Source of the DNA: an uncultured Alphaproteobacteria bacterium
GTDB taxonomy: Bacteria > Pseudomonadota > Alphaproteobacteria > RF32 > CAG-239
Length of the DNA stretch: 64,000 nt
Direction of reading: 5' to 3'
Assembly (NCBI GenBank): GCA_944392235.1
Contig: CALXVZ010000005.1
Span: forward strand, 3,903-67,902
Positions 1 to 64,000 of this stretch are shown one piece after another. Position 1 is the stretch's first letter; the number at the start of each line of letters is the position of its first letter. The notes beneath the pieces are model-generated. The model was not told the origin of the DNA and ran no database searches. It saw only the letters and a program-made list of their open reading frames with translations. Position numbers and translations under genes: made by a program.

Positions 1-147
1 TTGTCCTTTATTATTAGAGTTTACAATCAAAAAAGTAGAACCGATAGCAATAGCTTCAAGTAGGATAATACCTAAAGTTATACCACCCCATTTGATCAAT
101 GGAAGTTTTTTATGTTTCGCATCAGATTTTACCAATTTGTCAGACAT
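1..147 (-). CDS. 5' part of a membrane-anchored protein, truncated by the window edge (MSDKLVKSDAKHKKLPLIKWGGITLGIILLEAIAIGSTFLIVNSNNKGQ...)
   Basis: Manual translation: ATG at 147 with GGAG RBS upstream, open to position 1, one hydrophobic segment; divergent from tsaD. Confidence 0.7.
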   Translation of the reverse strand, partial: MSDKLVKSDAKHKKLPLIKWGGITLGIILLEAIAIGSTFLIVNSNNKGQ

Positions 148-226
148 TTTATATCTCCACATACAATAGTTGTTTGCATTCTGCAAAATATAGTTTATAA
201 AATAAAAAAATAAACTGCAATATTTA

Positions 227-1315
227 TTGGATAAAGAAATGATAGTTTTAGGTATAGAAAGTAGTTGTGATGAAACTGCTGCGGCTCTGGTAAATGAAAA
301 TAAAGAAATATTAGGAGAAGCAGTATTAACACAAGAGGAGCATAAAGCATTTGGTGGAGTTGTGCCGGAAATAGCGGCACGATCTCATCTAGATCATATA
401 GATGGAATATTAGAGCAATGTTTTGCAAAAACAAATTTATCATTAAAAGATATAGATGCAGTAGCAGCCGCAGCAGGACCTGGGTTGATAGGCGGAGTAG
501 TCGTTGGGGTAATGACAGCCAAAGCGATATCAATAGCATTAAATAAGCCATTTATTGCAGTAAACCACTTAGAAGGTCATGCTCTTGCAGCTCGTGTTAG
601 TAACGATGTTGTTTTTCCATATTTACTATTATTGGTATCTGGCGGTCATTGCCAAATATTAGTAGTCAAAGATGTCGATAAGTATGAACGTTTAGGAACA
701 ACAATAGACGATGCGGTAGGAGAAGCTTTCGATAAAGTAGCAAAAATGTTGGGACTTGGTTATCCGGGAGGCCCCGCTGTAGAAAAATTGGCAGCAAGCG
801 GTGATGAAAATAGATTCACTTTACCCCGCCCCTTAATTGGTAGCCAAGACTGTAATTTATCATTTTCTGGATTAAAGACGGCGGTAAGAAAGATTATAGA
901 GACATACTCTGAAGATGGAGAAATAGAACACGCTGATATTCCTAAGCAAGATATAGCAGATATTTGTGCATGCTTCCAATATACGGCAACAGATTGTTTG
1001 TGTCGCAAATTAAAGAAAGCAATTGCATATTTTAAGGAAAAATATCCTGAAGGTAAGCATTTAGTAGTTTCCGGGGGGGTGGCATCAAACACATATTTAC
1101 GATCAAAATTACAAAAACTTGCAGATGATAATGATATGATTTTTGCAGCTCCTCCGATTCGCTTTTGTACGGATAATGGAGTTATGATTGCATGGGCTGG
1201 ATTAGAGAGATTCCGTAAAGGGTATATAAATGACTTAGACTTTAAGCCAAGACCGCGTTGGCCACTAGATACTGATGCCCCTAAGGCTGCAGGGGCAGGT
1301 GGTGTGAAAGCATAA
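227..1315 (+). CDS. tsaD: tRNA N6-threonylcarbamoyladenosine biosynthesis protein TsaD
   Basis: LGIESSCDETAAA, GGVVPEIAARSH, GPGLIGG, VNHLEGH, VSGGH, GEAFDK, CTDNGVMIAW motifs. Confidence 0.97.
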   Translation: MDKEMIVLGIESSCDETAAALVNENKEILGEAVLTQEEHKAFGGVVPEIAARSHLDHIDGILEQCFAKTNLSLKDIDAVAAAAGPGLIGGVVVGVMTAKAISIALNKPFIAVNHLEGHALAARVSNDVVFPYLLLLVSGGHCQILVVKDVDKYERLGTTIDDAVGEAFDKVAKMLGLGYPGGPAVEKLAASGDENRFTLPRPLIGSQDCNLSFSGLKTAVRKIIETYSEDGEIEHADIPKQDIADICACFQYTATDCLCRKLKKAIAYFKEKYPEGKHLVVSGGVASNTYLRSKLQKLADDNDMIFAAPPIRFCTDNGVMIAWAGLERFRKGYINDLDFKPRPRWPLDTDAPKAAGAGGVKA

Positions 1316-1329
1316 ATAAGGAATAAATA

Positions 1330-1971
1330 ATGCGCAAAAAACAAGAAATACTAGAAATAATGGAAATTTTTAATAAAGAAGATCCAAATCCTAGATGTGA
1401 ATTAAATTACAAAAATGCGTATACCTTATTGGTCGCAGTTATTTTGTCTGCGCAATCAACAGATAAAGGCGTAAACAAAGCCACCGAAAAACTATTTGAA
1501 ATAGCCGATACACCACAAAAAATGGTAGAGTTAGGTGAAAAGGGGCTTATTAACTATATAAAATCAATTGGTCTTTTCAATAATAAAGCTAAAAATATCA
1601 TAGCAATGAGTAAAGACTTATTAGAAAGATACAATGGAGATGTCCCATCAGATAGAGATAATTTAACAACATTAGCCGGTGTTGGTCGTAAAACTGCAAA
1701 TGTTGTCCTAAATGTATGGTATAAAAAACCTGCACTGGCGGTAGATACACATGTTATGAGGATTTCTCATAGATTAGATTTAAGTCAAGGAAAGACACCT
1801 TTAATTATAGAGCAAGATTTATTAAAAGTTTTACCGGAAAAATACATTATTAATGCCAATCATTGGTTAGTCCTGTTTGGGAGATATATTTGCAAAGCTC
1901 AAAAACCTAAGTGCAAAGAATGTCTGATAAATAAATATTGTTATAGTAAAGATAAAAAAGATGATAGTTAG
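1330..1971 (+). CDS. nth: Endonuclease III
   Basis: LLVAVILSAQSTDKGVN, HhH LAGVGRKTANVVL, AVDTHV, C-terminal 4Fe-4S motif CKAQKPKCKECLINKYC. Confidence 0.97.
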   Translation: MRKKQEILEIMEIFNKEDPNPRCELNYKNAYTLLVAVILSAQSTDKGVNKATEKLFEIADTPQKMVELGEKGLINYIKSIGLFNNKAKNIIAMSKDLLERYNGDVPSDRDNLTTLAGVGRKTANVVLNVWYKKPALAVDTHVMRISHRLDLSQGKTPLIIEQDLLKVLPEKYIINANHWLVLFGRYICKAQKPKCKECLINKYCYSKDKKDDS

Positions 1972-2028
1972 AGAGTTGTTAGCTTTAGATTTATAAAATT
2001 AAAAGAAAATACAAAATAGGGGAGCGAG

Positions 2029-3528
2029 ATGACATCAGAAGTGGGAAAAGGTTATTTTATAAAAATATTAGCTAAAGTAATAATATGGATGTTATTAGCC
2101 TATGGAATAGGATTCTCAATATGGACAATATTTTTTACAGAAACAGGTAATGGGGATAATGTAGAGCATATACATGCGACATGGTTGATTGCGAATGGAA
2201 AAGTTCCATATCGAGATTTCTTTCAGCATCATAATCCATTGCAATGGTATATATTTGCTCCTTTTATTAAAATGATAACAAATGCAATTATATTATTAGA
2301 TGTTGCTCATGCTATAGGAATTTTAGTAGGAATACTGACTTTCTTTATGGTATATAAAATTGGTAAAGATTTTTTTGCATCTAAATATGCGGTATTGCTA
2401 AGTATATTGGTTCTTTGTCCTCCATATTTTTATATATTCTGTTTTAACTTTAATCCAGATATTTTTTCAGCATTATTCCTAACAATAGGAATATATTTCT
2501 TATTTTATTTTCATAGAAATCGAAAATTGTCGGATTTAGTGTTGTCATTTTTAAGTTTTTTTATAGCATTTATGTTTACTCAAAAAGTATTAACTGTTTT
2601 AGGGCCTCTAGGAGTAATAAGCCTATATATTTTTTATAAAGAAAAAATTTCATTCACAACAATAGGATATGCTTTATTACTTCCAATGCTAGGGTTGATG
2701 CTGTTTCTAGCATATTTATATTATGAAAATGCATTGTTAATTTATTGGAAATCTAATTATCTGTTTAATATCAGAATGCAGGAATATTATGGATATTCTA
2801 AAGTTGCCGTAACAGAGTATAAAGTATTGTTATTTTCAGGAATTCTTGCCTTTTTAAGTATAATAACCCAATGGAGAAAAGAGGGCATTTTTTATAAAAC
2901 CATAGCAATACTATATATATTAGAAAGTATGCAGAGAACATTTTACTTCTCTATAGCTCCATATTATATGCTGCCTTTAATGATTTTTGCATGTCTAATC
3001 AATAGTGTTTTAATTGAAAAAATATGTAAGAGGTATATATATATAGTTATTATCTTCTTGAGTATAAGCATATGTTATGCTGGCATAAGTCAAAATCGTT
3101 ATTTATTGTTTAGAGGGCAAGATAGAAGTTTTGCTCAATATGTAGCAAATAATATAACTCCTTGTGATTATGTAATTAGTGCATTTTTAGGTAATCAGTC
3201 AATCATAAGTAAAGATCCTCACTATTATTGGTCTCTACTAGGACATGTGGATATTGCAGGAGAAGAATTAGGAATAGCACCTAAGCCAGATATAAATGAT
3301 TTAATAATAAAATATAAGCCTAAACTGATAAATGGGGGAATTTACTGGAATAATTATTATTTAAATAGAGGTAAACAAGTATATGTTCAAGAAGCCTCTC
3401 CTATATTAATAGAAAAATACTATGATCCCACCCCATTTCAGAATGTTTATATGCTAAAACGTAAATATCAAGGTCAAAATTGTCATTATGATTCTCAAAA
3501 AAAGGATTGGGTATATGCAAATCAATAA
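2029..3528 (+). CDS. Polytopic membrane protein, probable GT-C fold glycosyltransferase (ArnT/PMT-like), paralog 1
   Basis: About 10-12 hydrophobic segments; acidic first loop GDNVEHIHATW...G..PYRDFFQHHNPL; C-terminal soluble domain. Confidence 0.6.
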   Translation: MTSEVGKGYFIKILAKVIIWMLLAYGIGFSIWTIFFTETGNGDNVEHIHATWLIANGKVPYRDFFQHHNPLQWYIFAPFIKMITNAIILLDVAHAIGILVGILTFFMVYKIGKDFFASKYAVLLSILVLCPPYFYIFCFNFNPDIFSALFLTIGIYFLFYFHRNRKLSDLVLSFLSFFIAFMFTQKVLTVLGPLGVISLYIFYKEKISFTTIGYALLLPMLGLMLFLAYLYYENALLIYWKSNYLFNIRMQEYYGYSKVAVTEYKVLLFSGILAFLSIITQWRKEGIFYKTIAILYILESMQRTFYFSIAPYYMLPLMIFACLINSVLIEKICKRYIYIVIIFLSISICYAGISQNRYLLFRGQDRSFAQYVANNITPCDYVISAFLGNQSIISKDPHYYWSLLGHVDIAGEELGIAPKPDINDLIIKYKPKLINGGIYWNNYYLNRGKQVYVQEASPILIEKYYDPTPFQNVYMLKRKYQGQNCHYDSQKKDWVYANQ

Positions 3529-4993
3529 ATGGCGAAAAATTTTATTAGGTTTTATATTTATCTCAGCAATAGGATTAATCTGGGTATATAGCTTTATAGT
3601 CAAAGCCAATGGAGACAATGTAGAGCATTTACATTATTCATGGAGAATATGGCAAGGAGACATACCCTATAGAGATTTTTTTCAACATCATAATCCTCTT
3701 TTGTGGTATCTATTGGCTCCATTTGTAAATTTTTTGATTAACAATCATAGTATATTTTCGATATTTAATATGATTAGCTATCTTGCTGTGTTGTTAATGA
3801 TTTATTTCCAATATAAAATAGTTAGTAAAGATACAAAATCAGAAATATCGGCATTAGTAATGGCGGCTATACTCGTGACATCATATTCGGTATTATGGGC
3901 TTTAAGCCTACGTCCGGATACATTTATGTATATGTGTTTAATAATAGGATTATATTATCAGTATACATATGAAGAAGAGCCAAAATTATCTAATTTAACA
4001 ATATCCTTTTTATATTTTTTTGCCTCAATAATGTTTACTCAAAAGGCACTATTAAACTTAGTTATTCCCGGTTTTTGGGTATTATATAATATAGCAATAA
4101 GAAAAATAAAAATAACAGATTTTATGTGGTCTATCTTATTACCAGTAATGTTTTTAGGAACATTTATAGCATATTTATATAGTAATGAAATACTAGATTT
4201 ATATTGGATATCAAATTTTACATTTAATATGTATATTCCAGAGATATTTGAAGAAAATAAAATAACATTTCCGCCAAGTGAATTTTATGAATTTTATATA
4301 TTTATACCATTGGGAACAATTGCTTCTATATATTGTTTATATAAAGGAACAACAATAGAAAAGATTATAAGCTTAATGTTTTTAGAGGAAGGGATACTTC
4401 GAATATTTTACTTTTCAGCATTTTTGCATTACAGTATTTTTTGGTTGATACTTGGAATCATGATAACGATAATATTTTTAAGTAAAATGCCCATACCTCA
4501 ATATATTCTAAAAATATTAATTATATTATATCTCGGCTATTCAGCATATTATAATTATAGATACACATATAAAAAGGGTATGGAAGATATAAATATTATA
4601 AATGGACACGAGTATTGTTTCGATAAATTAACTCCATGCGATTATGCAATAAATGGCTATTATGCATCATATAATTTAAAAGCAAAAGATGCAGGGTATT
4701 ATGGAACATTACTTGGACAAATAGATATTTTGGGAGAAAAACTAAAAATAGCCCCCCGAGATAATTTGAATGAGCTAATAAGAGAAAAGAAACCTAAAAT
4801 AATATCCGTAGGACCATATTGGGACACCTACTGGGAGCAAAGAGGTAAACGCATATCAGCTCATAGCATAGATCCAATATTGGTTGATATATATTACGAA
4901 CCTAGTGGATATGGTGACATATTTATATTGAAACCCCAATATCGAAAACATAATTGCCAATATATAGGGGGTAAATGGGAGTATGTAGATTAA
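3515..4993 (+). CDS. Polytopic membrane protein, probable GT-C fold glycosyltransferase, paralog 2
   Basis: Shares GDNVEHLHYSW...GDIPYRDFFQHHNPL, MFTQK, PCDY.I, LLG..DI.GE.L.IAP..N.LI...KPK.I with the upstream gene; start at ATG 3515 preferred over 3488. Confidence 0.6.
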   Translation: MQINKWRKILLGFIFISAIGLIWVYSFIVKANGDNVEHLHYSWRIWQGDIPYRDFFQHHNPLLWYLLAPFVNFLINNHSIFSIFNMISYLAVLLMIYFQYKIVSKDTKSEISALVMAAILVTSYSVLWALSLRPDTFMYMCLIIGLYYQYTYEEEPKLSNLTISFLYFFASIMFTQKALLNLVIPGFWVLYNIAIRKIKITDFMWSILLPVMFLGTFIAYLYSNEILDLYWISNFTFNMYIPEIFEENKITFPPSEFYEFYIFIPLGTIASIYCLYKGTTIEKIISLMFLEEGILRIFYFSAFLHYSIFWLILGIMITIIFLSKMPIPQYILKILIILYLGYSAYYNYRYTYKKGMEDINIINGHEYCFDKLTPCDYAINGYYASYNLKAKDAGYYGTLLGQIDILGEKLKIAPRDNLNELIREKKPKIISVGPYWDTYWEQRGKRISAHSIDPILVDIYYEPSGYGDIFILKPQYRKHNCQYIGGKWEYVD

Positions 4994-4994
4994 A

Positions 4995-6800
4995 ATGTTT
5001 GATATAAAAAGAGGCTTAGAAGTATTACGACAAAACGTAAAAATAGCACCAGAAGCACCTGGTGTATATAGAATGATAAATGAACAAGACGAAGTTTTAT
5101 ATGTAGGCAAGGCAAAAAACATAAAGAAAAGGATAGTAGCCTATACAAGGATAGAGCAACTAACGATTCGTTTGCAAAGAATGGTATCTGAAGTTGTAAG
5201 GATGGAATTTATAATAGTAGAGAACGAAAATAGAGCATTAGTAGTTGAGAATGAATTAATAAAAAAATTCCATCCCAGATATAATATATTGCTAAAAGAT
5301 GATAAAAGTTATCCTCATTTGATGCTAAACATGCGAGAAGAATATCCAGCTTTACGAAAATATAGGGGGCAACGTAACGATAAAAGCCGATATTTCGGAC
5401 CATATGCAAGTGCAACAGCTGTAAATGAAGTAATGGACACAATACAAAAAGTATTTATGCTGCGGAGTTGTCGAGATAGTATGTTTTACAGCAGAGAAAG
5501 ACCCTGCTTACTTTATCAAATAAAAAGATGTAGCGCCCCATGTGTTGGAAAAATAAGCAAAAAAGAATATGAAGAGTTAGTGAAAGAGGTAATATCATTT
5601 TTAGAGGGAAAAAATACGAATATACAAGAAGAGTTATCCAAAAAAATGCAAGAGGCAAGTGATCAAGAAAATTTCGAAGAAGCAATAATTTTGCGAGAAA
5701 GAATAAGAGCATTAACAGGTATTCAAACTCATGCAAATTTAGAGTATGCTGGTTTACAGTCAGTAGATATCGTTGGAATAGCATACAAAGATGATTGGTA
5801 TTGCATAGAGATTTTCTTTATAAGAGGAGGGCAAAATTGCGGAAATGCTCCATATTTTATAAAGAAGACAGAGGAAGCATCGTCAGCAGAAATATTGGAA
5901 GCATTTTTAAGTGGTTTTTACGCAACTCATGTGCCACCCAAAGAAATATATACATCAGAAAAAATTGAAAATACAGAATTTTTAGAAGATGCTTTAAATG
6001 CAAAGATTTTAACATTTAGCAAAGGCAATAAATACAAGATTATAGAAACAGCAAAGAAAAATGCATTAGCGGCGATAGAACGCCGTCAGGCAGAAAAACA
6101 GAGTATAAAGAATAACTTAATAGAGATGCAAAAGTACTTTGATTTATCCAAACTTCCAGAGAGAATTGAGATATACGATAACTCACATAATCAAGGCAGT
6201 TATGCAATCGGGGCAATGGTAGTTGCAACACCAGATGGGTTTGATAAAAAGTCATATAGAAAATTCAATATAAAAGAAACAAAAATAACCAATGATGATT
6301 TTGCTATGATGAAAGAAGTATTAAGAAGAAGATTTGATAGAATGAGCGATGAGAATAGACCAGATGTGATATTGCTTGATGGTGGATTAGGGCAATTACA
6401 TGCAGTTCATGAAAGTTTAAAGGATTATGATTTAAGTGGAATAAGTATAATAGCAATATCAAAAGGTGTAGATAGAAATGCCGGAAAAGAATTCTATCAC
6501 CAAAAAGATAAAGAAAGCTTTGCTTTACCTTATAGATCAGCAATTGCTTTTTATCTACAAACATTACGAGATGAGGCACATAGATTCGCAATAGGAACAC
6601 ATAGAAAAAAGAGAGCTAAATCAATCATAAAATCAAGCTTGGATGATGTAGAAGGAATAGGTAGCAAACGAAAAAGAGATTTATTAAATCATTTTGGATC
6701 CGTTGAAGCAATAAAAGACGCATCAATTGAAGATATATCAAAAGTCTCAGGAATAAATAAAAAAACGGCTGAAAACATATATAATTACTTCCATAAATAA
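4995..6800 (+). CDS. uvrC: Excinuclease ABC subunit C
   Basis: GIY-YIG (PGVYRM...LYVGKAKN), PRYNILLKDDKSYP, Cys cluster, UVR domain, RIEIYDNSH, LQTLRDEAHRFAI, C-terminal HhH. Confidence 0.98.
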   Translation: MFDIKRGLEVLRQNVKIAPEAPGVYRMINEQDEVLYVGKAKNIKKRIVAYTRIEQLTIRLQRMVSEVVRMEFIIVENENRALVVENELIKKFHPRYNILLKDDKSYPHLMLNMREEYPALRKYRGQRNDKSRYFGPYASATAVNEVMDTIQKVFMLRSCRDSMFYSRERPCLLYQIKRCSAPCVGKISKKEYEELVKEVISFLEGKNTNIQEELSKKMQEASDQENFEEAIILRERIRALTGIQTHANLEYAGLQSVDIVGIAYKDDWYCIEIFFIRGGQNCGNAPYFIKKTEEASSAEILEAFLSGFYATHVPPKEIYTSEKIENTEFLEDALNAKILTFSKGNKYKIIETAKKNALAAIERRQAEKQSIKNNLIEMQKYFDLSKLPERIEIYDNSHNQGSYAIGAMVVATPDGFDKKSYRKFNIKETKITNDDFAMMKEVLRRRFDRMSDENRPDVILLDGGLGQLHAVHESLKDYDLSGISIIAISKGVDRNAGKEFYHQKDKESFALPYRSAIAFYLQTLRDEAHRFAIGTHRKKRAKSIIKSSLDDVEGIGSKRKRDLLNHFGSVEAIKDASIEDISKVSGINKKTAENIYNYFHK

Positions 6801-6858
6801 AAAAAAGTTATAAGATAGAATAAAAATGAACTTTAAACTATAAAGAAAGGAAATCGTC

Positions 6859-7497
6859 GTGTATAGTTTGCCGAATTTATTAACAATTTCAAGAATTGTG
6901 ATTATTCCGCTAATATTTTTATCGGTATATGTAAAATGCAGTTTTTACGGGTATTTTGCAGGGATTTTGTTTATTGCTGCATCTATAACAGATTATTATG
7001 ATGGAAAAATAGCAAGAGATAGAGGGGAAGTATCTGCCTTTGGTCGCTTGCTAGATCCTATAGCAGATAAACTTCTTGTAGCAACAGCATTAGTAGTTAT
7101 TTTGGTAAAACCGGGAATGATACATGATATTAGTTATATTCCTGTATTTATTATTTTATGCAGGGAACTGTTAGTCTCTGGTTTAAGAGAGTTCTTAAGA
7201 GAAGTGAATGTGGGGTTGCCTGTAACACGTTTAGCTAAATGGAAAACAGGATTTCAAATGACCGCATTGGCAATGATATTGTTTAATGGTTGGTGGATAT
7301 GGGGAAATATTGGAGAATGCTTGTTGTGGATAGCAGGTGGTTTAACTTTTGTAACCGGATACCAATATTTTGAAAAAAGCTTAGAATACGTAAGAAACGA
7401 AGAAAATAAAAAAGAAGCTAAACAAAGTGAAAAAGAAATAAAGCCAACAAATAAAACAAAAAATAATGCAAAATCTAAAAAAAATAATAAAAAATAA
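6859..7497 (+). CDS. pgsA: CDP-diacylglycerol--glycerol-3-phosphate 3-phosphatidyltransferase
   Basis: LPNLLTISR, TDYYDGKIAR...FGRLLDPIADK CDP-alcohol motif; follows uvrC. Confidence 0.95.
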   Translation: MYSLPNLLTISRIVIIPLIFLSVYVKCSFYGYFAGILFIAASITDYYDGKIARDRGEVSAFGRLLDPIADKLLVATALVVILVKPGMIHDISYIPVFIILCRELLVSGLREFLREVNVGLPVTRLAKWKTGFQMTALAMILFNGWWIWGNIGECLLWIAGGLTFVTGYQYFEKSLEYVRNEENKKEAKQSEKEIKPTNKTKNNAKSKKNNKK

Positions 7498-7510
7498 AGG
7501 ATAAAAATAA

Positions 7511-8200
7511 ATGCAGGAGATTAGTAAACATATATTAGTCGTTGATGACGATACACGTTTGCGTAGTCTCCTGCAACGCTATTTAAGAGAACAAGGATAT
7601 CTAGTAACGGCTGCAAAAGACGCAAATGAAGCAGAAATGTTTCTAGAGAAATATATATTTGATATTTTGATCGTAGATATAATGATGCCCAAGATAAATG
7701 GGCTTGATTTCTTAAAAGGTCTAAGAGGTAGAGGAAATACAGTTCCAGTTATATTATTAACAGCAATGGGGGAAGCCGCAGATAGAATTAGCGGTCTTGA
7801 AATTGGAGCAGATGATTATATAGCAAAGCCATTCGAACCTAAAGAACTCATATTGAGAATAAATAATATATTAAGAAGAACTTCTCAAGCAAAAGAGATA
7901 GCCGTAAAATTAAATTTCCACGGAATAAGCTATGATATAGATAAAGGCGAATTAAAGGATGAAAATGGAAAGATAGTCCATATTACACCAGTAGAGAGAT
8001 TATTACTTAGTTTATTCGGAAAGAATATTGGAGAAGTGCATACACGAGAAGAATTGGCTGAAATATTGGGAGTTGGAGAGAATTTAAGAACAGTAGATGT
8101 TCAAATAACAAGGTTACGTAAAAAAATAGAAAAGGACACAAAAAATCCCCGCTACTTACAGACAGTAAGAGGAAAGGGGTATATGTTAATTTCAGATTAA
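7511..8200 (+). CDS. OmpR-family response regulator
   Basis: ILVVDDD, DIMMP, GADDYIAKPF receiver; winged helix RTVDVQITRLRKKIE...QTVRGKGY. Confidence 0.93.
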   Translation: MQEISKHILVVDDDTRLRSLLQRYLREQGYLVTAAKDANEAEMFLEKYIFDILIVDIMMPKINGLDFLKGLRGRGNTVPVILLTAMGEAADRISGLEIGADDYIAKPFEPKELILRINNILRRTSQAKEIAVKLNFHGISYDIDKGELKDENGKIVHITPVERLLLSLFGKNIGEVHTREELAEILGVGENLRTVDVQITRLRKKIEKDTKNPRYLQTVRGKGYMLISD

Positions 8201-8210
8201 GGAGAGCACA

Positions 8211-9572
8211 ATGCATGTAAAGTTTCCTGATAAAATAGATAGAGTATTACAATATTTGAAACTAAAGATATTTCCTAATACATTGTTTTTCAGAACAATG
8301 TTACTCATATTTATCCCATTGATAATGGTGCAAGCAGTATCTGTAATAGCATTTTTTAACGGAAACTGGGAAAAAGTAGGTCGAAGATTATCTGATAATC
8401 TATCAAGCAATGTTGCGTTTGCTGTTGAGACAATTTCCAAGAATGAATATATTTTGCCTGAAATTACCGATTTGTATAAGCAGAACTACGGAATAAAATT
8501 AGAATTGATAACAGGAGATGAGCAGCTAAAAGTAAAAGCCAATACACATTATGATAAAGAGTATAAAATTGTAACAGGATTTTTAGAAAAGTCTTTACAT
8601 AAGAAATTTCCAAATTCCATAACAAGTGTATATTTGGCTAACGACAAAGACGATGTTATCATATTAATTGAAGCTCCTGAGGGATTATACCGTTTTACCA
8701 CATCGACTAAGAGCATCTTTAGCACATCAATATTTGGATTTGTTGCATGGATGGTTGGAACATCTCTATTACTATTTTTAGTAGCAACACTGTTCTTAAG
8801 AATACAAGTTCGCTCAATAGCAACATTAGCCCAAGTCGCGGAAGATTTTGGTAAAGGTATAAATACACCGTTTAAGCCATCCGGATCATCAGAAGTTAGA
8901 AAAGCAGGTTTAGCATTTATAAAGATGAAAGAGAGAATACAAAAACAAATTTCAGAAAGAACGCAAATGCTTGCAGGCGTTTCACATGACTTGAGAACCC
9001 CTCTGACAAGAATGAGATTGCAACTAGCAATGTTGCCAGAAAGTCCTGATAATAAAGAGTTCATGGATGATATTGGTGAGATGGAAAAAATGTTGGATGG
9101 TTATTTAGCCTTTGTATCAGGAGAAGGCGGAGAAAAGAATACATTTGTAGATATGAATGAATTAATATTAAGTATTATTAATAAGTTCAGAAATACAAAA
9201 GCAATGATACGCTATTCAACAAACGATCAAGTTAGTGCGATACAAGGACGTGAACAAGCTTTAAAAAGAGCTATTACAAACATTATATCCAATGCTTTTG
9301 CCTACGGAAAGAACATAGCCGTTGGTTTAGAAAGTAATAATAATAAATTAGAGATAACCGTAGATGATGATGGTCCAGGAATTCCTGCAGATAAAAGAGA
9401 AGATGTATTTAAGGCCTTTTATCGACTAGAAGAGTCTCGAAACAAAGAGACAGGAGGTGTAGGACTAGGATTGTCTATCGCAAGAGATATCATAAGCTCA
9501 CATGGCGGAAGAATTGAATTAAGTGATAGTGAATTAGGAGGCTTGAGAGTACTCATTTCTATTCCCTTATAA
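8211..9572 (+). CDS. EnvZ-like sensor histidine kinase
   Basis: Two TM segments, HAMP, H-box GVSHDLRTPLTR, N-box, DDDGPGI, F-box, GGVGLGLSIA. Confidence 0.93.
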   Translation: MHVKFPDKIDRVLQYLKLKIFPNTLFFRTMLLIFIPLIMVQAVSVIAFFNGNWEKVGRRLSDNLSSNVAFAVETISKNEYILPEITDLYKQNYGIKLELITGDEQLKVKANTHYDKEYKIVTGFLEKSLHKKFPNSITSVYLANDKDDVIILIEAPEGLYRFTTSTKSIFSTSIFGFVAWMVGTSLLLFLVATLFLRIQVRSIATLAQVAEDFGKGINTPFKPSGSSEVRKAGLAFIKMKERIQKQISERTQMLAGVSHDLRTPLTRMRLQLAMLPESPDNKEFMDDIGEMEKMLDGYLAFVSGEGGEKNTFVDMNELILSIINKFRNTKAMIRYSTNDQVSAIQGREQALKRAITNIISNAFAYGKNIAVGLESNNNKLEITVDDDGPGIPADKREDVFKAFYRLEESRNKETGGVGLGLSIARDIISSHGGRIELSDSELGGLRVLISIPL

Positions 9573-9621
9573 TTCTCACATACGAAAATATGTGTTCCGT
9601 TGTGGATGATAAAAGCGGAAA

Positions 9622-9651
9622 AAAAGAAGAGACCGAAAGGCCTCTTCTTTT
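9622..9651. terminator. Bidirectional intrinsic terminator-like hairpin
   Basis: aaaagaagag-a-cc-GAAA-gg-c-ctcttctttt between convergent histidine kinase and trxA genes. Confidence 0.7.
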
Positions 9652-9711
9652 GTAAATAGAAAAAGTAATGAAAACAAAGTATTTTAAATTTATGAAGAAT
9701 AAGTATCATGC

Positions 9712-9745
9712 ATAAAAAAAAGCGAGATAATCTCGCCTTTTTTAT
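9712..9745. terminator. Second bidirectional terminator-like hairpin
   Basis: A8-gcgaga-taa-tctcgc-c-T6 just downstream of trxA. Confidence 0.65.
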
Positions 9746-9764
9746 AGAATAAATAGATGTGAAA

Positions 9765-10079
9765 TTACATATGAGAATTCAACCAATCTTCAATAGTAGC
9801 TTGGGAGTTGAAACCAACTTTTGAATCAATTTTTTCACCATCTTTAAATAAGAAAAGAGTAGGAATGCTACGAATTTCAAAACTTGCAGCAGTAGCAGGA
9901 GCTTCATCAACATTCATTTTGCAAATTTTTACTTTATCACCTAATTCTTTTGAAACTTCTTCCAAAACAGGACCTAATTGGCGGCAAGGACCACACCATT
10001 CAGCCCAAAAATCAACCAAAACAAGCCCTTTAGCTTGTAAAACTTCCTGTTCAAATTGGCTATCATTAATAGATATCAT
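9765..10079 (-). CDS. trxA: Thioredoxin
   Basis: VLVDFWAEWCGPC active site, IRSIPTL cis-Pro loop. Confidence 0.97.
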   Translation of the reverse strand: MISINDSQFEQEVLQAKGLVLVDFWAEWCGPCRQLGPVLEEVSKELGDKVKICKMNVDEAPATAASFEIRSIPTLFLFKDGEKIDSKVGFNSQATIEDWLNSHM

Positions 10080-10169
10080 TGTTATCCCTTTCGCAAAAAT
10101 ATTTACTTATATTAATATAATTTATATCACTAAAATATTAAAGATATATCTAATAATAATCATAAAGTT

Positions 10170-13100
10170 TTATACTTTCATCAAATTACAAGTATTAGTC
10201 CACAACAAGTAAGTTTCGATTAATTTATCAGGATAAATGCGTTGGACTAACTCTTTGTAAGAAGAAAGTTGTTTTAAATAAATTTGAGGAACATCCTGAA
10301 TAGACTTTGCGGCTGGTCGATTTGTTTTATAATCAACGATGAGAACTTTTTCAGGTTCAATAACGAGTCTATCAATTTTCGCAGAAATAATTTTTCCATC
10401 AACTTCTCCAATAATTGGCACTTCAGCCTTGGAATTCTGCGTAAACAATTCAGGAAAACGAGAGCAAAGATTAATGACTTCTTCCACAATAAGAGAACGT
10501 TCAGCTGGAGAGAAATCAGAAAGGTGTTTTTTCAAAAAATTATCAGCAGCGCTTTGACGAGTCGTTTCCGGTAATATAGAAATGTATTGTAATAATTTAT
10601 GTATAACAGACCCTCGTCTATAAAAATTACCAGCCTCTTCAAGAGGAGATGCAACAATATCTTCTTCATCAGAAGTATCTTTAGACGGAGTATACGGCTT
10701 AGCTAAAGGGTCTTCTACAGGAGCCGGAGAAAGCAAAAAGGAAAAATCTTTTGAGCAATAAGTAACTATTGGCGTCTCTTCGCTATTTTTAACAATATTT
10801 AATTGTGGAACATCATAAACAATACGTTTATCATCATCTGGTAAAGAAATATTTGATTTTAAATTATCTGCAAGCAATTTATACCAAGATTGAGCGTCAG
10901 CGTCCCTAGATTTAGAAAAACCGGCAATATATAATCTATCTTCGGCACGAGTAAGTGCAACATATAATAATCTGCGATATTCATCAAAGTCAGCATCTAG
11001 ATTTGCTGTTTTAATTCTGTTACAACTATCATCATAAGAAGCAGCTGAAAGAGGAAAATAAAACAAATCATCATTATCCCATAAGAATTCACTTTTACGG
11101 GATTTATTTTTTATTTTAGTAGTATCAGCAAGGATGACAATAGGAGCTTGCAATCCTTTGGAACCATGAACAGTCATAATCTTTACAGTATTACTTTCTC
11201 CCTGTTCCATTTCCTTTTGAATAATTACTTCATCTTGCAAAATCCAAGCAATAAAAGCTTCTAAAGAAGGAGTATGATTTTGCTCAAATATGATAGAAAG
11301 ATTCAAAAATTCGTCTAAAACATCTTCAACTTCGATTCCCATACGAGCAATAAAATTCTGTCTTCCATGTAATTTAACAAGTACAGTATTAAAAATTTCA
11401 AAAGGTCGAGCAAATCCTACAAGATTGAGAAGTTCTTTAAGAATATCAGTGACAGATGAATATTTAGGATTTTTTAAGAGGCTATGGAAAAGAGTTCCTT
11501 TGCGATTAAAACAAAGCTCAAATAGATCATCATCATTAAGACCAAAAATAGGGGATTTAAGAACTTCAGCAAGAGATAAATCATCCGTAGGAAGCAGTAG
11601 AAATTTACCTAAAGATATCAAATCTTGCACTGCAATCTGTTCTAGAAGTTTTAATTTATCGACACCGGCAACATTTACTCCAATATCTTTACATGCACGA
11701 ACAAATTCCTCAACAAAACTTTTTCTTTGTTGAACCAAAAACATAAAGTCTCCATATTTAATAGGTCGATTCTTAGATGGAAGAATTTCTTTATTTTCCA
11801 CCATATTTTTAATATTAAGAGCAATTTGTCTAGCAAGAATTGCGGATACAGAAATTTTTTGTTCGCGAGTGACGGGAATAATCCAATTATAATCATTTTT
11901 AGAAGAAGTCTCATCAGGTTGAATTAAGGGTAAAACTTCAACACGACCTGCGTCACCGATTCTAAAAGGTAAGTGATTAATATGCTCTCCATCAGGAACG
12001 ACGCCTTTTTTAGCAGCGTCTATATCAAAAAGCAGATTAACACAATCCATAATAGCTTTTGTAGAGCGAAAGGATACATCGAGATGGACTTTTTTGAAAT
12101 CAAGGATTCGTTCATCAAAATAATGATACATTTTATCAAATTCATTAGGGTCAGCACCTTGAAAACTATAGATAGACTGTTTTCTGTCGCCAACAACAAA
12201 AACAGTGCGAGGGATTCGATCTTGATAAGCCCCATCACCTGCAAAAAATTCTTGAGTAAGAGCACGAATAATAGCCCATTGAATAGGAGAAGTATCCTGA
12301 GCCTCATCAATAAGAATATGGTCAATACCTCCATCAAGTTTGAATAAAACCCAATCAGCAACAGATTTATCTTCAAGCAAACGACGAGTAATAACGATTA
12401 AATCCTCATAATCTAAAGATGCATATATTTCTTTATAATCACGATAACGGGTGATTATATTTTGAGCGATATAAAGAACAGAAATTGTTGATTTAAGAAC
12501 ATTAAGAGAAGTAATTTTTTTCTCAGTGAGGACTATTCTTTGAGCTTCATTATTCATAAATTGCACAATTTCTGGAAATTTAGTAATAACTCCCTTTGTC
12601 GCTAAAGAACTGCGTATATTTCCATCGTCTTTAATAAAAATTTTTTTATACTTATTATACAGAGCTGAAGAAAAATCAGAAGTTGCAATTTCGGAAAAAA
12701 CTTGAGCACGTTTTAAATCTTCTTTACTCCCTTGACTAAATGCATCGATAGCAAATTTTAGTTTATCACGAGCTATCGATGAGAGAACCTTCTTTTGGAG
12801 ATTTTCGACATTCAATGACGAAGAAACATCAAGTTTTTGTTCAAGTAAGTTAGTAATTAAAGAGATATTATTATCAAATTTTAATAAGAGAGAATAAATC
12901 TTACTACGATTCGTCGTAATAAGATTCATTATTTCTGGAAATTTATATTCACTAGTATTTTGAGTAAGATAAGCAATAGATTGAGCAAGATGACTATTAG
13001 AATCAATATCAGTCTGCTTTAAGAGATCAATTTTTAAGTTCTGCAAAATTTCTTTGGATCTTCTATCATCCATAACTTCAAAGTAAGGAGAAATACCAGC

Positions 13101-13547
13101 TTCTAAAGGAAAACGCTTTAAGACATCTTGACAGAAGCTATGAATTGTTTGGATTTTCATCCCTCCCGGCGTATCTAAGAGCGTAGCAAATAAAGTGCGA
13201 GCAAAAGACAAAAGCTGAGTCTTATCAACAGAGTTATAATCGTTTCCAAGTAGATTATTTAATTCCTTTTCAAGTTTTTCATCCGTTTCAACAGCCCAAG
13301 AACTAAGACGCTTGGCAATACGCTCGCTCATTTCGACAGCAGCAGCTTTAGTGTATGTCAAACAAAGAATTTTTGAAGGATTAACTTTTGCTAACAAGAG
13401 TCGTAAAACTCTATCAGATAAAACTTTAGTTTTTCCGGTTCCAGCGGAAGCTTCAACCCAAACGGAGCTAAGAGGGTTAGACGCAGAAGCTTGCTGTAAA
13501 GAAGCTAAATTTTCTAGTTTATTTTTTTCAACAGCAATATCATTCAT
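10170..13547 (-). CDS. addA: Double-strand break repair helicase/nuclease AddA
   Basis: VWVEASAGTGKT Walker A, HILIDEAQDTS, VGDRKQSIYSFQGA, MTVHGSKGLQAP, LLYVALTRAEDRL, nuclease IDRL...IVDYKT. Confidence 0.96.
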   Translation of the reverse strand: MNDIAVEKNKLENLASLQQASASNPLSSVWVEASAGTGKTKVLSDRVLRLLLAKVNPSKILCLTYTKAAAVEMSERIAKRLSSWAVETDEKLEKELNNLLGNDYNSVDKTQLLSFARTLFATLLDTPGGMKIQTIHSFCQDVLKRFPLEAGISPYFEVMDDRRSKEILQNLKIDLLKQTDIDSNSHLAQSIAYLTQNTSEYKFPEIMNLITTNRSKIYSLLLKFDNNISLITNLLEQKLDVSSSLNVENLQKKVLSSIARDKLKFAIDAFSQGSKEDLKRAQVFSEIATSDFSSALYNKYKKIFIKDDGNIRSSLATKGVITKFPEIVQFMNNEAQRIVLTEKKITSLNVLKSTISVLYIAQNIITRYRDYKEIYASLDYEDLIVITRRLLEDKSVADWVLFKLDGGIDHILIDEAQDTSPIQWAIIRALTQEFFAGDGAYQDRIPRTVFVVGDRKQSIYSFQGADPNEFDKMYHYFDERILDFKKVHLDVSFRSTKAIMDCVNLLFDIDAAKKGVVPDGEHINHLPFRIGDAGRVEVLPLIQPDETSSKNDYNWIIPVTREQKISVSAILARQIALNIKNMVENKEILPSKNRPIKYGDFMFLVQQRKSFVEEFVRACKDIGVNVAGVDKLKLLEQIAVQDLISLGKFLLLPTDDLSLAEVLKSPIFGLNDDDLFELCFNRKGTLFHSLLKNPKYSSVTDILKELLNLVGFARPFEIFNTVLVKLHGRQNFIARMGIEVEDVLDEFLNLSIIFEQNHTPSLEAFIAWILQDEVIIQKEMEQGESNTVKIMTVHGSKGLQAPIVILADTTKIKNKSRKSEFLWDNDDLFYFPLSAASYDDSCNRIKTANLDADFDEYRRLLYVALTRAEDRLYIAGFSKSRDADAQSWYKLLADNLKSNISLPDDDKRIVYDVPQLNIVKNSEETPIVTYCSKDFSFLLSPAPVEDPLAKPYTPSKDTSDEEDIVASPLEEAGNFYRRGSVIHKLLQYISILPETTRQSAADNFLKKHLSDFSPAERSLIVEEVINLCSRFPELFTQNSKAEVPIIGEVDGKIISAKIDRLVIEPEKVLIVDYKTNRPAAKSIQDVPQIYLKQLSSYKELVQRIYPDKLIETYLLWTNTCNLMKV

Positions 13548-16443
13548 CAGAACTTTCTCCCTCTTCTTGAACAGACCATTCTCTAATACGAGCTAAATGT
13601 TCATAATCAGTATTTTTAGGAATAAATTTAGGTGTTGGACGAGAATGATATGGAGTTGTTTCGAAATCAAATGTTTCTACTAATTTGAGTAAATATTCTT
13701 CTGTTTGTTGCAAGAGTTTATCTGCATCAGGATCAATTTCCAAAGAAGAATTGCCTAATTGCCAATAAATAAGTTGCTGAACAGTAGCATTAGAAATACC
13801 TTTAAAAGAACCTTTTGTAGCAATCAAACCTTCAAGAGGAAGTTGTAGAGCATGACCACTAAGGACTTGTTTTTTAGAAGGAATTTTTCCTGTTTTATAA
13901 TCTAAAATATTAAGATATCCATTTTTTAGCTCATCAATTCGATCCGCTGTGGCTGTAAAAGTAAAAGAACCATTAGGCAGAGAATATTTAATTTCACCTT
14001 TAATTTCATTATGGACAGTTTTAACTAAAGCACGGTAGTTTTGCTCTTGTTCAACAATCCATTCAGCGGTTTTTAAGAATTTAGGCCACCAAAAAGCCTC
14101 AAGATCTTTTGAAACGTGATACGATTGAAAACATTCTTTTCCAATATTGATTAAAACATCCAAAGGATTTTCAGGAAGCTCAGCAGGATATTCATTATTA
14201 AAATTTTCGATAATTTGGTGAATAAGAGTTCCATAATCACGTTGATCTTGTTCTTTATCTAAATCATCTAAAGGATATAATTTTAGAATATATTTAGCAA
14301 AAACAGAGTATGGATCTTGAACAAGTAAATCAACACCACTAGCAGAAAGTTTTCTAGGACGAGCGGAGAGCGGTGGACAAGGAGCCGGAGGCTTGATTGA
14401 AGTATAAGAAAGAGGTTTATCAATTTGATTTAAGAACAGAGAAAAGTCAGAATCAAAAAGAGTTTGTATATTAGAATTTAGAGCCTTTAAGACAGTTTCA
14501 AAGCGAAGCAGCCAACGAGATTTTTTCATAGGTACGCCGTCAACTCTTTCTGCTCTAGTAATAATAACATTTTGGATAGCTAAAAAACCACATAAATCAG
14601 CACCTAAAATACCAATAGCTTTTTCAGGAAGACTGAAGCCAAAGTCTTTTTTCATAGGTCTGGACATCCACATATCAGCTTGTGCTGGCTTAGGCCAAAT
14701 CCCTTCATTAACTTCGCCAAGGATAACGGTATCAAAGTGATGTAATCTCGCCTCAATTGGACCAAGAATACTTAAACGCGGATGGGTGCCAAATTTCGTT
14801 CGAACAGTTTCCAATCCCATGAGCTCACATAATAAAGGCAAATAGTCTTCGCCATTAATTAATCCAAGAGCATTTGCTGAGGATAATAGTTTTGTAATAA
14901 ATGATGCAGCAGATTTTCCTGCATCTCCTTTCCAAAGAATAAGATTTCCAGCGAGTTCATTTGTTGAAGCAAAAAGTTCTGCCAATTGAATATGCTTTGT
15001 AAGAATTTCTTTAAACGCTATCTGGGAGTTTTTCAGACATTCTGAAAAATCAAGTAATTGATTACGGATTTCCTGAATAAAAGCAAGATTATCTTGAGAA
15101 ACAGAAGCAATATCATCATTTCTTAAAGAAGTTTCATAGGAATAAGCAATATTTCTAAAATTAGCCGCATTTTTTCCAAAAAGCATAAAAGGATTCTTAA
15201 GTAATGAAATAAATTTAATATTAGATTCGCAATCTGCGGCAGCTTCAGCGATTAATCTCAAATAAATTCCCACAGAAGATAGGGAGAGAGGTAAACCAGC
15301 TGAATCATCAACTTTTACTTCAAAACGTTCTAGTTCCGCAGCAACACGACGTGCCAAGTTTCGATCATAGGTTATAAGAGCAGCAGTCTTTTCCGGAGTA
15401 TTGAGAACTTCACGCATTTTAAGAGCAATAGCAAGAGCCTCGTCTCTTTGATTGTTGCAATTAATAATAGAGATACCTTTAAGAGCCGTATTAAGATTAA
15501 AATCAGGAGAAATATTTCTCCATTCATTAGAGACTAAAGCAGGCCTCATAATTTCAGAAATAAGTAATTCTCTATCAGGCAATTGAGGGGTGATAATATC
15601 TGAGACATCATCACGAGAAATACTCAAAAGATTGAATAGTTCTTTTAGCTCAAACATAGGATGAGTTTCATCAACGGCATCCCAATAATCAGTATCAGCA
15701 AATCTATCGATTCCCGAGAAGTAGATTTCTCCATTTGGAAGAGACATGATACATTTCAGTAAAGAAATGATTGCAGGAAAACTAGCAGTAATACCTGCTG
15801 CAACGATATTTTGAGAAGGCTTATTTTGAGACCAAATTTGAGCTTGTCGAAATAATAAAGAGTTATTTTTCTTACAAACATCAACAGCATCTCTTTCCTC
15901 TAAAATTTGTGGCCAAAATTCAGTGATAATTTTAAGCAATTTGAGCGTTTCTTGCCAGTGAGAAGCATATTTCTCAGGAACAAGATCTTGTAGTTTATTA
16001 AAAGAAAGTCCTTGATTATAGGCTGTATCAATAAGTTTTGCGAGATCAATAGCCAAACTAAGAGCCTGAGCCAAAGAAATTTGCTTTAAGCCAAAATCAG
16101 AAGGCTTGGACATAATTAATCGAGTAAAAAGAAAAAGTCTTTCATTACGATCAATTGTGCTAGTTTCTTCTTCAAACATGGCATTTAAATTAAAGCCACT
16201 AAAAAAAATCTCATCATCATCAAGATCAGCAATAGGAAGCATTTGAGGCAAAATAGAAGGGTGTCTACCGCAAATACGCACAAATGCATTTGTTAAGTCA
16301 ACACACGCTCTACGATTCGGGAGTAAGAATAAGACATTGGCAAGCTGCAAATAATCATTACGATATTTATCTATATAAATTTTTGCCAAAGTATCCCAAA
16401 AGGAGCAACTGCATGGAATATTGAATAGATGAGAAGGTTGCAT
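13540..16443 (-). CDS. addB: Double-strand break repair protein AddB
   Basis: FLLPNRRAC, ILGPIEARL, LSASGVDLLVQDPY, ADRIDE...ILDYKTG PD-(D/E)xK; adjacent to addA. Confidence 0.94.
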   Translation of the reverse strand: MQPSHLFNIPCSCSFWDTLAKIYIDKYRNDYLQLANVLFLLPNRRACVDLTNAFVRICGRHPSILPQMLPIADLDDDEIFFSGFNLNAMFEEETSTIDRNERLFLFTRLIMSKPSDFGLKQISLAQALSLAIDLAKLIDTAYNQGLSFNKLQDLVPEKYASHWQETLKLLKIITEFWPQILEERDAVDVCKKNNSLLFRQAQIWSQNKPSQNIVAAGITASFPAIISLLKCIMSLPNGEIYFSGIDRFADTDYWDAVDETHPMFELKELFNLLSISRDDVSDIITPQLPDRELLISEIMRPALVSNEWRNISPDFNLNTALKGISIINCNNQRDEALAIALKMREVLNTPEKTAALITYDRNLARRVAAELERFEVKVDDSAGLPLSLSSVGIYLRLIAEAAADCESNIKFISLLKNPFMLFGKNAANFRNIAYSYETSLRNDDIASVSQDNLAFIQEIRNQLLDFSECLKNSQIAFKEILTKHIQLAELFASTNELAGNLILWKGDAGKSAASFITKLLSSANALGLINGEDYLPLLCELMGLETVRTKFGTHPRLSILGPIEARLHHFDTVILGEVNEGIWPKPAQADMWMSRPMKKDFGFSLPEKAIGILGADLCGFLAIQNVIITRAERVDGVPMKKSRWLLRFETVLKALNSNIQTLFDSDFSLFLNQIDKPLSYTSIKPPAPCPPLSARPRKLSASGVDLLVQDPYSVFAKYILKLYPLDDLDKEQDQRDYGTLIHQIIENFNNEYPAELPENPLDVLINIGKECFQSYHVSKDLEAFWWPKFLKTAEWIVEQEQNYRALVKTVHNEIKGEIKYSLPNGSFTFTATADRIDELKNGYLNILDYKTGKIPSKKQVLSGHALQLPLEGLIATKGSFKGISNATVQQLIYWQLGNSSLEIDPDADKLLQQTEEYLLKLVETFDFETTPYHSRPTPKFIPKNTDYEHLARIREWSVQEEGESSDE

Positions 16444-17045
16444 TAGTTTTCGTTTTCTCCAGTAATATAAGCAACAAATTTTTGCAAAGCTCTGCCTCTA
16501 TGAGAAATTTTATTTTTTTCCTCACTAGTAAATTCGGCAAAAGAGCGAGAAAATCCGGTCGGGATAAAAATTGGATCATATCCAAACCCAGCAGTTCCAA
16601 TTTTACGGGTTGCAATATTCCCATCGACACGTCCCTCAAAAGATTTATATGAACCATCAGGAAGGGCAAGAACAATGACACAAGAAAAATGAGCTGCTCT
16701 ATTTTTAGAATTTGTATCATCAAGTTCTTTTAAGAGCTTATCCATACCAAGATTAAAATCACGATTCGGTGCATATCGAGCAGTATAAACACCAGGTTTT
16801 CCCCCAATAGCATCAACACAGAGACCTGAATCATCTGCAATACAAGGAATGTTTTGAGCTTTTGCCGCTGCAACAGCTTTAATATAAGCATTTTCCTCAA
16901 AAGTTTTACCAGTTTCTTCAACATCAGGTAAGTTTAAATCACGAGCAGAAAGAATTTGAATACCATAAGGAGCAAGTATTTCTTTTATTTCTGCAATTTT
17001 TCCGAGATTATGACTAGCAAAAATAAGTTCTTTATATTTCAACAT
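16443..17045 (-). CDS. rdgB: Non-canonical purine NTP pyrophosphatase (RdgB/HAM1)
   Basis: ASHNLGK, EETGKTFEENA, ADDSGL, GFGYDPIF, KNKISHRGRA. Confidence 0.96.
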   Translation of the reverse strand: MLKYKELIFASHNLGKIAEIKEILAPYGIQILSARDLNLPDVEETGKTFEENAYIKAVAAAKAQNIPCIADDSGLCVDAIGGKPGVYTARYAPNRDFNLGMDKLLKELDDTNSKNRAAHFSCVIVLALPDGSYKSFEGRVDGNIATRKIGTAGFGYDPIFIPTGFSRSFAEFTSEEKNKISHRGRALQKFVAYITGENEN

Positions 17046-17751
17046 TTTTTAAGGCCTCTTTTTGTAAATTAATTAATTGAAGAACACCAGTTTGAGCGAG
17101 TTTCATAAGAGCAAGGTAATCATCTTGAGAGAATGGATCACCTTCAGCAGTTCCTTGAATCTCTACAATTTTTCCACTTTCAGTTAATACAAAATTAGCA
17201 TCAACTTGAGCAGTTGAATCCTCGCTATATTCTAAATCTAATAAAAGTTCATTATGACAAATTCCGACGGAGACAGCTGCAACAAATTCTTTGATAGGAT
17301 TATAGGGGATTTTCCCATTATTAACCATTTTCTGTAAAGCAAGATAAAGAGCAACAAAGCTACCTGTGATTGCTGCTGTTCTAGTTCCGCCATCTGCTTG
17401 AATAACATCGCAATCAATTAAGATAGAAAAACCTTTAAGAACAGAAAGATCCACCACAGAACGTAATGAACGCCCTATTAATCTTTGAATTTCATGCGTT
17501 CTTCCGCCAACACCATGAGTTTCACGAGAAACACGAGTAGCGGTAGCTCTAGGTAAAAGCGCATACTCAGCAGTTATCCAACCTTTCTCTTCATTTTTTA
17601 ACCATTGAGGAATCTTTTCATCAACAGAGGCAGTGCAAATAACATGTGTGTTTCCACATTTTATAAGGCAAGATCCCTCAGCGTAGAGATTACAATTAGG
17701 AATAATCTCAATATGTCTTAACTCATCAGATGTACGATTATTATTTCTCAT
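17032..17751 (-). CDS. rph: Ribonuclease PH
   Basis: AEGSCLIKCGNTHVICTAS, GWITAEYALLPRAT, EIQRLIGRSLR, DCDVIQADGGTRTAAITG. Confidence 0.97.
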   Translation of the reverse strand: MRNNNRTSDELRHIEIIPNCNLYAEGSCLIKCGNTHVICTASVDEKIPQWLKNEEKGWITAEYALLPRATATRVSRETHGVGGRTHEIQRLIGRSLRSVVDLSVLKGFSILIDCDVIQADGGTRTAAITGSFVALYLALQKMVNNGKIPYNPIKEFVAAVSVGICHNELLLDLEYSEDSTAQVDANFVLTESGKIVEIQGTAEGDPFSQDDYLALMKLAQTGVLQLINLQKEALKNVEI

Positions 17752-18320
17752 AAAAGTTTATCCTCTTCATTATATTTCGAACCTAAATAAGCATTAATAG
17801 CATTAAGAACACGAGTAACAGTATTTTCGACAGCTTCATTTTTAGTTTCAACAACAATATCAGCTTCTGAATAGTAAGGATACTCAGCATCCATGTAAGA
17901 CTGCAGTTTATTTTTTATTTTAGAATCACTACATTGCAAGAAAGGTCGTCTTTTTCTACCAGCTGTTCTATTGTATAAAACATCAATATCCGCTTTGAGC
18001 CAAATAGTAAGAGCGTTTTTTTTTGCTAAAGATCTGGTTTGATCAGCAACGAAAGCCCCTCCGCCAGAAGCAAGAACACAAGGGGAACCAGATAAAAGCC
18101 TTTTCATAATTCTTTCTTCCCCTGCTCGATACTCATCAACACCAAAACATTTGAAGACATCTATAACAGAAAGTCCGGCTGCTTTTTCGATTTCTTGATC
18201 CCCATCAACAAAAGGAAGTCCAAGTTTTTTAGCGAGTCTTTTTCCAACACTAGTTTTTCCACTACCGATAAGGCCAACCAGTAATATTATTTTATTAGTT
18301 TTAAGCATATTGTTCTTCAT
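17748..18320 (-). CDS. aroK: Shikimate kinase
   Basis: LVGLIGSGKTSVG Walker A, FVDGDQEIE, LASGGG, RPFL. Confidence 0.93.
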   Translation of the reverse strand: MKNNMLKTNKIILLVGLIGSGKTSVGKRLAKKLGLPFVDGDQEIEKAAGLSVIDVFKCFGVDEYRAGEERIMKRLLSGSPCVLASGGGAFVADQTRSLAKKNALTIWLKADIDVLYNRTAGRKRRPFLQCSDSKIKNKLQSYMDAEYPYYSEADIVVETKNEAVENTVTRVLNAINAYLGSKYNEEDKLL

Positions 18321-18424
18321 AAAAAATATTATTCACACTTTACAATAAAAGATATAATGATAATAATAATAATCAACATCTATTTAAATAAAGTCAAAAA
18401 AAGCAATATCCAAGGGAGAAAAAA

Positions 18425-18568
18425 ATGAAAAACAAAAGTAATAAATATATGATGATATATGTAATTTTAGGAGTTATAGCAATAAGCATAGTCTATACGG
18501 CATGTAAAGATATAACACCTGAGCAGAATAGAGTAGAAGCAAATGTGGAATTGAAGCTTAGCAAATGA
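18425..18568 (+). CDS. Small (47 aa) single-TM protein upstream of xerD
   Basis: Manual translation MKNKSNKYMMIYVILGVIAISIVYTACKDITPEQNRVEANVELKLSK; GGGAG RBS; stop overlaps xerD start (ATGA). A similar small ORF lies between aroK and xerD in many alphaproteobacteria (from memory). Confidence 0.7.
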   Translation: MKNKSNKYMMIYVILGVIAISIVYTACKDITPEQNRVEANVELKLSK

Positions 18569-19479
18569 GAGATTATATTATCGAATTCATAGATGCCAAA
18601 TCTGTAGAAGGGGGAGCAGCATTAAATACTTTGAGGGCATATCGCAATGATATAGAACAATTTTCTAGATTTATACATCCCCGAGATATAGAAAAGGCAA
18701 GTTTTGAAGATATAGAAAATTATTTAGTAAAAATTAAAACAAAGGGATATACACCTAAATCATTATCTCGCAAAATCTCATCTATAAGAGAGTTTTATAA
18801 ATTTCTTCAAAGCGAAAAAATAATAACAGAAAATCCAGCCGGTAAATTAATGACGCCTAAAGTTGGAAAAAGTTTACCTCGTTTTTTGACAGCACAAGAA
18901 GTAAAAAAGATTTGTGCAACAGCAAAATCTGCTAAAAATTTTTCATCAATCCGAATGAATGTAATGATAAAATTAATGTACTCATCAGGGCTGAGAGTTT
19001 CCGAATTGGTAGCTCTTCCAGAAAATGCTATAAATTATGAGTTAAGGCAGATTCTAATATTAGGAAAGGGGAGTAAAGAACGTATAGTTCCGGTAACTAA
19101 AGAAGTGGTTACGGATATATTTGAATATTTGGAGTATCGCCAAAGATACATAGGTGATAGGAAAAGTAATTGGCTATTTCCCTCAATTTCTTCATTATCA
19201 GGACATATAACAAGAGGGGGGTTCTTTAAAAACCTAAAAAAAATCGCAATAAAAGCTGGAATTCCGACATCAAAAGTACATCCTCATGTGCTACGTCATT
19301 CGTTTGCAACCAGATTAGTTAATAATAATGCAGATTTACGTTCGATACAAAAGATGTTAGGTCATGAAAGTATAACCACAACAGAAATTTATACTCATAT
19401 AACAGCAGAAAAATTAAGTGATGAAGTCAAGAAATATCATCCACTGCAACAGTTGAATAAGAAACAAAATGACAACTAA
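18565..19479 (+). CDS. xerD: Tyrosine recombinase XerD
   Basis: NTLRAYRNDI SAM domain, YSSGLRVSELV, GKGSKERIVP, HPHVLRHSFAT, IQKMLGHESITTTEIYTH; alphaproteobacterial aroK/xerD context. Confidence 0.9.
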   Translation: MRDYIIEFIDAKSVEGGAALNTLRAYRNDIEQFSRFIHPRDIEKASFEDIENYLVKIKTKGYTPKSLSRKISSIREFYKFLQSEKIITENPAGKLMTPKVGKSLPRFLTAQEVKKICATAKSAKNFSSIRMNVMIKLMYSSGLRVSELVALPENAINYELRQILILGKGSKERIVPVTKEVVTDIFEYLEYRQRYIGDRKSNWLFPSISSLSGHITRGGFFKNLKKIAIKAGIPTSKVHPHVLRHSFATRLVNNNADLRSIQKMLGHESITTTEIYTHITAEKLSDEVKKYHPLQQLNKKQNDN

Positions 19480-19981
19480 AAAGCTCCATATATCAGAAGA
19501 ACCACATAGTAATGATCTAGAAAGTTTAGGGAGTATATTTGTCCCTATAGTAAAAGAGATTATGAATTCAGAAGATTTTATAGAAGCCGATATTTTGTTA
19601 AATTGGTATGATGTCGTGGGACAAGAATTAGGCAGGGTGATACGCCCACTAAAAATAAAATATGATAAAAAAGAGAGTCTAAGAGTGCTGTATATAGAGG
19701 TTCCTGCAGGAGGATATGCACTAGAAATTCAACATAGGGAAAAGTATATAATAGAAAAGATTAATGCATATTTTGGATATAGTGCAATTCAAAAACTAAA
19801 TATTAGTCAAAATTTAAATATGCGTCCCAAAATGCCCCAAAAGATAGAAAAAGAAGCGATTTTAACAGAAAAAGAAGAAAAATATGTAGAAGAAATTACC
19901 GATGGAATAAAAGATGAGAAATTAAAGAAAATTTTAATAAAATTAGGTAAAAGTGTGGTATTATCTAATCGGGAGAAATAA
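19469..19981 (+). CDS. DUF721 / DciA-family protein
   Basis: NWYDVVG...P.KI...L.I.V...ALEIQH....IIEKINAYFGY.AI.K.NI.Q pattern; precedes dsbA. Confidence 0.75.
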   Translation: MTTKKLHISEEPHSNDLESLGSIFVPIVKEIMNSEDFIEADILLNWYDVVGQELGRVIRPLKIKYDKKESLRVLYIEVPAGGYALEIQHREKYIIEKINAYFGYSAIQKLNISQNLNMRPKMPQKIEKEAILTEKEEKYVEEITDGIKDEKLKKILIKLGKSVVLSNREK

Positions 19982-19982
19982 G

Positions 19983-20696
19983 ATGGTGAAAATAATTAAA
20001 AGAATAAGCCGCTTTTTAGCATTAATAGTAGTATATTTGATGTGTGCATACGGATATTTGACAACTAAAGGTTTTATTATAAGAGATGGAGAACCGGTTC
20101 TAAGTAATGTAGCTCAAGCAAAAAATGAATTTGCAACAAAAGTTGAAGGGGAAATCCCATTAAATGAACGTCAAATGCGAGTAGAAGGAAAAGAAGAAGC
20201 CCCAATAACTATTTATGGCTTCTCATCGATGGCTTGTTCACATTGTAACGATTTTCATAATTATATATTACCTAAAATTAGAAGAGATTTTATTGATACA
20301 GGCAAGGCAAAATATATATATATACATTTCCCATTAGATGTAACATCGATGCGAGCAGCAAAGATATCATATTGCTTGCCAAAAGAAAAGTATAATGATT
20401 TTATAACAGAATTATACAAAAGAAAAGATTGGCTATATTCAGGAAAGAAAGAAGTGTTGAACAAATATGCAAAAGAATATGGAATGAGTGAAACAGATAT
20501 AAAAAAGTGTGATGATGACAAGAAACTGACAAGTGACATATTATTGACTGTTGACAGCGGGATAAAAACTTTTGGAATACAAGGAACTCCGTCATTTGTT
20601 ATATCTGTAGGAGATAAAAAGGAACTTATTCAAGGAAGTAAAAAATATGAAGATCTGAAAGAGTATTTAAATAACCGTATACAAGAGGTAAAATAA
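19983..20696 (+). CDS. DsbA-family thiol-disulfide oxidoreductase
   Basis: N-terminal TM, SMACSHC (CxxC), YIHFPL, GIQGTPSF; start at ATG 19983 after GGGAG. Confidence 0.88.
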   Translation: MVKIIKRISRFLALIVVYLMCAYGYLTTKGFIIRDGEPVLSNVAQAKNEFATKVEGEIPLNERQMRVEGKEEAPITIYGFSSMACSHCNDFHNYILPKIRRDFIDTGKAKYIYIHFPLDVTSMRAAKISYCLPKEKYNDFITELYKRKDWLYSGKKEVLNKYAKEYGMSETDIKKCDDDKKLTSDILLTVDSGIKTFGIQGTPSFVISVGDKKELIQGSKKYEDLKEYLNNRIQEVK

Positions 20697-20697
20697 A

Positions 20698-21000
20698 ATG
20701 GAAATACCTGAGGATATAAAAGCTCTAAATGAAAAAATATCCCAATTAAAAAAAGAACAAAATAAGGAAGATACTATAGATAAACATACGAATTTTTCCC
20801 ATATAGCCAGAGGGATGCGAATGGGCGTAGAGTTAGCGTCAGGAACTATTGTAGGAGCAGGAATGGGGTATGTTCTGGATGAAATATTTGACTTTAAGTT
20901 TTTAATGTTGCTAATATTTACTATATTAGGAGGTTTTGCAGGTATGCTAAATGCATATAGGTATGTTAAAGAAATAAATAAAGAAGATAGGGGAGAATAA
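20698..21000 (+). CDS. atpI: AtpZ/AtpI family protein
   Basis: GVELASGTIVGAGMGYVLD...LGGFAGMLN; first gene of F0 operon. Confidence 0.85.
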   Translation: MEIPEDIKALNEKISQLKKEQNKEDTIDKHTNFSHIARGMRMGVELASGTIVGAGMGYVLDEIFDFKFLMLLIFTILGGFAGMLNAYRYVKEINKEDRGE

Positions 21001-21004
21001 GATC

Positions 21005-21727
21005 GTGTCAAATCCAATGGAGCAATTTGAGATAAAAAAGCTTATACCCATAAATATAGGAGAGTATGATATTAGTTTTTCAAATTCTTCTTTATGCATG
21101 ATACTGTCAGCGGTAAGTGTTATTCTAATATTTTCGCTGTGCCTAAGAAAAAGACAAATGATACCAACAATATCGCAAAGCATTCCGGAAAGCTTATACG
21201 AATTCATATATGGGCTAATAAAGGATAATATAGGCAAAGAAGGATTAAAATATTTTTCATTTATTTTTTCATTATTTTTATTTATTGCAATGGGGAATTT
21301 ATTAGGTTTATTTCCTTATAGCTTTACTTTTACTTCACATTTAGCAGCTGTTGGTGCTCTATCAGTATTAAGCTTATTGTTTAATATTTGTGTTGGGATA
21401 AAAAAGAAAAAGTGGGGATATTTGAGAACATTTATGCCTAGAGGAATACCATGGCCTTTAGCCCCATTAATCATACCAATAGAAACAATATCACTGATGT
21501 CAAAACCGTTCAGTCTGACAGTAAGACTTGTCGCAAATATGACTGTAGGACACATCATGCTAAAAATTATAGCTGGTTTCATAGCGGCATTGGGTATAGC
21601 TGGTGTCGTTCCATTGCTATTTGACGGGTGTCTTATAGCATTTGAAGCATTTATAGCTATTTTACAAGCATACATATATACAATATTGTCTTGTATATAT
21701 CTAAGCGATGCATTACATTATCACTAA
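21005..21727 (+). CDS. atpB: F0F1 ATP synthase subunit a
   Basis: NPMEQF, PFSLTVRLVANMTVGH (conserved Arg), LQAYIYTIL. Confidence 0.96.
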   Translation: MSNPMEQFEIKKLIPINIGEYDISFSNSSLCMILSAVSVILIFSLCLRKRQMIPTISQSIPESLYEFIYGLIKDNIGKEGLKYFSFIFSLFLFIAMGNLLGLFPYSFTFTSHLAAVGALSVLSLLFNICVGIKKKKWGYLRTFMPRGIPWPLAPLIIPIETISLMSKPFSLTVRLVANMTVGHIMLKIIAGFIAALGIAGVVPLLFDGCLIAFEAFIAILQAYIYTILSCIYLSDALHYH

Positions 21728-21748
21728 CTCAGTATGAAAGGAAAAAAC

Positions 21749-21985
21749 ATGGAAAATATAATCGCATCAGATGCAGCAATGTTTTTTAGTGCGGCATTAT
21801 GTACAATACCAATGGCAGCATCAGCCTGGGGAGTTGCAAAACTATGGATAACAATGATTGAAACAGTTGGCCGCAATCCTCAGGTAAAAAAAGATGTTGA
21901 TACATATGGATGGGCAGGCTTTGCAGCGATAGAAGCAATAGCATTATACTGCTTAGTCGTAGCTCTTGTAATGTTAAATAAATAG
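21749..21985 (+). CDS. atpE: F0F1 ATP synthase subunit c
   Basis: Two TM hairpin, GRNP loop, AAIEAIALY carboxylate; start ATG 21749 after AAGGA. Confidence 0.9.
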   Translation: MENIIASDAAMFFSAALCTIPMAASAWGVAKLWITMIETVGRNPQVKKDVDTYGWAGFAAIEAIALYCLVVALVMLNK

Positions 21986-21993
21986 GAAAAGAA

Positions 21994-22494
21994 ATGCCAC
22001 AGCTAGAAATTTCAACATATACAACTCAAATATTTTGGGTGCTGACAATATTTATAATTTTTTGGCAAATAATGGATCACTTTATAATTCCTCGCATATC
22101 AGATATGATAGATGCACGGAAACGTAAATACGATGATTTTATATTAAAAGCAGAAGAGATAAATAAAAAAGCATTAGCTACATTAGAGCGTTATGAAGAA
22201 ACTCTAGCTGCGGCAAAAAAAGAAGCAGATAAGCAAATAGAAGAGAATGAGCAACAATTAAAAATAATGATAGAAGAGCGAGAAGAAGAAATAAGCATCA
22301 AATTAAAACAAAAGATAGAAGAAAGTGAAGAAAAGTTAAAACAAGAACAACAAGCAACAATGAATAAAATTGAGGAACTTTCAGAAAAAGCAGCTATAGA
22401 GATAATAAAAGAGTTGGGATTAAATAAAATAACAATTGAAGATATTCAAGAATTAAATCAGCAGAAAGACAGCGAAGATGAATACAGAAAATAA
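21994..22494 (+). CDS. F0F1 ATP synthase subunit b'
   Basis: MPQLE...TQIFWV...PRI...IDARK, followed by coiled coil. Confidence 0.88.
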   Translation: MPQLEISTYTTQIFWVLTIFIIFWQIMDHFIIPRISDMIDARKRKYDDFILKAEEINKKALATLERYEETLAAAKKEADKQIEENEQQLKIMIEEREEEISIKLKQKIEESEEKLKQEQQATMNKIEELSEKAAIEIIKELGLNKITIEDIQELNQQKDSEDEYRK

Positions 22495-23041
22495 TCAGAC
22501 AATACAAATTTCCTCGGAAACTATATTGGAGGAGCCGTTTTACCTTGGTGCCGAGTTTTGGGTAGGAGTGGCATTTGTCATAGTTGTTTTTGCGCTATTT
22601 AGACCAATAAAAAAGGCTCTAAAAAGCTTATTAACTAGAAGAATTATTAGAATAAAGAAAGAGCTTCAAGAAGCAGAAAATATAAAATTAGAAGCACAAA
22701 AGCTATATTCAGACTATGAAAGAAAATATTTGAACATCGAAAAAGAGGTTTCAGATATAATAAAAGAGCAAAAAAATGTAATAGAAGAAACAAAGGAAAA
22801 AAAAATAAGAGAATTAAATTTTATGCTACAAAGAAAAGAAAATGAAGTAAACAGAAGGATAGAACAAGAATTTGAACAAGCAGGAAAAGAGATTCGTAGA
22901 AAAATTAGTGAAAAAACAATTGAAATATTAAAAAGAATAATTAGCTCAAAATTAACTAAATCTGAATATAATAATCTAATAGATAATTCTATAAAGCAGA
23001 TAAAGGAAGTGCTTTCAAATAAAGACTGCATTCGGAGATGA
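22478..23041 (+). CDS. atpF: F0F1 ATP synthase subunit b
   Basis: AEFWVGVAFVIVV TM, RI..EL.EA..IKLEAQ coiled coil; last F0 gene. Confidence 0.88.
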   Translation: MNTENNQTIQISSETILEEPFYLGAEFWVGVAFVIVVFALFRPIKKALKSLLTRRIIRIKKELQEAENIKLEAQKLYSDYERKYLNIEKEVSDIIKEQKNVIEETKEKKIRELNFMLQRKENEVNRRIEQEFEQAGKEIRRKISEKTIEILKRIISSKLTKSEYNNLIDNSIKQIKEVLSNKDCIRR

Positions 23042-23991
23042 AAATGGAACTACTTCAACACAATTTTTCAGATTTATATATAAATGCAAAAAAAGATTTT
23101 TATATTTCAGATGAGAAATATGTAAATAGCCTAAAGAGAGTGGCCCCAGATGATAAGGATGAATTTTGCGAAAAATTGTTTTCCATAGAACATAAAACAA
23201 GCTCCTACTCAATGAACTATAAAGGAACATTTTTCCGTGTAGAAAATGTAATGAGTGTAAATGGGGAGCTATACTGTTTACGCCGAATGCCTCTAACAAT
23301 TCCGAGTATACATAATTTAGGTTTCGATCATAGATTCGTTCAGTACATGTTATCACTAGTATCGCAAAGCGGATTAATAATATGGGGTGGTGCTACAGGA
23401 TCAGGTAAAACAACATCAATATCCAGTTTATTAACGGAGTATCTCAATTTAGAAGGAGGTTTTGCCTATACGATTGAGGACCCCGCAGAAATGCCTTTGG
23501 AAGGAGAATATCAATCATTTAATGGGTCAATTGGTTTTTGTAAACAAACAGAGGTTCAAAATGATAATTGGCAAGATCCTCTAAAATCTGCATTACGCTC
23601 CAAGCCAAGATACATACTAATTGGAGAGATAAGAACTCCAGATGCTGCTTGCGAATGCTTGCGTGCAGCAATATCGGGACATTTAGTTTTAACAACAATT
23701 CATGCTAGCTCAATAACAGATGCACTGAGTTCATTAGTGAAGTATGCAAGCTTTAGTATGAGCGAAAGTTCTGCTTATGACATTTTATCGCGAGGATTAC
23801 TGGCAGCAGTAAAGCAAGATTTGGTTGGAACAGAGAATCATAGAAAACCACATTTGGAAGTGTTATTTGCAAATCCTGATTTAAACAAGGGATGTTCTGT
23901 TCGCTCAATAATAAGAAGTGGAAAATTAAACTTAGCAACATCAATAGAGATGCAAGCAGCAAGATTAGCTCAATCTGTTCCATTATTCTAA
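23038..23991 (+). CDS. PilT/DotB/TraJ-like secretion-superfamily ATPase
   Basis: IIWGGATGSGKTT Walker A, TIEDPAE Asp box, ILIGEIR Walker B, GHLVLTTIHA His box, SVRSIIRSGK resembling the PilT AIRNLIRE motif. Confidence 0.85.
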   Translation: MKMELLQHNFSDLYINAKKDFYISDEKYVNSLKRVAPDDKDEFCEKLFSIEHKTSSYSMNYKGTFFRVENVMSVNGELYCLRRMPLTIPSIHNLGFDHRFVQYMLSLVSQSGLIIWGGATGSGKTTSISSLLTEYLNLEGGFAYTIEDPAEMPLEGEYQSFNGSIGFCKQTEVQNDNWQDPLKSALRSKPRYILIGEIRTPDAACECLRAAISGHLVLTTIHASSITDALSSLVKYASFSMSESSAYDILSRGLLAAVKQDLVGTENHRKPHLEVLFANPDLNKGCSVRSIIRSGKLNLATSIEMQAARLAQSVPLF

Positions 23992-23994
23992 GGA

Positions 23995-24648
23995 TTACTT
24001 TAGAGACCAAATAACAGTATTATTTCTACTACTGCAAAATTCTCGACTTGAGTACTTCTTTACAGGAAGCGAATTTTTAGCACCCCAAGTAAAAATAAAT
24101 TCGCCAGAATCATTAACGATAGAGATTTTATCTAACAATAGAAGTTGTTGATCGGAAAAGCCAGCCTCAACATAAGCAATACATTGCGATTTATTGAGGT
24201 TTGATAAAACAATATCAAAAGTGGTGGATTTAGGCGAAATAGTAGAGGCTTCAGCACCAGAACCAATTTTAACGACAAGATTATCATTAAGAAAGATATA
24301 ATCATCATGGATAATATCTTCAGAAAGAATCTCATTGTCGATAAGATATTTAGTTGATAATCCCCAATAATCAGGTTTACTACTATAAAGAGTATGAATA
24401 CTATCAGCAATAGAAAATAATAAATTAACATTTTTCTGAGTAAGATTTTTAGAAAAAGAACAAGATCCAAAGGCCCAAAAAATAATCATACAAGGGAATA
24501 TAATTTTGATTAAAGCAATACGATTCAAATAAATATAATTCTTTAAGGTTAAAAGATACTTTTCGAATTCTTTTTTCTTTAAGAATAAGAAAAAAGAATT
24601 CGAATAAATCTCTAATTTTTTTTTCAAAAAGACAAAGTACTCACGCAT
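23995..24648 (-). CDS. Type IVb pilin-like protein (PilS-like globular domain) with atypical N-terminus
   Basis: N..LL..IADSIHTLYSSKPDYWGLS and FDIVLSNLNKSQC...C pattern like PilS; directly follows pilR. Start placed at ATG 24648 (MREYF), just after the pilR stop. Confidence 0.6.
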   Translation of the reverse strand: MREYFVFLKKKLEIYSNSFFLFLKKKEFEKYLLTLKNYIYLNRIALIKIIFPCMIIFWAFGSCSFSKNLTQKNVNLLFSIADSIHTLYSSKPDYWGLSTKYLIDNEILSEDIIHDDYIFLNDNLVVKIGSGAEASTISPKSTTFDIVLSNLNKSQCIAYVEAGFSDQQLLLLDKISIVNDSGEFIFTWGAKNSLPVKKYSSREFCSSRNNTVIWSLK

Positions 24649-24652
24649 ATGT

Positions 24653-25774
24653 TTATCCCATAGCACTAGTGATTTGATCTTGCATTTCAAACACTCCAAA
24701 CACAGCCCAAGCAATAATACCAGAAATAGCAAACATTGCAACCATGTTCAAGATAGAAGCTTTTTGTTCAACAGCCTCTGCAGATTCGTCAAGCCAATCA
24801 TTAGCCAATCTATCAAGCGCCTCTTCAAAATTATCTAATTCAGCATAAATACGCAAATCTGCAACAATATCTTTATCAGGAAAATTAAGTTTAGTTTTGG
24901 AAAGAGCCTGTCCCAAGTTATCACCATTTTTAATAAAGTCCATAGCTCGGTCAATACGTTCCTGAAGATAACGGTTTGAATCCTTACGAAGAGAAGTTAA
25001 AGCTACAGAGATAGGAACCCCACCCTTAATCAGAGCAGATAAAGAAAGTAACCAAGTAATACCCATAAACATCTTATAGAGAGACCAAGGAGGACAATCA
25101 TCAATAGCTTTTCTAGTAGGCCCCGTCCAAATACCAATTGTTGCGTAAATTAAAAGAAAAAGAGCTGGGAAAAAAGCAAAAGCCAACAACCAATTTTTTT
25201 GAATCCACAAAGAAACAGCAACCAAATCTTTAGCTGTTCCGGTCCATCTAGCATTAGGAGCAGCATCCATCATAGGAGGCACCATATATGCACCAATCGC
25301 ATAAATAACTAGCACAGACATAAGCAACAAGAAAGAAGGATATGCAATAGCACCAATAATAGGTTTAAGCATTTTTTCAGTACCTTCTGCCACGCGAATA
25401 AGGTTCAAAAGGGCACTTTCCAAGTCAGACATATCACCAACAGAAAGCATAAGTCTCTCACGGCTGGGAGCCCAACCCTTAAGAGCATCTGAAAAAGCGT
25501 TACCATTTTGAAGAGATTTTCCCCAAGAAGCAATAGCAATAGCCATAGGTTCGCTAGGATGCTTACCATTATCTGTAATACTATCATACATAATATCGAG
25601 AGCATTCATAAGGGAAAATCTATTTCTAAGAAGAGACGCCAATTTTTTATAAACTTTCAATCTGGCTTTACCAGCCATTCCTACTTTAAACTGAGCAAAA
25701 GTGACCTCAAGAGACCCCAGAGATTTCATTGCTTTATTAAAAGTAGCATTAGATGAATCTTCTTTTTTAGCCAT
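24653..25774 (-). CDS. pilR: Type IVb pilus inner-membrane platform protein (PilR/BfpE, T2SS-F family)
   Basis: VYKKLASLLRN, G..FSDALKGW.P..E..ML, AIAYPSFLL, three TMs, SALIKGGVPI..AL, GDNLGQAL...FP. Confidence 0.85.
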   Translation of the reverse strand: MAKKEDSSNATFNKAMKSLGSLEVTFAQFKVGMAGKARLKVYKKLASLLRNRFSLMNALDIMYDSITDNGKHPSEPMAIAIASWGKSLQNGNAFSDALKGWAPSRERLMLSVGDMSDLESALLNLIRVAEGTEKMLKPIIGAIAYPSFLLLMSVLVIYAIGAYMVPPMMDAAPNARWTGTAKDLVAVSLWIQKNWLLAFAFFPALFLLIYATIGIWTGPTRKAIDDCPPWSLYKMFMGITWLLSLSALIKGGVPISVALTSLRKDSNRYLQERIDRAMDFIKNGDNLGQALSKTKLNFPDKDIVADLRIYAELDNFEEALDRLANDWLDESAEAVEQKASILNMVAMFAISGIIAWAVFGVFEMQDQITSAMG

Positions 25775-25784
25775 AAGATTACTC

Positions 25785-27464
25785 CTAATAAACAGGACGC
25801 TGATCGATTAATCCACACCAACGCTCAACTTCATCCATATCAATTTGTCCTTTAATCATCCTCTCTATGGCAGCATCTTTAAGTGGTCTTCCATTTAATT
25901 CACTAACCCAATAGTCAATAGCCTTTGCTGTTTCATTATCAATCATAAGACGCAAGAAACGAGAGTCTGGCAAAATAATTTCATCAACAGCCATTCTTCC
26001 TTTAAAACCTTTGTAACCGCAAGCTTTACAACCTGGACCGCTAACAAAAACATTTTCAATACCATAATCGCCTAAAGCATTTTTCAATCTTTCAAATTCA
26101 GGAGACCCTTCTTTAGTTTTAATAGATTGTCTACAATTAGGACAAAGTTTTCTAAACAAACGTTGTGACACAAGTCCCTTAACTAATTCCGGGTCATTAA
26201 GCAAATAAGGTTGGATACCCATATCACGTAAACGAGTAACAATAGCAGGAGCTGAGTTAGCGTGCAATGTTGTCCACACACCGTGACCAGATAGAGCACC
26301 TTTAAATGTTAATTCCGCTGTAGACAAAGAACGTGTTTCACCCACCAGAATTACATCCGGGTCAGAACGTAAAGCTGCAGATAAGGCTTTTGTGAATTGC
26401 TCATTTTTTTCTTCCTCAGTATTCGCATTGGTAACAGGCATTTGTCTTGCCCCTGGAATAGGATACTCAGGAGGATCTTCCACAGTTAAAAGGTTAATTT
26501 GATAATTTTTTTCTTGCAACAGTTTAATCATATTACGTTGCAAGGTTGTTGATTTACCAGAACCGGTAGGTCCTGCAACAACGTTTAGCCCCACAGCCAT
26601 ACTTCTCATTTTATAGAAAAGGTCTTCTTCGTATTTACCAAGACCAAGAGAACGTAAATCTGAACTTCCCTCAGGATTATCATCAGCATACAAAAGACGC
26701 ATAACCAGATATTGCGAACCAAAAGCAATAGGGTTAAATTGCAAACGAATAGCTAAAACATTGTGAGGAAGCATTAATTTACCTTTAGATCCTCTCAATG
26801 GGGTGGAACCCAACTTTTGAGCTCCTTGGAATTCATTTTGAGAGTAGTTAGAGTCAGAAATATCGGCAGAAGCAAAAACAGAACGAACAAAAGCTTCTCC
26901 CCATTCTCCACCATACTCATTTTGCTTAACCATAATACCATTTTCGCGGAACAAAACAGTTGAAGAAGAACCAACGATAACGTGAATATCGGAAACCTTC
27001 TTTTGAGATGCACGTTGAATAATATTAATAAAGTCAATTTGCATCTGCATATCTTCAGCTTCTTCAGCCGAAACGTCGACAGTTCCTCCCCCACGTTCTG
27101 CATAAGCATAGATTGCGGAAATTTCGTTTAGAGTTACATACCTAGGAGCTTTAATAGGTATTTTTCTTCTTTTAACATTAGCTTCAAAGTTATATACAGC
27201 ACCATCAAAACGATTATCTTTAGAAACCAAATAAGTGCCATCAGAAAACAATGCTAACAATCTACGAGTTTCATTTGAAATCGCAAAATCAGAACCACTA
27301 ACAGTAAGCAATTTATTATTGTTGGCAAATAACTGATCAAAAAGATTCCCTTTTTTTGCTTGAGAAGCAGAAGTATCTTCTTCTTCGAAATTAGATTCCG
27401 TAGAAGTTTTAGCTTTCTCTTCCATATCTTTTTGTAATTCTTCAGCCATAATAACAACCTTCAA
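25785..27464 (-). CDS. pilQ: Type IVb pilus assembly ATPase (PilQ/BfpD, GspE family)
   Basis: SDIHV, VAGPTGSGKSTTL, TVEDPPEY, ALRSDPDVILVGETR, SGHGVWTTLHANSA, zinc motif CPNC...CKAC. Confidence 0.9.
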   Translation of the reverse strand: MKVVIMAEELQKDMEEKAKTSTESNFEEEDTSASQAKKGNLFDQLFANNNKLLTVSGSDFAISNETRRLLALFSDGTYLVSKDNRFDGAVYNFEANVKRRKIPIKAPRYVTLNEISAIYAYAERGGGTVDVSAEEAEDMQMQIDFINIIQRASQKKVSDIHVIVGSSSTVLFRENGIMVKQNEYGGEWGEAFVRSVFASADISDSNYSQNEFQGAQKLGSTPLRGSKGKLMLPHNVLAIRLQFNPIAFGSQYLVMRLLYADDNPEGSSDLRSLGLGKYEEDLFYKMRSMAVGLNVVAGPTGSGKSTTLQRNMIKLLQEKNYQINLLTVEDPPEYPIPGARQMPVTNANTEEEKNEQFTKALSAALRSDPDVILVGETRSLSTAELTFKGALSGHGVWTTLHANSAPAIVTRLRDMGIQPYLLNDPELVKGLVSQRLFRKLCPNCRQSIKTKEGSPEFERLKNALGDYGIENVFVSGPGCKACGYKGFKGRMAVDEIILPDSRFLRLMIDNETAKAIDYWVSELNGRPLKDAAIERMIKGQIDMDEVERWCGLIDQRPVY

Positions 27465-27481
27465 AAACTAATTTTAATAAA

Positions 27482-28990
27482 TTACTTTTTCTTTGTATCT
27501 GTAAGTCCTAAAGTTGGAATATAACCATCAATAGATCTGCCTACATATAGATAATCATCATAACCATCTCTAGTAAATTTGACGTAATCAGCGCCAATTT
27601 CGCTAACAACATGTCCTGAAGGCAGCGGAGATCCTACTTTTAAGGAAATAGGTTGTCCATCAACATCAATAATATCAACACTCATATTACCTGCTTGTCC
27701 ACTAATACCCAAGATGGCATATTTAGCACTAAGTTTCTCAGGAGCTTTCTCTTCTTCAACAAGTTCTTCTGTTGTCGCAGAAGCTTCCATAGCCGCAGCT
27801 TGAGCAGCTAAAGCAACATTAGCAGCATTTTTATTTTTTAATTCCTCAATAGACTGAGATTTGAGATATAAGCTATTTTTAGCGTTTTTAATAATTTGAG
27901 CATCAGCTTCAACACGTTTACGAAGTTGTTCATTTCTAGATTTTAAATTTTTTACAATACGCTCAAAATTAGCACGAGCAGCTTCAGCAACTTGTATATT
28001 TTTAGCAGAAGCTTCAAGAACTTTGTTAATTCTATCTTTGAAAAGTTCAATTAATTGTTTCTTTTCATCTTCAAGAGCCTTTATTTGCGCATAGAGACTT
28101 TCTTTTTCTTTCAACCACTCTTGATTATTTACAAGCATTTGATTCATATACGCATTAAGAAGTTTACGCTGTTTTAAAATTTCAAACAATTGCTCTTTAT
28201 CAAGTAGAGCTTGTTTTTCTTGTAAAACCTGAGCTTCTATTTTCTTTTTTCTCTCTAAATCTTTTAACTTTTGCTCTTCTTTAAGGCGTTCTTGATCATC
28301 AATATTCTTTTGACGAATAGCCTTTTGAGCCTCGATTTCGTTACGAATTTTTTCACGACGTAACTCAAGAGTGAGCAAAGTTGTGCTCTTTTCGATTTCT
28401 GACATCTTAGAAAAAAGATCACTATCCATTTGTGATAGAATACTATTTCCCAAAGCTTCAACAGGATTAGCCTCATATTGAATATCCTTAGGCAAATCAG
28501 CATCATTTAGAGCGGAAGCTGAAGAATTAACACCAGAAGAAGACGGAGCAACACTATGAGGGGCATTATTTGTCGGAGCATTGAGCGATTTCATTTTCAA
28601 ATCAAAATTAAAATCATCAGATACAGGAGCCGCTCCTCCATTACCGATAGAATGATTTTGCTGTGCAATAGGCGGTATTGTGGAATTTGAGTCTGATGAT
28701 GCTATTGTTTTTAAGTTAGCATTAGTAACAGCAGCAGTATTTGGAACAACATTATTCACATTTGCAGGAAGCTGTCTTGCAGCAGGAACATTTTTAGGTT
28801 GCGAAGGAGAAACCAAAGCAGGAGCATTTTGCTGTTGAGACGAGTTTACTTGTCCTGCTTGAGAAGCAACATTTATAGGAAGAGTCGCATCACTAAGTTT
28901 TGCATCTGCAATATTCACAGACTGAGCATAAGACGAACCAACTGTAGCAATAGAGATAAGCAATCCCCCGAAAAATTTTTTACTGAGCAT
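27482..28990 (-). CDS. pilP: PilP-like type IVb pilus protein with long low-complexity and coiled-coil extension
   Basis: Signal peptide; C-terminal YAILGISGQAG...LKVGSPLPSGHVVSEI typical of PilP; position between pilO and pilQ; start ATG 28990 after GAGGGG. Confidence 0.65.
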   Translation of the reverse strand: MLSKKFFGGLLISIATVGSSYAQSVNIADAKLSDATLPINVASQAGQVNSSQQQNAPALVSPSQPKNVPAARQLPANVNNVVPNTAAVTNANLKTIASSDSNSTIPPIAQQNHSIGNGGAAPVSDDFNFDLKMKSLNAPTNNAPHSVAPSSSGVNSSASALNDADLPKDIQYEANPVEALGNSILSQMDSDLFSKMSEIEKSTTLLTLELRREKIRNEIEAQKAIRQKNIDDQERLKEEQKLKDLERKKKIEAQVLQEKQALLDKEQLFEILKQRKLLNAYMNQMLVNNQEWLKEKESLYAQIKALEDEKKQLIELFKDRINKVLEASAKNIQVAEAARANFERIVKNLKSRNEQLRKRVEADAQIIKNAKNSLYLKSQSIEELKNKNAANVALAAQAAAMEASATTEELVEEEKAPEKLSAKYAILGISGQAGNMSVDIIDVDGQPISLKVGSPLPSGHVVSEIGADYVKFTRDGYDDYLYVGRSIDGYIPTLGLTDTKKK

Positions 28991-30257
28991 ATATTGTCCC
29001 CTCATAATTCCATACGCCACCATTATAACGTATACTATTAATCTTAAGTCCTGAAAATTTTGTTAACATCGGTCTCCAAATTTCTGGATCATATTTAGAA
29101 TTAATTTTAAAATTTAATGTTTCATAAACTTTTTTACCAGCTCTAACTTTACCATTAGAAAGAGAAATAGACATATTTAACGTTTGAAATAAATCATTAA
29201 TCATATTTCTAAGTTCATTAATATTTTTTGTCGGTAAAGCATTAATTTTTTTCACAGCTTGAAAAGGAAGCGATACTGTAATAGAAGTTCCCCTAGGATC
29301 TATAGTTTTATTAGTAAACGACATACCCGAGTAAGATAGAGCCATTTCAATCCAGGAGAGACGACCAAACTCTCTTCTCCAAGAAGTAACCACTCCCGAG
29401 GCAGAGCATGTAACACCCGTATTTCTCCAACCCGGAGTAGAAATAGAAACCAACGACTGAATAGAGTTTCTACAATTATCTAGTATCCAATTGGTTTCAA
29501 CAACAGATTCCCATGGTGCCGGAACAATTTTTTCAACTTCTTTAACTACTTTCTTTTTAGCTCGCCGAGTAACAATTTTATTTTGTTGCGTCTTAGTTGT
29601 AAAAAAAGTATTAGCAATAAACATAATAGCCCAAGCACCGGCTGCAATAGATAAAACTACAACAATAGCAAGTTCAGCACCACGAAGAGCATTAATTTTT
29701 TCTAATTGAACATCCAGACCTTGAGCAAAAATTTCAGAAATATTTTTTTGTTCAGTATCGTCAATATCCCATTCTTTAGGAGCAATTTTTCTAGACCAAT
29801 CGGGCACAGAAAGCATAGACATAAATTGTTCGCGAGCATCTTCTTCTTTTACAAATAAGACATCGCCATCTGATAAAATAACATCATTTCTGACGCATAA
29901 ATACCAATAACCAGCATCTACTTTAAAAACAGCAAGCAAAGAAGAAGCGTCACTCATAGCTGTAACAGCATTTACAGCAGCCACTTTTGTGCCTTTTTTA
30001 AATCCTTGGGAAGAAACAGCTAAACCCAATTGAGGAGATTTACCATGTTTAACACAAAATAAATCAGCACCAACCAAAACATTCTCAGCAGCTTCTTTAG
30101 CATCCAAAAAAGGAGCATCTATATTTTGCAGACTTTCCCAAAAGAGACTTGCTGCATAAGGAACGCCATCAACAGTAAAACTAGAAGCCCATTCCTTACT
30201 ATTCTCTCTAGAAGGATCATCTGAAAAAATTAAATCATTTTCTTCTTCTGCAACCAC
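28980..30257 (-). CDS. pilO: Type IVb pilus accessory protein PilO
   Basis: YAASLFWESL, GYWYLCVRNDVILSDGDVL, central TM, PAPW...C...PGW....VTC; position after pilN. Confidence 0.8.
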   Translation of the reverse strand: MVAEEENDLIFSDDPSRENSKEWASSFTVDGVPYAASLFWESLQNIDAPFLDAKEAAENVLVGADLFCVKHGKSPQLGLAVSSQGFKKGTKVAAVNAVTAMSDASSLLAVFKVDAGYWYLCVRNDVILSDGDVLFVKEEDAREQFMSMLSVPDWSRKIAPKEWDIDDTEQKNISEIFAQGLDVQLEKINALRGAELAIVVVLSIAAGAWAIMFIANTFFTTKTQQNKIVTRRAKKKVVKEVEKIVPAPWESVVETNWILDNCRNSIQSLVSISTPGWRNTGVTCSASGVVTSWRREFGRLSWIEMALSYSGMSFTNKTIDPRGTSITVSLPFQAVKKINALPTKNINELRNMINDLFQTLNMSISLSNGKVRAGKKVYETLNFKINSKYDPEIWRPMLTKFSGLKINSIRYNGGVWNYEGTIYAQ

Positions 30258-30266
30258 TCTTCACTC

Positions 30267-31871
30267 CTAAAACTTCATACGAGACTCAGGCATCAAAGGA
30301 GATTCTAGCACAACAGGAGTTAACAAAATAACAACAATACTACGAGTTTTATCAACTTTTTGATGTCCACCCAGAATATTATTATTAACAGCTCCTAAAC
30401 CTGCTTTATCACTAGTCGTTTCAACACGTTCATAACCAGAGAGAACCAAAGTTTCACCTGATTTTAAAGCAACTTCTTGAGAGAAGCCTCTTTCTTCAAT
30501 AATTGGATTCTGAATATAACCAGATTCCTCTGAACTATCGAGATTAACATTTTCAAGATCTAACAAGTCAGAAAGGCTAAGACTGAAGAGCATCATTAAA
30601 CGTCCATGATCCATAATACGAGGTAAAACATCAAGTGTAAAACCTGTCTCAATTTCTTCAGTTTCGACAGTAACATCATAACTAGCCTCACCACCCACGG
30701 TTCCGTTATTTGTTTTTGTATATTCAGAAATATAATTCTGTGTCTTTACAACTTGAATTGGTGCTGGTTTATTATTCATAGTAGTTACAGTACCACTAGT
30801 GACAAGTGTTGTTACACCTTGGGTTGAAAGAGCCTGAATAGCAGCATTTACAGTAACATCACCACTCAAAATTTTCATGGACATACCGCTATTACCATCG
30901 ACCAATCCTTTTGGACCAAAGTTACTATCACCCAAAGTAATATTTCCACCAGAAGCCGTTCTATCTTTAAAAGCTGCATTAAGATCGAAACCAAAGCCAC
31001 GAGATTCGTCAACCTCTACTTGTAATACTTTAACGCTTATAGCAACTTGACGAGAAAGGCGAATATTTTGCTCATTTACAAATTTAGATACTTTTTTTAT
31101 TTCTGTAGGAGTAGCTGTAATTGTCAAAGTTCCGTTCATTGGATCTGTTACTAAACTAGAACCTTTTCCGAGCATAGATTTAACTGCAGTAACAATATTT
31201 CCCCATAAGTCAATACCAGAAACCCCACTAGTAATACTACCACCACCAGAAGAACTGCTTACGCTGGAGGTCATAGAAGGTTTAGTTGGTAAGGTATAAA
31301 GAGTGAAAGTTTTAGTTGTATATTTATAGATGTATAACTCACCGTGTTCATATTTCCACCAGACACCAAAGCGTGAACAAACCTCATCAAGTAAACCACT
31401 TAAAGGGCCTTTATATGAAACAAGCATTCTTGATGTATCTGACCATTTAGACCCAACTTTTGAAACGGTAGGAGCATTTTTATCAGCTGCTGCTTTAGCC
31501 TCACTTTCAAGTTGAGGCGCAAAACGAATTTTAATAGAAGTAATTTGACTAATCATATTACCTATTTCATATAAAGTAATAGGTCTGTTACTAACCAAAG
31601 TAACACCATCAGCCGTTTCCAAATAACTAGGCAATGGTTTATCACCCTCATACTCTATTTCACTAGTATCTCCAAGCCAAATATCATCTTTAATACGAAT
31701 AACATCCGTATCAGCAACGGTTTGAGGAGCTTTTGCATCTTCTTTATATTTGATAGTTGCATCAACATCACGCTCCAAAGCTGCATCAAAATCTGTTGGT
31801 AAAGAACAAGAAGCAACACCTAACAGTAAGAAAGAAGCAAATCCAAGTAAACATTTTTTATTAGTAAGCAT
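30267..31871 (-). CDS. pilN: Type IVb pilus secretin lipoprotein PilN
   Basis: Lipobox LLGVASC, RQVAISVKVLQV, NNKPAPIQV, GFTLDVLPRI, VALKSGETLVLSGYE, IVVILLTPVV. Confidence 0.9.
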   Translation of the reverse strand: MLTNKKCLLGFASFLLLGVASCSLPTDFDAALERDVDATIKYKEDAKAPQTVADTDVIRIKDDIWLGDTSEIEYEGDKPLPSYLETADGVTLVSNRPITLYEIGNMISQITSIKIRFAPQLESEAKAAADKNAPTVSKVGSKWSDTSRMLVSYKGPLSGLLDEVCSRFGVWWKYEHGELYIYKYTTKTFTLYTLPTKPSMTSSVSSSSGGGSITSGVSGIDLWGNIVTAVKSMLGKGSSLVTDPMNGTLTITATPTEIKKVSKFVNEQNIRLSRQVAISVKVLQVEVDESRGFGFDLNAAFKDRTASGGNITLGDSNFGPKGLVDGNSGMSMKILSGDVTVNAAIQALSTQGVTTLVTSGTVTTMNNKPAPIQVVKTQNYISEYTKTNNGTVGGEASYDVTVETEEIETGFTLDVLPRIMDHGRLMMLFSLSLSDLLDLENVNLDSSEESGYIQNPIIEERGFSQEVALKSGETLVLSGYERVETTSDKAGLGAVNNNILGGHQKVDKTRSIVVILLTPVVLESPLMPESRMKF

Positions 31872-32982
31872 TCTCATTCTCCATTGTTTCAACAACTATA
31901 ACTCTATTACCTTTATAATATGTAGCAATCGGTGCAGGACGAGCTCTTGCAAAGGCTCTGATAAGAGCAGAACTGACATCGGCAAATTTTCCTTTAAACA
32001 TAACACCGGCACTTAAAATATAATTACGATTTGTATTCCATAGAAGTTTCCAGCCAGACATAGCACTCCACTTAGTAAGGAGTTCACGCAAATTTTCTCC
32101 TTCTTCTGCTTCCCAAGTTAAAACAGTATCATCGCCTACCTGAATTTCAGCTATATCAATATCTGTAATAATTTCATTTTGTTTACCAATATTAGTGAAT
32201 TCGATATTTTCATCGTCTACATAATCCGCAATATCAAAAGATTCTTCTGTAAATTCTGAAGTTATAACATCTTCATCAATAATATCATCACATTCCTCTT
32301 CACAAACGATTTCATAGGTAGAACCATCATCCGCTACACTTTTTCTAATTTTCTTCATACCAACAATTTCAATATTATTAGCACGACCAACTTTATTTTT
32401 AGGTTCTGCTATGTTTTTTGAAATAAGTTTCCCTTTTAAGTTACTTTGTGGATCATCTTTAGTGGTAATTTTAGCGCCCGATTGAGATAAAGATTGTGTT
32501 GCATTATCTGAGGCATCTATAACATCTTGATCGGCCAATGTGTAATCTTTGCGTGAAGGTTCTAAATCAAAAGATGCTGTTTGAGAAAACACCCCGTCAT
32601 CAACGGTGTATTTTATATTATCTTTTTTGACAATTGGTTTTATTTCGGTTTTTTGTGGAACGACAATATCAGCCTCTATATCAGGTTGTATAGATGAAGC
32701 TAAATTATTTCCAACGGAAGATTGAGTGTAAAGATGGTCGCGTTTAGTTCTCTCGCCATAAGCTCTATAATCAGCCTCTGTTTTGGAGTAATTTACCAAT
32801 GGCGTATCATTACAAGAAATACCATTTACACCACAACGATTCTGCGGGTTAATGGTTGCATCGATAACTTGAGTATCGTCTTCCTCTATTAAGGGAGCTT
32901 GATAAGAACTATTAGTGCTATTGCAAGCTGAAAGGCTACAAGCGCATAATAAATAAAATGGTAATACAAAATTTTTCTTCAT
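31861..32982 (-). CDS. PilL/TcpQ-domain lipoprotein
   Basis: Lipobox CSLSAC; C-terminal TWEAEEGENLRELLTKWSAMSGWKLLW...Y...F.G.F TcpQ-type domain; first gene of pil operon. Confidence 0.75.
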   Translation of the reverse strand: MKKNFVLPFYLLCACSLSACNSTNSSYQAPLIEEDDTQVIDATINPQNRCGVNGISCNDTPLVNYSKTEADYRAYGERTKRDHLYTQSSVGNNLASSIQPDIEADIVVPQKTEIKPIVKKDNIKYTVDDGVFSQTASFDLEPSRKDYTLADQDVIDASDNATQSLSQSGAKITTKDDPQSNLKGKLISKNIAEPKNKVGRANNIEIVGMKKIRKSVADDGSTYEIVCEEECDDIIDEDVITSEFTEESFDIADYVDDENIEFTNIGKQNEIITDIDIAEIQVGDDTVLTWEAEEGENLRELLTKWSAMSGWKLLWNTNRNYILSAGVMFKGKFADVSSALIRAFARARPAPIATYYKGNRVIVVETMENENAY

Positions 32983-33024
32983 CGTTTGACCTATCTTTAA
33001 ATAAAATCTTTTCTTACAATAAAT

Positions 33025-33040
33025 GTTAAAAAATAATTAA
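33025..33040 (-). promoter_or_regulatory. CtrA-type box TTAA-N7-TTAAC upstream of pilL
   Basis: Plus strand gttaa-aaaataa-ttaa = minus strand TTAA-ttatttt-TTAAC, 43 bp upstream of the pilL start. Confidence 0.5.
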
Positions 33041-33077
33041 TCAAGTTTAACACTCTATTTATAAAACGTTTTGTTAA

Positions 33078-34457
33078 TTAAATTTGCTTATCGTTATTTT
33101 TTATTTTAATAATTCTAATAATAAAAGTATCAGGTTCTGTTAGAGAAAATACTGTATCTACTTTTTTGAAATCTACTTCATTGTTCATAAAAATAGAATA
33201 TAGTAAGCTGAGTCTTTTTCTTTGTAAATCAATCGGAGCTGTGGCGTCTAAACGAACCTGTAAAAAGGTTGATGGCTCTTGAGATTTTTCAGAAAATGCT
33301 TTTAGCCAACGCAAAGTTTGACCTGAAATTTCAGCTCGTTCTGGCTGGAAAGATAATTTCAACTCAGATGGAATAATGTTATTGTTAGCATGTTCTTGTT
33401 CTGCTTGCTGCATGGTTTCATAGAAATTAACAAAGGCATCGTTAGATGAATTGTTTTCAGGGGGTGAAGAAAGTGCGTTTGCGTTATCTTGACTACTGTA
33501 TAGAGGAGGTTTTTTGGGTGCTTCCTGTTTTTTTTCTGTAGGAGTTTCTTTTTTTGAAGAGGGAGATAGCCAAGATGATAAGCTGTCAATAATGCTTTTA
33601 GATTCCTTTGGTGTCTCTTCAGAAACGGAAGAGGGTGTAATTTTGGGAATAATTTTCATAGAGTTGACATTAATAGTATTTTTTGTTTCTTTTGTGGTAT
33701 TCTTTTCGTTATTGGCAACATGCTCTTTCTTAGAGGTATCTTTAGGTTGAATAAATGTAGGTGTCAGATTTTCATCACTAAGAATTTCATCAGGAATTGG
33801 AAAGATGATGCTTTGCTTAATTTTTTCTGCAACTTTATATGAAACATCGCTATTTTTGTCAGAGCTTAATTTTAAATCTTTGTTTAGAAGATTTGTTTGA
33901 ATATCTGGAGTGTATTTCTCAAGTAGTTTTTTGTTTTTAATGTGTTTGCTACCTTTTGCAATGACCCAAGGTGAATTTTCTTCAAGGTTATCAGCAGTGT
34001 AATCGGGGAGCATGGCTATTTTGTTGTCATTATCAATATGAGATACTTCGGCATTTTTAGATTGTAAATTATCTTTATTAATATCTATAGGGATAATATC
34101 GTTGGTATTGATGTTGAGGATAATGTCATCTTCCTCACCCTCTGTATCTGATGGTGAATAAACCACATCGGAATTTGAAGGAGACTGAATGTCGTTAGAA
34201 AGATTATCTAAATGAGCAATAGTAAAAGCTTCCTTTGGGACAAGTTTCTCACTTGAGAAAGTTTTTTGTAAAGATTGTTTCTGGATGTTTGCAAAAATAT
34301 TCTGTGATTGAATATGTTCTTTTTGAGGAGCCTGAAATAAATTAATTCTTAAATCATTTGGTATGTTTCTATGAGGTGTAACAGAATTATCTCTAATTAA
34401 AGCAATGCCAATTAGAGATATAGAAAAACCAAAAATAAAGCTACTTAAAATTTTCAT
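33078..34457 (-). CDS. Hypothetical exported/membrane-anchored protein; low-complexity middle, compact C-terminal domain (OmpA/MotB-like start)
   Basis: N-terminal hydrophobic segment, S/N/K/E/P-rich linker, C-terminal LKLSFQPERAEISGQTLRWL...LQRKRL. Confidence 0.75.
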   Translation of the reverse strand: MKILSSFIFGFSISLIGIALIRDNSVTPHRNIPNDLRINLFQAPQKEHIQSQNIFANIQKQSLQKTFSSEKLVPKEAFTIAHLDNLSNDIQSPSNSDVVYSPSDTEGEEDDIILNINTNDIIPIDINKDNLQSKNAEVSHIDNDNKIAMLPDYTADNLEENSPWVIAKGSKHIKNKKLLEKYTPDIQTNLLNKDLKLSSDKNSDVSYKVAEKIKQSIIFPIPDEILSDENLTPTFIQPKDTSKKEHVANNEKNTTKETKNTINVNSMKIIPKITPSSVSEETPKESKSIIDSLSSWLSPSSKKETPTEKKQEAPKKPPLYSSQDNANALSSPPENNSSNDAFVNFYETMQQAEQEHANNNIIPSELKLSFQPERAEISGQTLRWLKAFSEKSQEPSTFLQVRLDATAPIDLQRKRLSLLYSIFMNNEVDFKKVDTVFSLTEPDTFIIRIIKIKNNDKQI

Positions 34458-34643
34458 TAAATAAAGAAATCCTCTAACGAATAATCAATGAACTCCCATT
34501 AACTATATTTTAAACATTAAATAAAAACATAAGCAAGAATATTTACAAACTAATAACAATAAAATGTTTTGAGGTGTTTTGTTGTGCGTAACACGGTGTG
34601 TGAAGTTTTTGTTACAACAATAAATATTATTTAAAAACAATAA

Positions 34644-34659
34644 GTTAATCAATATTTAA
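34644..34659 (-). promoter_or_regulatory. CtrA-type box in the divergent pil/virB control region
   Basis: gttaa-tcaatat-ttaa = TTAA-atattga-TTAAC on the minus strand, 15 bp upstream of the virB2 -35 element. Confidence 0.5.
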
Positions 34660-34674
34660 AGGGAGGTAAAATAC

Positions 34675-34703
34675 TTGAATTTTTTTTATTTTTGAGATAG
34701 AAT
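34675..34703 (+). promoter_or_regulatory. Sigma70-like promoter for virB2 operon
   Basis: TTGAAT-17 bp-TAGAAT, followed by AGGAG RBS and ATG 34735. Confidence 0.6.
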
Positions 34704-34734
34704 AATAATGTATAATGAATTTAGGAGAATTGAA

Positions 34735-35091
34735 ATGAAAAAAATGAAAACAATGTTAAACTTCTGCTTTATGGTGCTTGCATTTACTGTATTGTTTACA
34801 GATGTAACATTTGCAGCAGAAGGAAACTCTGTAATGGAGTTAGGTATGAATAAAGCATTGACGTTGTTTGTTCATATAAGAACAATTATCTTCGTTGTTG
34901 GTGCTTTTGGTTTGGTTGGTATTGCATTCCAAGCTATTTTTGGAAAAGTTAAATGGACATGGTTTGCTGGTTTGGCTGTTGGGTTAGCTATATTGGCTGC
35001 AGCTGGTGCTATTGTTAACTACGCTACAGGTGGTAACATAACCTCCAACCAAACACATGATACATTTACAAACTCAGCAAATGGTTTGTAA
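34735..35091 (+). CDS. virB2: VirB2/TrbC-family T4SS pilin, copy 1 (probable major pilin)
   Basis: Long signal peptide ending TFA, two hydrophobic helices with FGK...W.W loop; codon usage (GTT/GGT/GCT/TTC/AAC) typical of highly expressed genes. Confidence 0.75.
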   Translation: MKKMKTMLNFCFMVLAFTVLFTDVTFAAEGNSVMELGMNKALTLFVHIRTIIFVVGAFGLVGIAFQAIFGKVKWTWFAGLAVGLAILAAAGAIVNYATGGNITSNQTHDTFTNSANGL

Positions 35092-35097
35092 TAATAG

Positions 35098-35149
35098 TCT
35101 AATAACAATAAAAAAGGGGAGGGTTCTCCCCTTTTTTATTGTTATTAGA
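35098..35149 (+). terminator. 24-bp perfect inverted repeat, strong intrinsic terminator after virB2 copy 1
   Basis: tctaataacaataaaaaaggggag-ggtt-ctccccttttttattgttattaga. Confidence 0.85.
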
Positions 35150-35290
35150 TAAATATCTAATTGTATGAAGTTTTTGTTACAGAGTGAAAAAAATAATAAA
35201 AACAAAGAGATGATAAGAATAGTGTTTAACGGATTTTTCTGGATTTTTTATATATTTTATGATATAATTTCCCAAAAAAAGGGGGGTGTG

Positions 35291-35623
35291 ATGTGTGAAA
35301 AAAATAGAGTATTGCTTTTAATATTACTAGCACTAGTAATAATTAATTTCCCAGGAGTTTCTTATGCTGCGGGGATGTTTGAACCATTAAAAAATGCTGG
35401 AAGAACAATTTTTGAGGGGTTAAGACAAATTATCTATCCTGCTTCAGCTGTGGGTATAATAGCAGTATGTATTGGTGGATTTTTTGGAAATATCAACTGG
35501 AAATGGTTGACAGCCATTATTTTAGGCTTAGTGGTAATAACATTGTGTGTGCAGTTTGTGGCAATGTTTGCTCCATCTGATGCCGCAGATGAGATAGGTG
35601 AGAGACTGAGTATAGGAGCGTAG
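35291..35623 (+). CDS. virB2: VirB2/TrbC-family pilin, copy 2
   Basis: Signal peptide ending SYA; GIIAVCIGGFFGNINWKWLTAIILG matches copy 1; start ATG 35291 after GGGGGG. Confidence 0.7.
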   Translation: MCEKNRVLLLILLALVIINFPGVSYAAGMFEPLKNAGRTIFEGLRQIIYPASAVGIIAVCIGGFFGNINWKWLTAIILGLVVITLCVQFVAMFAPSDAADEIGERLSIGA

Positions 35624-35626
35624 AAA

Positions 35627-35995
35627 ATGAAAAGTATAAAAAAATATATATCTTTGTTATTATACTTATTGATATTGAGTATTTCGTTTAGTTGCGAAGC
35701 TCAAGCAGATGTTCTAGCAGTATTAAAAGGAAAAACATTAACTTTTGCAGTTCAGCTGCGAGTATTTGCATATGTAATTGCTTGTTTTGGTATTGTAATG
35801 TTTACCTTTTTGGCAATTAGCGGAAAGATAAATTTTAAACATCTCGGATATATATTTATAAGTTGTTTTCTTTTAGCATCAGTAGGCGGTGTTATAGATT
35901 ATTTTACCGGAGGAAATGCTAAATTAGATGGGCATAAGGGAGCGTTTAGACCTGATTATTTATATGCAACCCCGAGCAGTAGTCTTGGACAATAA
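35627..35995 (+). CDS. virB2: VirB2/TrbC-family pilin, copy 3
   Basis: Signal peptide ending AQA; FGIV...AISGKINFKHL...GGVIDYFTGG matches copy 1 (GAIVNYATGG). Confidence 0.7.
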   Translation: MKSIKKYISLLLYLLILSISFSCEAQADVLAVLKGKTLTFAVQLRVFAYVIACFGIVMFTFLAISGKINFKHLGYIFISCFLLASVGGVIDYFTGGNAKLDGHKGAFRPDYLYATPSSSLGQ

Positions 35996-36069
35996 TAAAG
36001 GTTTAATTTAAAAAATTTAATGATTTTGTAAGAAATTCTGAGATACACTATCAGAAAAGGAGCAATATC

Positions 36070-36360
36070 ATGAAAGATGTAATATTAAAAGCTGTTGCAA
36101 ATCCTCCAAAGTTATTTTGGGGACCTGTGTTGCCGACAGCATTAAATGCAGGTTTGCAAATACCTTTTATGTTTATGGCTATAGGAATATGGAATGTGAA
36201 TCCTTTGGTCTTTATAATAAGTATAATAACTGGACACCTGATAGTTATAGCCCTAGGAGCAAAAGACCCACATTTGTCTGGAATGATACAAGCCTTTGGT
36301 CAAACCAATTTAGTATCACAAAACTTATATAAAGAGAAAGGGAATAAATTTGAACCTTGA
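36070..36360 (+). CDS. virB3: VirB3-like inner-membrane T4SS protein
   Basis: About 96 aa, D.ILKA.ANPP..FWGP, two TMs, KDPH; overlaps virB4 start. Confidence 0.7.
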   Translation: MKDVILKAVANPPKLFWGPVLPTALNAGLQIPFMFMAIGIWNVNPLVFIISIITGHLIVIALGAKDPHLSGMIQAFGQTNLVSQNLYKEKGNKFEP

Positions 36361-38803
36361 TTTTGATTTTTATACACTTTTTTGGGCTGGACTGCAAAGT
36401 GGTGATGCATTTGTAGCAACAATAGGCATAATCTCAGCAGCAGCAATAATCGTATCATTAGTATCTAAAATAGGAACATGGGTACTTCCTCAGCCGAGTG
36501 AATCAAGAGTGTCAGATTTTTTACCATTTGATAGTTTATTATCAGATGGTTCTACTCTTCGTTGCAGTAATGGAACATATGTTAGGGTATTTAAGGTTGA
36601 AGGTGTCGATTTAACCTCAGCACGCGAAGAAACAGTAATGTCAATGTTTGAAGCTCGAAAATCATGGCTGGATAACATGGCGGATTTACAAATAACCTGC
36701 CGCGTTATAACATTAAGAGAAAAAGTTCCCATGGAAAAAAATAAAGATGATTTTGGGAATAAATGGTTAAAGATAGTAGATGATACATGGCGAGAAAATC
36801 TAAGTAGAGTATATAAAAATGATCACTATATAATATTATCAATAGAAGACAGAAAAGATGCAGTAAAAGACTTGAATTATGCCTCTCAATCAGTAGTGGC
36901 AAATTTAAATGATTATGGAATAAAAGTATTATATGAAGATGAAGATAGTCCGGCAGAACTAAGTCCGATATATCCTTTCGTTAGAATTTTAAATCCAATA
37001 AGTAAGCCTCTTCCAAAGATAAGAGCGGCAAAAGGGTTCCAGTTAAAAGAATTACTATGTTCAGATGGAATTCATTTTACAGGTGAAGAAGGGGTAATTA
37101 AATTCTTTTCAGGAGGCAAAGAAAAATATGCCTTAACAATGGGGATAAGAAATTCCGGAGACTATATGGATGAAAGTATGATTTCATCGCTACTTGCAAT
37201 AGACTGTGAGCTGACGGTTTTACACCACATACATCCATTATTTAAGCCCAAAGCCAGAATGATACTTATCCAGCAACAAAAGATGGCAGAAGTAACAAGT
37301 TTTTCATCAGATGTGGTTTCCCAATATAGTGAAGCACTGGCCGCAATTGAAGATAGTGATGTAGATCATCAATCATTAATAGAATATTCAATGAGTTTTA
37401 TATTGAAAGGGGATAGTCTAAAGGAGATAGAGTTTGGAGAAAGTGAGGTTCAAAGAATATGTCGATTATTTAGTGTAACACCTGTAAGAGAGAATTGGAT
37501 AGCTCAAGCGACATTCTTTAATCAATTCCCCGGATATGACACCTGTGGAAGAACATACTTTTATCTATCAAGAATAGTGTCATTAGCGGTTTCCTTTGAA
37601 CAATTATCAACGGGGTTACCGAGAAGTGACTGGGGTGAAGGTGCCATAACAGTATTTAGGACAATGAGTGGCTCTCCATACAGATTTCAATTTCATATTT
37701 CAGCAGCAGAATCAGCAGTGGCACACTGTTGCATAGTTGGTCCAACCGGTCAAGGTAAAACAACCTTGCTAACATTTTTAGCAGGTCAAGCTATGCGCCA
37801 CGGGGATTTAAAAGTATACTTTTTTGATAGACACAGGGGTGCTGAAATATTTACGCACATGGTAAAGGGTGCATATGTAGGTTTTAGTGGAGAAAGAAAG
37901 AATGTAGCATTAAATCCATTTGATTCTAGAGATACACTAAGCAATAGAGCATTTTTAAGAAATTGGTTAAAAGCAATAACAATGGCCAAGGACGCTCTCT
38001 CAGAAAGAGAAGCAGCAAGAGCAGTGACAACAGCGTTTGATTATTTACGCCCGGAAGAACGTATGCTAAAAAATTTATATAAGAGTTGTTTTTCACCAAC
38101 AGGGACAATGAGAAGAGAGCTATATAGATGGATAAATCCGGAGCAATATGGTAATATATTTAATGCTGAACACGATAGTTTGGATTTAAGTGCAAATCGT
38201 TTTGTTGCATTTGATTTTACAGAAATATTCGATGATGACATTCTAGCAGCAGCATCTATTAGTTACATTATGCACAGAATACAATCAGAAAGCACAGAAA
38301 CCGGAACCCCAGCACTAATTATGATAGACGAAACAGCTCCGATGTTAAAACATGAAATGTTTAGAGATAACTTTATAAAAGGATTACAAGAGGGACGTAA
38401 GAAGCGTCAAGCATATCTCTGTGCATTTCAACAACCGAACATTGTAGACAGTTTAGGAGTAGGGGATGCTGTCCGAGGGCAATGTAAAACAATGATATTT
38501 TTTAGAAATACCCAAGCGACACCGGAATCATACGAAAAATGGAATTTAACTGATAGCGAGTATGATTTCATAAGCGGAAAATCGTATAGAGATTGCCCGT
38601 ATGCCATACTATTAAAACGTCCAGATGCAGGGGAAAATGGTGAAGGAGAGTCAGTAATATTGGATGTGAATTTGAGTGGATTAGGGCCATATTTGAAATT
38701 ATACAATTCAGGTATAAAGAATGTATTATTAGTTGAAAGTTTAGTAAAAGAATTCGGAGAAGATGGATTCGTTACGAAATATATAGGTGAAATGAATTTA
38801 TAA
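36350..38803 (+). CDS. virB4: VirB4/TrbE/CagE family T4SS ATPase
   Basis: SDFLPF N-terminal motif, FNQFPG, CIVGPTGQGKTT Walker A, FFDRHRG, LNPF, AFDFTEI, LIMIDE Walker B, RKKR, IFFRN. Confidence 0.92.
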   Translation: MNLDFDFYTLFWAGLQSGDAFVATIGIISAAAIIVSLVSKIGTWVLPQPSESRVSDFLPFDSLLSDGSTLRCSNGTYVRVFKVEGVDLTSAREETVMSMFEARKSWLDNMADLQITCRVITLREKVPMEKNKDDFGNKWLKIVDDTWRENLSRVYKNDHYIILSIEDRKDAVKDLNYASQSVVANLNDYGIKVLYEDEDSPAELSPIYPFVRILNPISKPLPKIRAAKGFQLKELLCSDGIHFTGEEGVIKFFSGGKEKYALTMGIRNSGDYMDESMISSLLAIDCELTVLHHIHPLFKPKARMILIQQQKMAEVTSFSSDVVSQYSEALAAIEDSDVDHQSLIEYSMSFILKGDSLKEIEFGESEVQRICRLFSVTPVRENWIAQATFFNQFPGYDTCGRTYFYLSRIVSLAVSFEQLSTGLPRSDWGEGAITVFRTMSGSPYRFQFHISAAESAVAHCCIVGPTGQGKTTLLTFLAGQAMRHGDLKVYFFDRHRGAEIFTHMVKGAYVGFSGERKNVALNPFDSRDTLSNRAFLRNWLKAITMAKDALSEREAARAVTTAFDYLRPEERMLKNLYKSCFSPTGTMRRELYRWINPEQYGNIFNAEHDSLDLSANRFVAFDFTEIFDDDILAAASISYIMHRIQSESTETGTPALIMIDETAPMLKHEMFRDNFIKGLQEGRKKRQAYLCAFQQPNIVDSLGVGDAVRGQCKTMIFFRNTQATPESYEKWNLTDSEYDFISGKSYRDCPYAILLKRPDAGENGEGESVILDVNLSGLGPYLKLYNSGIKNVLLVESLVKEFGEDGFVTKYIGEMNL

Positions 38804-38809
38804 AAATAA

Positions 38810-38838
38810 TTGACAAAAAGGCGAAAATGTGGTAAAAT
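38810..38838 (+). promoter_or_regulatory. Near-consensus sigma70 promoter internal to the T4SS cluster
   Basis: TTGACA-17 bp-TAAAAT with extended -10 TG immediately after the virB4 stop. Confidence 0.75.
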
Positions 38839-38882
38839 TTCACAACTTAAGCATATGAAATATGCAAGTTAGGGGGGAAATT

Positions 38883-39926
38883 ATGAAAATAAGCAAATAC
38901 TTATTAATCATTAGTTTTATATCAATGCTATCAAAGCCGACACAAGCATTTTGGCCAGTATTAGACTTTGGAGAAATAATCCCCATTGTATCAAATGTGA
39001 CAACATCAATAGATTCCATGAATCAAGTAAAAGATCAACTAACTCAATTAAAAAATACACTAAGTTCAATCGGTGAAAATATCAAAACAATCGCTGCATT
39101 TAGCCAAGATTTAAAAAAGACTGCGGAAGATGCTGTAAATCAAGCAACGGGGAGTATGAGTTTGGTTAATAAGAACACCGGTTTAAATATAGAAATTCCC
39201 CACATAATTAATAAGAATTTAGAAGATATAGACGGTCAGTTTACAATTGCACTAAATGACATAACAACAGAAACCAATAATATCATATCTGGAAACATTG
39301 CAAAAGTAGAAACAGAAATATTAGAAGAATCAAATATGCAAATTGAAGAAGAGGAGGAAGAAGAAGAGACAAGTGAGGAAGAAGGTTTAAAAAAAAAACA
39401 AGATAAAATAATAAAAAATCTCGAAGAGTTTCAAAAAGACTGCAATCAAATAATGGTTCAAATGAATGATGTTTTGGATGCATCAATAAACACACTAAAC
39501 AGTGCAGCCAATAAAACAAAGGAAACTATGGAAAGTTTAAGAAAAACAATAACGTTGGTAGAAGATACGGATCAATCATCAAAAGATAAGATAATTAATC
39601 AGATAGAAGAATTAATACAAAAGCAAGAAAATTTATCAGATTCAGCAATTGAGGTTATAGAAGAAGCAAAAGAAAACTATAACAAGGAGTATCAAAAGAG
39701 ATTAATAGAAGGAATTGATAATTATAAGAAAGTGATTATACAATATTTCAACGGAGATGTGAGAGTTGAAGAAGTTGGAAAAGTTGGGAAAAGTTTAAAA
39801 GAAGATATTGCGAAGATAGATATAAAAGTGGATACAAAGGCTTTAGAGAATATACAAAGCCAAACAGAAGATATAAAAGCAATGATGCAAGAAATAGTAA
39901 AAGAAATAGAGGCGATGAAGAAGTAA
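38883..39926 (+). CDS. Secreted coiled-coil protein, VirB5/TrbJ-like N-terminus (array member 1)
   Basis: Signal peptide ending TQA, then FWPVLDFGEI...QVKDQL heptads; start ATG 38883 after GGGGG. Confidence 0.6.
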   Translation: MKISKYLLIISFISMLSKPTQAFWPVLDFGEIIPIVSNVTTSIDSMNQVKDQLTQLKNTLSSIGENIKTIAAFSQDLKKTAEDAVNQATGSMSLVNKNTGLNIEIPHIINKNLEDIDGQFTIALNDITTETNNIISGNIAKVETEILEESNMQIEEEEEEEETSEEEGLKKKQDKIIKNLEEFQKDCNQIMVQMNDVLDASINTLNSAANKTKETMESLRKTITLVEDTDQSSKDKIINQIEELIQKQENLSDSAIEVIEEAKENYNKEYQKRLIEGIDNYKKVIIQYFNGDVRVEEVGKVGKSLKEDIAKIDIKVDTKALENIQSQTEDIKAMMQEIVKEIEAMKK

Positions 39927-39997
39927 TATTTTATATTAATAGAATATAAATAAGTCATAGAATATATGTATGATAAAATTATGATGGAGGGCATAGA

Positions 39998-42190
39998 ATG
40001 ATAAGGAATATATTAGCAAGGTATATACTAGGGACAGCACTATGTTGTTGTAGCATTCTTATTGGCCCGAAGTCGGCTCAAGCATTTGTCTGGCCAACAA
40101 TAGATTTAGCTGAAGTAACTTCATTTGTTAACTCGATTAATACAGGATTACAACAGATAATCAGTATAAAGAGTCAGGTAGACAATGCGATAAATACAGT
40201 AAAAGTAGTAGGAGACCAAGTTTCATCGGTTATGAAATATGCTACAGATTTAAAAAACACCGTAGCAAATGTTCAAGATAAAGTTTCCAGCACAATAAGT
40301 AGCGTCGAAGACGGAATGAATGGCATAGGATATGCTATGGCAGACGTAGGCAACAAGTTAGAAGGAGAAAATAGTAAAAACCAAAAAATCTCATCAGCAA
40401 CCGCAAGTAAAGTAGAAGCTAGAGTAAGAGCTGGAGCACCGGAGTCAGAAATTCAAACAACATTAAGTGATTATAAGAACGAAATTATTTCACCAATGCT
40501 TGCCACGAACGAGATTTTTGACGACGTTAAAATAAATATAGATAGCACAACGGAGAATTCTCAAAAAGCAATAGAAATGCTGATTAGTGGTATAAATCAA
40601 AATAGTGATTTAAGGGATTATGAAAAACAAGCATTACAAGATCAAGCCACATCAATTAAAAAAGATATAAGTGGCATACAATCCAAAGCATCATATATAA
40701 TATCAAGCACAAAAGATAATTATAATCAAAAATACAGTCAACAAGTAGCAGAAGCTTTTGATAAATATAGCCAATTAATTAGTGCATACTATGCTGGGAA
40801 AATAGACCAAAATAGTTTACAAGATGCCGGTAAAGATTTTGAAAAAAATATATCAGAAGCTAATACAAACATAGATGACAGCATGGTATCCGATTTAGTA
40901 TTAGATATTCAAAAATTTGCAGATAACATACATAATTTAGAAAATAATATAATAAATAATATCAGTAATTCTAAAGGCTATTCAGATGGAAGTGAAGAAG
41001 CCAATAATAAAATCTTAGAAGAAAAGACATATGTATTTTCATTTATATCAGATAAAGAAACCGCATTATTTTCAGCAATATACCATAAGGGGAATTTTGA
41101 AATTTCAAATGAATTAAAATGTCCAAAATTTAGCGGAATGGATGAAATTGAAAGCGATATAAGCGGTTTAAGAATGTGTCTAGATAAAGCAAAAGGGGAT
41201 AAGGATACATGGGGAGATATATATAAGGAAGATTTATACAAAGATTATAAAAGAGATGGAGTATATCACCATATTGTCAAGGACTACAATATAGCCAATA
41301 TTATAGGAGTAAGCAGAGCAAAACAATTTGCTGCTACATGGGGTAATTTAGAACCAGATGAAGAAAAAGGAACACTTCAAAAACTCCAAGACATGTTAAA
41401 GAATGTAAGTAATACCAGAGAAGCCTTTGCAGCGATGGGTATGATTGATATAGAAGCACCCAAAATATGGAGTTTAATAAGAAGAATGGATGCTTTATAT
41501 CGTTCAAAAGTTGCGATGCAAGCATATGAAACGGAGCCTATTTTATATATAAATGAGAATACAGATGAAGATTTTGCTCAAGCAAAAAGAAAACTTCAAG
41601 GGATAATAATAAACGAAAGTGATTTAGACCCAAGGGAGCCAAAAATTGTTAAAGGAAAAAGACTATTTACAGATGTTTTTTTATACCTATGTTTCCCCGA
41701 TGAATTATTTGCGAAAGATATATCTGTATCCGTAGTTAACAAAAGGGAGAATGTTAAATATAAAGAAGCCGAAAAAAAACTAAAAAAGTGTTTATACAAA
41801 TATGCATTAAATGCAAATAAACAAGAAGGACAAAATGCAGAAATGCTTAAAGAGGAGTGGAGAAGAAAGCAAAAAAAAGCATACAATGAATCTGTTCTTT
41901 ACAATTTTGCAATAGCAGCGACAAATATATACAAATCAAATAGGGATAACGATGAAAAAAATATAAATTCGAAAGAAAAAAGTATAATTAGCTTACAAGA
42001 AGGTTTAATCAACAGCACCACAACAAAAGACGATTATTCTGCAGGAGCACAAATAAATTATTACGCAACACAACAAATACTAAGTATAGTGTCTTCAGAT
42101 GCACAAAATCAACAAACAGAAATATTAAAAGATTTGTCAACATTTAATTATAACTATTTTGACGATATAGATGCAGCGGAGGGAGAATAA
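39998..42190 (+). CDS. Secreted protein, VirB5/TrbJ-like N-terminus (array member 2, 730 aa)
   Basis: Signal peptide ending AQA, then FVWPTIDLAEV...LQQIISIKSQV; internal region paralogous to member 1. Confidence 0.6.
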   Translation: MIRNILARYILGTALCCCSILIGPKSAQAFVWPTIDLAEVTSFVNSINTGLQQIISIKSQVDNAINTVKVVGDQVSSVMKYATDLKNTVANVQDKVSSTISSVEDGMNGIGYAMADVGNKLEGENSKNQKISSATASKVEARVRAGAPESEIQTTLSDYKNEIISPMLATNEIFDDVKINIDSTTENSQKAIEMLISGINQNSDLRDYEKQALQDQATSIKKDISGIQSKASYIISSTKDNYNQKYSQQVAEAFDKYSQLISAYYAGKIDQNSLQDAGKDFEKNISEANTNIDDSMVSDLVLDIQKFADNIHNLENNIINNISNSKGYSDGSEEANNKILEEKTYVFSFISDKETALFSAIYHKGNFEISNELKCPKFSGMDEIESDISGLRMCLDKAKGDKDTWGDIYKEDLYKDYKRDGVYHHIVKDYNIANIIGVSRAKQFAATWGNLEPDEEKGTLQKLQDMLKNVSNTREAFAAMGMIDIEAPKIWSLIRRMDALYRSKVAMQAYETEPILYINENTDEDFAQAKRKLQGIIINESDLDPREPKIVKGKRLFTDVFLYLCFPDELFAKDISVSVVNKRENVKYKEAEKKLKKCLYKYALNANKQEGQNAEMLKEEWRRKQKKAYNESVLYNFAIAATNIYKSNRDNDEKNINSKEKSIISLQEGLINSTTTKDDYSAGAQINYYATQQILSIVSSDAQNQQTEILKDLSTFNYNYFDDIDAAEGE

Positions 42191-42192
42191 CA

Positions 42193-42909
42193 ATGATGAA
42201 AAGAATAATGATAGTCGCTGTATGCTTTAGTTTTTTGAGTATTCAAGAAGCATATGCTGTGTTTGATATAATGGCGGCAATTCAGTCGAAACTTGAGTTG
42301 TATAAAGATGTTGAAAATAAAGTGCAAGAAATGCAAAAAAAAATATCAGATATAAGAAAGAGAGCAACACAAGGATTCGAAATAGCCAGTAATTGTTTTA
42401 AAAATCCGACAAAATGTGATTTGAATGCAATAACAACATTTACCAAAGATTCAAAAAGTTTCGTTCAAAATAACATAAAAGAAATTCGCGTTATGCCTAA
42501 TAGTATTGAAAGCCAAGAACTTGTAGAGACTAAAGATGAAGAGTTAACGAATGCTGTTGACGAATCATACATATACACACGCAGAAAAGGTGAAGATATC
42601 GAAAGAACAAATAAAAACAGGAAAGACATTAATGCAGTGATTATAGATGACGTAGCGATAGCTTTTGCCAAAGGAGTCGCTACAAAACAAAGTATATATC
42701 AAGAGACAGGAGATTTGTATCAATATGATTTTAAAAATAAAAACATAGATGAAATATTACATGCCCAAAATATAGTAACTTTAGCAACCCAACAACGTTT
42801 AAATAGAATACTAGAGCTAAAGGCCTATCAAATAAGCGCTCAAGAAACAGCCGATTTAACAAGACAATCACATGATGATACGTCTGATTTAGGCAATGAA
42901 GGAGACTAG
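42193..42909 (+). CDS. Secreted VirB5/TrbJ-like protein (array member 3, 238 aa)
   Basis: Signal peptide ending AYA, then VFDIMAAI...coiled coil; size typical of VirB5. Confidence 0.6.
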   Translation: MMKRIMIVAVCFSFLSIQEAYAVFDIMAAIQSKLELYKDVENKVQEMQKKISDIRKRATQGFEIASNCFKNPTKCDLNAITTFTKDSKSFVQNNIKEIRVMPNSIESQELVETKDEELTNAVDESYIYTRRKGEDIERTNKNRKDINAVIIDDVAIAFAKGVATKQSIYQETGDLYQYDFKNKNIDEILHAQNIVTLATQQRLNRILELKAYQISAQETADLTRQSHDDTSDLGNEGD

Positions 42910-42912
42910 ACT

Positions 42913-44226
42913 ATGAAAAAAATAGGAAAAATAATTAGTATAATACTGATAACAACAGTCTTCTATACAAACCCTGCTCAAGCTTTGATGATAGATGCTG
43001 CAACATTAATTGCAAAAATAAGTGAATGGGTAAATAAAGTAAACGAAGCAACAACAAAAATATCCCAACAAGTTGCTCAAGTAAAACAAATGTCTTCACA
43101 AGGGTTTAATAAAAAGGCTCTTGCTGAATTAGCAGAAACGTATATCCAAAATTATGGGAGCTCGTTATTAGAAGCAAATAAAATGGAGGAGAATGTTGGT
43201 AGCACAAAAGATAAAAATAAAAAAGCCATAGAAGACGAACGCGATTTATATAAAGAAAATAGACAGCAATACTCTGATGAAAAAATAACAGTAGAGGAAC
43301 ACAACCTTGCAGAAGTGACAAAACTTTATCAAACAACCACGCTTGAACTAAATCGAAAGAAAATAGAAACAGAGCAAAAGAAAAAAATATATGAACAAGC
43401 GATAGGAACACCGCAGGAAGAACAAGCATATAATGAATACATGACTGTTCTAATGGAATATGAACGCTTAATGTTTGCAGAATCTGAACTTCGAAATCAG
43501 ATGAAGGGGCATAGAGATTCAATAAAAGGATTAAAGGAAGAAAAAGAGAAAATTGGCACTAACGCAGATCCTATTTATAAGAAATATCAAGAAAGAATAG
43601 ATGCATTATCAGCTAACAATACTGATGCAAATGAAGATGCATTTATAGGAACCGTAGAAGCGGAAGAAGACGACGAATGGGATAAAGAAAAAACAATGGA
43701 AAAATATGAATTGAAAGAAGAAGATTACGAAAATTTCATGAAATATTATTTCTATGATCCAAGCAATTTAGGAAATGACACAGAATATCAAACCAAAATC
43801 GATGCAGTTATCCGCAATAGAAGATATTTATTAATAAATTCAGCAGTTCATTTATTGCAAGTATCAGCAACATTAAGAAGAGAAATACCTGTTCGCACAG
43901 AAGTAATAGATGAAATGTTCCAAAATACACCTCAAGCACCGGGAGAGCTGGAAGCAATATCTTCATATAGTGCGACAAAAATAGAAAATATGAAAGCATT
44001 ATTAATGTATGCAAAATTGCAAGCAGCGAGGTTACAATATGTAGCAGCGAGAGAGTTACAAAATGTCAGCGTTGCAAAGAAAAAATCAGAAGAGGATTAT
44101 TCAACTTTTGATTTAGAAAAATACATATTAACAAAAGAATATATAGATCAAGCAATAACAGAAGCAGAAACAACTAATAAAGAATTAGAAGCGCAATTAG
44201 AGCTAAAAAATAAATACGAGAAATAA
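42913..44226 (+). CDS. Secreted VirB5/TrbJ-like coiled-coil protein (array member 4, 437 aa)
   Basis: Signal peptide ending AQA, then LMIDAATL...KISQQVAQVKQM. Confidence 0.6.
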   Translation: MKKIGKIISIILITTVFYTNPAQALMIDAATLIAKISEWVNKVNEATTKISQQVAQVKQMSSQGFNKKALAELAETYIQNYGSSLLEANKMEENVGSTKDKNKKAIEDERDLYKENRQQYSDEKITVEEHNLAEVTKLYQTTTLELNRKKIETEQKKKIYEQAIGTPQEEQAYNEYMTVLMEYERLMFAESELRNQMKGHRDSIKGLKEEKEKIGTNADPIYKKYQERIDALSANNTDANEDAFIGTVEAEEDDEWDKEKTMEKYELKEEDYENFMKYYFYDPSNLGNDTEYQTKIDAVIRNRRYLLINSAVHLLQVSATLRREIPVRTEVIDEMFQNTPQAPGELEAISSYSATKIENMKALLMYAKLQAARLQYVAARELQNVSVAKKKSEEDYSTFDLEKYILTKEYIDQAITEAETTNKELEAQLELKNKYEK

Positions 44227-44238
44227 AAGACGGAGGAT

Positions 44239-47200
44239 ATGCAAATGAAAAAAGGACTAAGATTATTACAGAGTATAGTATTAGGTGTATTAATCCTAGG
44301 CTGTAATGCATATAATGCAAAAGCATTTTTTCTAATTCCGCCAATGCCATGGGATGTGGAAATTGACATACCTGGCAATGCAAATAAGATAGTATCTAAT
44401 GCACAAGCGATTTACAGACAGCTTCAGACAATACAATCAGAGTTGAATACAAATAAACTTGAAGCGATAAAAAAAGGAATTGATTTTGCTTTAGAATTTA
44501 CTGAAAATCCAGAAGGAGAGACCAAAAAGGCTCCAGGTAAAAGCAATCCTGAGTTAAAAAATAATGAAACTTTAAAAATTACAAAGAACGGAATGGATGA
44601 AAAAGAAAACTTTGATGCATTCCACAAGTTATTTGTTGTTTATCCATTAGAAAAGCAATATAATTCGAAGCATTATAATGCCGTAAAAATGGCCTTTAAG
44701 CGTAAAGGAATTGAATATAAGCAAGATATGGTTATGGAAACATACATGACCGGAAGAATGACGGAAGATTTTTTAAGAGTAGTAGAGACAACTATAGAGA
44801 GATTAGATCGTTGTCAAAAAGGAGAAGAAAAAAATAATTGTAAATTTTTTGGAATGCAGATGTCGGATGTAAATCCAAATCAATCGGAAGAAGATCTGGA
44901 TCCTGAAAATCCGGACAATGGCGGACAGTATGCTGAGATGATGAATGCTTATATAGTAAGCGTTGTCTATGATAAATTAATGAGAATAGTAGAAGACTTA
45001 GTAGCAACAGAAACGATATTTACATCAGCAAGACAATTAGATATAATACAGCAAATAGAACAAGATAAACAAAGCTCAGCAGAAGAATATATAAATAGAG
45101 AATATCAATTTGCCTATAGTGAAAATCAAAGTTATACATATGCAAAAGGAACTCCAATAGTAGCAAAAGATTACCAACGTAGTGAAGTTTGTCAAAATGG
45201 TGGAGGAGAAAATTGTCCAGAATTAAACAAAGAGCAAGCTAAATTAAAAAATGTAGATGATTCAGCAATATTAGGGGCTCTACAACCAATAGAAGCTAAG
45301 ATAGATGAAGCTTTGCAACTACATAATTTAAAGGCAAGTTTAGGTGAATATAAATCACAGTATAGAAAGTATTTAAAAGCAAAAGAAATACATGAGAGAC
45401 TTCTAAAAGTTTTGGAAGAAAGTGATAAGAGCGTTGTTAATTTTATGAACAAATATGGTGACGGAAAAGGTGTATCAATATGGTATGGAGGAAGTAAACC
45501 AAACAAAGTAAACAACCATGAAGCAAGAGATGGTGTATCAAAAGAAGTAATAGAAGAATATCAGAAATACACAACAGATACTCTAATAGGCACATCGGGA
45601 GAATGTAGTGGATATTATGAAACATGTCCGGATGGATATAAGGCAGATACAGAAAATCCATGTAAAGAAAATCCCAATATGTTTCCATGCATAGTAGACA
45701 CAGTGACAAGCGATATGGATTCAGAAACACCGGCAATATCTTATAATCAAACAGAAATTCCTCAAGATTTTACAAATGAAGCAGAGAGGAACAAGCGTGA
45801 ATATAATGATACGGATTTCTTAAAAGATGGAACGGATGCCGACAGAATTGAAATAGAAAATAGAATAAAAGCTGAAAAAAGTTGGAGAATTGGTGCTAAT
45901 AAAATAATGGAATTAACAAATAACGGTGTATTACAATTCTCACCATGGAATGATCAGATGGATTTTCAGGCAGAATATATGCGTAATAAATACCGTAATA
46001 TCAGAATGATAATCCAAGCCATAGATAAAGGAATGATGTCATACCGCATTGCAACAGGTTTGGCAGAAGATGAAAAAAATGTTGGACCGATTGAGTTTGT
46101 ATTGCCAGCAGTAACATCATGCAAGTTGACAACAGATGCAACAGAGGACGCTTACAGAGATTTCTGTTCTGGATATTCTGGAAAAAATTGCACAGAATCT
46201 AGCGGTAAAAAGACTTGCATAGGAACAAAGATTGTTACATGTAATTCTGCAGGAGAGCCTATAACAGATACAGTTATATGTAGGGTAGAAGGAGATAATA
46301 GCACCGGTTATATAAACGGAGCAATAATATCTACAAAATGTCCAGGATACTATAAAACAAAAAAATACGACCAAAGAATAATTTCAAAAGATGGAGGTTG
46401 TCGCTTCACAAAAGCAAAAAGTGTCTATACGGTGTTGGAAACAAATGACAATTGTCCTGGAGAGTGGGATTTCAGGGTAAGCAGCCTTGTAAAGAAATAT
46501 ATGCCGGCAGTATTAGGAAGTTGGAAGAGTGATGGAAGCTATGAACAAATTTGCAAAATGAATGATTTAGACGTTCAAACAAAGCACTTGCGCAAACAAA
46601 CTTATGAAGCAGGACGAAGAGTAGCTTCCGATGATTTCCAAAACGTATTGGAAGTAAGAAAAAATGTTGAAGAGAGTTTAATAAAGCTTATTATGAATTA
46701 TGATAATGAGCAGAAGCAATTAAAAAGGGAATTAGAAAATATAATAAAAACAAGAAGTGATTTTGCAAACAAATTAAGTGATGCAACAGATGAAAAGAAT
46801 GAAGCAGTAGAATTACGTCAAGAAGCTTTAAGACGAGTATCCTCAATTACGACACAGATTGCTGAATTAGAGGCAAGAGTAAAAGCTTTGCAAGATCAAC
46901 TCAATACAACAGAAGATGAAAATACAAAAATATTATTAGAAAAAGAGATAAATTCGATTGAAAAAGGTATGAGCACTTTCACATCAGAACAGAAAAACGA
47001 AATAAAAAATCCAACAAGAGCTCAAGAAATAGGTCAAATTCCGGCATTAAAAGAGGAAAGAAATTATATTTGTTATAAAGCAAATACGAACAAGTATGAG
47101 GAATGCAAAGGATTTAATGAAAAGGAAATAACAGAAGATTTATATGCAAATAATGAAGATAATAAATTCTTCCCAATATCTGAACTAGAGGCGAATATTG

Positions 47201-49635
47201 CTAAAGCTCAGACAGAGATAGATTCTGCAGAAACAATGATGGAAACTTTGCAAGAAGATATAAACACTAAAAAAGAAGAAATAGAAAAATCGGCAGAAAC
47301 ATTTGCTAAAAAATATTTAGAAGAAGCAGAAAAAGGATATGTAGAAATAGAAGAGGCAAATAAAAAATTTGAAAATAAGCTAGAAGCTAAAGAAGACGGA
47401 TCAGAACCAGATAGAATGGAAAGTATCAAGAGAGGATATTATCCTAGTTCGACAGGATTACCGATTACAGAAGAAGATAAAAAATATGAATATGATAAAG
47501 ATAATTTAAGCTGGACAATGGCCAGAGTAATGTTCGGTGGAGGAACAGAAAATTCAGATTCATCAGTCCAGAATGAACTGCCAAAAATCGTAAAAGATAC
47601 GATGGATGATAGATGGTTTACTGGAGAGCAATGGAAATCAGATGCGGCAGCAAAATTAAAAAATGTTGGTGTAGTTAAAAATTTTGTTATAGCGGAGGGT
47701 GCTTTAGAAAAGTATGGCATATCAGATGCCACCTATACTCCTGAAACACTAGCACTTGCTCTTAAAGATGAAAGTGTAGAGCAAGCGGCCAATTTATTAG
47801 CTGGTTACATCAAAAACGCAGATGAGATTGTGGATGACGAAATAAAAGCAGCTACAGAAGAAGTCGATTATTTTAGAAAAGAATTAAAAATAACAGGAGA
47901 AGATGGGGAAGAACCAGATGCTTCAATTTATGAAAGAAATAACTATGCGAATGACAATACAGTATGCGAAGAGGATATGTCAGAACTTCCAGAAATTACC
48001 CAGAAACATTGCCAACTAATTAAAAAATTAAGTGAAGCAAAAAATAAGGAAGAATTGGAAGGTGCCGAAATTAAATTAACAGAAAGTTTTGGTATTCCGA
48101 ATCCTATTAAAACAGATGATAATTACTTTGTAGGCTTACCTGCAAGAGGAACCTATGATAATCCAATCCCAAGTTATGGCCTAGAAGTAGGTGAAATGCC
48201 TCAAATGGTAGAAGATTTAATTGATCGTAATGATGAAAATGCCGGAAGAGACTTTATGGCTCCGCATAAACCAATGGTAAATTTACCGCCACTAAGAGAG
48301 ATATTCTATTTCAGTGCCCAAGATTATGTAGATGTTCCTAAATATATAGATGCGGATAAACTAGAAAAACCATCAAAATCAACCTTGGTAGATAAAAAAT
48401 TCAAGGGAACATATAATGAGGTTGAATATTTGCCCGAAATATGGAGATACTTATTGGCAACACCAAACTTAAGAGGCGATGAATTGTATCAGCATACATT
48501 TGTTGAGAGAGCATATGATAATAGTAAATTAAAAGATATGCTTGAGAGAGGGTTAAGTAGCGATAATTATACAACAATTATATCACGAGCAGGAGTATAT
48601 CCATGTAAACTTGGCGGTGTGATTATTGATATAAAAGGCAAAAATAATGATGTCAACGCTATAAAATTTAGGAAAAGAACTGCTGGTGTTGAAAGCGGAT
48701 ATGATGTTCCAACTTGTCAAGATATTGAATTATATGGAACTGGAGTTCGTCACTTACTTGCCGACCATGATAGTATTAACGATTCTAAATCAAAAGCAAT
48801 AGAGAAAAATATTTCTACAATGAATGATGGAATGTTTAGTGAAGTAAGTGAATTAGCATTATTCCTAAACAAATCATTCCAATATAGAGGTGTATTAGGA
48901 AATATGTATAAATATCTGCTAAAGAAAGAAAATGCAGAAAATGACATTAAGCGTCAAAAAATAGATTTAGCGACATATAAGCGGAATTTAATTGGTTCAT
49001 TCTTAGATTCAGTAAATGCCGAGCATAATGCAGAAAAAACAATGAATGAAAACGAAAAAGATGTAGAAGATGCATTAAAAAGTTTATGCACACAACTTCA
49101 TAATTTTGGCGAGTCAGTAGATGGAGAAAGCTGTGAAGATAAAAATGATACAGGTTGCCCGAATAAAATTGCTGAAAGTTGTGCTATATATATTATGAAA
49201 AATGGCGGATTAGCAAGTAGTGCAGAGGATGACAATTACAACGTTGATTGTAAAAAACAAAAGAGAACATCTTACTATGATGAAATTTTCTGTAAACTTG
49301 ATGAGTTGAAAGATAACACAATTGAAGAAGCAAAATTCGGTTATAGAGAAGGCGAGGAAGAAATAAAAGGATTTGAGTCTGTAAAAAATATGACAGGTAA
49401 TGATAAAGCTCAAGAGCGTATTCAAAGAATAAATAATTATTTGGAAGCTTTTGATGCAGATAAAGAAGAGGTTTCGGTAATAACACCGGATAGCACTGCA
49501 GACAAAGTCAAAGAAGCTGTAAAAGAGGCTGAAGCAAATCAAAAAGCATCACGAGCCGCCGAAGAAGAAGGTATCAAATCCATGGACAATCAAAGTCGAG
49601 CAACGGCATACGCTCCTGTGATGAAGGAGAAATAA
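44239..49635 (+). CDS. Giant secreted Cys-rich and coiled-coil protein (array member 5, 1798 aa); candidate adhesin
   Basis: Signal peptide ending AKA, then ...EIDIPGNA...AIYRQLQTIQ; Cys clusters; long heptad stretch; no polytopic TM domain. Confidence 0.6.
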   Translation: MQMKKGLRLLQSIVLGVLILGCNAYNAKAFFLIPPMPWDVEIDIPGNANKIVSNAQAIYRQLQTIQSELNTNKLEAIKKGIDFALEFTENPEGETKKAPGKSNPELKNNETLKITKNGMDEKENFDAFHKLFVVYPLEKQYNSKHYNAVKMAFKRKGIEYKQDMVMETYMTGRMTEDFLRVVETTIERLDRCQKGEEKNNCKFFGMQMSDVNPNQSEEDLDPENPDNGGQYAEMMNAYIVSVVYDKLMRIVEDLVATETIFTSARQLDIIQQIEQDKQSSAEEYINREYQFAYSENQSYTYAKGTPIVAKDYQRSEVCQNGGGENCPELNKEQAKLKNVDDSAILGALQPIEAKIDEALQLHNLKASLGEYKSQYRKYLKAKEIHERLLKVLEESDKSVVNFMNKYGDGKGVSIWYGGSKPNKVNNHEARDGVSKEVIEEYQKYTTDTLIGTSGECSGYYETCPDGYKADTENPCKENPNMFPCIVDTVTSDMDSETPAISYNQTEIPQDFTNEAERNKREYNDTDFLKDGTDADRIEIENRIKAEKSWRIGANKIMELTNNGVLQFSPWNDQMDFQAEYMRNKYRNIRMIIQAIDKGMMSYRIATGLAEDEKNVGPIEFVLPAVTSCKLTTDATEDAYRDFCSGYSGKNCTESSGKKTCIGTKIVTCNSAGEPITDTVICRVEGDNSTGYINGAIISTKCPGYYKTKKYDQRIISKDGGCRFTKAKSVYTVLETNDNCPGEWDFRVSSLVKKYMPAVLGSWKSDGSYEQICKMNDLDVQTKHLRKQTYEAGRRVASDDFQNVLEVRKNVEESLIKLIMNYDNEQKQLKRELENIIKTRSDFANKLSDATDEKNEAVELRQEALRRVSSITTQIAELEARVKALQDQLNTTEDENTKILLEKEINSIEKGMSTFTSEQKNEIKNPTRAQEIGQIPALKEERNYICYKANTNKYEECKGFNEKEITEDLYANNEDNKFFPISELEANIAKAQTEIDSAETMMETLQEDINTKKEEIEKSAETFAKKYLEEAEKGYVEIEEANKKFENKLEAKEDGSEPDRMESIKRGYYPSSTGLPITEEDKKYEYDKDNLSWTMARVMFGGGTENSDSSVQNELPKIVKDTMDDRWFTGEQWKSDAAAKLKNVGVVKNFVIAEGALEKYGISDATYTPETLALALKDESVEQAANLLAGYIKNADEIVDDEIKAATEEVDYFRKELKITGEDGEEPDASIYERNNYANDNTVCEEDMSELPEITQKHCQLIKKLSEAKNKEELEGAEIKLTESFGIPNPIKTDDNYFVGLPARGTYDNPIPSYGLEVGEMPQMVEDLIDRNDENAGRDFMAPHKPMVNLPPLREIFYFSAQDYVDVPKYIDADKLEKPSKSTLVDKKFKGTYNEVEYLPEIWRYLLATPNLRGDELYQHTFVERAYDNSKLKDMLERGLSSDNYTTIISRAGVYPCKLGGVIIDIKGKNNDVNAIKFRKRTAGVESGYDVPTCQDIELYGTGVRHLLADHDSINDSKSKAIEKNISTMNDGMFSEVSELALFLNKSFQYRGVLGNMYKYLLKKENAENDIKRQKIDLATYKRNLIGSFLDSVNAEHNAEKTMNENEKDVEDALKSLCTQLHNFGESVDGESCEDKNDTGCPNKIAESCAIYIMKNGGLASSAEDDNYNVDCKKQKRTSYYDEIFCKLDELKDNTIEEAKFGYREGEEEIKGFESVKNMTGNDKAQERIQRINNYLEAFDADKEEVSVITPDSTADKVKEAVKEAEANQKASRAAEEEGIKSMDNQSRATAYAPVMKEK

Positions 49636-49641
49636 GGACCA

Positions 49642-50400
49642 ATGGCAAACTTAATCAATCAAAAGATTCTCCGTCTGACAAATAAAAATAAGGAAAAAGA
49701 GGCTCCTGCTTTTATTACAGAGGATGTTATTGAAGTTAAACGAGCAAAATTAATATACTATAGGTGGATAAGCCGCTTAATGGCATTTCTTGCGACAATT
49801 TCTCTTTTATATGGAATATGTGCAACACTATCAATACTAAAATTAGCACCATCAATAATAATAGATCCGCAAATCTTTGTATCTTTTTCTGATTCGGAAT
49901 CATATGTCAAACGCGAACGAATAGAATGGTGGATGGATTCACGAGAAAAAATGATGATAAATTTTATGAAACAATATGTAGAATATCGAAATACATACAT
50001 AAAAGATGCTCGAGAAATGGAAAACAGATGGTTATGGGGAGGTTTAGTATCATATTTATCAACCTATAATGTATATAAAAGCTTTGAAAAAGAGTTTCCT
50101 GCAGTAAAATCAGAACTAGATGAAAAAGGAGCAAGCCGATCAGTTGAAATCCTTTCTGTAGAAAGAACCGGTGGAGAAAATAGTAATACATGGAAAATAG
50201 AATTTAAGACATACGATTTTACATATCAAAAAGGTATTATAAATCGTAAAAAAGATACGTTCCCCATAATAAAGGAAAGATATTGGACCGCCAATGTTAG
50301 GGGATATGTTGATCCAAGAAGAATAACCTCATATCGAAGATTATTAAATCCATTAGGATTTGTCATATATAGCTATTATCAAAGTGAAATAAAAGTTTAA
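49642..50400 (+). CDS. virB8: VirB8-family protein, copy 1
   Basis: Bitopic TM, F..QYV..R..Y, R.VEILSV, C-terminal LLNPLGFVI..Y (NPxG motif). Confidence 0.82.
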   Translation: MANLINQKILRLTNKNKEKEAPAFITEDVIEVKRAKLIYYRWISRLMAFLATISLLYGICATLSILKLAPSIIIDPQIFVSFSDSESYVKRERIEWWMDSREKMMINFMKQYVEYRNTYIKDAREMENRWLWGGLVSYLSTYNVYKSFEKEFPAVKSELDEKGASRSVEILSVERTGGENSNTWKIEFKTYDFTYQKGIINRKKDTFPIIKERYWTANVRGYVDPRRITSYRRLLNPLGFVIYSYYQSEIKV

Positions 50401-50542
50401 AAAATTTTTAAGTATTAATACGATACATTAATATTATCCGATTTAACTTGTTGATAAGTTAGGGTAAATGATTTTCTCGTTAGACTTTTAAAAATAAAAG
50501 ATTTAATTATGAAAAGAGAGTTACTAAAAAGAGGGTGTAAAG

Positions 50543-50731
50543 ATGTATAAGATATTAGTAATTATGCTATCAATAGTCATTTTAGCCGCATGCAATTTTA
50601 TAGGAAGTTATTATGAGCCAGAACCTGTTGGAATTGGTAAAGATATTTATGAACTAAAATTATCTCCATGTGCATGTATAGAGGTAGAGTTACCAAAAAC
50701 ATTACCGGATTGGTTTAAAGCAATGAGCTAA
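50543..50731 (+). CDS. virB7: VirB7-like small lipoprotein
   Basis: 62 aa, lipobox ILAAC, LKLSPCAC motif; located between two virB8 genes. Confidence 0.7.
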   Translation: MYKILVIMLSIVILAACNFIGSYYEPEPVGIGKDIYELKLSPCACIEVELPKTLPDWFKAMS

Positions 50732-50740
50732 GGTAGAATA

Positions 50741-51499
50741 ATGGTGGAACAGATATCTTCTGAAAATACAAAAAAAATATTATTGGAAGGGCAAAAAGGA
50801 ACCTATCCTCATGCAAAAATGTCAAGAGCATATAAAAAAGGCTCTGCAGACGTTATTGTTGAGAATGCGACGGAGAAGAGGTATTTATGGACAGCAAGAG
50901 CTTTTGCAATTATTTTTGCAGTAAGCGTATGCTGTAATTTGATACTAACTTATGTCATCTTTGCAATTATGCCATTGTATCGCGTTGAGCCATATTTATT
51001 AAGTTTTACAGATAAAAAGGATCAAATATATAATGTTGAGCCTGTGAGGAATATATATGAATATAAATATTTAACGGAGATATTTATAAGAGAGTATGTA
51101 TTACTTAGAAATACTTTTGTAAATGATATTGAGGAAATGGAGCTTCGTTGGGGACCAGGAGGAACAATTCAAGAAATGTCATCAACAGGAGTATATGATA
51201 AGTTTAAAAAAGAGTTTGCTGATCCTGCTCTGGAAATAATTCGTCAACATAATATAACAAGAAACATAAAAATATCATCTGTTACCGAAGTTGGTGGAGC
51301 AAATGGGGAAAATTGGTGGCAAGTCGAATTTAGAGTGGAAGACATGATGCCAGAATATGAAACCCCAAGAGTAAGTGTTTGGGTTGCTTCAATAAAAATA
51401 AGGTATAGAGCAAAACGAGTGACATTTGGAGAGAGATTGAAAAATCCATTAGGATTTACAGTATTAGATTATAAACAAGTAGAGCGTAAAACAAATTAA
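50741..51499 (+). CDS. virB8: VirB8-family protein, copy 2
   Basis: TM then MPLYRVEPYLL, FIREYVLLR, W.VEF, LKNPLGFTVLDY. Confidence 0.85.
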   Translation: MVEQISSENTKKILLEGQKGTYPHAKMSRAYKKGSADVIVENATEKRYLWTARAFAIIFAVSVCCNLILTYVIFAIMPLYRVEPYLLSFTDKKDQIYNVEPVRNIYEYKYLTEIFIREYVLLRNTFVNDIEEMELRWGPGGTIQEMSSTGVYDKFKKEFADPALEIIRQHNITRNIKISSVTEVGGANGENWWQVEFRVEDMMPEYETPRVSVWVASIKIRYRAKRVTFGERLKNPLGFTVLDYKQVERKTN

Positions 51500-51518
51500 C
51501 TATATTAAGGTATTCGTT

Positions 51519-53486
51519 ATGAAGAGAACATTAAAAATATTATCAATAGCAATATTAGCACTTGGATTTTGTATAATAGAAGCAAGGGCTCAGGTAACGA
51601 AAAATAGTTTAGATCAAAATGCTGACCAAAGTCAGGGAAATTACGCTGCAACAAATTTAAATTATTTAGGGGGCGTTGGGTCTCTTGGAATGATGCAAAG
51701 TGCATGGAAAGATCCTTTGCAACATATGGGAGAAGGTCAAAGTCGACCAGGTTATACAAAATATTATTGGACACCGGAATTGGTATTGCCAGTACGTGTA
51801 AGAGAGGGAATGTATACATTGATAAATTTTCCAAATTGGGAAGTGATAGAGAATGTATATATTGGTGACGGTCAATCATTTAATGCAGAAATACAAGGTC
51901 CATCAAGTTTAATGGTGTATCCGGATTCATCACAATTTGTGGGAGTAGATACAAATATGATTGTATTTGGTCGTTCTGGCAATAAATATGTTTTCTATGT
52001 TCAAAGTGAAACAGTTAATACCGATAGAATAACAAATGCAATTATAGATATTGAAGTAGTAAAGAGAAAAGGTGGTATAAATGGCTCTGGTTCTATAGGA
52101 AATAGCGGAAATGGACATGTAAATGCAAGTACGTATGAAACAGGCGGAACAAGCGTGGATTCAACATTTACAAGGGATTTGCAAAGAGAGGATTGGATTG
52201 AAAAAATCCCCGTTGATCCAACTAAATTTAGGTTTGATATTGAAGTATATGTTCCAAATCCAGATGACATTGTAATAGCACCGGAGAGAGTATGGAGAGA
52301 TAATATATTTACTTATATAGACTTAGGAGATAAAGCCCTAACAGCAGTTCAAAGACCGATAGTAACTTTGATAGTAGAACGTTCAGAAACTCCTGTCGGT
52401 TTTAGAACAGCCGGCCCAAACAATAGATTGATTATTGTTGAGGGAATGGGAGACATGGTTTTGCGTAGCGGCAAAAGAATTGTATGTTTAAAATTAAGAA
52501 GAGCAGATTCGGATGGTCTTGAAAATGCAGTCTATGCAAAAACAAATGAATGGGATTTGCAGGCTCAAGATAGAAATCTTTCAAAAGAAAATTATGAAGA
52601 TGTATACAATGCTCCTAAAGACGATTCTGAAGGAACAGCAGAAAAAAAATCATTCTTTGAAAGCAATTCTTTCTTTAATTCGAAAGGAAGTGATAACTTC
52701 CAGCAAAGAGAACAGAACTCAGATATGAGTTATGAACAGATGATAAGTGATGGAAAGAATACTGCAACAGCTCCACAAACAGAAAAGTCACAGCAAATTG
52801 AAAATAAACAGCAAATTGAAGCAAAAAATAAGATAAAGGAGGCTAATGAAACTGCTTTAGAAATCTTAGAGAGTTTACCGAAGGCGAAGACTATTGTGGC
52901 ACCGGAAACACCTAAAATTCCTCAACAAGAAAAGCCACAAATCGAAGGACAAATTGATATAAAATCGGATAGAGCAGAATTGATTAGCCCTATATATAAT
53001 AATCAACAAGAAAAAATAAGTGTAAATAATCAACAAGAAAAAAGTTCACAAAATTCATCGTCTCCAAATATCACCACTAATACAATAGGAAATTCAAATA
53101 ATAATTCTAATCCTATATTAATTAGTCCAAAAGATGGAAATATAAATAGAAACAAAGCTATTTCATCAGAAACAGAAGCATTGCTACAAGAATTTAAGGA
53201 TGGTAGAGCTTTTTCCCAAACAAAAGGAGATAGTATATCAATAGAATTAGGAACAGATAAAGACATAAATAATCTTGAAAAATTATGGAATGGCATATCA
53301 AAAAATTATTCAGCAACACTAGGAAAATATCAGCCCTTTTATTCAGTAGATACACCTGCTGATGGTCAGGGAAAAGAAGTATTTCATCTTCGTGTTGGCC
53401 CTATACAATCATTAGAAGAAGGTGATAATATATGCAGTCAATTAGGTCGTAATGGTATATTTTGTAGTGTGGTTAGGATACAATGA
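51519..53486 (+). CDS. virB9: VirB9/TrbG-family protein with C-terminal SPOR domain
   Basis: Signal peptide; V.VREGMYTLI.F...E.I..V.IGD, DTNMIV, FDIE, VWRDNIFTYI; C-terminal IELG...LW......FHLRVGPI.S......C.QL...G..C.VV SPOR pattern. Confidence 0.8.
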   Translation: MKRTLKILSIAILALGFCIIEARAQVTKNSLDQNADQSQGNYAATNLNYLGGVGSLGMMQSAWKDPLQHMGEGQSRPGYTKYYWTPELVLPVRVREGMYTLINFPNWEVIENVYIGDGQSFNAEIQGPSSLMVYPDSSQFVGVDTNMIVFGRSGNKYVFYVQSETVNTDRITNAIIDIEVVKRKGGINGSGSIGNSGNGHVNASTYETGGTSVDSTFTRDLQREDWIEKIPVDPTKFRFDIEVYVPNPDDIVIAPERVWRDNIFTYIDLGDKALTAVQRPIVTLIVERSETPVGFRTAGPNNRLIIVEGMGDMVLRSGKRIVCLKLRRADSDGLENAVYAKTNEWDLQAQDRNLSKENYEDVYNAPKDDSEGTAEKKSFFESNSFFNSKGSDNFQQREQNSDMSYEQMISDGKNTATAPQTEKSQQIENKQQIEAKNKIKEANETALEILESLPKAKTIVAPETPKIPQQEKPQIEGQIDIKSDRAELISPIYNNQQEKISVNNQQEKSSQNSSSPNITTNTIGNSNNNSNPILISPKDGNINRNKAISSETEALLQEFKDGRAFSQTKGDSISIELGTDKDINNLEKLWNGISKNYSATLGKYQPFYSVDTPADGQGKEVFHLRVGPIQSLEEGDNICSQLGRNGIFCSVVRIQ

Positions 53487-56400
53487 ACGAAAATACGCGT
53501 TTTGAGGAATATGAAAAGAAAACAAGAAAAATAATTCTAATAATAGGAATTATTCTATTTTTCTTATTTTTGATTGGATTGCAATTAAATTCTTCAGACG
53601 GAGAAATATATAATCCAGAAGAAAATACACCAGATTTTGTAGAAAATCAAAATATACTACCAGAAATTAATTCAGAAACCCCCCCGTTATTTATAGATAC
53701 GGAAAATTCAGAAATTGGAAATAAAAATAAGCCGATAAAAATAACTCCATCTCAAATAAATATGAATAAATTTATATTAGGGGTAGATACGCAGAATCAA
53801 AGCATTTTGACAATAGGAACAGATGGAAGCGAGAGTATTCATATTGAAAGAGTAGAATTAGTTGAAGAAATGGAAGATGGATTTGAGCTTCGTGATAAAT
53901 GTAGAAACAGAGATTTACGCGGAGACGAGACTTGTAATATTTTAATAAATTGGAATCCTCATTTACCGGGAAATGTTCAAAACAACATTAAGATAACATG
54001 GTATGAAACAAGATTAGATAAATCGAGTGTAAAATCCGAAGAAATCAGTGTAAAAGGAAGTGCATTATATCCAGAAGCAAACTATCAAATATGTGAGGAT
54101 GGCACAAATTGCTCAGTTGGAACAATGAAAGAGAGTGCACATCGTCTAGCAATAGGTCCAAATGGAGAAATAATAGGTTATATAGATGAAGCTGGTAATG
54201 TGCACGATAAAGACGGAAAAATAATAGGACGTGTAAATGAAGATGGATTAATTGTAGATGCCAATGGTAATATCATTGGAGTAGCCCAAAATATGAAATT
54301 AGCCTATGATAAAGATGGTAATATAATGGGGTATGTAAAAACAGATGGATCCGTAGTAGATTTGCAAGGGGAGGTAATAGGCAGAGCCCTTGCTGATGGA
54401 ACAATTGTGAACAGTAAAGGAGAAATAATAGGAAAAGCCGTAGAAGCAGGATTTGTATATGATAAAAATGGAAAAATAATAGGAAGAGTATTACCTGATG
54501 GAACAGTCGTTGATATAAATGATTCGCAAAAAATCATAGGTCGCCTAAACGAAAATGGAGACGTTGTTGATGCAGAAGGTAATATAATTGGTAAGGTAAC
54601 ATCATCAGGAAACATTGTTGTAGATGAAAATGGCAATTTACTTGGAGTAGTAATGCCAGATAATAGTGTTGTAGATAAAGATGGCAATGTAATAGGATAT
54701 GTTGATGAAGAAGGAAATGTATATAAAGTTGCAAGTGAAAAAATCGGAAGTAATGGAGAAAGTAGAAAGATTGTATATGATAAAGAGGGGAAAGCAATAG
54801 GTTATATTGATGAGAATGGTAAGATAGTCAAATTTACAAAAGGAAAGAATGCCCCCCAAATAATAGGAAAGGTCGGAGCAAGCCACAGACTAGCTTTAGA
54901 TAAAGATGGCAATGTAATAGGATATATTGATAAAGATGGAACAGTAAAAGACTTTAATGGAAATATTATCGGAAAAGCAGATAAAGATGGAAACATCAGA
55001 GATAAAGATGGTAATATAATAGGAAAAGCCGGAGCGTATAGTAAATTAGCATTAGATAAAGATGGTAAAGTTATTGGTTATATCGATGAGCAAGGACGTG
55101 TCTTTGATCATAATGGTAAGCAAATAGGAACAGTTGATGAAAATGGAAATATAATAGCTCTAGATGATTCTGAAAATAGCGGGGATAAAAAAAGAGTAGC
55201 TATGGGTGTAGATGGTAAACCCATAGGATACATAGATGATGATGGCAATGTTATAGATTATGAAGGAAACATAATTGGAAAGCTAAACGAAAAAGGCGAA
55301 ATAATTGATCAGAATGGTAATGTTATCGGAAAAGCGGGGGCATACGAAACCGTAGCTTATGATAAAAATGGTAAAATCATTGGTTTTGTAGATGATAAAG
55401 GCGGAGTAATAGGAAAAGATGGTAAACTCATAGGTTACATTGATGATAAAGGTCAAATAATAGGACTAAGTGAAGATATATTAGGGCGAGCAGGAAGATT
55501 TGCAGAAATTGTCTATGATAAAAATAATAAATTTATTGGATACATAGAAAAAGACGGAACAGCAAAAGGCTGTGGTGGAATTATTATTGGTAAAAAAGAT
55601 AAAGAAGGAAATGTGAGAAATAATGAAGGGGAGATAATAGGCAAAGTTGGTGAGGTAAAAGAGCTGGCTTTTAACGAAAAAGGTTTATTGATAGGTTACG
55701 TTGATGAAAAGAAAAGAATAATTGATTGCAGTAACAAAATTGCAGGAATTGTAGATAATAAAGGTAATGTAATCGCAAGTAGCGGAGAAAAATTAGGAAC
55801 AGCAGGAAATTATAAAAGATTAGCCTATGATAAAGATGGAAAAGTCATAGGATACATAACTTCAGACGGAACCGTAAAAGATTTTAAAGGAAATTTAATC
55901 GGAAAGATGCTCGAAGATGGAACCGTTTTAGATAAGAATGGTAATATAATCGGACAAGCCGGTGAATATGAGCAAATGGCTGTAGATAAAGACGGTAATA
56001 TAATAGGATATGTTGACGAAGAAGGACGTGTCGTTGATGAAAATGGTAAGTTAATAGGTTTCATTGATGAAGATGGAAATGTCATAAAAGCTGGGGATAA
56101 AATAATAGGTAGAACATGTGCAGAAAGGAAAATTGTCGAGAATAAAAAAGGTGAAATTATTGGATATTTGGATAAAAACGACATCGTAAAAAATTTTAGC
56201 GATAGAATAATAGGACATAATAAAAAAGGCGATGTTTTAGATAATAAAGGACTACTAATAGGAAGTGTGAAAGAAAAGAAGAATATCGCACTACTAAAAA
56301 ATGGGAAAGTAATTGGATACATTGATGAAGAAAACAATGTTCGAGGAGATAATGCAGAAATAATAGGCATTATAAACGAAAAAGGAGAGGTTCTTTCTAT

Positions 56401-59400
56401 TAAAACAAATATAATAGGGAAATTATCTTCTGACAATATTACAGTATACGACTTAGGTGAAAATACTATAGGCACAATGAAAAATAATAGAATAGCCTAT
56501 AATAAAGAAGGAAAAATAATAGGATATATTAATAAAGAAGGTGCGCTATTAGCTTCAGGAGAGATAATATGCACAGCTTGTAAGACTGCATTAATTGGAT
56601 ATAATAAAAATAGTCAAGAGATTGGATATGTTGATGAAAATGGCAATATCTTAAATAGAAGTGAAATAAAAGGAAAAATAGATGAAAAAGGAAATATAAA
56701 AGATAAAGAAGATAAAATTTTAGGCAAGGCAGAAGAAAAGAAGAATTTAGGATATAGCCTTGAAGGGAACATAATTGGATATGTGTATAAAAATAATATA
56801 GTGAAAGATTTCGATGGAAAAATAATAGGTTATGTAGATGAATACGGTAACATATTGAATAATACGGAAGAACAAATAGGAAGTGTCGGTCAATATGGAA
56901 AGCTAGCTTTAGACAAGGATGGAAATGTTATCGGCTATGTCGATAAAGATGGGAATGTATATGATTTTAATGGAAAGTTAATAGGAAAGGCGACAGAAGA
57001 TGGTCGTATATTAGATGAATATGGTCGAGAAATTGGTGAAGTAGGAGATTCGAACGCTTTAGCAGTTAATAAAGACGGTAAGGTAATAGGATACATTGGT
57101 AAAGATGGTCGAATATACAAAGAAAATGGAGAGATTGCAGGCTTTTTAGACGATGAAGGTAATGTAATAGGTGTAACAGATGAAATTATAGGAAAAGTAG
57201 GTCAAGTAAAAAAATTAGCCCTAGATAAAGAAGGTAATATAATAGGTTATATAGATGAAGATGGAACAGTAAAAGATTTTGATGGCAATTTAATAGGCTA
57301 TTTAAATGAAGACGGCACCATAAATGATATAAATGGCAATATAATAGGGAAAGCAGGAGAACTGACAAAAGTTGTTGTCGATGAAAATGGTAATACTGTA
57401 GGCTATACTGACGAACAAGGGCGCGTTATTGGAAAAGATGGAGAAGTAATAGGCTTTGTCGGAGAGGATGGCATAGCATACAAGAGCACAGGTGAGGTGA
57501 TAGGTCGACTTGCAGAACAGGGAGATAGCACATTAAGTGTAGTAGGAAGACAAGGTATAATCGATGAAAATAATAATACAATTGGCTACGTTGATGAAAA
57601 TGGAATGGCTCGAGATTTGAATGGTAACATAATAGGAAGAGTGCAATCAGATGGTAGCGTTATAGATGAAACAGGAAAGATTATTGGAAAGGTTGGTGAA
57701 TTTGTTGACTTTACAATGGATGAAAATGGTAAAGTAGTAGGAAAAGTAGGAGATTACGCAAATCTTGCCGTAGATGAAATAGGCAACGTAATAGGTTATG
57801 TTGGAAAGGATGGAAAAGTATATAATGCAGAAGGGATAGTTATAGGCTACATTGATGAGAATGGTAATGTCATCAGCTCAAGAGGTATAAAAATAGGAGC
57901 TGTTATAAATAAAGATATGATAGCACTATCACCAAATGGTTATAGTCTTGGCACAATAAATAACAGAGGCGAAATAATCAATAATAAAGGTCAAGTAATA
58001 GGAAAGACCTTACCTAATAGTCTAATAAGATCAGTTGAGGGAAATAGAATAATAGGAAAGACGGTTATTGGAGGATTAGCAATAGGTTGGGGCTGTCAAC
58101 AATACGGATATATAGATAAAGATGGAAGAGTCAAAAAAGAAGGAAAAGATATTGGATATAGAATGCTTTTTGATGGCAGTATAGTTGATAAAGATGGAGA
58201 ATATAAAGGAGACGTTCTAAAGACGGGTATAGTTAGAGATAGTAAATGTAACATAATAGGAAGAGCTGGAAATGATGGATTTGTTCGAACAGATAATGGA
58301 CAATACATTGGATGTGTAAATCCAGATGGTGGAGTATTAGACCAAAATGGACAATTAATAGGTAAAGTCCATACACCAACGTATGCATTATATTATAATG
58401 GTGAGATGATGGGGAGTGTAAGCTCAAATGGTTTAATAAAATCAGGCCAAGAGACACTTGGGTGTGCAAATTTAGAAGGAGAAGTTCTTAACAAAGATGG
58501 CTTTATTATTGGCCACATAATGGATAAGAAACAAGCATTTGACACAGAGGGGAATTTTATTAATAAGCTATCAATAAACAATTACGATAACACAGAAGTA
58601 ATTCCAAATACAAAAATTTTATTTAATAAATTGCTGGTCAATTCAAAACAAGAAGTAAAAGGCATAATTTTACCGGAAAAAAATATCATAGTCGATTCTA
58701 ATGGAGAAGTTATAGGTCATCTATTTGCAGATGGATATGTGTATAATCAACAAGGTATAGCAGAAGATAAATTTATTTATGAGGGTAATTCATTTTATAA
58801 TAAAAAGGCCGGACGTATTTTGCCTAAAGGAAATGTTGTAGATTTCAATGGTAATTATTTGGGATTTGTAAGCGATAACGGTAAAGTCATTGATTATTTA
58901 GGCACAGAATACGGACATATAGATGTAAAAGGAAGAATGTTTGATTCTCAGGGAACATACAAGGGAGGCATTGTAAAAACAGGAGTTGGAATAGGATATG
59001 ATGGGTCATATCTTGGATATGTTAGCAAAAGTGGAAAGGTTATAGATGTAGATGGAAATACAAGTGGGGTAGTTAGTTCAGAAGGTCATATATTAGATAA
59101 AAACAAACAGATTATAGGTGAAGTAATTTCAGAGGATTTTGTCATTGATATACAAGGAAATATACAAGGATATGTGAATGCATTAGGCGATATAATAGAT
59201 AAAGAAAATAAGATAGTAACAACAGTATTACCAGGGGGAGCATCTAATAAAAATTATAGTCTAATAAAGAAAGGTATTATACTTAATTATTCAGGAAAAG
59301 TAATTGGTCAAGTTGTCTCGGATGGAAATGTCATATCAACAAATAATGAGAAAATAGGAAAGATATTAGTGACAGGACGAGCAGTTAACAATAAAGGAAT

Positions 59401-59758
59401 TTTATTAGGAGAAATAGTGGACAGCGATATAGTAATCAATGACGAAGATAAAGTTATAGGTATAATAAATGCAGAAGGAGAAGTAATAGACGCTGATAAA
59501 AAAATCATAGGAAAAATGATATCATCAAATTTAGTTGTAGATAACAATGGAAAAATAATGGGACATGGATATAAGATTGGTGCTAATATATTAGGGAATG
59601 ATGGTAAATTTTTAGGACGATTATCAGCAAATGGAAGCGTTTTAAATTTAACAAATGGACGAATAGGATATCTAAAGAGTAATGGCTCTTTTGTAAATAT
59701 TCAAAATAAGGTAGCAGGGTATGTGCTTGAAGAAGCAGCACAAAATCGGAGGAATTAA
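53483..59758 (+). CDS. 2091-aa membrane-anchored protein: N-terminal TM, Ig-like domain, about 100 17-aa beta-hairpin-type repeats
   Basis: ORF track; TM at about aa 16-35; C..L.G..TCNI.I.W.P..PG Ig-like pattern; repeat xVxDxxGxIIGxVxxDG. Confidence 0.85.
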   Translation: MNENTRFEEYEKKTRKIILIIGIILFFLFLIGLQLNSSDGEIYNPEENTPDFVENQNILPEINSETPPLFIDTENSEIGNKNKPIKITPSQINMNKFILGVDTQNQSILTIGTDGSESIHIERVELVEEMEDGFELRDKCRNRDLRGDETCNILINWNPHLPGNVQNNIKITWYETRLDKSSVKSEEISVKGSALYPEANYQICEDGTNCSVGTMKESAHRLAIGPNGEIIGYIDEAGNVHDKDGKIIGRVNEDGLIVDANGNIIGVAQNMKLAYDKDGNIMGYVKTDGSVVDLQGEVIGRALADGTIVNSKGEIIGKAVEAGFVYDKNGKIIGRVLPDGTVVDINDSQKIIGRLNENGDVVDAEGNIIGKVTSSGNIVVDENGNLLGVVMPDNSVVDKDGNVIGYVDEEGNVYKVASEKIGSNGESRKIVYDKEGKAIGYIDENGKIVKFTKGKNAPQIIGKVGASHRLALDKDGNVIGYIDKDGTVKDFNGNIIGKADKDGNIRDKDGNIIGKAGAYSKLALDKDGKVIGYIDEQGRVFDHNGKQIGTVDENGNIIALDDSENSGDKKRVAMGVDGKPIGYIDDDGNVIDYEGNIIGKLNEKGEIIDQNGNVIGKAGAYETVAYDKNGKIIGFVDDKGGVIGKDGKLIGYIDDKGQIIGLSEDILGRAGRFAEIVYDKNNKFIGYIEKDGTAKGCGGIIIGKKDKEGNVRNNEGEIIGKVGEVKELAFNEKGLLIGYVDEKKRIIDCSNKIAGIVDNKGNVIASSGEKLGTAGNYKRLAYDKDGKVIGYITSDGTVKDFKGNLIGKMLEDGTVLDKNGNIIGQAGEYEQMAVDKDGNIIGYVDEEGRVVDENGKLIGFIDEDGNVIKAGDKIIGRTCAERKIVENKKGEIIGYLDKNDIVKNFSDRIIGHNKKGDVLDNKGLLIGSVKEKKNIALLKNGKVIGYIDEENNVRGDNAEIIGIINEKGEVLSIKTNIIGKLSSDNITVYDLGENTIGTMKNNRIAYNKEGKIIGYINKEGALLASGEIICTACKTALIGYNKNSQEIGYVDENGNILNRSEIKGKIDEKGNIKDKEDKILGKAEEKKNLGYSLEGNIIGYVYKNNIVKDFDGKIIGYVDEYGNILNNTEEQIGSVGQYGKLALDKDGNVIGYVDKDGNVYDFNGKLIGKATEDGRILDEYGREIGEVGDSNALAVNKDGKVIGYIGKDGRIYKENGEIAGFLDDEGNVIGVTDEIIGKVGQVKKLALDKEGNIIGYIDEDGTVKDFDGNLIGYLNEDGTINDINGNIIGKAGELTKVVVDENGNTVGYTDEQGRVIGKDGEVIGFVGEDGIAYKSTGEVIGRLAEQGDSTLSVVGRQGIIDENNNTIGYVDENGMARDLNGNIIGRVQSDGSVIDETGKIIGKVGEFVDFTMDENGKVVGKVGDYANLAVDEIGNVIGYVGKDGKVYNAEGIVIGYIDENGNVISSRGIKIGAVINKDMIALSPNGYSLGTINNRGEIINNKGQVIGKTLPNSLIRSVEGNRIIGKTVIGGLAIGWGCQQYGYIDKDGRVKKEGKDIGYRMLFDGSIVDKDGEYKGDVLKTGIVRDSKCNIIGRAGNDGFVRTDNGQYIGCVNPDGGVLDQNGQLIGKVHTPTYALYYNGEMMGSVSSNGLIKSGQETLGCANLEGEVLNKDGFIIGHIMDKKQAFDTEGNFINKLSINNYDNTEVIPNTKILFNKLLVNSKQEVKGIILPEKNIIVDSNGEVIGHLFADGYVYNQQGIAEDKFIYEGNSFYNKKAGRILPKGNVVDFNGNYLGFVSDNGKVIDYLGTEYGHIDVKGRMFDSQGTYKGGIVKTGVGIGYDGSYLGYVSKSGKVIDVDGNTSGVVSSEGHILDKNKQIIGEVISEDFVIDIQGNIQGYVNALGDIIDKENKIVTTVLPGGASNKNYSLIKKGIILNYSGKVIGQVVSDGNVISTNNEKIGKILVTGRAVNNKGILLGEIVDSDIVINDEDKVIGIINAEGEVIDADKKIIGKMISSNLVVDNNGKIMGHGYKIGANILGNDGKFLGRLSANGSVLNLTNGRIGYLKSNGSFVNIQNKVAGYVLEEAAQNRRN
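54140..59740 (+). repeat. Coding tandem repeat, about 51 nt / 17 aa period (xVxDxxGxIIGxVxxDG; DUF3659-like by recollection)
   Basis: e.g. LAIGPNGEIIGYIDEAG NVHDKDGKIIGRVNEDG LIVDANGNIIGVAQNMK LAYDKDGNIMGYVKTDG; degenerate at the DNA level. Confidence 0.85.
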
Positions 59759-59759
59759 T

Positions 59760-62700
59760 TTGCAAAGAGTAAGATTAAAAATAAAAAATATAACTAAACT
59801 AGTATTGCTTTTAATAATAATAAGCCTAAAAGCGATAGCCGCCGATATTAGTGCTCTTAATTTTAATGGAGATTTAATAGGAAAAGTAATACCGGATGGA
59901 ACAGTCGTAAACGAAAATAATGAAGTTATTGGCTATATGACTGCAGATGGTCTGATTTATGATAATCAGAAAGAATTAATAGGCGGTGTAATTCCGCAAG
60001 GGATGGCTATATCAAATAACAATAAAATACTTGGAAAAATTAATAATGATGGTTCTGTGACATCGATAAATAATGCATTAGTCGGCAAGGTGTTACCCAA
60101 TGGATTAGTTGTAAATGATAGTTATGATGTTCTAGGAGCTGTAATACCAACAGGTCTTGTCTATAATGATTTAGGTTTAGTAGTAGGAAGAGTATCAGGA
60201 GATGGTAAATATTATAATTTAACAGGCGAAAATAATGGCTTTGTAACAGTAAACGGAGATGTTTATGGATATCAAGGTGTAGATGGACAGATAGCATTAA
60301 TAGGAAAATTAATTTCATCAAAGATAGTTCTTTCATCAACAGGAAAATTTATAGGAAGTTTAGCACCTGATGGAAAGGTTATTAATAATCAAAAGAAAAT
60401 GCTAGGTAAAATACATGCAAATGGGTATGTATTTAATGAAGAAGGTAATGCTATAGGAAAAGTAGTAAAAGAAGGATATGCATTCAATAATAATGGAGCT
60501 TATATTGGTATTGTTAGCTATAATGGAGATATCATAAATAAAGGGATAATAATAGCCAAAGCTATTTCTGGAAATAGAGTTATAAATAAGGAAGGTCAGC
60601 GCATTGGTTTTACACTAAGTTCAATGACGACTGCAAATAATTTAAAAGGGGAATATTTAGGAAGACTATCTGCAAAAGGAGAGATTTTAAGAAAAAGAAA
60701 TGTAGTAGGAAAGATTGGAGCGAATGGTAATATTGTAAATGAAAAAGGAGAGTTAATAGGAACTATAAATTATGCAGGACCTATATTTGACTACCTTGGA
60801 AATTTAAAAGCAAATGCGTCAATAAATGGAAAGGTATATTCCTTAGAAGGTATAGAAGTAGGACTAATAAGAGAAAAAGAAGGATTTGATAATGCAGGAA
60901 AAGTTATCGGCTCTTTATTAGATGAAAGTGTATGTTTCAATAACACAAATGAATTTATAGGTATAAGTGGAATAGGAACAAAGCTTGAAAAAAATGGAAA
61001 AATATATAAAATATCACCTAATGGGTATGTTTTTGATGAAAAAGGCACAATTGGCGGTGGAACAGTAAAATTTGGAGAAATATACACAGCAGAAGGCACG
61101 CCACTAACTTACATATCTGATAATGGAAATACAGAAACATCTAGTTTAAATGAAATAGCTAAAATAACAAATGGCGGACTATATATAGATAAAAATAATA
61201 AGTTATTAGGAAAGCAAATACAAGGCAAATATGTTACAAATTTTGCAGGCGAAACGCAAGGATATACAGGAAAATCGAATTTTGTAGTAAATGATGAAAA
61301 CAAAGTATATGGCAAAATACTACCTAATAATGATGTTGTAGGAATATCAGAACGTTTCTCACAAAATTATGGTAAAGCAGATAACAAAAATTTAAGTATA
61401 AGCATAAATGGAGACTATCTAGGTTCAAGCACTCTAGAAGGAAAGATTGTTAATGGGAATGAAATCGTAGGTAAAATAAGCTCTAACGGATATGTTGTAG
61501 ATAATACAGGAGCCCTATACGGAAAAACAGTAAACTATGGTAGTATAATTTCACCAAAATGCGAAGTTTTAGGAGTTGTATCTGATAATGGGGAAGGAAG
61601 GACTTCGCAGGGAGCATATCTGGGAATGATATTGGCAAATAAACAAGTTCTTTCAGACACAGAAACTTTAGTAGGGTATGTGGTAGAGCCACAGGTAATA
61701 AACGGAAAAGAAGGAAAAGTTATTGGAATAAGTAGTCCTATAGGTAATACTCTAACGTATAATAATGAAAATTTAGGATGTATAGATTGGCAGGGTAAAG
61801 TAAGAAACTCACAAGGAGAAATCGTAGGACAAACAATACCATCCATGTCAATAATGGGCTATGATAATAAAATTGTTGGATACACAACTTTTGGTGGAAA
61901 AATTATAGACAATTCTGGATTAGAAATTGGTTATATGGATATCAATGGAGAAATAAAGTCAAAAGACGGAAAAAATATTGGGGTTCCTTTTCTATATACA
62001 GTAGCCTTTGATTTTAATAATACATATCTAGGGCGTATAAACACAGAGGGACAAGTAGTATCGGACCAAGGAGTAATACTCGGAAATACACAGTATAATG
62101 GATTAGTTAAAAGTTCGAACGGAAATATAGGATATGCTTTATATGATTTATATGTATATGATAATGAAGGAAAAACAATAGGATATATATCAAAAAATGG
62201 AAAGGTTTATAGTATTTTAGGAGAAATACAAGGAACAATCTATCAGGGTTTTGTTTTAGATAAGAAACAAAACCTCATAGGAAGAGGATTACGCGATTAT
62301 AATATAAGAGATAAACAATATAATATAATCGGAGAATTGAAATTAGATGGTAGAGTAATAAATATCCAAAATATAGAAGTAGGTAAATTAGGTGAAGATG
62401 GTCAAATATTAAATGCAAGAGGAGAAGTGATAGCAATAGCAGAAAAGTTGCAATACTATCAAAAACCCAAAATTGTAGCACCAAAATCAGAAGTAGAGAT
62501 ACAAGAAAAAAAGAAAGATAATATAACAGATACAGAGATAAGAACTGAAGAAGCTAAAGAAACTAAAGAAACAGAAGAAAACAATACACTTGCTGAAAAA
62601 AAGGAAGAAGTAATAACACCTGCAGAACAAATAAGAGATAGTGAAAAAGTAATAGGAATAGCTGTAACACCGGGTGGACGCTATATTGGAGATATATATA

Positions 62701-64000
62701 GCGACAATAGTGTAATAGATGAAGAAGGAAAAATTATAGGAAAAAAGAATGAAAAAGGAGAGATTATAGATAACAAAGGACAAAATATAGGGATAATTGA
62801 GCAGAAAGAATATCAAACAACCAAAGATATTAATCCTAATAGACGAGCACAAATTTCAGCTGGAACAACAATTGATCCATATAATATAGGTAATTCAATC
62901 ACAAATGTAGGTCCTGGAGGAGGTATAGGTCCAGGAGGAAGATATAATCCACGTCGAGCAGCAATTTTATCGCAATTACAAGAAGAGCGCCGGAGGACAA
63001 TGGTCGCAGCAAAAATAAATCCAGGTTATGATGCGGCATCATACACAGGATGGCAAGACAATTGGGGAATTGGGCGAACCATATCAACATTACGAGTAAA
63101 CATGGATAATATGATAACAGGAGATAAACCAATACCTGCAGTTTTAGCAAGGTCATTAATATCATTAGGAGAAGCCCCTGTTACAGCAATAGTTGAGCGG
63201 AATATCTATGGGGATTCTGGACGTAATGTTATTATACCTGCAGGAAGTAGGATAATCGGGGGGTTACAAGCAGCTGAAGGCCGATCCAGATTTGATGGAA
63301 CGAGTGGTGGTGTAAAAATGGATATAGCCTGGGAAAGGATAATCCGCCCTGATGGAATAGCCTTTTTGTTATCGCCAGGAAGAACAAGAACTGGTGATGC
63401 ACAAGGACGAGGAGGCGGAGCTCTAGGATATGTGGATGAACAGTTGGTGAAAAAATATACACTTCCAATAGTTGGCACAATGGTTGCATCCGCAGTAACA
63501 TATATGATGGCTGCAGATGAAGATAGCACGGGAGAGGTGGAAACATCAAAGCAACAAGCAGCATCAGATGCAAGACAACAATTCATGGAGAAAATGGATC
63601 AAATATTACAAGAAATTATAGATAGTAAGTCGCAAATTGAACCTGTAACATTTATTCCTGCGGGCACAAGGGTAATTATATATCCTATGCAAGATTTATG
63701 GCTGAGAAGTACAAAAGAAATAGAAAAAGGAATAAGCGCTACCGGTATAGATGGAGGAAGAGGTGGCCTAGTTAATGAGACATATTATGGATCTGGCGGT
63801 GGAACAACTACTATCGACGGTAACAATAGTCAAGGCAGTCAAAAGGTTATACTTGGCAACCAAGGGCAAAACACAAATTCAAATGAAGGTGGTGGAACCC
63901 CATTGATAAATGAAGGACCTTCAAATAATCAACCTCAAAAGCCAAATAAAAATATAGGAGCAATTCCTCCTCCAACAGCTGATGGAACGGAGATACAAGA
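59760..64000 (+). CDS. virB10: Giant VirB10/TrbI-family protein (at least 1413 aa, 3' truncated) with about 50 N-terminal 17-aa repeats
   Basis: Manual translation: GGAGG RBS, TTG 59760, no stop to window end. Core at about 63100-63704: MITGDKPIPAVL...VTAIVERNIYG..GRNVIIPAGSRIIG, IAWERIIRPDG, DAQGRGG..GYVD, IEPVTFIPAGTRVIIYPMQDL. Confidence 0.9.
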   Translation, partial: MQRVRLKIKNITKLVLLLIIISLKAIAADISALNFNGDLIGKVIPDGTVVNENNEVIGYMTADGLIYDNQKELIGGVIPQGMAISNNNKILGKINNDGSVTSINNALVGKVLPNGLVVNDSYDVLGAVIPTGLVYNDLGLVVGRVSGDGKYYNLTGENNGFVTVNGDVYGYQGVDGQIALIGKLISSKIVLSSTGKFIGSLAPDGKVINNQKKMLGKIHANGYVFNEEGNAIGKVVKEGYAFNNNGAYIGIVSYNGDIINKGIIIAKAISGNRVINKEGQRIGFTLSSMTTANNLKGEYLGRLSAKGEILRKRNVVGKIGANGNIVNEKGELIGTINYAGPIFDYLGNLKANASINGKVYSLEGIEVGLIREKEGFDNAGKVIGSLLDESVCFNNTNEFIGISGIGTKLEKNGKIYKISPNGYVFDEKGTIGGGTVKFGEIYTAEGTPLTYISDNGNTETSSLNEIAKITNGGLYIDKNNKLLGKQIQGKYVTNFAGETQGYTGKSNFVVNDENKVYGKILPNNDVVGISERFSQNYGKADNKNLSISINGDYLGSSTLEGKIVNGNEIVGKISSNGYVVDNTGALYGKTVNYGSIISPKCEVLGVVSDNGEGRTSQGAYLGMILANKQVLSDTETLVGYVVEPQVINGKEGKVIGISSPIGNTLTYNNENLGCIDWQGKVRNSQGEIVGQTIPSMSIMGYDNKIVGYTTFGGKIIDNSGLEIGYMDINGEIKSKDGKNIGVPFLYTVAFDFNNTYLGRINTEGQVVSDQGVILGNTQYNGLVKSSNGNIGYALYDLYVYDNEGKTIGYISKNGKVYSILGEIQGTIYQGFVLDKKQNLIGRGLRDYNIRDKQYNIIGELKLDGRVINIQNIEVGKLGEDGQILNARGEVIAIAEKLQYYQKPKIVAPKSEVEIQEKKKDNITDTEIRTEEAKETKETEENNTLAEKKEEVITPAEQIRDSEKVIGIAVTPGGRYIGDIYSDNSVIDEEGKIIGKKNEKGEIIDNKGQNIGIIEQKEYQTTKDINPNRRAQISAGTTIDPYNIGNSITNVGPGGGIGPGGRYNPRRAAILSQLQEERRRTMVAAKINPGYDAASYTGWQDNWGIGRTISTLRVNMDNMITGDKPIPAVLARSLISLGEAPVTAIVERNIYGDSGRNVIIPAGSRIIGGLQAAEGRSRFDGTSGGVKMDIAWERIIRPDGIAFLLSPGRTRTGDAQGRGGGALGYVDEQLVKKYTLPIVGTMVASAVTYMMAADEDSTGEVETSKQQAASDARQQFMEKMDQILQEIIDSKSQIEPVTFIPAGTRVIIYPMQDLWLRSTKEIEKGISATGIDGGRGGLVNETYYGSGGGTTTIDGNNSQGSQKVILGNQGQNTNSNEGGGTPLINEGPSNNQPQKPNKNIGAIPPPTADGTEIQ
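59840..62450 (+). repeat. 17-aa coding repeats within virB10
   Basis: SALNFNGDLIGKVIPDG TVVNENNEVIGYMTADG LIYDNQKELIGGVIPQG MAISNNNKILGKINNDG..., the same unit as the upstream giant protein but more divergent. Confidence 0.8.

What the first reader, a model, noticed from the sequence alone, without database searches (positions are those of the whole stretch)
23038..64000. Chromosomal hybrid machine: type IVb pilus operon back-to-back with a heavily remodelled VirB T4SS
Seen: an R64-like pilL-N-O-P-Q-R-S operon (minus strand) and a virB2x3-B3-B4-(five secreted)-B8-B7-B8-B9-giant-B10 cluster (plus strand) diverge around 34.5-34.7 kb. A PilT/DotB-like ATPase closes the left side, and the locus abuts the F0 ATP synthase operon. 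No relaxase, oriT, integrase, IS or att repeat is visible in the window. Known: IncI2 plasmids pair a T4bP with a VirB-type T4SS for conjugation. Inference: here the pairing looks domesticated, with enlarged parts, adhesin-like expansions and cell-cycle-type boxes. It may be a cell-attachment or effector-delivery apparatus for a symbiotic, epibiotic or predatory lifestyle rather than a mobile element.
Basis: partly seen in the sequence, partly recalled or inferred. Interest (0 to 1): 0.88.

Follow-up and report, generated by a model that had tools for sequence, protein, structure and literature searches.

The report
Chromosomal pilus-plus-secretion contact machine
A group of uncultured, small-genome gut alphaproteobacteria keeps a plasmid-style retractile pilus and a heavily modified VirB-type secretion system side by side next to its replication origin. 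The pair is a fixed core feature rather than a mobile element, and it most likely serves to grip another cell and deliver proteins into it.

Summary
Window 23038-64000 holds a type IVb pilus operon on the minus strand (PilL, N, O, P-like, Q, R and a pilin look-alike) with a PilT/DotB-like ATPase. Diverging from it is virB2x3-B3-B4, five secreted proteins, B8-B7-B8-B9, a 2091-aa beta-flower protein and a 1442-aa VirB10. VirB11 lies just past the window.

The locus is chromosomal. It sits between dsbA-atpBEFF' and engB-yidC-rnpA-recF-dnaN-dnaA, and two congeners checked in full have the same flanks. VirB4 is present in 33 of 35 congeners. Related VirB4s occur in about 16 families of small-genome Alphaproteobacteria.

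The "missing" parts are encoded elsewhere in the genome: VirD4, an array of VirB6-like membrane proteins, two canonical prepilins and a prepilin peptidase. No relaxase was found in this genome or in 10 of 12 near-complete congeners.

The five secreted proteins are fast-evolving VirB5 derivatives. The 2091-aa and 1442-aa pair is a split giant VirB10; a relative has it fused.

The CtrA-type "cell-cycle boxes" are no more frequent than chance. The resemblance to the Rickettsia rvh system looks convergent.

Best reading: a domesticated contact-dependent delivery apparatus. The target cell and the substrates are unknown. I rate it a new variant of a known kind.

The parts
23038..23991 (+). PilT/DotB-like hexameric ATPase (317 aa), the probable pilus retraction motor. 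It is the last gene of the atpBEFF' transcription unit and converges on the pil operon.
   Evidence: Pfam T2SSE E=2.7e-30. Best solved relatives are PilT 2gsz (E=2e-20) and DotB 6geb (E=8e-20). NCBIfam PilT/PilU family E=1.7e-33. 91% identical in congener G015.
23995..24648 (-). Pilin look-alike ('PilS' position, about 217 aa from ATG 24648). It has a Bundlin-like globular domain but no G|xxxxE prepilin signal, and carries a lipobox-like GF(G/Y)(S/A)C motif instead.
   Evidence: Pfam Bundlin E=5.8e-6. Sequence and orthologues read. It is homologous (E=5e-9) to the in-locus pilin of G037, which does have the canonical G|RSMIEMLGVLAIVG signal.
24653..25774 (-). PilR, inner-membrane platform protein (GspF/PilC family)
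   Evidence: Pfam T2SSF E=2.3e-26, two stretches. 95% identical in G015.
25785..27464 (-). PilQ, pilus extension ATPase (GspE/BfpD class)
   Evidence: Pfam T2SSE E=3.4e-62. 34-36% identical to BfpD and to alphaproteobacterial plasmid T4bP ATPases.
27482..29023 (-). 513-aa secreted protein in the PilP position, with a weak PilP-like C-terminus
   Evidence: Signal peptide. TIGR03021 pilP_fam E=0.021 at residues 389-483. The position matches the hypothetical gene between pilO2 and the ATPase on the Bosea plasmid.
28980..30257 (-). PilO (type IVb pilus accessory protein, bitopic)
   Evidence: Pfam PAP_PilO E=4.8e-13.
30267..31895 (-). PilN, lipoprotein secretin of type IVb pili
   Evidence: Pfam Secretin E=8.6e-17. 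TIGR02520 PilN-family IVB secretin E=4.3e-77, 259.8 bits against a cut-off of 287.65.
31861..32982 (-). PilL, lipoprotein with a C-terminal TcpQ domain
   Evidence: Pfam TcpQ E=5.1e-17. N-terminal lipobox.
33078..34457 (-). 459-aa signal-anchored protein at the head of the pil operon. Function unknown; fast-evolving.
   Evidence: No family match. 33-52% identical among congeners.
34708..35995 (+). Three VirB2/TrbC pilin paralogues (127, 152 and 122 aa). A terminator-like hairpin follows the first one (35100-35147).
   Evidence: Pfam TrbC E=3.6e-8 and 1.9e-9. The third is a paralogue of the first (blastp E=5e-10). Hairpin.
36070..36360 (+). VirB3
   Evidence: Two TM segments. E=2e-11 to the annotated VirB3 of Microvirga pMVF16-3.
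36350..38803 (+). VirB4 ATPase
   Evidence: Pfam CagE_TrbE_VirB. TrwK 7o41 E=5e-44. 82-94% identical within the genus.
38862..49635 (+). Array of five secreted VirB5-derived proteins (354, 730, 238, 437 and 1798 aa). They are probable pilus-tip or surface adhesins and are fast-evolving.
   Evidence: Signal peptides and no further TM segments. X1 and X2 are paralogues (E=1e-16). X1 has weak hits to TrbJ, TrwJ and TraC. Remote hits of the X1 profile are bona fide PF07996 VirB5. X3 shares the N-terminal module (hhalign 89%). Mean pairwise distance is 0.56-0.63 against 0.125 for VirB4.
49642..50400 (+). VirB8 paralogue a (the more divergent one)
   Evidence: Pfam VirB8 E=3.9e-10.
50543..50731 (+). 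VirB7 candidate: 62-aa lipoprotein with lipobox LAAC and a second Cys in LKLSPC
   Evidence: ORF and sequence. Its position between the two virB8 genes matches Rickettsia islet C (PMC2653234).
50741..51499 (+). VirB8 paralogue b
   Evidence: Pfam VirB8 E=5.7e-19. Bartonella VirB8 4mei E=3e-5.
51519..53486 (+). VirB9 (655 aa) with a long low-complexity linker and a weak SPOR-like C-terminus
   Evidence: Pfam CagX E=5.4e-13. SPOR E=0.0016, below the cut-off.
53483..59758 (+). 2091-aa inner-membrane-anchored protein made of about 20 beta-flower domains. It is the N-terminal 'half' of a split giant VirB10.
   Evidence: Pfam Bflower_2 E=1e-126, 20 stretches. TM segment at 17-35. Homologous to the repeat region of VirB10. 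It is fused with the TrbI domain in one 2831-aa ORF in G060.
59760..64000 (+). VirB10 (about 1430 aa from TTG 59760; it ends at about 64049, just outside the window). It has an N-terminal anchor, about 9 beta-flower domains and a C-terminal TrbI barrel.
   Evidence: Pfam Bflower_2 E=5e-51 and TrbI E=5.6e-27. Start and RBS. Full length.

Best explanation
This locus is the main island of a vertically inherited chromosomal apparatus that acts on contact with another cell. It combines two machines.

1. An R64/BFP-class type IVb pilus. Its parts are the secretin PilN, PilL, PilO, a PilP-like protein, the extension ATPase PilQ, the platform PilR and a PilT-like retraction ATPase. The fibre subunits and the prepilin peptidase are encoded elsewhere in the genome.

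2. A VirB/D4-type (MPF-T) type IV secretion system with strongly expanded envelope and surface parts. These are three VirB2 pilins, five VirB5-derived secreted proteins, duplicated VirB8 around a VirB7 lipoprotein, and a giant VirB10 whose periplasmic linker is replaced by about 30 beta-flower domains and is split into two genes. The coupling protein VirD4 and an array of VirB6-like membrane proteins lie on other contigs.

Inferred mechanism: the retractile pilus captures a partner cell and pulls it close. The T4SS, tipped by variable VirB5-like adhesins, then docks, and VirD4 feeds protein substrates through it.

Shown here: what the parts are, that the locus resides in the chromosome near the origin, that it is conserved, that relaxases are lacking, and that different parts evolve at very different rates. 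Inferred only: that the two machines work together, that the substrates are proteins, and what kind of cell is targeted (bacterium, protist or host epithelium).
For: Parts were identified by Pfam, NCBIfam and PDB searches.

Chromosomal, origin-proximal context: xerD-dciA-dsbA-atpBEFF' on the left and engB-yidC-yidD-rnpA-recF-dnaN-dnaA on the right. Congeners G015 and G022 have the identical gene order and flanks.

Conservation:
- VirB4 is in 33 of 35 congeners.
- VirD4 is in 35 of 35, at 80-96% identity.
- The VirB6-like array is in 33 of 35, on the same contig as virB4, about 50-80 kb from the main locus, in four genomes (virB4 positions).
- The pilus/T4SS pairing is kept in another family of the order (G037) and in other families (G060, G055, G112).
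- Across 401 sampled class members, this VirB4 type occurs in about 16 families. All have 0.9-2.5 Mb genomes, and identity falls off in steps from 68% to 38%.

The two machines diverge together: VirB4 and PilN/PilO pairwise distances correlate, Pearson 0.75-0.83.

No relaxase was found (PF03432, PF03389, PF08751) in G000 or in 10 of 12 near-complete congeners. The nearest plasmid VirB4 is 35% identical.

Between this genome and G015, the motor proteins are 91-97% identical, more conserved than the flanking housekeeping genes (64-84%). The exposed parts are only 41-62% identical.

A conserved VirD4 argues for substrate translocation rather than adhesion alone. Canonical prepilins lie at C1:165941-166603 and C8:26845-27498, and the A24 peptidase at C3:123822-124160, so the pilus can be built.
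Against:
- The VirB6 assignment rests on TrbL hits below the cut-off (24.1 and 18 bits) plus membrane topology.
- The VirB5 assignment is transitive and covers mainly the N-terminal module. The AlphaFold model of X1 matched only generic helical bundles.
- The genome is 77% complete, so a relaxase could be missed. Two congeners carry one on small contigs.
- The in-locus pilin look-alike cannot be processed like a pilin, so the pilus machine may work in an unusual way.
- Co-location does not prove that the two machines cooperate.
Confidence: 0.6

Rival explanations
1. The locus is a domesticated DNA-transfer machine. On this reading it is the conjugation apparatus of an ancient integrated IncI2-like element, and it still moves DNA: mobilising small plasmids or cassettes in trans, or releasing or taking up DNA. 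The pilus would stabilise mating pairs in the gut, as in TP114.
For: The T4bP plus VirB-type T4SS pairing is the IncI2 architecture, and its pilus is important for transfer in the gut (PMC9045228, PMC7508951). VirD4 is present and conserved. The closest plasmid relative of VirB4 sits in a MobA/MobL conjugation cluster. Relaxase genes occur sporadically on small contigs in G015 and G024. Earlier notes describe mobile cassettes in this genome.
Against: No relaxase in this genome or in 10 of 12 near-complete congeners. No oriT-associated genes lie next to the locus. Core conservation over many families is not expected for a machine that serves only occasional mobilisable elements. No PilV or shufflon is present in the locus.
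Confidence: 0.2
2. The locus is an adhesion-only organelle, like Bartonella Trw. The multiplied VirB2 and VirB5-like subunits and the giant VirB10 would build variant surface fibres for attachment, with no substrate translocation.
For: Amplified pilin (VirB2) and VirB5 genes that evolve fast are the hallmark of Trw (as summarised in PMC2653234). Here there are three VirB2 and five VirB5-like genes, and the VirB5-like proteins evolve about five times faster than VirB4.
Against: On my own knowledge, Trw lacks a coupling protein. Here VirD4 is present in all 35 congeners at 80-96% identity, and VirB11 is 97% identical between this genome and G015. That argues for an active translocation channel.
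Confidence: 0.12
3. The two operons are independent neighbours. The pilus would serve general adhesion, twitching or DNA uptake, and the T4SS an unrelated role. Their back-to-back position would be historical, with no functional coupling.
For: No direct evidence of coupling was obtained. The pilins and peptidase are scattered around the genome. In G055 the B8-B11 half is not found in the 34.6-kb contig that holds the locus, where housekeeping genes follow the array directly, and in G140 no T4bP gene was detected near virB4.
Against: The adjacency is maintained across several families, in different arrangements. In G058, T4bP genes sit between virB9 and virB11. The two systems diverge together. 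The same pairing is functional in IncI2 plasmids.
Confidence: 0.08

Closest known systems
IncI2 conjugative plasmids (TP114, R721, mcr-1 IncI2): R64-type thin type IVb pilus plus VirB-like (MPF-T) T4SS
   Same: It has the same two machines side by side. The pil genes run in the order pilL-N-O-P-Q-R-S, and a VirB2-B11-type channel and a coupling protein are present. Both live in the gut (PMC9045228, PMC7508951).
   Different: Here the locus is chromosomal, origin-proximal and vertically inherited. There is no relaxase, oriT region, PilV adhesin or shufflon. The in-operon pilin has lost its cleavage signal, and the true prepilins and the peptidase lie elsewhere. A PilT-like ATPase is present. 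Sequence identity to plasmid homologues is only 34-36%.
Rickettsiales vir homologue (rvh) T4SS
   Same: It is a chromosomal T4SS without a relaxase in a reduced alphaproteobacterial genome, scattered in 'islets'. It has the virB8-virB7-virB8-virB9-virB10-virB11 order, a VirB7 with a K-x-S-P-C-like motif, and an array of several divergent VirB6-like proteins (PMC2653234).
   Different: rvh lacks VirB5, whereas this system has five VirB5-like genes exactly where rvh has its five VirB6 genes. Only one VirB4 is present. VirB8b matches Bartonella VirB8, and the solved Rickettsia RvhB8-II did not reach E=0.01. More distant members of this T4SS clade have a single VirB8, so the duplication arose inside the clade and the likeness is probably convergent. 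rvh is not paired with a type IVb pilus (own knowledge).
Bartonella Trw T4SS
   Same: The surface and pilus subunits (the VirB2 and VirB5 homologues) are amplified and diversify fast, which in Trw is interpreted as adaptation to host-cell surfaces (PMC2653234).
   Different: Trw lacks a coupling protein (own knowledge). This system keeps VirD4 and VirB11 under strong constraint.
Helicobacter Cag CagY and Legionella DotG (enlarged, repeat-bearing VirB10 homologues)
   Same: The VirB10 family member is expanded several-fold by internal repeats placed between the membrane anchor and the C-terminal barrel (own knowledge of CagY and DotG).
   Different: The repeats here are beta-flower domains (PF21785, a fold described in 2023, PMC10584680), which are unrelated to CagY or DotG repeats. 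The protein is split into two genes in this genus. The DNA repeats are diverged, so CagY-style recombinational switching is unlikely.
Bundle-forming pilus of enteropathogenic E. coli, and T4bP clusters of alphaproteobacterial megaplasmids (Bosea pBSY19_1)
   Same: The gene order is TcpQ-like lipoprotein, secretin, PilO2, PilP-position gene, extension ATPase, platform, with a second PilT-like ATPase. ATPase identity is 34-36%.
   Different: The Bosea cluster carries PilV and sits on a plasmid with replication genes. Here the retraction ATPase is on the opposite strand, fused to the atp operon, and no PilV is present.

Membership tests
VirB/D4-type (MPF-T, type IVA) secretion system | VirB4 ATPase | tested here: met
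   PF03135 E=1e-9. TrwK 7o41 E=5e-44.
VirB/D4-type (MPF-T, type IVA) secretion system | Outer-membrane core: VirB7 lipoprotein, VirB9, VirB10 (TrbI barrel) | tested here: met
   CagX E=5e-13 and TrbI E=5.6e-27. The VirB7 assignment rests only on its lipobox and position.
VirB/D4-type (MPF-T, type IVA) secretion system | Inner-membrane parts VirB3 and VirB8 | tested here: met
   VirB3 E=2e-11 to an annotated VirB3. VirB8 twice, E=4e-10 and 6e-19.
VirB/D4-type (MPF-T, type IVA) secretion system | Polytopic VirB6/TrbL channel protein | tested here: inconclusive
   None in the locus. An array of 5-6 polytopic proteins lies on C9:1761-9770, with TrbL hits of 24.1 and 18 bits against a cut-off of 25.9. 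It is conserved in 33 of 35 congeners.
VirB/D4-type (MPF-T, type IVA) secretion system | VirB2 pilin and VirB5 tip protein | tested here: met
   TrbC/VirB2 twice, plus a paralogue. VirB5 is supported by transitive homology: remote hits of the X1 profile are PF07996. Direct hits are weak.
VirB/D4-type (MPF-T, type IVA) secretion system | VirB11 ATPase and VirD4 coupling protein | tested here: met
   VirB11: TIGR02788 E=6.5e-47 and Brucella VirB11 2gza E=3e-23. VirD4: PF02534 E=5e-54, at C3:51540-53759.
Self-transmissible conjugative element (plasmid or ICE) | Relaxase (MOB) encoded with the system | tested here: not met
   PF03432, PF03389 and PF08751 are absent from G000 and from 10 of 12 near-complete congeners. 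Other MOB families were not searched.
Self-transmissible conjugative element (plasmid or ICE) | Integrase and att repeats, or plasmid replication genes, at the borders; patchy distribution | tested here: not met
   The flanks are atp and yidC-dnaA housekeeping genes, identical in congeners. The recombinase is XerD-like. The locus is present in nearly all relatives. Direct repeats at the borders were not searched.
R64/IncI-type type IVb pilus (pilI-pilV) | PilN lipoprotein secretin, PilL, PilO, PilQ ATPase and PilR platform in this order | tested here: met
   TIGR02520 scores 259.8 bits, just under the curated cut-off of 287.65. PAP_PilO, TcpQ, T2SSE and T2SSF are all above their cut-offs.
R64/IncI-type type IVb pilus (pilI-pilV) | Major prepilin PilS with a class III signal, encoded in the operon | tested here: not met
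   The in-operon protein has a Bundlin-like domain but no G|xxxxE signal. Canonical prepilins are found only in trans, on C1 and C8.
R64/IncI-type type IVb pilus (pilI-pilV) | Prepilin peptidase PilU | tested here: met
   Not in the locus. Peptidase_A24 at C3:123822-124160, E=5e-18, and present in 7 of 8 genomes checked.
R64/IncI-type type IVb pilus (pilI-pilV) | PilV tip adhesin with shufflon and Rci recombinase | tested here: not met
   No ORF of the locus matches PilV, and no recombinase lies inside the locus. The rest of the genome was not searched for PilV.
Rickettsiales rvh T4SS | Absence of VirB5; duplicated VirB4 and VirB9; five VirB6 genes after virB4 | tested here: not met
   Five VirB5-like genes follow virB4. 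There is a single VirB4 in the genome. The VirB6-like array is elsewhere. A genome-wide VirB9 count was not done.
Rickettsiales rvh T4SS | Shared ancestry of the virB8-virB7-virB8 arrangement | tested here: inconclusive
   The order and a KLSPC motif match (PMC2653234). However, distant clade members G058, G181 and G200 have one VirB8, and no named Rickettsiales sequences were available for a tree.

The most novel reading that the evidence does not exclude
A whole radiation of small-genome Alphaproteobacteria (at least about 16 GTDB families, and the genus studied here is abundant in human, mouse and ruminant guts) would be defined by a core 'grapple-and-inject' organelle. In it, a retractile type IVb pilus and a VirB/D4 T4SS have been functionally fused. 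The T4SS has a beta-flower-armoured giant VirB10 and a fast-evolving set of VirB5-derived tips. The organelle would underlie an obligate partner-dependent (epibiotic, predatory or protist/host-attached) lifestyle. It would then be a second alphaproteobacterial route, independent of Rickettsiales, from a conjugation machine to a host-interaction machine.
Probability: 0.25. Interest if true: 0.85.

Novelty: new variant of a known kind. Interest (0 to 1): 0.62.

Why it matters
These bacteria are common in human, mouse and ruminant gut metagenomes, but nobody has grown them, and their way of life is unknown. The locus holds two large envelope machines. Its motor proteins are more conserved than the neighbouring housekeeping genes, which makes it a strong lead to how these bacteria live.

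The locus gives concrete handles for finding the partner cell and the substrates: VirD4, the VirB5-like tip proteins and the pilins.

It also offers three points of wider interest:
- a natural case of a conjugation-type apparatus turned into a fixed chromosomal organelle, outside the Rickettsiales;
- the first functional context I found for beta-flower domain arrays, as the periplasmic span of VirB10;
- an example of convergence with the rvh and Trw systems, in gene duplication and in the diversification of surface parts.

Tried and rejected
1. VirB6 reading of the five genes after virB4: rejected. All five have a signal peptide and no further TM segment.
2. Direct family assignment of X1-X5: Pfam and NCBIfam gave only a weak TrbJ hit for X1.
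3. AlphaFold models: X1 (pLDDT 75) is a long helical bundle that matched only generic bundles and ClyA-like shapes. X3 (pLDDT 64) gave nothing.
4. CtrA boxes: at chance level and not conserved in orthologous loci.
5. Specific kinship to rvh through VirB8: no match to the solved Rickettsia VirB8 at E<=0.01.
6. Energy-parasite marker: the ATP/ADP translocase PF03219 is absent from the genus.
7. Xanthomonas-type antibacterial effectors: no XVIPCD domain was found, but the search had no positive control, so it is uninformative.
8. Recombinational switching of the repeat genes, as in CagY: the DNA repeats are short and only 76-85% alike.
10. Literature: nothing on the T4SS or pilus of this gut clade was found.

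Full report
**What is there.**
The window is C5:3903-67902 of a 1.29-Mb, 31-contig, 33% G+C genome estimated 77% complete.

On the minus strand, 23995-34457 encodes:
- a Bundlin-like pilin look-alike;
- a GspF-type platform (PilR);
- a GspE-type ATPase (PilQ);
- a 513-aa secreted protein with a weak PilP-like C-terminus;
- PilO;
- a lipoprotein secretin that matches the type IVB PilN model at E=4e-77;
- a TcpQ-domain lipoprotein (PilL);
- an unknown 459-aa protein.

The convergent gene at 23038-23991 is a PilT/DotB-type ATPase. Its best solved relatives are PilT 2gsz (E=2e-20) and DotB 6geb (E=8e-20), and NCBIfam assigns it to the PilT/PilU family.

On the plus strand come:
- three VirB2 paralogues;
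- VirB3 (E=2e-11 to an annotated VirB3);
- VirB4 (TrwK, E=5e-44);
- five secreted proteins of 354, 730, 238, 437 and 1798 aa;
- VirB8, a 62-aa lipoprotein in the VirB7 position, and a second VirB8;
- a 655-aa VirB9;
- a 2091-aa protein with about 20 beta-flower domains;
- a VirB10 of about 1430 aa with about 9 beta-flower domains before its TrbI barrel.

VirB11 follows directly after the window.

**The locus is chromosomal and old.**
To the left lie an XerD/XerC-like recombinase, dciA, a dsbA-like gene and atpB-E-F'-F. To the right lie engB, yidC, yidD, rnpA, recF, dnaN and dnaA, so the locus ends about 6.5 kb from dnaA.

Two congeners for which I fetched the whole region (G015, which is the record 'Acetobacter sp. 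46_36', and G022) have the same genes in the same order between the same flanks. A back-translation scan found the VirB4 in 36 species-level MAGs from human, mouse, deer, yak, buffalo and cattle gut. They are variously labelled uncultured Alphaproteobacteria, Rickettsiales, Rhodospirillales or Acetobacter. Wherever the contig allowed, the pil genes and the five secreted-protein genes lay around the VirB4.

VirB4 is present in 33 of 35 genomes of the genus, and VirD4 in 35 of 35.

The pilus/T4SS pairing persists outside the genus:
- in a second family of the order (G037; VirB4 61% identical);
- in other families (G060 and G055, 57%);
- in G058 (41%), where pilus genes sit between virB9 and virB11;
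- in a 0.9-Mb genome (G112, 38%), where pilO, pilQ and pilR lie 14 kb from virB4.

In an even sample of 401 genomes of the class, this VirB4 type occurs in about 16 families. All have genomes of 0.9-2.5 Mb, and identity steps down from 68% to 38%. Below that come ordinary plasmid-like VirB4s at 33% or less. The best match among 72,556 plasmids is 35% identical; it sits in a Microvirga conjugation cluster with a MobA/MobL relaxase.

Across 27 species, VirB4 distances correlate with PilN and PilO distances (Pearson 0.75-0.83), as expected if the two machines are inherited together.

**It is not a conjugative element.**
Three relaxase families (PF03432, PF03389, PF08751) are absent from this genome and from 10 of 12 near-complete congeners. 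The two exceptions carry a relaxase on small separate contigs. No integrase other than the syntenic Xer-type gene lies near the locus, and no replication genes do.

**The 'missing' parts are elsewhere.**
- VirD4 (739 aa; PF02534 E=5e-54) lies on contig C3 next to ligA.
- Contig C9 carries a tandem array of five or six polytopic membrane proteins of 333-878 aa with 5-9 predicted helices. Two of them give TrbL/VirB6 hits just under the curated cut-off. The array is found in 33 of 35 congeners. In four genomes it lies on the same contig as virB4, about 50-80 kb from the main locus (with virB4 positions). I regard the VirB6 assignment as probable, not shown.
- The operon's last pilus gene lacks the G|xxxxE prepilin signal and has a lipobox-like motif instead. 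Its counterpart in the sister family G037 has a canonical G|RSMIEMLGVLAIVG leader.
- Two canonical prepilins with that same N-terminus are encoded in this genome among housekeeping genes (C1:165941-166603 and C8:26845-27498). An A24 prepilin peptidase lies at C3:123822-124160.

So a fibre can be made. The in-operon protein is probably a machine part or a lipoprotein derived from a pilin. Earlier notes of this scan on related genomes reached the same reading; I tested it independently here.

**The five secreted proteins.**
They are not VirB6: none has a membrane segment beyond the signal peptide. After the signal peptide each begins with a TrbJ/VirB5-like motif (AFWPVLDF, AFVWPTIDL and similar).
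- X1 and X2 are paralogues (E=1e-16).
- X1 gives weak hits to TrbJ (E=6e-4), TrwJ (E=0.04) and TraC/VirB5 (E=0.5).
- A profile of X1 orthologues, searched against 1.84 billion representative proteins, found only 184 hits. Five of ten remote hits that I scanned are bona fide PF07996 VirB5 proteins.
- X3 shares the N-terminal module (hhalign probability 89%).

The AlphaFold model of X1 is a long helical bundle. This is compatible with VirB5 but not diagnostic.

Outgroups also carry four or five such genes between virB4 and virB8 and no polytopic gene there, so the array is ancestral. These proteins evolve about five times faster than VirB4: mean pairwise distance 0.56-0.63 against 0.125.

**The giant VirB10.**
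The 2091-aa protein (short cytoplasmic tail, one TM segment, beta-flower domains) and the VirB10 share the same repeat type. In G060 a single 2831-aa ORF carries the anchor, 14 or more beta-flower matches and the TrbI barrel. The two-gene state, with a 35-nt overlap, is conserved in G015 and G022, so it is not a sequencing error.

The beta-flower fold was described only in 2023 and has no known function (PMC10584680). Here it replaces the proline-rich periplasmic linker of VirB10. The DNA repeats are diverged.

**Comparison with known systems.**
The pairing of a type IVb pilus with a VirB-type T4SS is the IncI2 plasmid design, in which the pilus and its adhesins promote mating in the gut (PMC9045228, PMC7508951).

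The virB8-virB7-virB8-virB9-virB10-virB11 order, the KLSPC motif of the small lipoprotein, the scattered 'islets' and the VirB6-like array recall the Rickettsia rvh system (PMC2653234). But rvh lacks VirB5 and duplicates VirB4. The solved Rickettsia VirB8 did not match. More distant members of this clade have a single VirB8. I therefore read the likeness as convergence.

The multiplication of fast-evolving VirB2 and VirB5 genes parallels Bartonella Trw. Trw, however, lacks VirD4 (own knowledge), whereas VirD4 is tightly conserved here.

**How it most likely works.**
Between this genome and G015, the motors and inner-membrane parts are 91-97% identical, above the flanking housekeeping genes (64-84%). 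The exposed parts are only 41-62% identical. That pattern fits a machine that is essential to the organism and whose outer surface tracks a variable partner or escapes recognition.

With VirD4 and VirB11 present and no relaxase, contact-dependent protein delivery is the best reading. In it, the retractile pilus provides capture and close apposition. My confidence is about 0.6.

Nothing here identifies the target. The ATP/ADP translocase typical of intracellular energy parasites is absent. A search for Xanthomonas-type antibacterial effector domains was negative but had no positive control. A published analysis of another reduced gut alphaproteobacterial order proposes a partner-dependent lifestyle on metabolic grounds (PMC12306168); that organism is not this genus.

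**Not supported.**
The CtrA-type boxes occur 3 times in the window against 2.4 expected by chance. The full motif recurs upstream of pilL in 8 of 26 orthologous loci, and upstream of virB2 in at most 3. The SPOR match at the VirB9 C-terminus is below the cut-off.

**Verdict.**
The 'domesticated machine' reading passes its own refutation tests. The function remains inferred. I rate this a new variant of a known kind. It is of moderate to high interest, because it is a core feature of an abundant but unstudied gut lineage and has several unusual parts.

Noticed in passing
G000 contigs C1:165941-166603 (-) and C8:26845-27498 (-): Two solitary canonical type IV prepilin genes (leaders MRVNEQG| and MKRNKIEQAG|, then RSM(I/L)EMLGV...) sit among housekeeping genes, far from the pilus operon. 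The C1 copy is 48% identical to the in-operon pilin of the sister family.
   Followed up: partly
L054/L055 (G060:C14, about 75.0-83.5 kb): A single 2831-aa ORF joins the membrane anchor, 14 or more beta-flower matches and the TrbI barrel. It is a fused form of the window's 2091-aa and 1442-aa gene pair.
   Followed up: yes
L059/L060 (G058:C32, about 15.5-34 kb): In a distant relative (VirB4 41% identical), type IVb pilus genes (secretin, ATPase, platform) lie between virB9 and virB11. VirD4 directly follows virB11, and no VirB10 was detected in the stretch.
   Followed up: no
window 35100-35147: A strong terminator-like hairpin with a T-run lies directly after the first virB2 gene. It may act as an attenuator that gives excess major pilin relative to the downstream genes.
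   Followed up: no
G000 contig C9:1761-9770: A tandem array of five or six divergent polytopic membrane proteins (426, 468, 436, 189, 333 and 878 aa) with lipoprotein-like N-termini and sub-threshold TrbL/VirB6 hits. Congeners are only 40-60% identical, with variable C-terminal extensions and, in some, in-frame stops.
   Followed up: partly
G000 contig C3:50780-58383: virD4 is flanked by uncharacterised genes: a 269-aa polytopic protein, 438-aa and 179-aa membrane proteins, and two very acidic proteins of 534 and 347 aa. These are possible accessory factors or substrates.
   Followed up: no
window 51519-53486: VirB9 is 655 aa, with a Q/N/S/E-rich linker and a sub-threshold SPOR-like C-terminus (E=0.0016). 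Only residues 1-350 are recognisably conserved outside the genus.
   Followed up: no
G015:C14:2856-3245 and G024:C19:6655-7041: Relaxase (PF03432) genes occur on separate contigs in two congeners only. They may belong to small mobilisable elements that could use the chromosomal T4SS in trans.
   Followed up: no
L030 (CAVBCV010000002.1): A 125-kb contig carrying this alphaproteobacterial locus (VirB4 69% identical) is deposited under the name 'Lachnospiraceae bacterium'. This is probably a binning or labelling error.
   Followed up: no
L057 (G055:C26:2235-8538): In another family, the pilus-virB2-B4-VirB5-like half of the system again abuts dnaA-dnaN-recF-gyrB-like genes, while the virB8-B11 half was not found in the contig. 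Origin proximity therefore seems to be conserved. The identity of these neighbouring genes was judged from size and sequence starts only.
   Followed up: no

What the first reader, a model, noticed from the sequence alone, without database searches (positions are those of the whole stretch)
53483..59758. 2091-aa inner-membrane protein with Ig-like domain and about 100 beta-hairpin repeats between virB9 and virB10
Seen: short cytoplasmic N-terminus, TM, an ASH/choice-of-anchor-D-like Ig pattern (about 53735-54080), then a 17-aa repeat xVxDxxGxIIGxVxxDG often grouped in threes starting LA(L/Y)DKDG, with scattered Cys. Known: no canonical VirB1-11 subunit has this architecture; the Dot/Icm VirB10 analogue DotG is elongated by a different (pentapeptide) repeat. 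Inference: this is a new T4SS accessory, either a periplasmic spacer or scaffold or a tethered fibre.
Basis: partly seen in the sequence, partly recalled or inferred. Interest (0 to 1): 0.75.

Follow-up and report, generated by a model that had tools for sequence, protein, structure and literature searches.

The report
Front half of split giant VirB10
The 2091-residue repeat protein is the inner-membrane-anchored front half of an enormously enlarged VirB10, the type IV secretion subunit that normally links the two membranes as one chain; in this clade of uncultured gut bacteria evolution cut it into two coupled genes.

Summary
ORF 53483-59758 encodes 2091 aa: a short cytoplasmic tail, one TM helix, an ASH/PapD-like Ig domain (residues 85-195), then about 108 hairpin repeats of 17 aa with a 52-aa super-period. 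The repeats match Pfam beta-flower families (PF21785, E 1e-126).

The reading "new T4SS accessory" is only partly right. The same tail-TM-Ig-repeat module forms the N-terminus of single-chain giant VirB10 proteins (1273-2831 aa, ending in the TrbI barrel) in 11 other alphaproteobacterial genomes. All of these genes lie between virB9 and virB11. In one clade (tree support 100/99, one change of state) that gene is cut in two. This ORF is the front half.

It ends ...QNRRN-stop, and the CGG-AGG codons supply the Shine-Dalgarno site for the back half. The back half starts at TTG 59760 with a Sec signal peptide, then about 900 aa of the same repeat, a charged linker and TrbI.

The split and its junction are kept in all 22 complete orthologues. 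Size changes come in 52/104-aa blocks. AlphaFold2 gives confident ~104-aa all-beta modules with no PDB match.

I infer that the two halves re-associate in the periplasm. I found no description of this in the papers searched. Earlier notes of this scan reached the same reading in other genomes.

The parts
51519..53486 (+). virB9 (655 aa) with a C-terminal SPOR domain. Its stop overlaps the start of the N-half (ATGA).
   Evidence: Pfam CagX 5.4e-13, SPOR 1.6e-3; ORF coordinates. The same VirB9+SPOR combination occurs in G027.
53483..59758 (+). N-half of the split giant VirB10 (2091 aa): the finding itself.
   Evidence: Collinear BLASTP from residue 5 to the N-terminus of the fused 1273-aa VirB10 of G027, E 7e-127.
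53483..53593 (+). Cytoplasmic tail (conserved T-x-F-E-E-Y-E-K-K-T) and single TM helix; N-in topology by the positive-inside rule.
   Evidence: Invariant T5, Y10, K13, T14 in alignment A1, which includes the fused VirB10. AF2 helix 6-37.
53735..54067 (+). ASH/PapD-like Ig domain (residues 85-195) with an invariant Cys pair (C140, C151) and a GN-x-QNN motif.
   Evidence: AF2 pLDDT 65-83. Foldseek PDB hits 6fvi, 2ys4, 2e6j, 1m1s with TMt 0.61-0.76. Alignment A1.
54140..57922 (+). Canonical acidic beta-flower hairpin repeats (residues 220-1480): 17-aa unit, 52-aa super-repeat, probably ~104-aa folded modules.
   Evidence: AF2 of residues 460-667: pLDDT 91, two modules split by a low-confidence loop at 563-566. 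Indels among orthologues come in multiples of 52 aa.
57923..59737 (+). Degenerate, near-neutral 17-aa repeats (residues 1481-2085), similar in composition to the repeats of the C-half.
   Evidence: Autocorrelation peaks at lags 17/34/51 only. D+E 0.07-0.13 and pI 6.7, against pI 4.8 for residues 220-1480.
59748..59752 (+). GGAGG Shine-Dalgarno site for the C-half. It lies inside the last codons (R-R) of the N-half, 7 nt before TTG 59760. The N-half stop TAA is at 59756-59758.
   Evidence: Sequence. CGGAGGAA-stop-N-TTG/GTG is conserved in all 22 complete orthologues.
59760..64000 (+). C-half of the split VirB10 (1429 aa; ends at window-equivalent position 64049, beyond the window). It has a Sec-type signal peptide (residues 1-28, ...KAIAA|D), an invariant mature N-terminus DISALNFNGDLIGKVIPDG, about 900 aa of repeats, a K/E-rich linker, 3 repeats, the TrbI barrel domain and a low-complexity tail.
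   Evidence: Pfam TrbI 5.6e-27 and Bflower_2 5.1e-51. The database protein P0005 of 1429 aa is 100% identical over the queried region (residues 1090-1400 of P0002), and its length fits a start at TTG 59760 and the frame end. Signal peptides in orthologues. Frame end.
63114..63704 (+). TrbI/VirB10 C-terminal domain of the C-half.
   Evidence: Pfam PF03743, residues 1132-1328 of P0002, profile positions 2-188 of 188.

Best explanation
Shown:
- ORF 53483-59758 is the inner-membrane half of a VirB10 that has been enlarged and then split.
- In the ancestor, still seen in 11 other alphaproteobacterial genomes, VirB10 was one chain. Its order was: cytoplasmic tail, TM helix, ASH-like Ig domain, tens of beta-flower hairpin repeats, charged or Pro-rich linker, a few more repeats, TrbI barrel.
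- In the clade holding this genome the gene was cut once, inside the degenerate middle repeats.
- The front half keeps the anchor, the Ig domain and about 108 hairpins.
- The back half gained a Sec signal peptide. It keeps about 55 hairpins and the outer-membrane barrel.
- The two genes are translationally coupled: virB9 stop/start overlap, and an SD site inside the last codons of the front half.

Inferred:
- Both repeat arrays lie in the periplasm as chains of ~104-aa all-beta modules.
- These modules replace the short extended linker of ordinary VirB10.
- The halves bind each other non-covalently, probably through the conserved C-terminal end of the front half and the invariant mature N-terminus of the back half.
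- This would restore the link from the inner-membrane ATPases to the outer-membrane cap and build an enlarged periplasmic scaffold, as the repeats of DotG and CagY do in their expanded machines.

The confidence given (0.8) is a blend: about 0.9 for the evolutionary identity, about 0.5 for re-association of the halves.
For: 1. Homology of the N module to fused VirB10: BLASTP is collinear from residue 5, E 7e-127. Alignment A1 has 30 invariant columns, with the fused G027 protein included.
2. Domain and ORF survey of 19 genomes: 11 fused (N module plus TrbI in one ORF of 1273-2831 aa, between virB9 and virB11), 6 split, 2 cut by contig ends.
3. Tree of VirB8b+VirB9+N module+TrbI: all split genomes form one clade (100/99), the fused G027 is sister, and one change of state suffices.
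4. The junction is conserved in 22 of 22 complete orthologues: QNRRN-stop, GGAGG, TTG/GTG one nt after the stop in most (a few nt further in some), a variable signal peptide, an invariant mature N-terminus.
5. In this genome Bflower_2 occurs only in these two genes. 23 of 24 genomes of the genus hold both.
6. Synteny o437-o1798-virB8-virB8-virB9-N half-virB10 holds in 26 loci. virB11 follows.
7. The protein database holds both forms of the N module: with PF03743 (1930-2432 aa) and without it (1216-1581 aa).
8. Orthologous repeats are 46-85% identical position by position, while paralogous repeats are about 22-25% identical. The array is therefore old and each unit is individually constrained.
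9. AF2 model of residues 460-667: pLDDT 91.
Against:
- The fission point cannot be mapped onto fused proteins: the repeats align everywhere and the junction motifs are absent from fused proteins.
- Re-association of the halves is pure inference. I could not run a two-chain prediction.
Foldseek found no Tubby-like or other match (TM <= 0.2).
- The tree is a T4SS gene tree, not a species tree.
Confidence: 0.8

Rival explanations
1. After the split the front half became an independent accessory. It would be an inner-membrane-tethered periplasmic scaffold or peptidoglycan-binding spacer that positions the machine but no longer contacts the VirB10 barrel half, which would work alone as a Sec-exported outer-membrane subunit.
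For: - The C-half has its own export signal.
- VirB9 in these systems has gained a SPOR peptidoglycan-binding domain.
- Weak Foldseek similarity to choline-binding hairpin repeats (prob <= 0.12, so not evidence on its own).
Against: - Strict translational coupling.
- A conserved tail on the N-half and an invariant mature N-terminus on the C-half across genera suggest a maintained interface.
- Established knowledge holds that VirB10 needs its inner-membrane anchor to sense the ATPases (Cascales and Christie 2004, as cited in PMC12857230).
Confidence: 0.15
2. The two genes arose by tandem duplication of a whole giant virB10 followed by reciprocal loss: TrbI lost upstream, anchor plus Ig replaced by a signal peptide downstream. 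This is an alternative to a simple cut. The end state and the function are the same as in the best explanation.
For: - The summed length here (2091+1429 aa) exceeds every fused form seen (maximum 2831 aa) and is about 2.8 times the fused sister G027 (1273 aa).
- The fission point cannot be mapped.
Against: - Composition runs canonical, then degenerate, then linker, then canonical, then TrbI across N+C, as in several fused proteins.
- No remnant of TrbI at the end of the N-half and none of an Ig domain at the start of the C-half.
- Split relatives with short halves total 2682-2712 aa, within the fused range.
Confidence: 0.2
3. The repeat array is surface-exposed and variable, a CagY-like adhesin or immune-evasion module or a tethered fibre.
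For: - Giant size.
- Analogy with CagY and the proposed exposure of DotG repeats (PMC6761968; PMC2194252).
- Length differs between species by whole repeat blocks.
Against: - The N-half is held in the inner membrane by an uncleaved N-in TM helix.
- Repeats are positionally conserved between species and only 22-25% identical to each other, so there is no concerted evolution or rapid recombination.
- Most species share the same length of 2090-2093 aa.
Confidence: 0.04
4. The split is an assembly or sequencing artefact or a recent pseudogenisation, or the two frames are joined by recoding.
For: The two ORFs abut, with stop and start one nt apart.
Against: - The same junction occurs in 22 independent assemblies from humans, ruminants and other animals, with SD, start codon and signal peptide conserved.
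- It also occurs in other genera and families.
- A fused read-through would place a signal-peptide-like hydrophobic segment in the middle of a periplasmic chain.
Confidence: 0.01

Closest known systems
Canonical VirB10/TrbI (A. tumefaciens VirB10, R388 TrwE, pKM101 TraF)
   Same: - N-in cytoplasmic tail and a single TM helix.
- Gene order virB9-virB10-virB11.
- In the C-half, a full-length TrbI barrel domain.
- The fused relatives show that the whole is one VirB10.
   Different: - About 3500 aa in total.
- The extended periplasmic linker is replaced by an Ig domain plus about 160 beta-hairpin repeats.
- The chain is cut into an anchored half and a Sec-exported half, whereas VirB10 is described as the subunit that physically bridges the two membranes as one chain (PMC12857230).
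Helicobacter pylori CagY (VirB10 homologue of the Cag T4SS)
   Same: A giant VirB10 homologue whose extra mass is made of tandem repeats placed N-terminal to the conserved VirB10 domain.
   Different: - CagY is one chain.
- Its repeats are different in kind and recombine in frame to vary between strains (PMC2194252).
- Here the repeats are beta-flower hairpins that are positionally conserved, and the protein is split.
Legionella DotG (IcmE), with its partner DotF
   Same: - A VirB10-type C-terminus preceded by a variable block of repeats that forms part of an expanded machine.
- A separate bitopic inner-membrane partner (DotF) interacts with it (PMC6761968).
   Different: - DotG uses pentapeptide repeats and keeps its own membrane anchor.
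- DotF is not derived from VirB10.
- Here the anchored partner is the former N-terminus of VirB10 itself.
Beta-flower fold families PF21784/PF21785 (clan CL0395) and DUF3659
   Same: - Strong Pfam matches.
- A [DNEQ]xxG motif at the hairpin tips.
- Small all-beta modules without a PDB relative (PMC10584680).
   Different: - The described beta-flowers are single ~96-116-aa domains, some of them lipoproteins, of unknown function.
- Here about 18 plus 9 modules are strung together inside a core T4SS subunit.
ASH / PapD-like / MSP Ig domains
   Same: Fold-level match of residues 85-195 (TMt 0.61-0.76).
   Different: The Pfam ASH match in an orthologue is below the cut-off, and there is no match for the window protein itself. 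The role of the domain next to the inner membrane is unknown.

Membership tests
VirB10/TrbI family (PF03743) | C-terminal TrbI beta-barrel domain | tested here: not met
   There is no PF03743 hit in the 2091-aa protein. The domain lies in the next gene. By itself this ORF is therefore not a Pfam VirB10 member; it is a fragment of one.
VirB10/TrbI family (PF03743) | N-terminal cytoplasmic tail and a single TM helix (bitopic, N-in) | tested here: met
   AF2 helix 6-37, K/R before the helix. The module aligns with the N-terminus of the fused VirB10.
VirB10/TrbI family (PF03743) | Orthology of the N-terminal part to full-length VirB10 proteins, and a gene position between virB9 and virB11 | tested here: met
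   11 fused proteins carry the same N module plus TrbI. Synteny. Single-fission tree.
VirB10/TrbI family (PF03743) | Physical bridge between the inner-membrane complex and the outer-membrane core; energy sensing | not testable with these tools
   This needs biochemistry or cryo-ET. It is only inferred here.
Beta-flower (PF21785 Bflower_2, PF21784 Bflower; DUF3659) | Profile match above the curated cut-off | tested here: met
   415 bits against a cut-off of 38; 256 against 25; 167 against 24.8.
Beta-flower (PF21785 Bflower_2, PF21784 Bflower; DUF3659) | [DNEQ]xxG motif at the hairpin tips; repeat unit of one beta-hairpin | tested here: met
   Units read xVxDxxGxIIGxVxxDG. The AF2 secondary structure alternates short strands. 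The motif is described in PMC10584680.
Beta-flower (PF21785 Bflower_2, PF21784 Bflower; DUF3659) | Closed shallow barrel with 4-, 5- or 6-fold petals | tested here: inconclusive
   AF2 gives two confident ~104-aa modules (pLDDT 91, pTM 0.53). Coordinates are not readable, and Foldseek finds no Tubby-like barrel.
ASH/PapD-like Ig domain (PF15780) | Profile match or fold match | tested here: inconclusive
   Fold match: yes. Pfam: only the G025 orthologue matches, at 25.7 bits, below the cut-off of 27.
CagY-type variable repeat VirB10 | Repeats that recombine and vary between close strains | tested here: not met
   Eleven species share 2090-2093 aa (a twelfth has 2079). The repeats are positionally conserved. 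Differences are a few block indels at three sites.

The most novel reading that the evidence does not exclude
The signal relay of VirB10 from the inner-membrane ATPases to the outer-membrane gate can run across a non-covalent joint. The joint would form between the two halves through their beta-flower repeat ends, possibly by complementing a shared module. The roughly 27 beta-flower modules per VirB10 would build a very large periplasmic cage in the T4SS of widespread gut Alphaproteobacteria with small genomes. That would give the beta-flower fold its first functional setting and provide a natural split-protein test of how VirB10 works.
Probability: 0.45. Interest if true: 0.8.

Novelty: new variant of a known kind. 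Interest (0 to 1): 0.62.

Why it matters
- VirB10 is the hallmark envelope-spanning subunit of Gram-negative T4SSs. Its continuity from inner to outer membrane underlies current models of energy sensing and gating.
- A split that is conserved and translationally coupled across a whole clade shows that covalent continuity is dispensable, or is replaced by a repeat-mediated joint. It offers a natural system to test this.
- It adds a third, structurally different way of enlarging VirB10, beside CagY and DotG.
- It places the functionally uncharacterised beta-flower fold inside a core secretion-machine subunit.
- The carriers are small-genome, uncultured Alphaproteobacteria found in human, ruminant and other animal gut metagenomes, whose lifestyle is unknown. 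A chromosomal, origin-proximal, heavily elaborated T4SS is likely central to that lifestyle.

Tried and rejected
- The search for homologous proteins on residues 1-225 returned nothing, although DNA-level searches found 26 orthologous loci. The exact sequence is not in the protein collection. A second try on residues 85-300 worked.
- Mapping the fission point failed. BLAST of the last 300 aa of the N-half and the first 300 aa of the C-half against fused proteins hits many registers equally. Regular expressions for the conserved tail and the mature N-terminus find nothing in fused proteins.
- Foldseek of the repeat model against the PDB gave only low-probability hairpin-repeat look-alikes (Rhs, designed propellers, choline-binding repeats; TM <= 0.2) and no Tubby match.
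- The RHS_repeat, POLO_box and Bactofilin Pfam hits have no single stretch that passes on its own ('stretches 0'); I treat them as cross-matches of the hairpin repeat.
- Literature searches for split or giant VirB10, for beta-flower together with VirB10, and for the gut lineage names found no description of this protein.
- Artefact and recoding readings are rejected because the junction is conserved.
Full report
**1. What is at the coordinates**

- The frame 53483-59758 (+) is open and gives 2091 aa.
- Its ATG overlaps the stop of the preceding gene (51519-53486). That gene is VirB9 (CagX, E 5e-13) with a C-terminal SPOR domain.
- The next gene runs from 59760 past the window end. It carries a full TrbI/VirB10 domain (E 6e-27) and also Bflower_2 repeats (E 5e-51).
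- Upstream lie three virB2-type pilin candidates (one confirmed as TrbC), virB4, five ORFs without Pfam matches and two virB8 genes.
- Downstream lie virB11, then a MMR_HSR1-type GTPase gene, yidC, a RecF/SMC-type gene, dnaN and dnaA.
- virD4 is on another contig.
- The genome is a 1.29-Mb, 77%-complete MAG with about 32% G+C.

**2. Anatomy of the protein**

- Residues 1-16 are charged, with K/R just before the helix. Residues 17-35 are hydrophobic. AlphaFold2, run on an alignment of 25 orthologues, gives a helix at 6-37, disorder at 38-81 and a beta-sandwich at 85-195.
- Foldseek matches the sandwich to ASH/PapD-like, HYDIN and MSP domains, with TM-score on the target of 0.61-0.76.
- From residue 220 to about 2085 the chain is a 17-aa unit, xVxDxxGxIIGxVxxDG.
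- Pfam assigns the repeats to the beta-flower families: PF21785 1e-126, PF21784 5e-77, DUF3659 8e-50.
- These families were defined from AlphaFold models as small shallow barrels of hairpin 'petals' with a [DNEQ]xxG tip motif. They have no PDB relative and no known function (PMC10584680).
- In residues 220-1480 the units are acidic and grouped 17+17+18 = 52 aa (self-identity 0.25 at lag 52, median 0.085).
- In residues 1481-2091 the units are degenerate and near neutral, with the 17-aa period only. This resembles the repeats of the neighbouring VirB10.
- A second AF2 run on residues 460-667 gave pLDDT 91 and pTM 0.53. It shows two all-beta modules of about 104 aa separated by a low-confidence loop.
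- That model has no meaningful PDB match.
- I could not read the coordinates, so whether each module is a closed barrel remains open.

**3. What it is**

- A relative from another order (G027) has a single 1273-aa gene between virB9 and virB11.
- That gene encodes tail, TM helix, the same Ig domain, about 35 of the same repeats, an EP-rich linker, three repeats and TrbI.
- BLASTP of the window protein against it is collinear from residue 5, E 7e-127.
- A profile of the N module (alignment A1) found it in 20 of 401 genomes sampled across the class. All of these genomes are 1.1-2.5 Mb.
- I fetched 20-kb contexts and annotated them. The outcome was:
  - 11 genomes have the N module and TrbI in one ORF of 1273-2831 aa.
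  - 6 genomes have them in two adjacent ORFs: this one, three from sister genera of the family, and G133 and G185.
  - 2 genomes are cut by contig ends.
  - 1 weak hit (G176) has no recognisable virB neighbour in the 20-kb stretch fetched and was set aside.
- G025, of the same order, is also split.
- In every placed case virB8-virB8-virB9 precede the gene, and virB11 follows wherever the contig reaches that far.
- A maximum-likelihood tree of VirB8b+VirB9+N module+TrbI puts all split genomes in one clade (100/99). The fused G027 is sister, and one change of state suffices.
- The protein database likewise holds the N module both with PF03743 (1930-2432 aa) and without it (1216-1581 aa).
- It also holds at least 1124 clusters of giant TrbI proteins. 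The best 120 all carry beta-flower domains and are named at most 'TrbI/VirB10 family protein'.
- The 2091-aa ORF is therefore the N-terminal half of a fissioned, repeat-expanded VirB10, not an additional subunit.

**4. The junction**

- In the window the N-half ends CAA AAT CGG AGG AAT TAA. One base later comes TTG (59760).
- GGAGG (59748-59752) lies 7 nt before that start. This explains why the last residues, QNRRN, are nearly invariant.
- The same arrangement is present in all 22 complete orthologues.
- The C-half then has a positively charged n-region, a hydrophobic core and an AxA-type site (KAIAA|D).
- The signal peptide varies freely between species, while the mature start DISALNFNGDLIGKVIPDG is almost invariant.
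- The more distant split lineages keep the same logic.
- The database protein of 1429 aa is 100% identical over the queried TrbI region. Its length fits the TTG start at 59760 and a frame end at window-equivalent 64049.
- An artefact, a pseudogene or a recoded fusion is thus very unlikely.

**5. Evolution of the repeat array**

- In 26 loci from human, ruminant, deer, buffalo and other gut MAGs the synteny is fixed. The records are labelled Alphaproteobacteria, Rickettsiales, Rhodospirillales or Acetobacter sp.
- Complete N-halves are 1990-2516 aa. One genome of the genus has a 3153-aa frame.
- The alignment is collinear, with 46-85% identity per 50-aa window. Paralogous units within the protein are only about 22-25% identical.
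- Each unit is therefore old and individually constrained.
- Length differences are block indels of 52, 104, about 160, about 210 and 419 aa at three sites, after residues 459, 1057 and 1130. This fits a 52/104-aa structural quantum.
- This is unlike CagY, whose repeats recombine between strains (PMC2194252).

**6. How it most likely works**

Shown:
- The N-in anchor and the identity of the two halves.
- Their translational coupling.
- Separate export signals.
- A periplasmic location implied by the topology.

Inferred:
- The two repeat arrays form chains of all-beta modules in the periplasm, about 18 modules on the anchored half and about 9 on the barrel half. These counts come from dividing the repeat lengths by 104 aa.
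- They replace the short extended linker of ordinary VirB10 and build an enlarged scaffold. DotG's pentapeptide repeats (PMC6761968) and CagY's repeats play a similar part in their expanded machines.
- The halves re-associate non-covalently through the conserved ends at the junction. The link between the inner-membrane ATPases and the outer-membrane cap, which reviews treat as the defining role of VirB10 (PMC12857230), would thereby be kept.

My confidence is about 0.9 in the evolutionary identity and about 0.5 in re-association.

Rivals:
- An independent periplasmic or peptidoglycan-binding scaffold after the split. In its favour: the C-half has its own export signal, VirB9 has gained a SPOR domain, and some beta-flowers are annotated as wall-binding.
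- Origin by duplication and reciprocal loss rather than a simple cut.
- A surface-exposed variable module. Against it: the uncleaved inner-membrane anchor and the positional conservation of the repeats.
- An artefact. Against it: the conserved junction.

**7. Novelty**

- In the papers I could search there is no mention of a split or giant beta-flower VirB10.
- The beta-flower paper gives no T4SS context.
- Earlier notes of this scan, on this genome and on at least eight others, reached the same 'split giant beta-flower VirB10' reading. I derived it here independently, and I count those notes as agreement, not as evidence.
- I rate it a new variant of a known kind (VirB10), built from known parts: the TrbI barrel, beta-flower repeats and an ASH-like Ig domain.

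**8. Limits**

- No two-chain prediction could be run.
- No model coordinates were available.
- The tree is of T4SS genes only.
- The organism is known only from MAGs.

Noticed in passing
window 51519-53486; L037 11107-12600: VirB9 carries a long low-complexity linker and a C-terminal SPOR (peptidoglycan-binding) domain, both here and in the fused-VirB10 relative G027. This suggests the whole lineage of these T4SSs is tied to the cell wall.
   Followed up: partly
window 63705-64000 (continues to about 64049 outside the window): After the TrbI domain, the VirB10 half has roughly 100 aa of G/N/S/Q/P-rich low-complexity tail. This is unusual for VirB10, and its location (periplasm or surface) is unknown.
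   Followed up: no
window 38862-49635: Five consecutive ORFs (354, 730, 238, 437 and 1798 aa) between virB4 and virB8 have no significant Pfam match. They sit where virB5/virB6 would be expected. The last two are syntenic but only 29-61% identical across the genus.
   Followed up: partly
window 24653-34457 (-) and 23038-23991 (+): A type IVb-pilus-like operon (secretin, TcpQ-like protein, T2SSE ATPase) lies back to back with the T4SS locus. An extra PilT/VirB11-like T2SSE ATPase gene follows the ATP synthase genes.
   Followed up: partly
L079 (G000:C5:67000-82000): The T4SS locus ends about 8 kb from dnaN-dnaA, with yidC in between. It is therefore chromosomal and close to the likely replication origin, not on a mobile element.
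   Followed up: partly
window residues 459, 1057, 1130 of the N-half (about 54860, 56654, 56873): All large length differences between species are insertions at these three points, in multiples of 52 aa (up to 419 aa). These are hot spots for repeat-block gain.
   Followed up: yes
L075 (G185:C13) 3614-11309: In G185 the N-half is further broken into ORFs of 193 and 796 aa ahead of the 1557-aa C-half. Possible causes are decay, frameshifts in a fragmented MAG, or a second split.
   Followed up: no
protein P0086: One giant beta-flower VirB10 is labelled 'Lactobacillaceae bacterium' in NCBI, on a 392-kb contig. This is probably a mis-binned or mislabelled MAG, since the family is otherwise alphaproteobacterial.
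   Followed up: no
L078 (G176:C1) 13938-15263: A 441-aa ORF in a 2.1-Mb single-contig genome gives a weak match (E 1.5e-8) to the Ig part of the N module, and no virB homologue was recognised in the 20-kb stretch fetched around it. The ASH-like domain may therefore also occur outside VirB10.
   Followed up: no

What the first reader, a model, noticed from the sequence alone, without database searches (positions are those of the whole stretch)
51519..53486. VirB9 fused to a C-terminal SPOR peptidoglycan-binding domain
Seen: a VirB9/TrbG-like region (about 51740-52500), a roughly 240-aa Q/N/S/E low-complexity linker, then a SPOR-type domain (about 53230-53483) with IELG, FHLRVGP and a C...C pair. 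Known: SPOR domains bind denuded glycan strands enriched at the septum (FtsN, DamX, RlpA). Inference: the outer-membrane core complex may be positioned at the division site/new pole, which would fit cell-cycle control.
Basis: partly seen in the sequence, partly recalled or inferred. Interest (0 to 1): 0.65.

Follow-up and report, generated by a model that had tools for sequence, protein, structure and literature searches.

The report
VirB9 with tethered atypical SPOR domain
The outer-ring protein (VirB9) of a chromosomal type IV secretion machine in an uncultured gut alphaproteobacterium ends in a long flexible tether and a cell-wall-binding SPOR-type domain; the fusion is conserved and I found no paper describing it, but the glutamine that SPOR domains use to grip septal cell wall is a glutamate here, so wall anchoring is likely and septum targeting is unproven.

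Summary
ORF 51519-53486 (+) encodes a 655-aa secreted protein. It has a VirB9/CagX region (Pfam 5.4e-13, residues 80-324), a 225-aa disordered linker that is 58% Q/N/S/E/K/T, and a C-terminal 85-aa domain.

That domain scores as SPOR when scanned alone (24.2 bits; cut-off 21). It folds b-a-b-b-a-b (pLDDT 83.6). Its four best PDB fold matches are all SPOR domains: RlpA twice, CwlC and DedD.

The gene lies in a virB operon, between virB8-virB7-virB8 and a giant beta-flower protein followed by virB10. The fusion is present in 150 of 151 sampled genomes of the order and in at least seven other alphaproteobacterial families. It also occurs on two Sphingomonadales megaplasmids. All fused forms make one VirB9 clade (98/98 support). 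No other VirB9 found in 72,556 plasmids carried the tail.

The SPOR glutamine that contacts denuded glycan (RlpA Q270, FtsN Q251) is Glu in 119 of 120 close homologues and Glu or Asp in distant ones. FtsN Q251E weakens septal binding. Full CtrA boxes are at chance frequency.

My best reading is a multivalent peptidoglycan tether for the outer-membrane core complex, with altered or weakened ligand recognition. I rate it a new variant of a known kind.

The parts
51519..51590 (+). Signal peptide (residues 1-24, MKRTLKILSIAILALGFCIIEARA|Q), signal peptidase I type
   Evidence: Sequence. A24 and Q25 are invariant in 38 homologues while the h-region varies.
51591..51755 (+). Conserved N-terminal segment of mature VirB9 (residues 25-79)
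   Evidence: 89% mean identity among order-level homologues. AF2 gives it low confidence.
51756..52064 (+). VirB9 N-terminal beta-sandwich domain (residues 80-182)
   Evidence: First half of the Pfam CagX match. TIGR02781 VirB9 matches residues 85-166. AF2 predicts strands 92-182 at pLDDT about 75.
52065..52181 (+). Gly/Ser-rich variable inter-domain insert (residues 183-221)
   Evidence: 38% identity among homologues; pLDDT about 33.
52182..52553 (+). VirB9 C-terminal domain (residues 222-345), the part that in known systems binds VirB7 and VirB10 in the O-layer
   Evidence: Second half of the CagX match, up to residue 324. It is the most conserved region, 93% identity. AF2 monomer confidence is low.
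52554..53228 (+). Disordered Q/N/S/E/K-rich tether (residues 346-570), with a short conserved helix at 550-560 just before the SPOR domain
   Evidence: Composition and 27% identity; the span from the conserved VC[LIV]K motif near residue 323 to the SPOR start is 170-290 aa in close homologues. The tether is shorter in the distant relatives aligned. pLDDT is below 50.
53229..53483 (+). SPOR-fold domain (residues 571-655): beta1 ISIELGTD, alpha1, beta2 YQPFYSV, beta3 VFHLRVG, alpha2, beta4 CSVV
   Evidence: Pfam SPOR 24.2 bits when scanned alone and 38 of 38 homologues hit. AF2 pLDDT 83.6. Foldseek top four matches are SPOR domains. 81% identity among homologues.
53244..53246 (+). Codon GAA for Glu576, at the position of the conserved glycan-contacting Gln of SPOR domains
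   Evidence: hmmalign column 15: Glu in 16 of 19 VirB9-fused representatives; Gln in 124 of 165 generic SPOR domains. Glu in 119 of 120 close homologues. Coordinates.
53385..53393 (+). His623-Leu624-Arg625 on beta3, the retained part of the SPOR basic patch (equivalent to RlpA R309 and R311)
   Evidence: Arg625 is invariant; position 623 is Arg in 12 of 19 fused representatives and His in 6. The equivalence rests on register relative to the conserved GP motif and on PMC6895207.
53433..53465 (+). Cys639 ... Cys649 pair (alpha2 / beta4), probably a periplasmic disulfide
   Evidence: Invariant in fused forms and present in 165/165 and 163/165 related generic SPOR domains. The disulfide itself is inferred.
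50543..50731 (+). VirB7-like 62-aa lipoprotein (lipobox LAAC), the likely partner of the VirB9 C-terminal domain
   Evidence: ORF list and sequence. The assignment rests on size, lipobox and position only.
49642..51499 (+). Two virB8 paralogues flanking virB7, immediately upstream of virB9
   Evidence: Pfam VirB8 at 3.9e-10 and 5.7e-19.
53483..59758 (+). 2091-aa beta-flower repeat protein; its ATG overlaps the virB9 stop (CAATGA), which suggests translational coupling
   Evidence: Pfam Bflower_2 at 1.1e-126. Overlap read directly.
59721..63998 (+). VirB10/TrbI homologue with an N-terminal extension of more than 1100 aa carrying beta-flower repeats (runs off the window)
   Evidence: Pfam TrbI at 5.6e-27, residues 1132-1328.

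Best explanation
The gene encodes the VirB9 subunit of the outer-membrane core complex of a chromosomal, vertically inherited P-type (VirB-like) type IV secretion system. After Sec export, the VirB9 N- and C-terminal domains assemble with VirB7 and VirB10 into the ring. That assembly is inferred from family membership and operon context. From each VirB9 copy a disordered tether of about 225 residues hangs into the periplasm and ends in a disulfide-stabilised SPOR-fold domain.

I propose that these domains bind glycan strands of the sacculus around the machine. Known VirB-type core complexes have about 14 copies per ring. The domains would then tie the outer-membrane complex to the cell wall by avidity and limit its lateral movement. 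This would parallel the OmpA-like domains of DotK and Dis1 in the Dot/Icm core and the AMIN domains of PilQ.

The binding face is not canonical. The glycan-contacting Gln is Glu, the flanking aromatic residue is Asp, and the Arg-containing basic patch is kept. Affinity for classical denuded glycan is therefore probably lower, or the preferred ligand is somewhat different. Enrichment at the septum or new pole is possible but not implied.

Shown here: architecture, fold, conservation, distribution and binding-site substitutions. Inferred: peptidoglycan binding, multivalency, the anchoring role and the disulfide.
For: - VirB9 identity and operon context.
- SPOR family and fold.
- Purifying selection on the SPOR domain (81% identity) against 27% in the tether; among distant relatives 47% against 7%.
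- The fusion is kept in 150 of 151 genomes and 20 of 20 genera of the order, with the match spanning profile positions 1-507.
- It is also present in families f18, f32, f49, f69, f70, f97 and f98 of the class and in 435 species genomes in total.
- All fused forms make a single clade on the VirB9-domain tree, 98/98 support.
- Arg625 is invariant and position 623 is Arg or His on beta3.
- An AmiC-type amidase, which makes denuded glycan, is present in 3 of 4 near-complete congeners.
- Precedent for peptidoglycan-binding modules in a T4SS outer-membrane complex: DotK and Dis1, which have OmpA-like domains (PMC9302130).
- The tether is long enough to reach the peptidoglycan layer. This is an inference from its length.
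Against: - No binding data exist and the organism is uncultured.
- Glu576 replaces the most conserved ligand-contacting residue, and FtsN Q251E lowers denuded-glycan binding and septal localisation about two-fold.
- The aromatic residue at the RlpA F274 position is lost.
- A profile of the domain finds no SPOR chain in the PDB by sequence, so the domain is divergent.
- The closest non-fused VirB9 relatives carry only Pro/Gly-rich tails and presumably work without a wall-binding domain, so the domain is not mechanically indispensable to this VirB9 type.
Confidence: 0.55

Rival explanations
1. The SPOR domain binds classical denuded glycan made by septal amidases. It thereby recruits or deposits the T4SS core complex at the division site, so that machines end up at new poles, coordinated with the cell cycle.
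For: - The domain has a SPOR fold and belongs to the SPOR family, and every SPOR domain characterised so far localises to septa (PMC6895207; bioRxiv 10.1101/2022.07.01.498525).
- An amidase is present in the genus.
- Part of the basic patch is retained.
- About 15% of generic SPOR relatives also carry Glu at the Gln position (25 of 165), so Glu may be compatible with binding.
- Q251E in FtsN reduces septal localisation but does not abolish it.
Against: - Glu or Asp is fixed at the Gln position across the whole fused clade, and the aromatic residue is lost.
- This genome's own housekeeping SPOR protein keeps the Gln (WYTQIIASS), so the change is specific to the VirB9 copy.
- CtrA boxes are at chance frequency.
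- No localisation data exist.
Confidence: 0.2
2. The SPOR fold has been repurposed for protein-protein contacts rather than wall binding. It might dock onto the co-translated beta-flower giant protein or onto VirB10, or it might self-associate to organise a periplasmic cage.
For: - The canonical ligand residues are changed.
- The gene is translationally coupled to a 2091-aa beta-flower protein.
- A conserved helix (residues 550-560) and conserved short motifs in the tether could be interaction sites.
Against: - The Sphingomonadales megaplasmid operon has the tail but a plain VirB8-VirB9-VirB10-VirB11-VirD4 layout, with no beta-flower gene annotated between virB9 and virB10.
- Conserved surface residues (Glu576, His/Arg623, Arg625) should lie on the beta-sheet face used for glycan binding. 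This is inferred from strand periodicity.
- No partner has been identified.
Confidence: 0.15
3. The E-type SPOR reads a different wall mark, for example de-N-acetylated, anhydro-ended or otherwise edited glycan. It would then place the machine where that mark is made.
For: - An acidic residue is fixed next to an invariant Arg across a deep clade, which suggests selection for a specific chemistry rather than decay.
- RlpA SPOR tolerates anhydroMurNAc ends but not de-N-acetylated GlcNAc, which shows that the site discriminates between such marks.
Against: - No PF01522 polysaccharide deacetylase was found in any of the 7 genus- or order-level genomes searched.
- No wall-editing enzyme is encoded in the operon.
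- This reading is purely inferential.
Confidence: 0.1

Closest known systems
Canonical VirB9/TrbG/TraO/TrwF/CagX outer-membrane core subunits of P-type T4SS (Pfam PF03524)
   Same: Both have a signal peptide and a two-part VirB9 region. This one scores above the Pfam cut-off and lies between virB8/virB7 and virB10 in a virB operon.
   Different: This protein is 655 aa, against about 290-440 aa for canonical forms. It adds a 225-aa disordered tether and a SPOR domain. It scores far below the NCBIfam VirB9 equivalog cut-off, 27.8 against 217.7 bits. It is chromosomal and a core gene of a whole order, not plasmid-borne.
SPOR domains of FtsN, DamX, DedD, RlpA and CwlC (Pfam PF05036; PDB 6i09, 6ztg, 1x60)
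   Same: Both share the b-a-b-b-a-b RNP-like fold (TM 0.73-0.78 to RlpA and CwlC) and a periplasmic location. Arg is present on beta3. A Cys pair is present, as in many alphaproteobacterial SPOR domains.
   Different: Glu576 replaces the conserved Gln, and Asp580 replaces the Phe/Tyr. The domain is attached to a secretion-system ring protein instead of a division protein, lytic transglycosylase or amidase.
DotK and Dis1 (OmpA-like peptidoglycan-binding domains) in the Legionella Dot/Icm T4BSS outer-membrane core
   Same: In both cases a peptidoglycan-binding module is built into a T4SS outer-membrane complex (PMC9302130).
   Different: The fold differs (OmpA-like against SPOR). DotK and Dis1 are separate lipoproteins, not a fusion to the VirB9-like subunit, and they belong to type IVB rather than IVA.
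PilQ AMIN domains and TsaP LysM of type IV pilus secretins (from general knowledge, not tested here)
   Same: Both add wall-binding domains to an outer-membrane channel protein.
   Different: The domain families are unrelated and the machine is different. Those domains sit N-terminal to the secretin, not on a long C-terminal tether.
VirB9-SPOR genes on Sphingomonadales megaplasmids (Erythrobacter aureus YH-07 NZ_CP031358.1; Sphingosinicella sp. BN140058 p1 NZ_CP035502.1)
   Same: They belong to the same VirB9 clade (98/98 support) and carry a homologous C-terminal SPOR-like domain with an acidic residue at the Gln position, RLRVGP and a Cys pair.
   Different: They are 430-433 aa with a short tether and have Asp instead of Glu. 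Their operon is a plain virB4...virB11-virD4 layout without giant beta-flower proteins. Pfam does not call the domain (13.5 bits on a truncated piece). They are annotated only as 'TrbG/VirB9 family'.

Membership tests
VirB9/TrbG/CagX (PF03524) | Profile match above the curated cut-off | tested here: met
   49.7 bits against 34.2, E 5.4e-13, residues 80-324 covering profile positions 4-195 of 198. It is the only PF03524 match in the genome.
VirB9/TrbG/CagX (PF03524) | Equivalog-level match to P-type VirB9 (TIGR02781) | tested here: not met
   27.8 bits against a cut-off of 217.7. This is a divergent subfamily.
VirB9/TrbG/CagX (PF03524) | Encoded in a T4SS operon next to virB7/virB8 and virB10 | tested here: met
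   VirB2 (two copies), VirB4, VirB8 (two copies), a VirB7-like lipoprotein and TrbI/VirB10 lie on the same strand. VirD4 is encoded elsewhere in the genome.
VirB9/TrbG/CagX (PF03524) | Sec signal peptide and periplasmic/outer-membrane location | tested here: met
   An N-terminal hydrophobic segment and a conserved AxA|Q site. Assessed by inspection; no predictor was run.
VirB9/TrbG/CagX (PF03524) | Assembly with VirB7 and VirB10 into a roughly 14-fold core complex | not testable with these tools
   The AF2 monomer gives low confidence for the C-terminal domain. No multimer modelling was available.
SPOR domain (PF05036) | Profile match above the curated cut-off | tested here: met
   24.2 bits against 21 for the isolated C-terminal 95 aa, and 38 of 38 homologue C-termini match. 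In the full-length protein the score is 19.2, below the cut-off. In the genome search it is 23.4 bits, above the cut-off.
SPOR domain (PF05036) | RNP-like b-a-b-b-a-b fold superposable on solved SPOR domains | tested here: met
   AF2 pLDDT 83.6. The top four Foldseek matches are RlpA (two entries), CwlC and DedD SPOR domains; the best has TM 0.78 and rmsd 2.3 A.
SPOR domain (PF05036) | Conserved Gln in beta1 that contacts MurNAc/GlcNAc (RlpA Q270, FtsN Q251, DamX Q351) | tested here: not met
   Glu576. The same column is Gln in 124 of 165 related generic SPOR domains and Glu in 16 of 19 fused representatives and 119 of 120 close homologues. The residue's role is described in PMC6895207.
SPOR domain (PF05036) | Aromatic residue after beta1 (RlpA F274) that bends the glycan | tested here: not met
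   Asp580. Generic relatives have Phe or Tyr in 99 of 165.
SPOR domain (PF05036) | Basic patch on the beta-sheet face | tested here: inconclusive
   Arg625 is invariant and position 623 is His (Arg in most distant fused forms). The third Arg of RlpA could not be mapped.
SPOR domain (PF05036) | Binding to denuded peptidoglycan glycan strands and septal localisation | not testable with these tools
   This needs sacculus pull-down, ITC or fluorescent-fusion localisation.

The most novel reading that the evidence does not exclude
The VirB9 tail defines an 'acidic-groove' class of SPOR domain. Glu or Asp has been fixed in place of the glycan-reading Gln, next to an invariant Arg, since a single ancient fusion. 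Such a domain would recognise a wall feature other than ordinary denuded glycan. It would then dictate where in the sacculus a whole family of alphaproteobacterial T4SSs is inserted, from core machines of small-genome gut lineages to Sphingomonadales megaplasmid systems.
Probability: 0.15. Interest if true: 0.7.

Novelty: new variant of a known kind. Interest (0 to 1): 0.5.

Why it matters
How type IV secretion machines are fixed in, and positioned relative to, the peptidoglycan layer is poorly understood for VirB-type systems. Their known core complexes have no wall-binding module.

Here a whole VirB9 clade carries one. It is a core gene in 150 of 151 sampled genomes of an abundant order of uncultured gut bacteria. 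A relative of the protein is encoded in 435 species genomes, and the fused form was confirmed in every complete locus examined among the best 80.

This gives a concrete, testable handle on wall anchoring of a T4SS. Tests could use a small soluble domain and a culturable Erythrobacter megaplasmid homologue. The clade also supplies a natural set of Gln-to-Glu/Asp SPOR variants for studying SPOR ligand specificity. It further suggests that this elaborate T4SS, with giant beta-flower proteins and a neighbouring type IVb pilus operon, is central to the lifestyle of these small-genome gut alphaproteobacteria.

Tried and rejected
1. A profile of the C-terminal domain searched against PDB sequences gave no SPOR hit, only spurious coiled-coil matches. 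Fold comparison was needed instead.
2. Literature searches: 'SPOR domain' + 'VirB9' gave 0 papers. 'RF32' + 'type IV secretion' gave 0. In the 'SPOR' + 'type IV secretion' + 'peptidoglycan' search, the two most promising hits contained only 'sporadic' or 'sporulation'. Papers on Enterousia / Rs-D84 do not mention secretion.
3. tblastn of the SPOR tail alone against plasmids found nothing. The megaplasmid tails were found only by reading the full genes under the VirB9 hits.
4. De-N-acetylated glycan as an alternative ligand: no PF01522 deacetylase in 7 relatives, so I downgraded it.
5. Enrichment of CtrA boxes: rejected, counts are at chance.
6. A relic or decaying domain: rejected because of 81% identity in the domain against 27% in the tether, and retention in 150 of 151 genomes.
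7. A lipoprotein reading of 'LGFC' in the signal peptide: rejected, because Phe at position -1 does not fit a lipobox and AxA|Q is the conserved feature.
9. The full-length AF2 model was too poor (pLDDT 50) for a fold search of the VirB9 part.
10. The C-terminus of the Microvirga pMVF16-3 VirB9 (550 aa, inside the fused clade) could not be shown to be SPOR.
Full report
**1. The gene and its domains**

It starts with a signal peptide whose AxA|Q cleavage site is invariant in homologues.

Pfam places CagX/VirB9 (PF03524) on residues 80-324 at E 5.4e-13, above the curated cut-off. NCBIfam's strict VirB9 equivalog scores only 27.8 bits against a cut-off of 217.7, so this is a divergent VirB9.

An AF2 model of the whole protein is poor overall (pLDDT 50), but the pattern is informative:
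- The VirB9 N-terminal beta-sandwich (92-182) and the last 85 residues are confident.
- The VirB9 C-terminal domain is not. This is usual for a domain that folds against VirB7 and VirB10.
- Residues from about 330 to 545 are disordered.

The tether (346-570) is 58% Q/N/S/E/K/T. It is 27% identical among order-level homologues, against 91-93% for the VirB9 domains and 81% for the C-terminal domain. Measured from the conserved VC[LIV]K motif near residue 323 to the SPOR start, the span varies from 170 to 290 aa.

**2. Is the C-terminal domain a SPOR domain?**

In the full-length protein the Pfam score is 19.2 bits, just under the 21-bit cut-off. Scanned alone, the last 95 residues score 24.2 bits (E 4.4e-5), and all 38 non-redundant homologue tails hit SPOR, best 2.6e-7. 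The whole-genome search also places the hit above the cut-off.

A model built on the tail alignment has pLDDT 83.6 and the b-a-b-b-a-b order. Foldseek against the PDB returns SPOR domains as the four best matches: P. aeruginosa RlpA with and without denuded glycan, B. subtilis CwlC and E. coli DedD. The best has TM 0.78 and rmsd 2.3 A. A sequence profile alone does not reach any PDB SPOR chain, so the domain is divergent in sequence. Fold and family are nonetheless established.

**3. Genomic context**

The gene lies in a long same-strand virB operon:
- VirB2-type pilins (34708-35623);
- VirB4 (36350-38803);
- several large secreted proteins;
- virB8 (49642-50400);
- a 62-aa VirB7-like lipoprotein (50543-50731);
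- a second virB8 (50741-51499);
- virB9-SPOR;
- a 2091-aa beta-flower repeat protein, whose ATG overlaps the virB9 stop;
- a TrbI/VirB10 homologue with a giant beta-flower N-terminus.

A VirD4 homologue is encoded elsewhere in the genome. The genome is small: 1.29 Mb assembled at 77% completeness, with congeners of 1.3-2.0 Mb. It holds a single VirB9 and only one other clear SPOR protein.

**4. Distribution**

The word-based search found more than 1,600 homologues. The best 120 are full length, at 58-73% identity, with nearly identical tails.

A scan of one genome per species found 435 species encoding a relative. The best 80 are all uncultured gut or rumen Alphaproteobacteria MAGs from humans, ruminants, mice and rabbits. 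Every VirB9 ORF among them that is not truncated by a contig end carries the SPOR tail.

Within the order, 150 of 151 sampled genomes (20 of 20 genera) have the gene, and listed matches typically span the whole profile. It is therefore a core, vertically inherited gene rather than cargo of a mobile element.

Across the class (301 genomes drawn evenly), results fall into three groups:
- Full fusions also occur in seven further families, all with genomes of 0.9-2.5 Mb.
- The closest non-fused VirB9s (four families) have Pro/Gly-rich disordered tails instead.
- Canonical VirB9s of 290-440 aa match only the VirB9 part.

A profile search of 1.84 billion cluster representatives with the tail alone gave 173 hits. 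Nineteen of the 149 newly retrieved representatives (the best 150 listed minus P0112) contain VirB9. The rest are generic one- to three-SPOR proteins.

**5.

tblastn of the protein against 72,556 plasmids gave 20 records. All match only residues about 22-341. The tail alone gave nothing.

Reading the genes under the best hits changed the picture slightly. The VirB9 genes of a 408-kb Erythrobacter aureus plasmid and a 347-kb Sphingosinicella plasmid are 430-433 aa. They end in a domain that aligns over its whole length with the tail profile: YEVDLGSG / YMVDLGAG ... RLRVGP ... C...C.

On a maximum-likelihood tree of the VirB9 domain, all 21 fused sequences plus one unclear Microvirga sequence form a single clade with 98/98 support. 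The non-fused relatives fall outside it. This is consistent with one ancient fusion event. The fusion is therefore the hallmark of one VirB9 subfamily, rare on sequenced plasmids and absent from ordinary conjugative systems.

**6. The binding site**

Crystal structures of RlpA-SPOR with denuded glycan show several points (PMC6895207):
- Most contacts are made by main-chain atoms.
- One Gln on beta1 (Q270; FtsN Q251; DamX Q351) contacts the MurNAc lactyl carboxylate and GlcNAc.
- A Phe (F274) bends the chain.
- An Arg patch binds the carboxylate.

I aligned 200 SPOR domains from the representative search to the tail profile:
- The Gln column is Gln in 124 of 165 generic domains. It is Glu in 16 of 19 VirB9-fused representatives and in all 16 fragments.
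- It is Glu in 119 of 120 close homologues. Among distant fused forms it is Glu or Asp, with a single Gln exception.
- The Phe column is Asp, Asn or Gly in the fused forms.
- Arg625 is invariant, and position 623 is His or Arg.
- The Cys pair is shared with the generic relatives.

The genome's own housekeeping SPOR protein keeps the Gln. It is a 314-aa bitopic protein encoded next to a NagZ-like gene, with the motif WYTQIIASS.

In E. coli FtsN, Q251E reduces denuded-glycan binding and septal localisation about two-fold (bioRxiv 10.1101/2024.05.13.594014). The VirB9 tail is thus a SPOR domain by fold and descent, but it fails two of the residue-level features tied to classical denuded-glycan recognition. 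The acidic residue is fixed over a deep clade, which suggests selection rather than decay.

**7. Mechanism**

The best-supported reading is a cell-wall tether. Each VirB9 in the ring carries a long flexible arm ending in a SPOR domain that binds glycan strands. Together the arms would give multivalent anchoring of the outer-membrane complex to the sacculus. Functional precedents are the OmpA-like DotK and Dis1 in Dot/Icm (PMC9302130) and, from general knowledge, the AMIN domains of PilQ.

An AmiC-type amidase exists in the genus, and Q251E does not abolish localisation. Nothing supports it directly, however, and the altered site and the chance-level CtrA box count weaken it.

Two other rivals remain:
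- A changed ligand specificity. I found no PF01522 deacetylase in relatives, which argues against de-N-acetylated glycan.
- A repurposing of the fold for protein contacts. This is less likely, because the megaplasmid operons have the tail without a beta-flower gene between virB9 and virB10.

**8. Novelty and limits**

I found no paper that links SPOR to VirB9, and public annotations call these proteins only 'TrbG/VirB9 family'. Earlier notes of this scan report the same fusion in many other genomes with the same Gln-to-Glu observation. Those are unchecked AI notes and not independent evidence, but I re-derived each point here.

Wall-binding modules on envelope-spanning machines are a known idea, so I rate this a new variant of a known kind. 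Interest is moderate (0.5): the feature is real, widespread, undescribed and easily testable, but it is not a new principle.

Limits:
- The taxon names (RF32 / CAG-239-like) come from my memory of how such MAG titles map to GTDB. They were not tested.

Noticed in passing
window 23995-34457 (- strand): A type IVb-like pilus operon lies divergently next to the virB operon. It encodes a bundlin-like pilin, a T2SSF platform protein, a T2SSE ATPase, PilO, a secretin and a TcpQ-like protein.
   Followed up: partly
It could be the system's VirB11 or a PilT-like motor.
   Followed up: no
window 50543-50731 (+): A 62-aa lipoprotein ORF (lipobox LAAC, 'SPCAC' motif) lies between the two virB8 paralogues. 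It is a likely VirB7.
   Followed up: partly
window 53483-59758 and 59721-63998 (+): A 2091-aa protein made of beta-flower / DUF3659 repeats starts in the virB9 stop codon (CAATGA). The following VirB10/TrbI has an N-terminal extension of more than 1100 aa with the same repeats.
   Followed up: no
window 8185, 33025, 34644 (- strand): The full CtrA box TTAA-N7-TTAAC occurs 3 times in the window against 2.4 expected by chance, and 44 of 100 shuffles reach 3. The count alone does not support cell-cycle control.
   Followed up: partly
G000:C9 (L081 1492-2436, - strand): This is the genome's only other clear SPOR protein. It is 314 aa and bitopic, with a canonical Gln motif (WYTQIIASS), and is encoded next to a GH3/NagZ-like gene. 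It is probably the division-related SPOR protein.
   Followed up: partly
L091-L094 (genomes G393, G406, G300, G169): The closest VirB9 relatives without SPOR have 50-200-aa Pro/Gly/Ala-rich disordered C-terminal tails. A tail may therefore have preceded the acquisition of the SPOR domain.
   Followed up: partly
L099 1246-2895 (Microvirga sp. VF16 plasmid pMVF16-3): This 550-aa VirB9 falls inside the fused clade. Its C-terminus (…SAIILGPYS…MIKISGV…C…C…) looks SPOR-like by eye but matches neither Pfam SPOR nor my tail profiles.
   Followed up: partly
P0126 (478-aa cluster representative): This protein combines a DUF2961 match (5e-23), a partial CagX match and the SPOR tail. It is either a chimeric gene call or a further domain rearrangement.
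   Followed up: no
L097 (Erythrobacter aureus YH-07 plasmid NZ_CP031358.1, 99198-112025): A complete virB4...virB8-virB9(SPOR-like)-virB10-virB11-virD4 operon lies on a 408-kb plasmid typed as non-mobilizable. It offers a culturable model for the fusion.
   Followed up: partly
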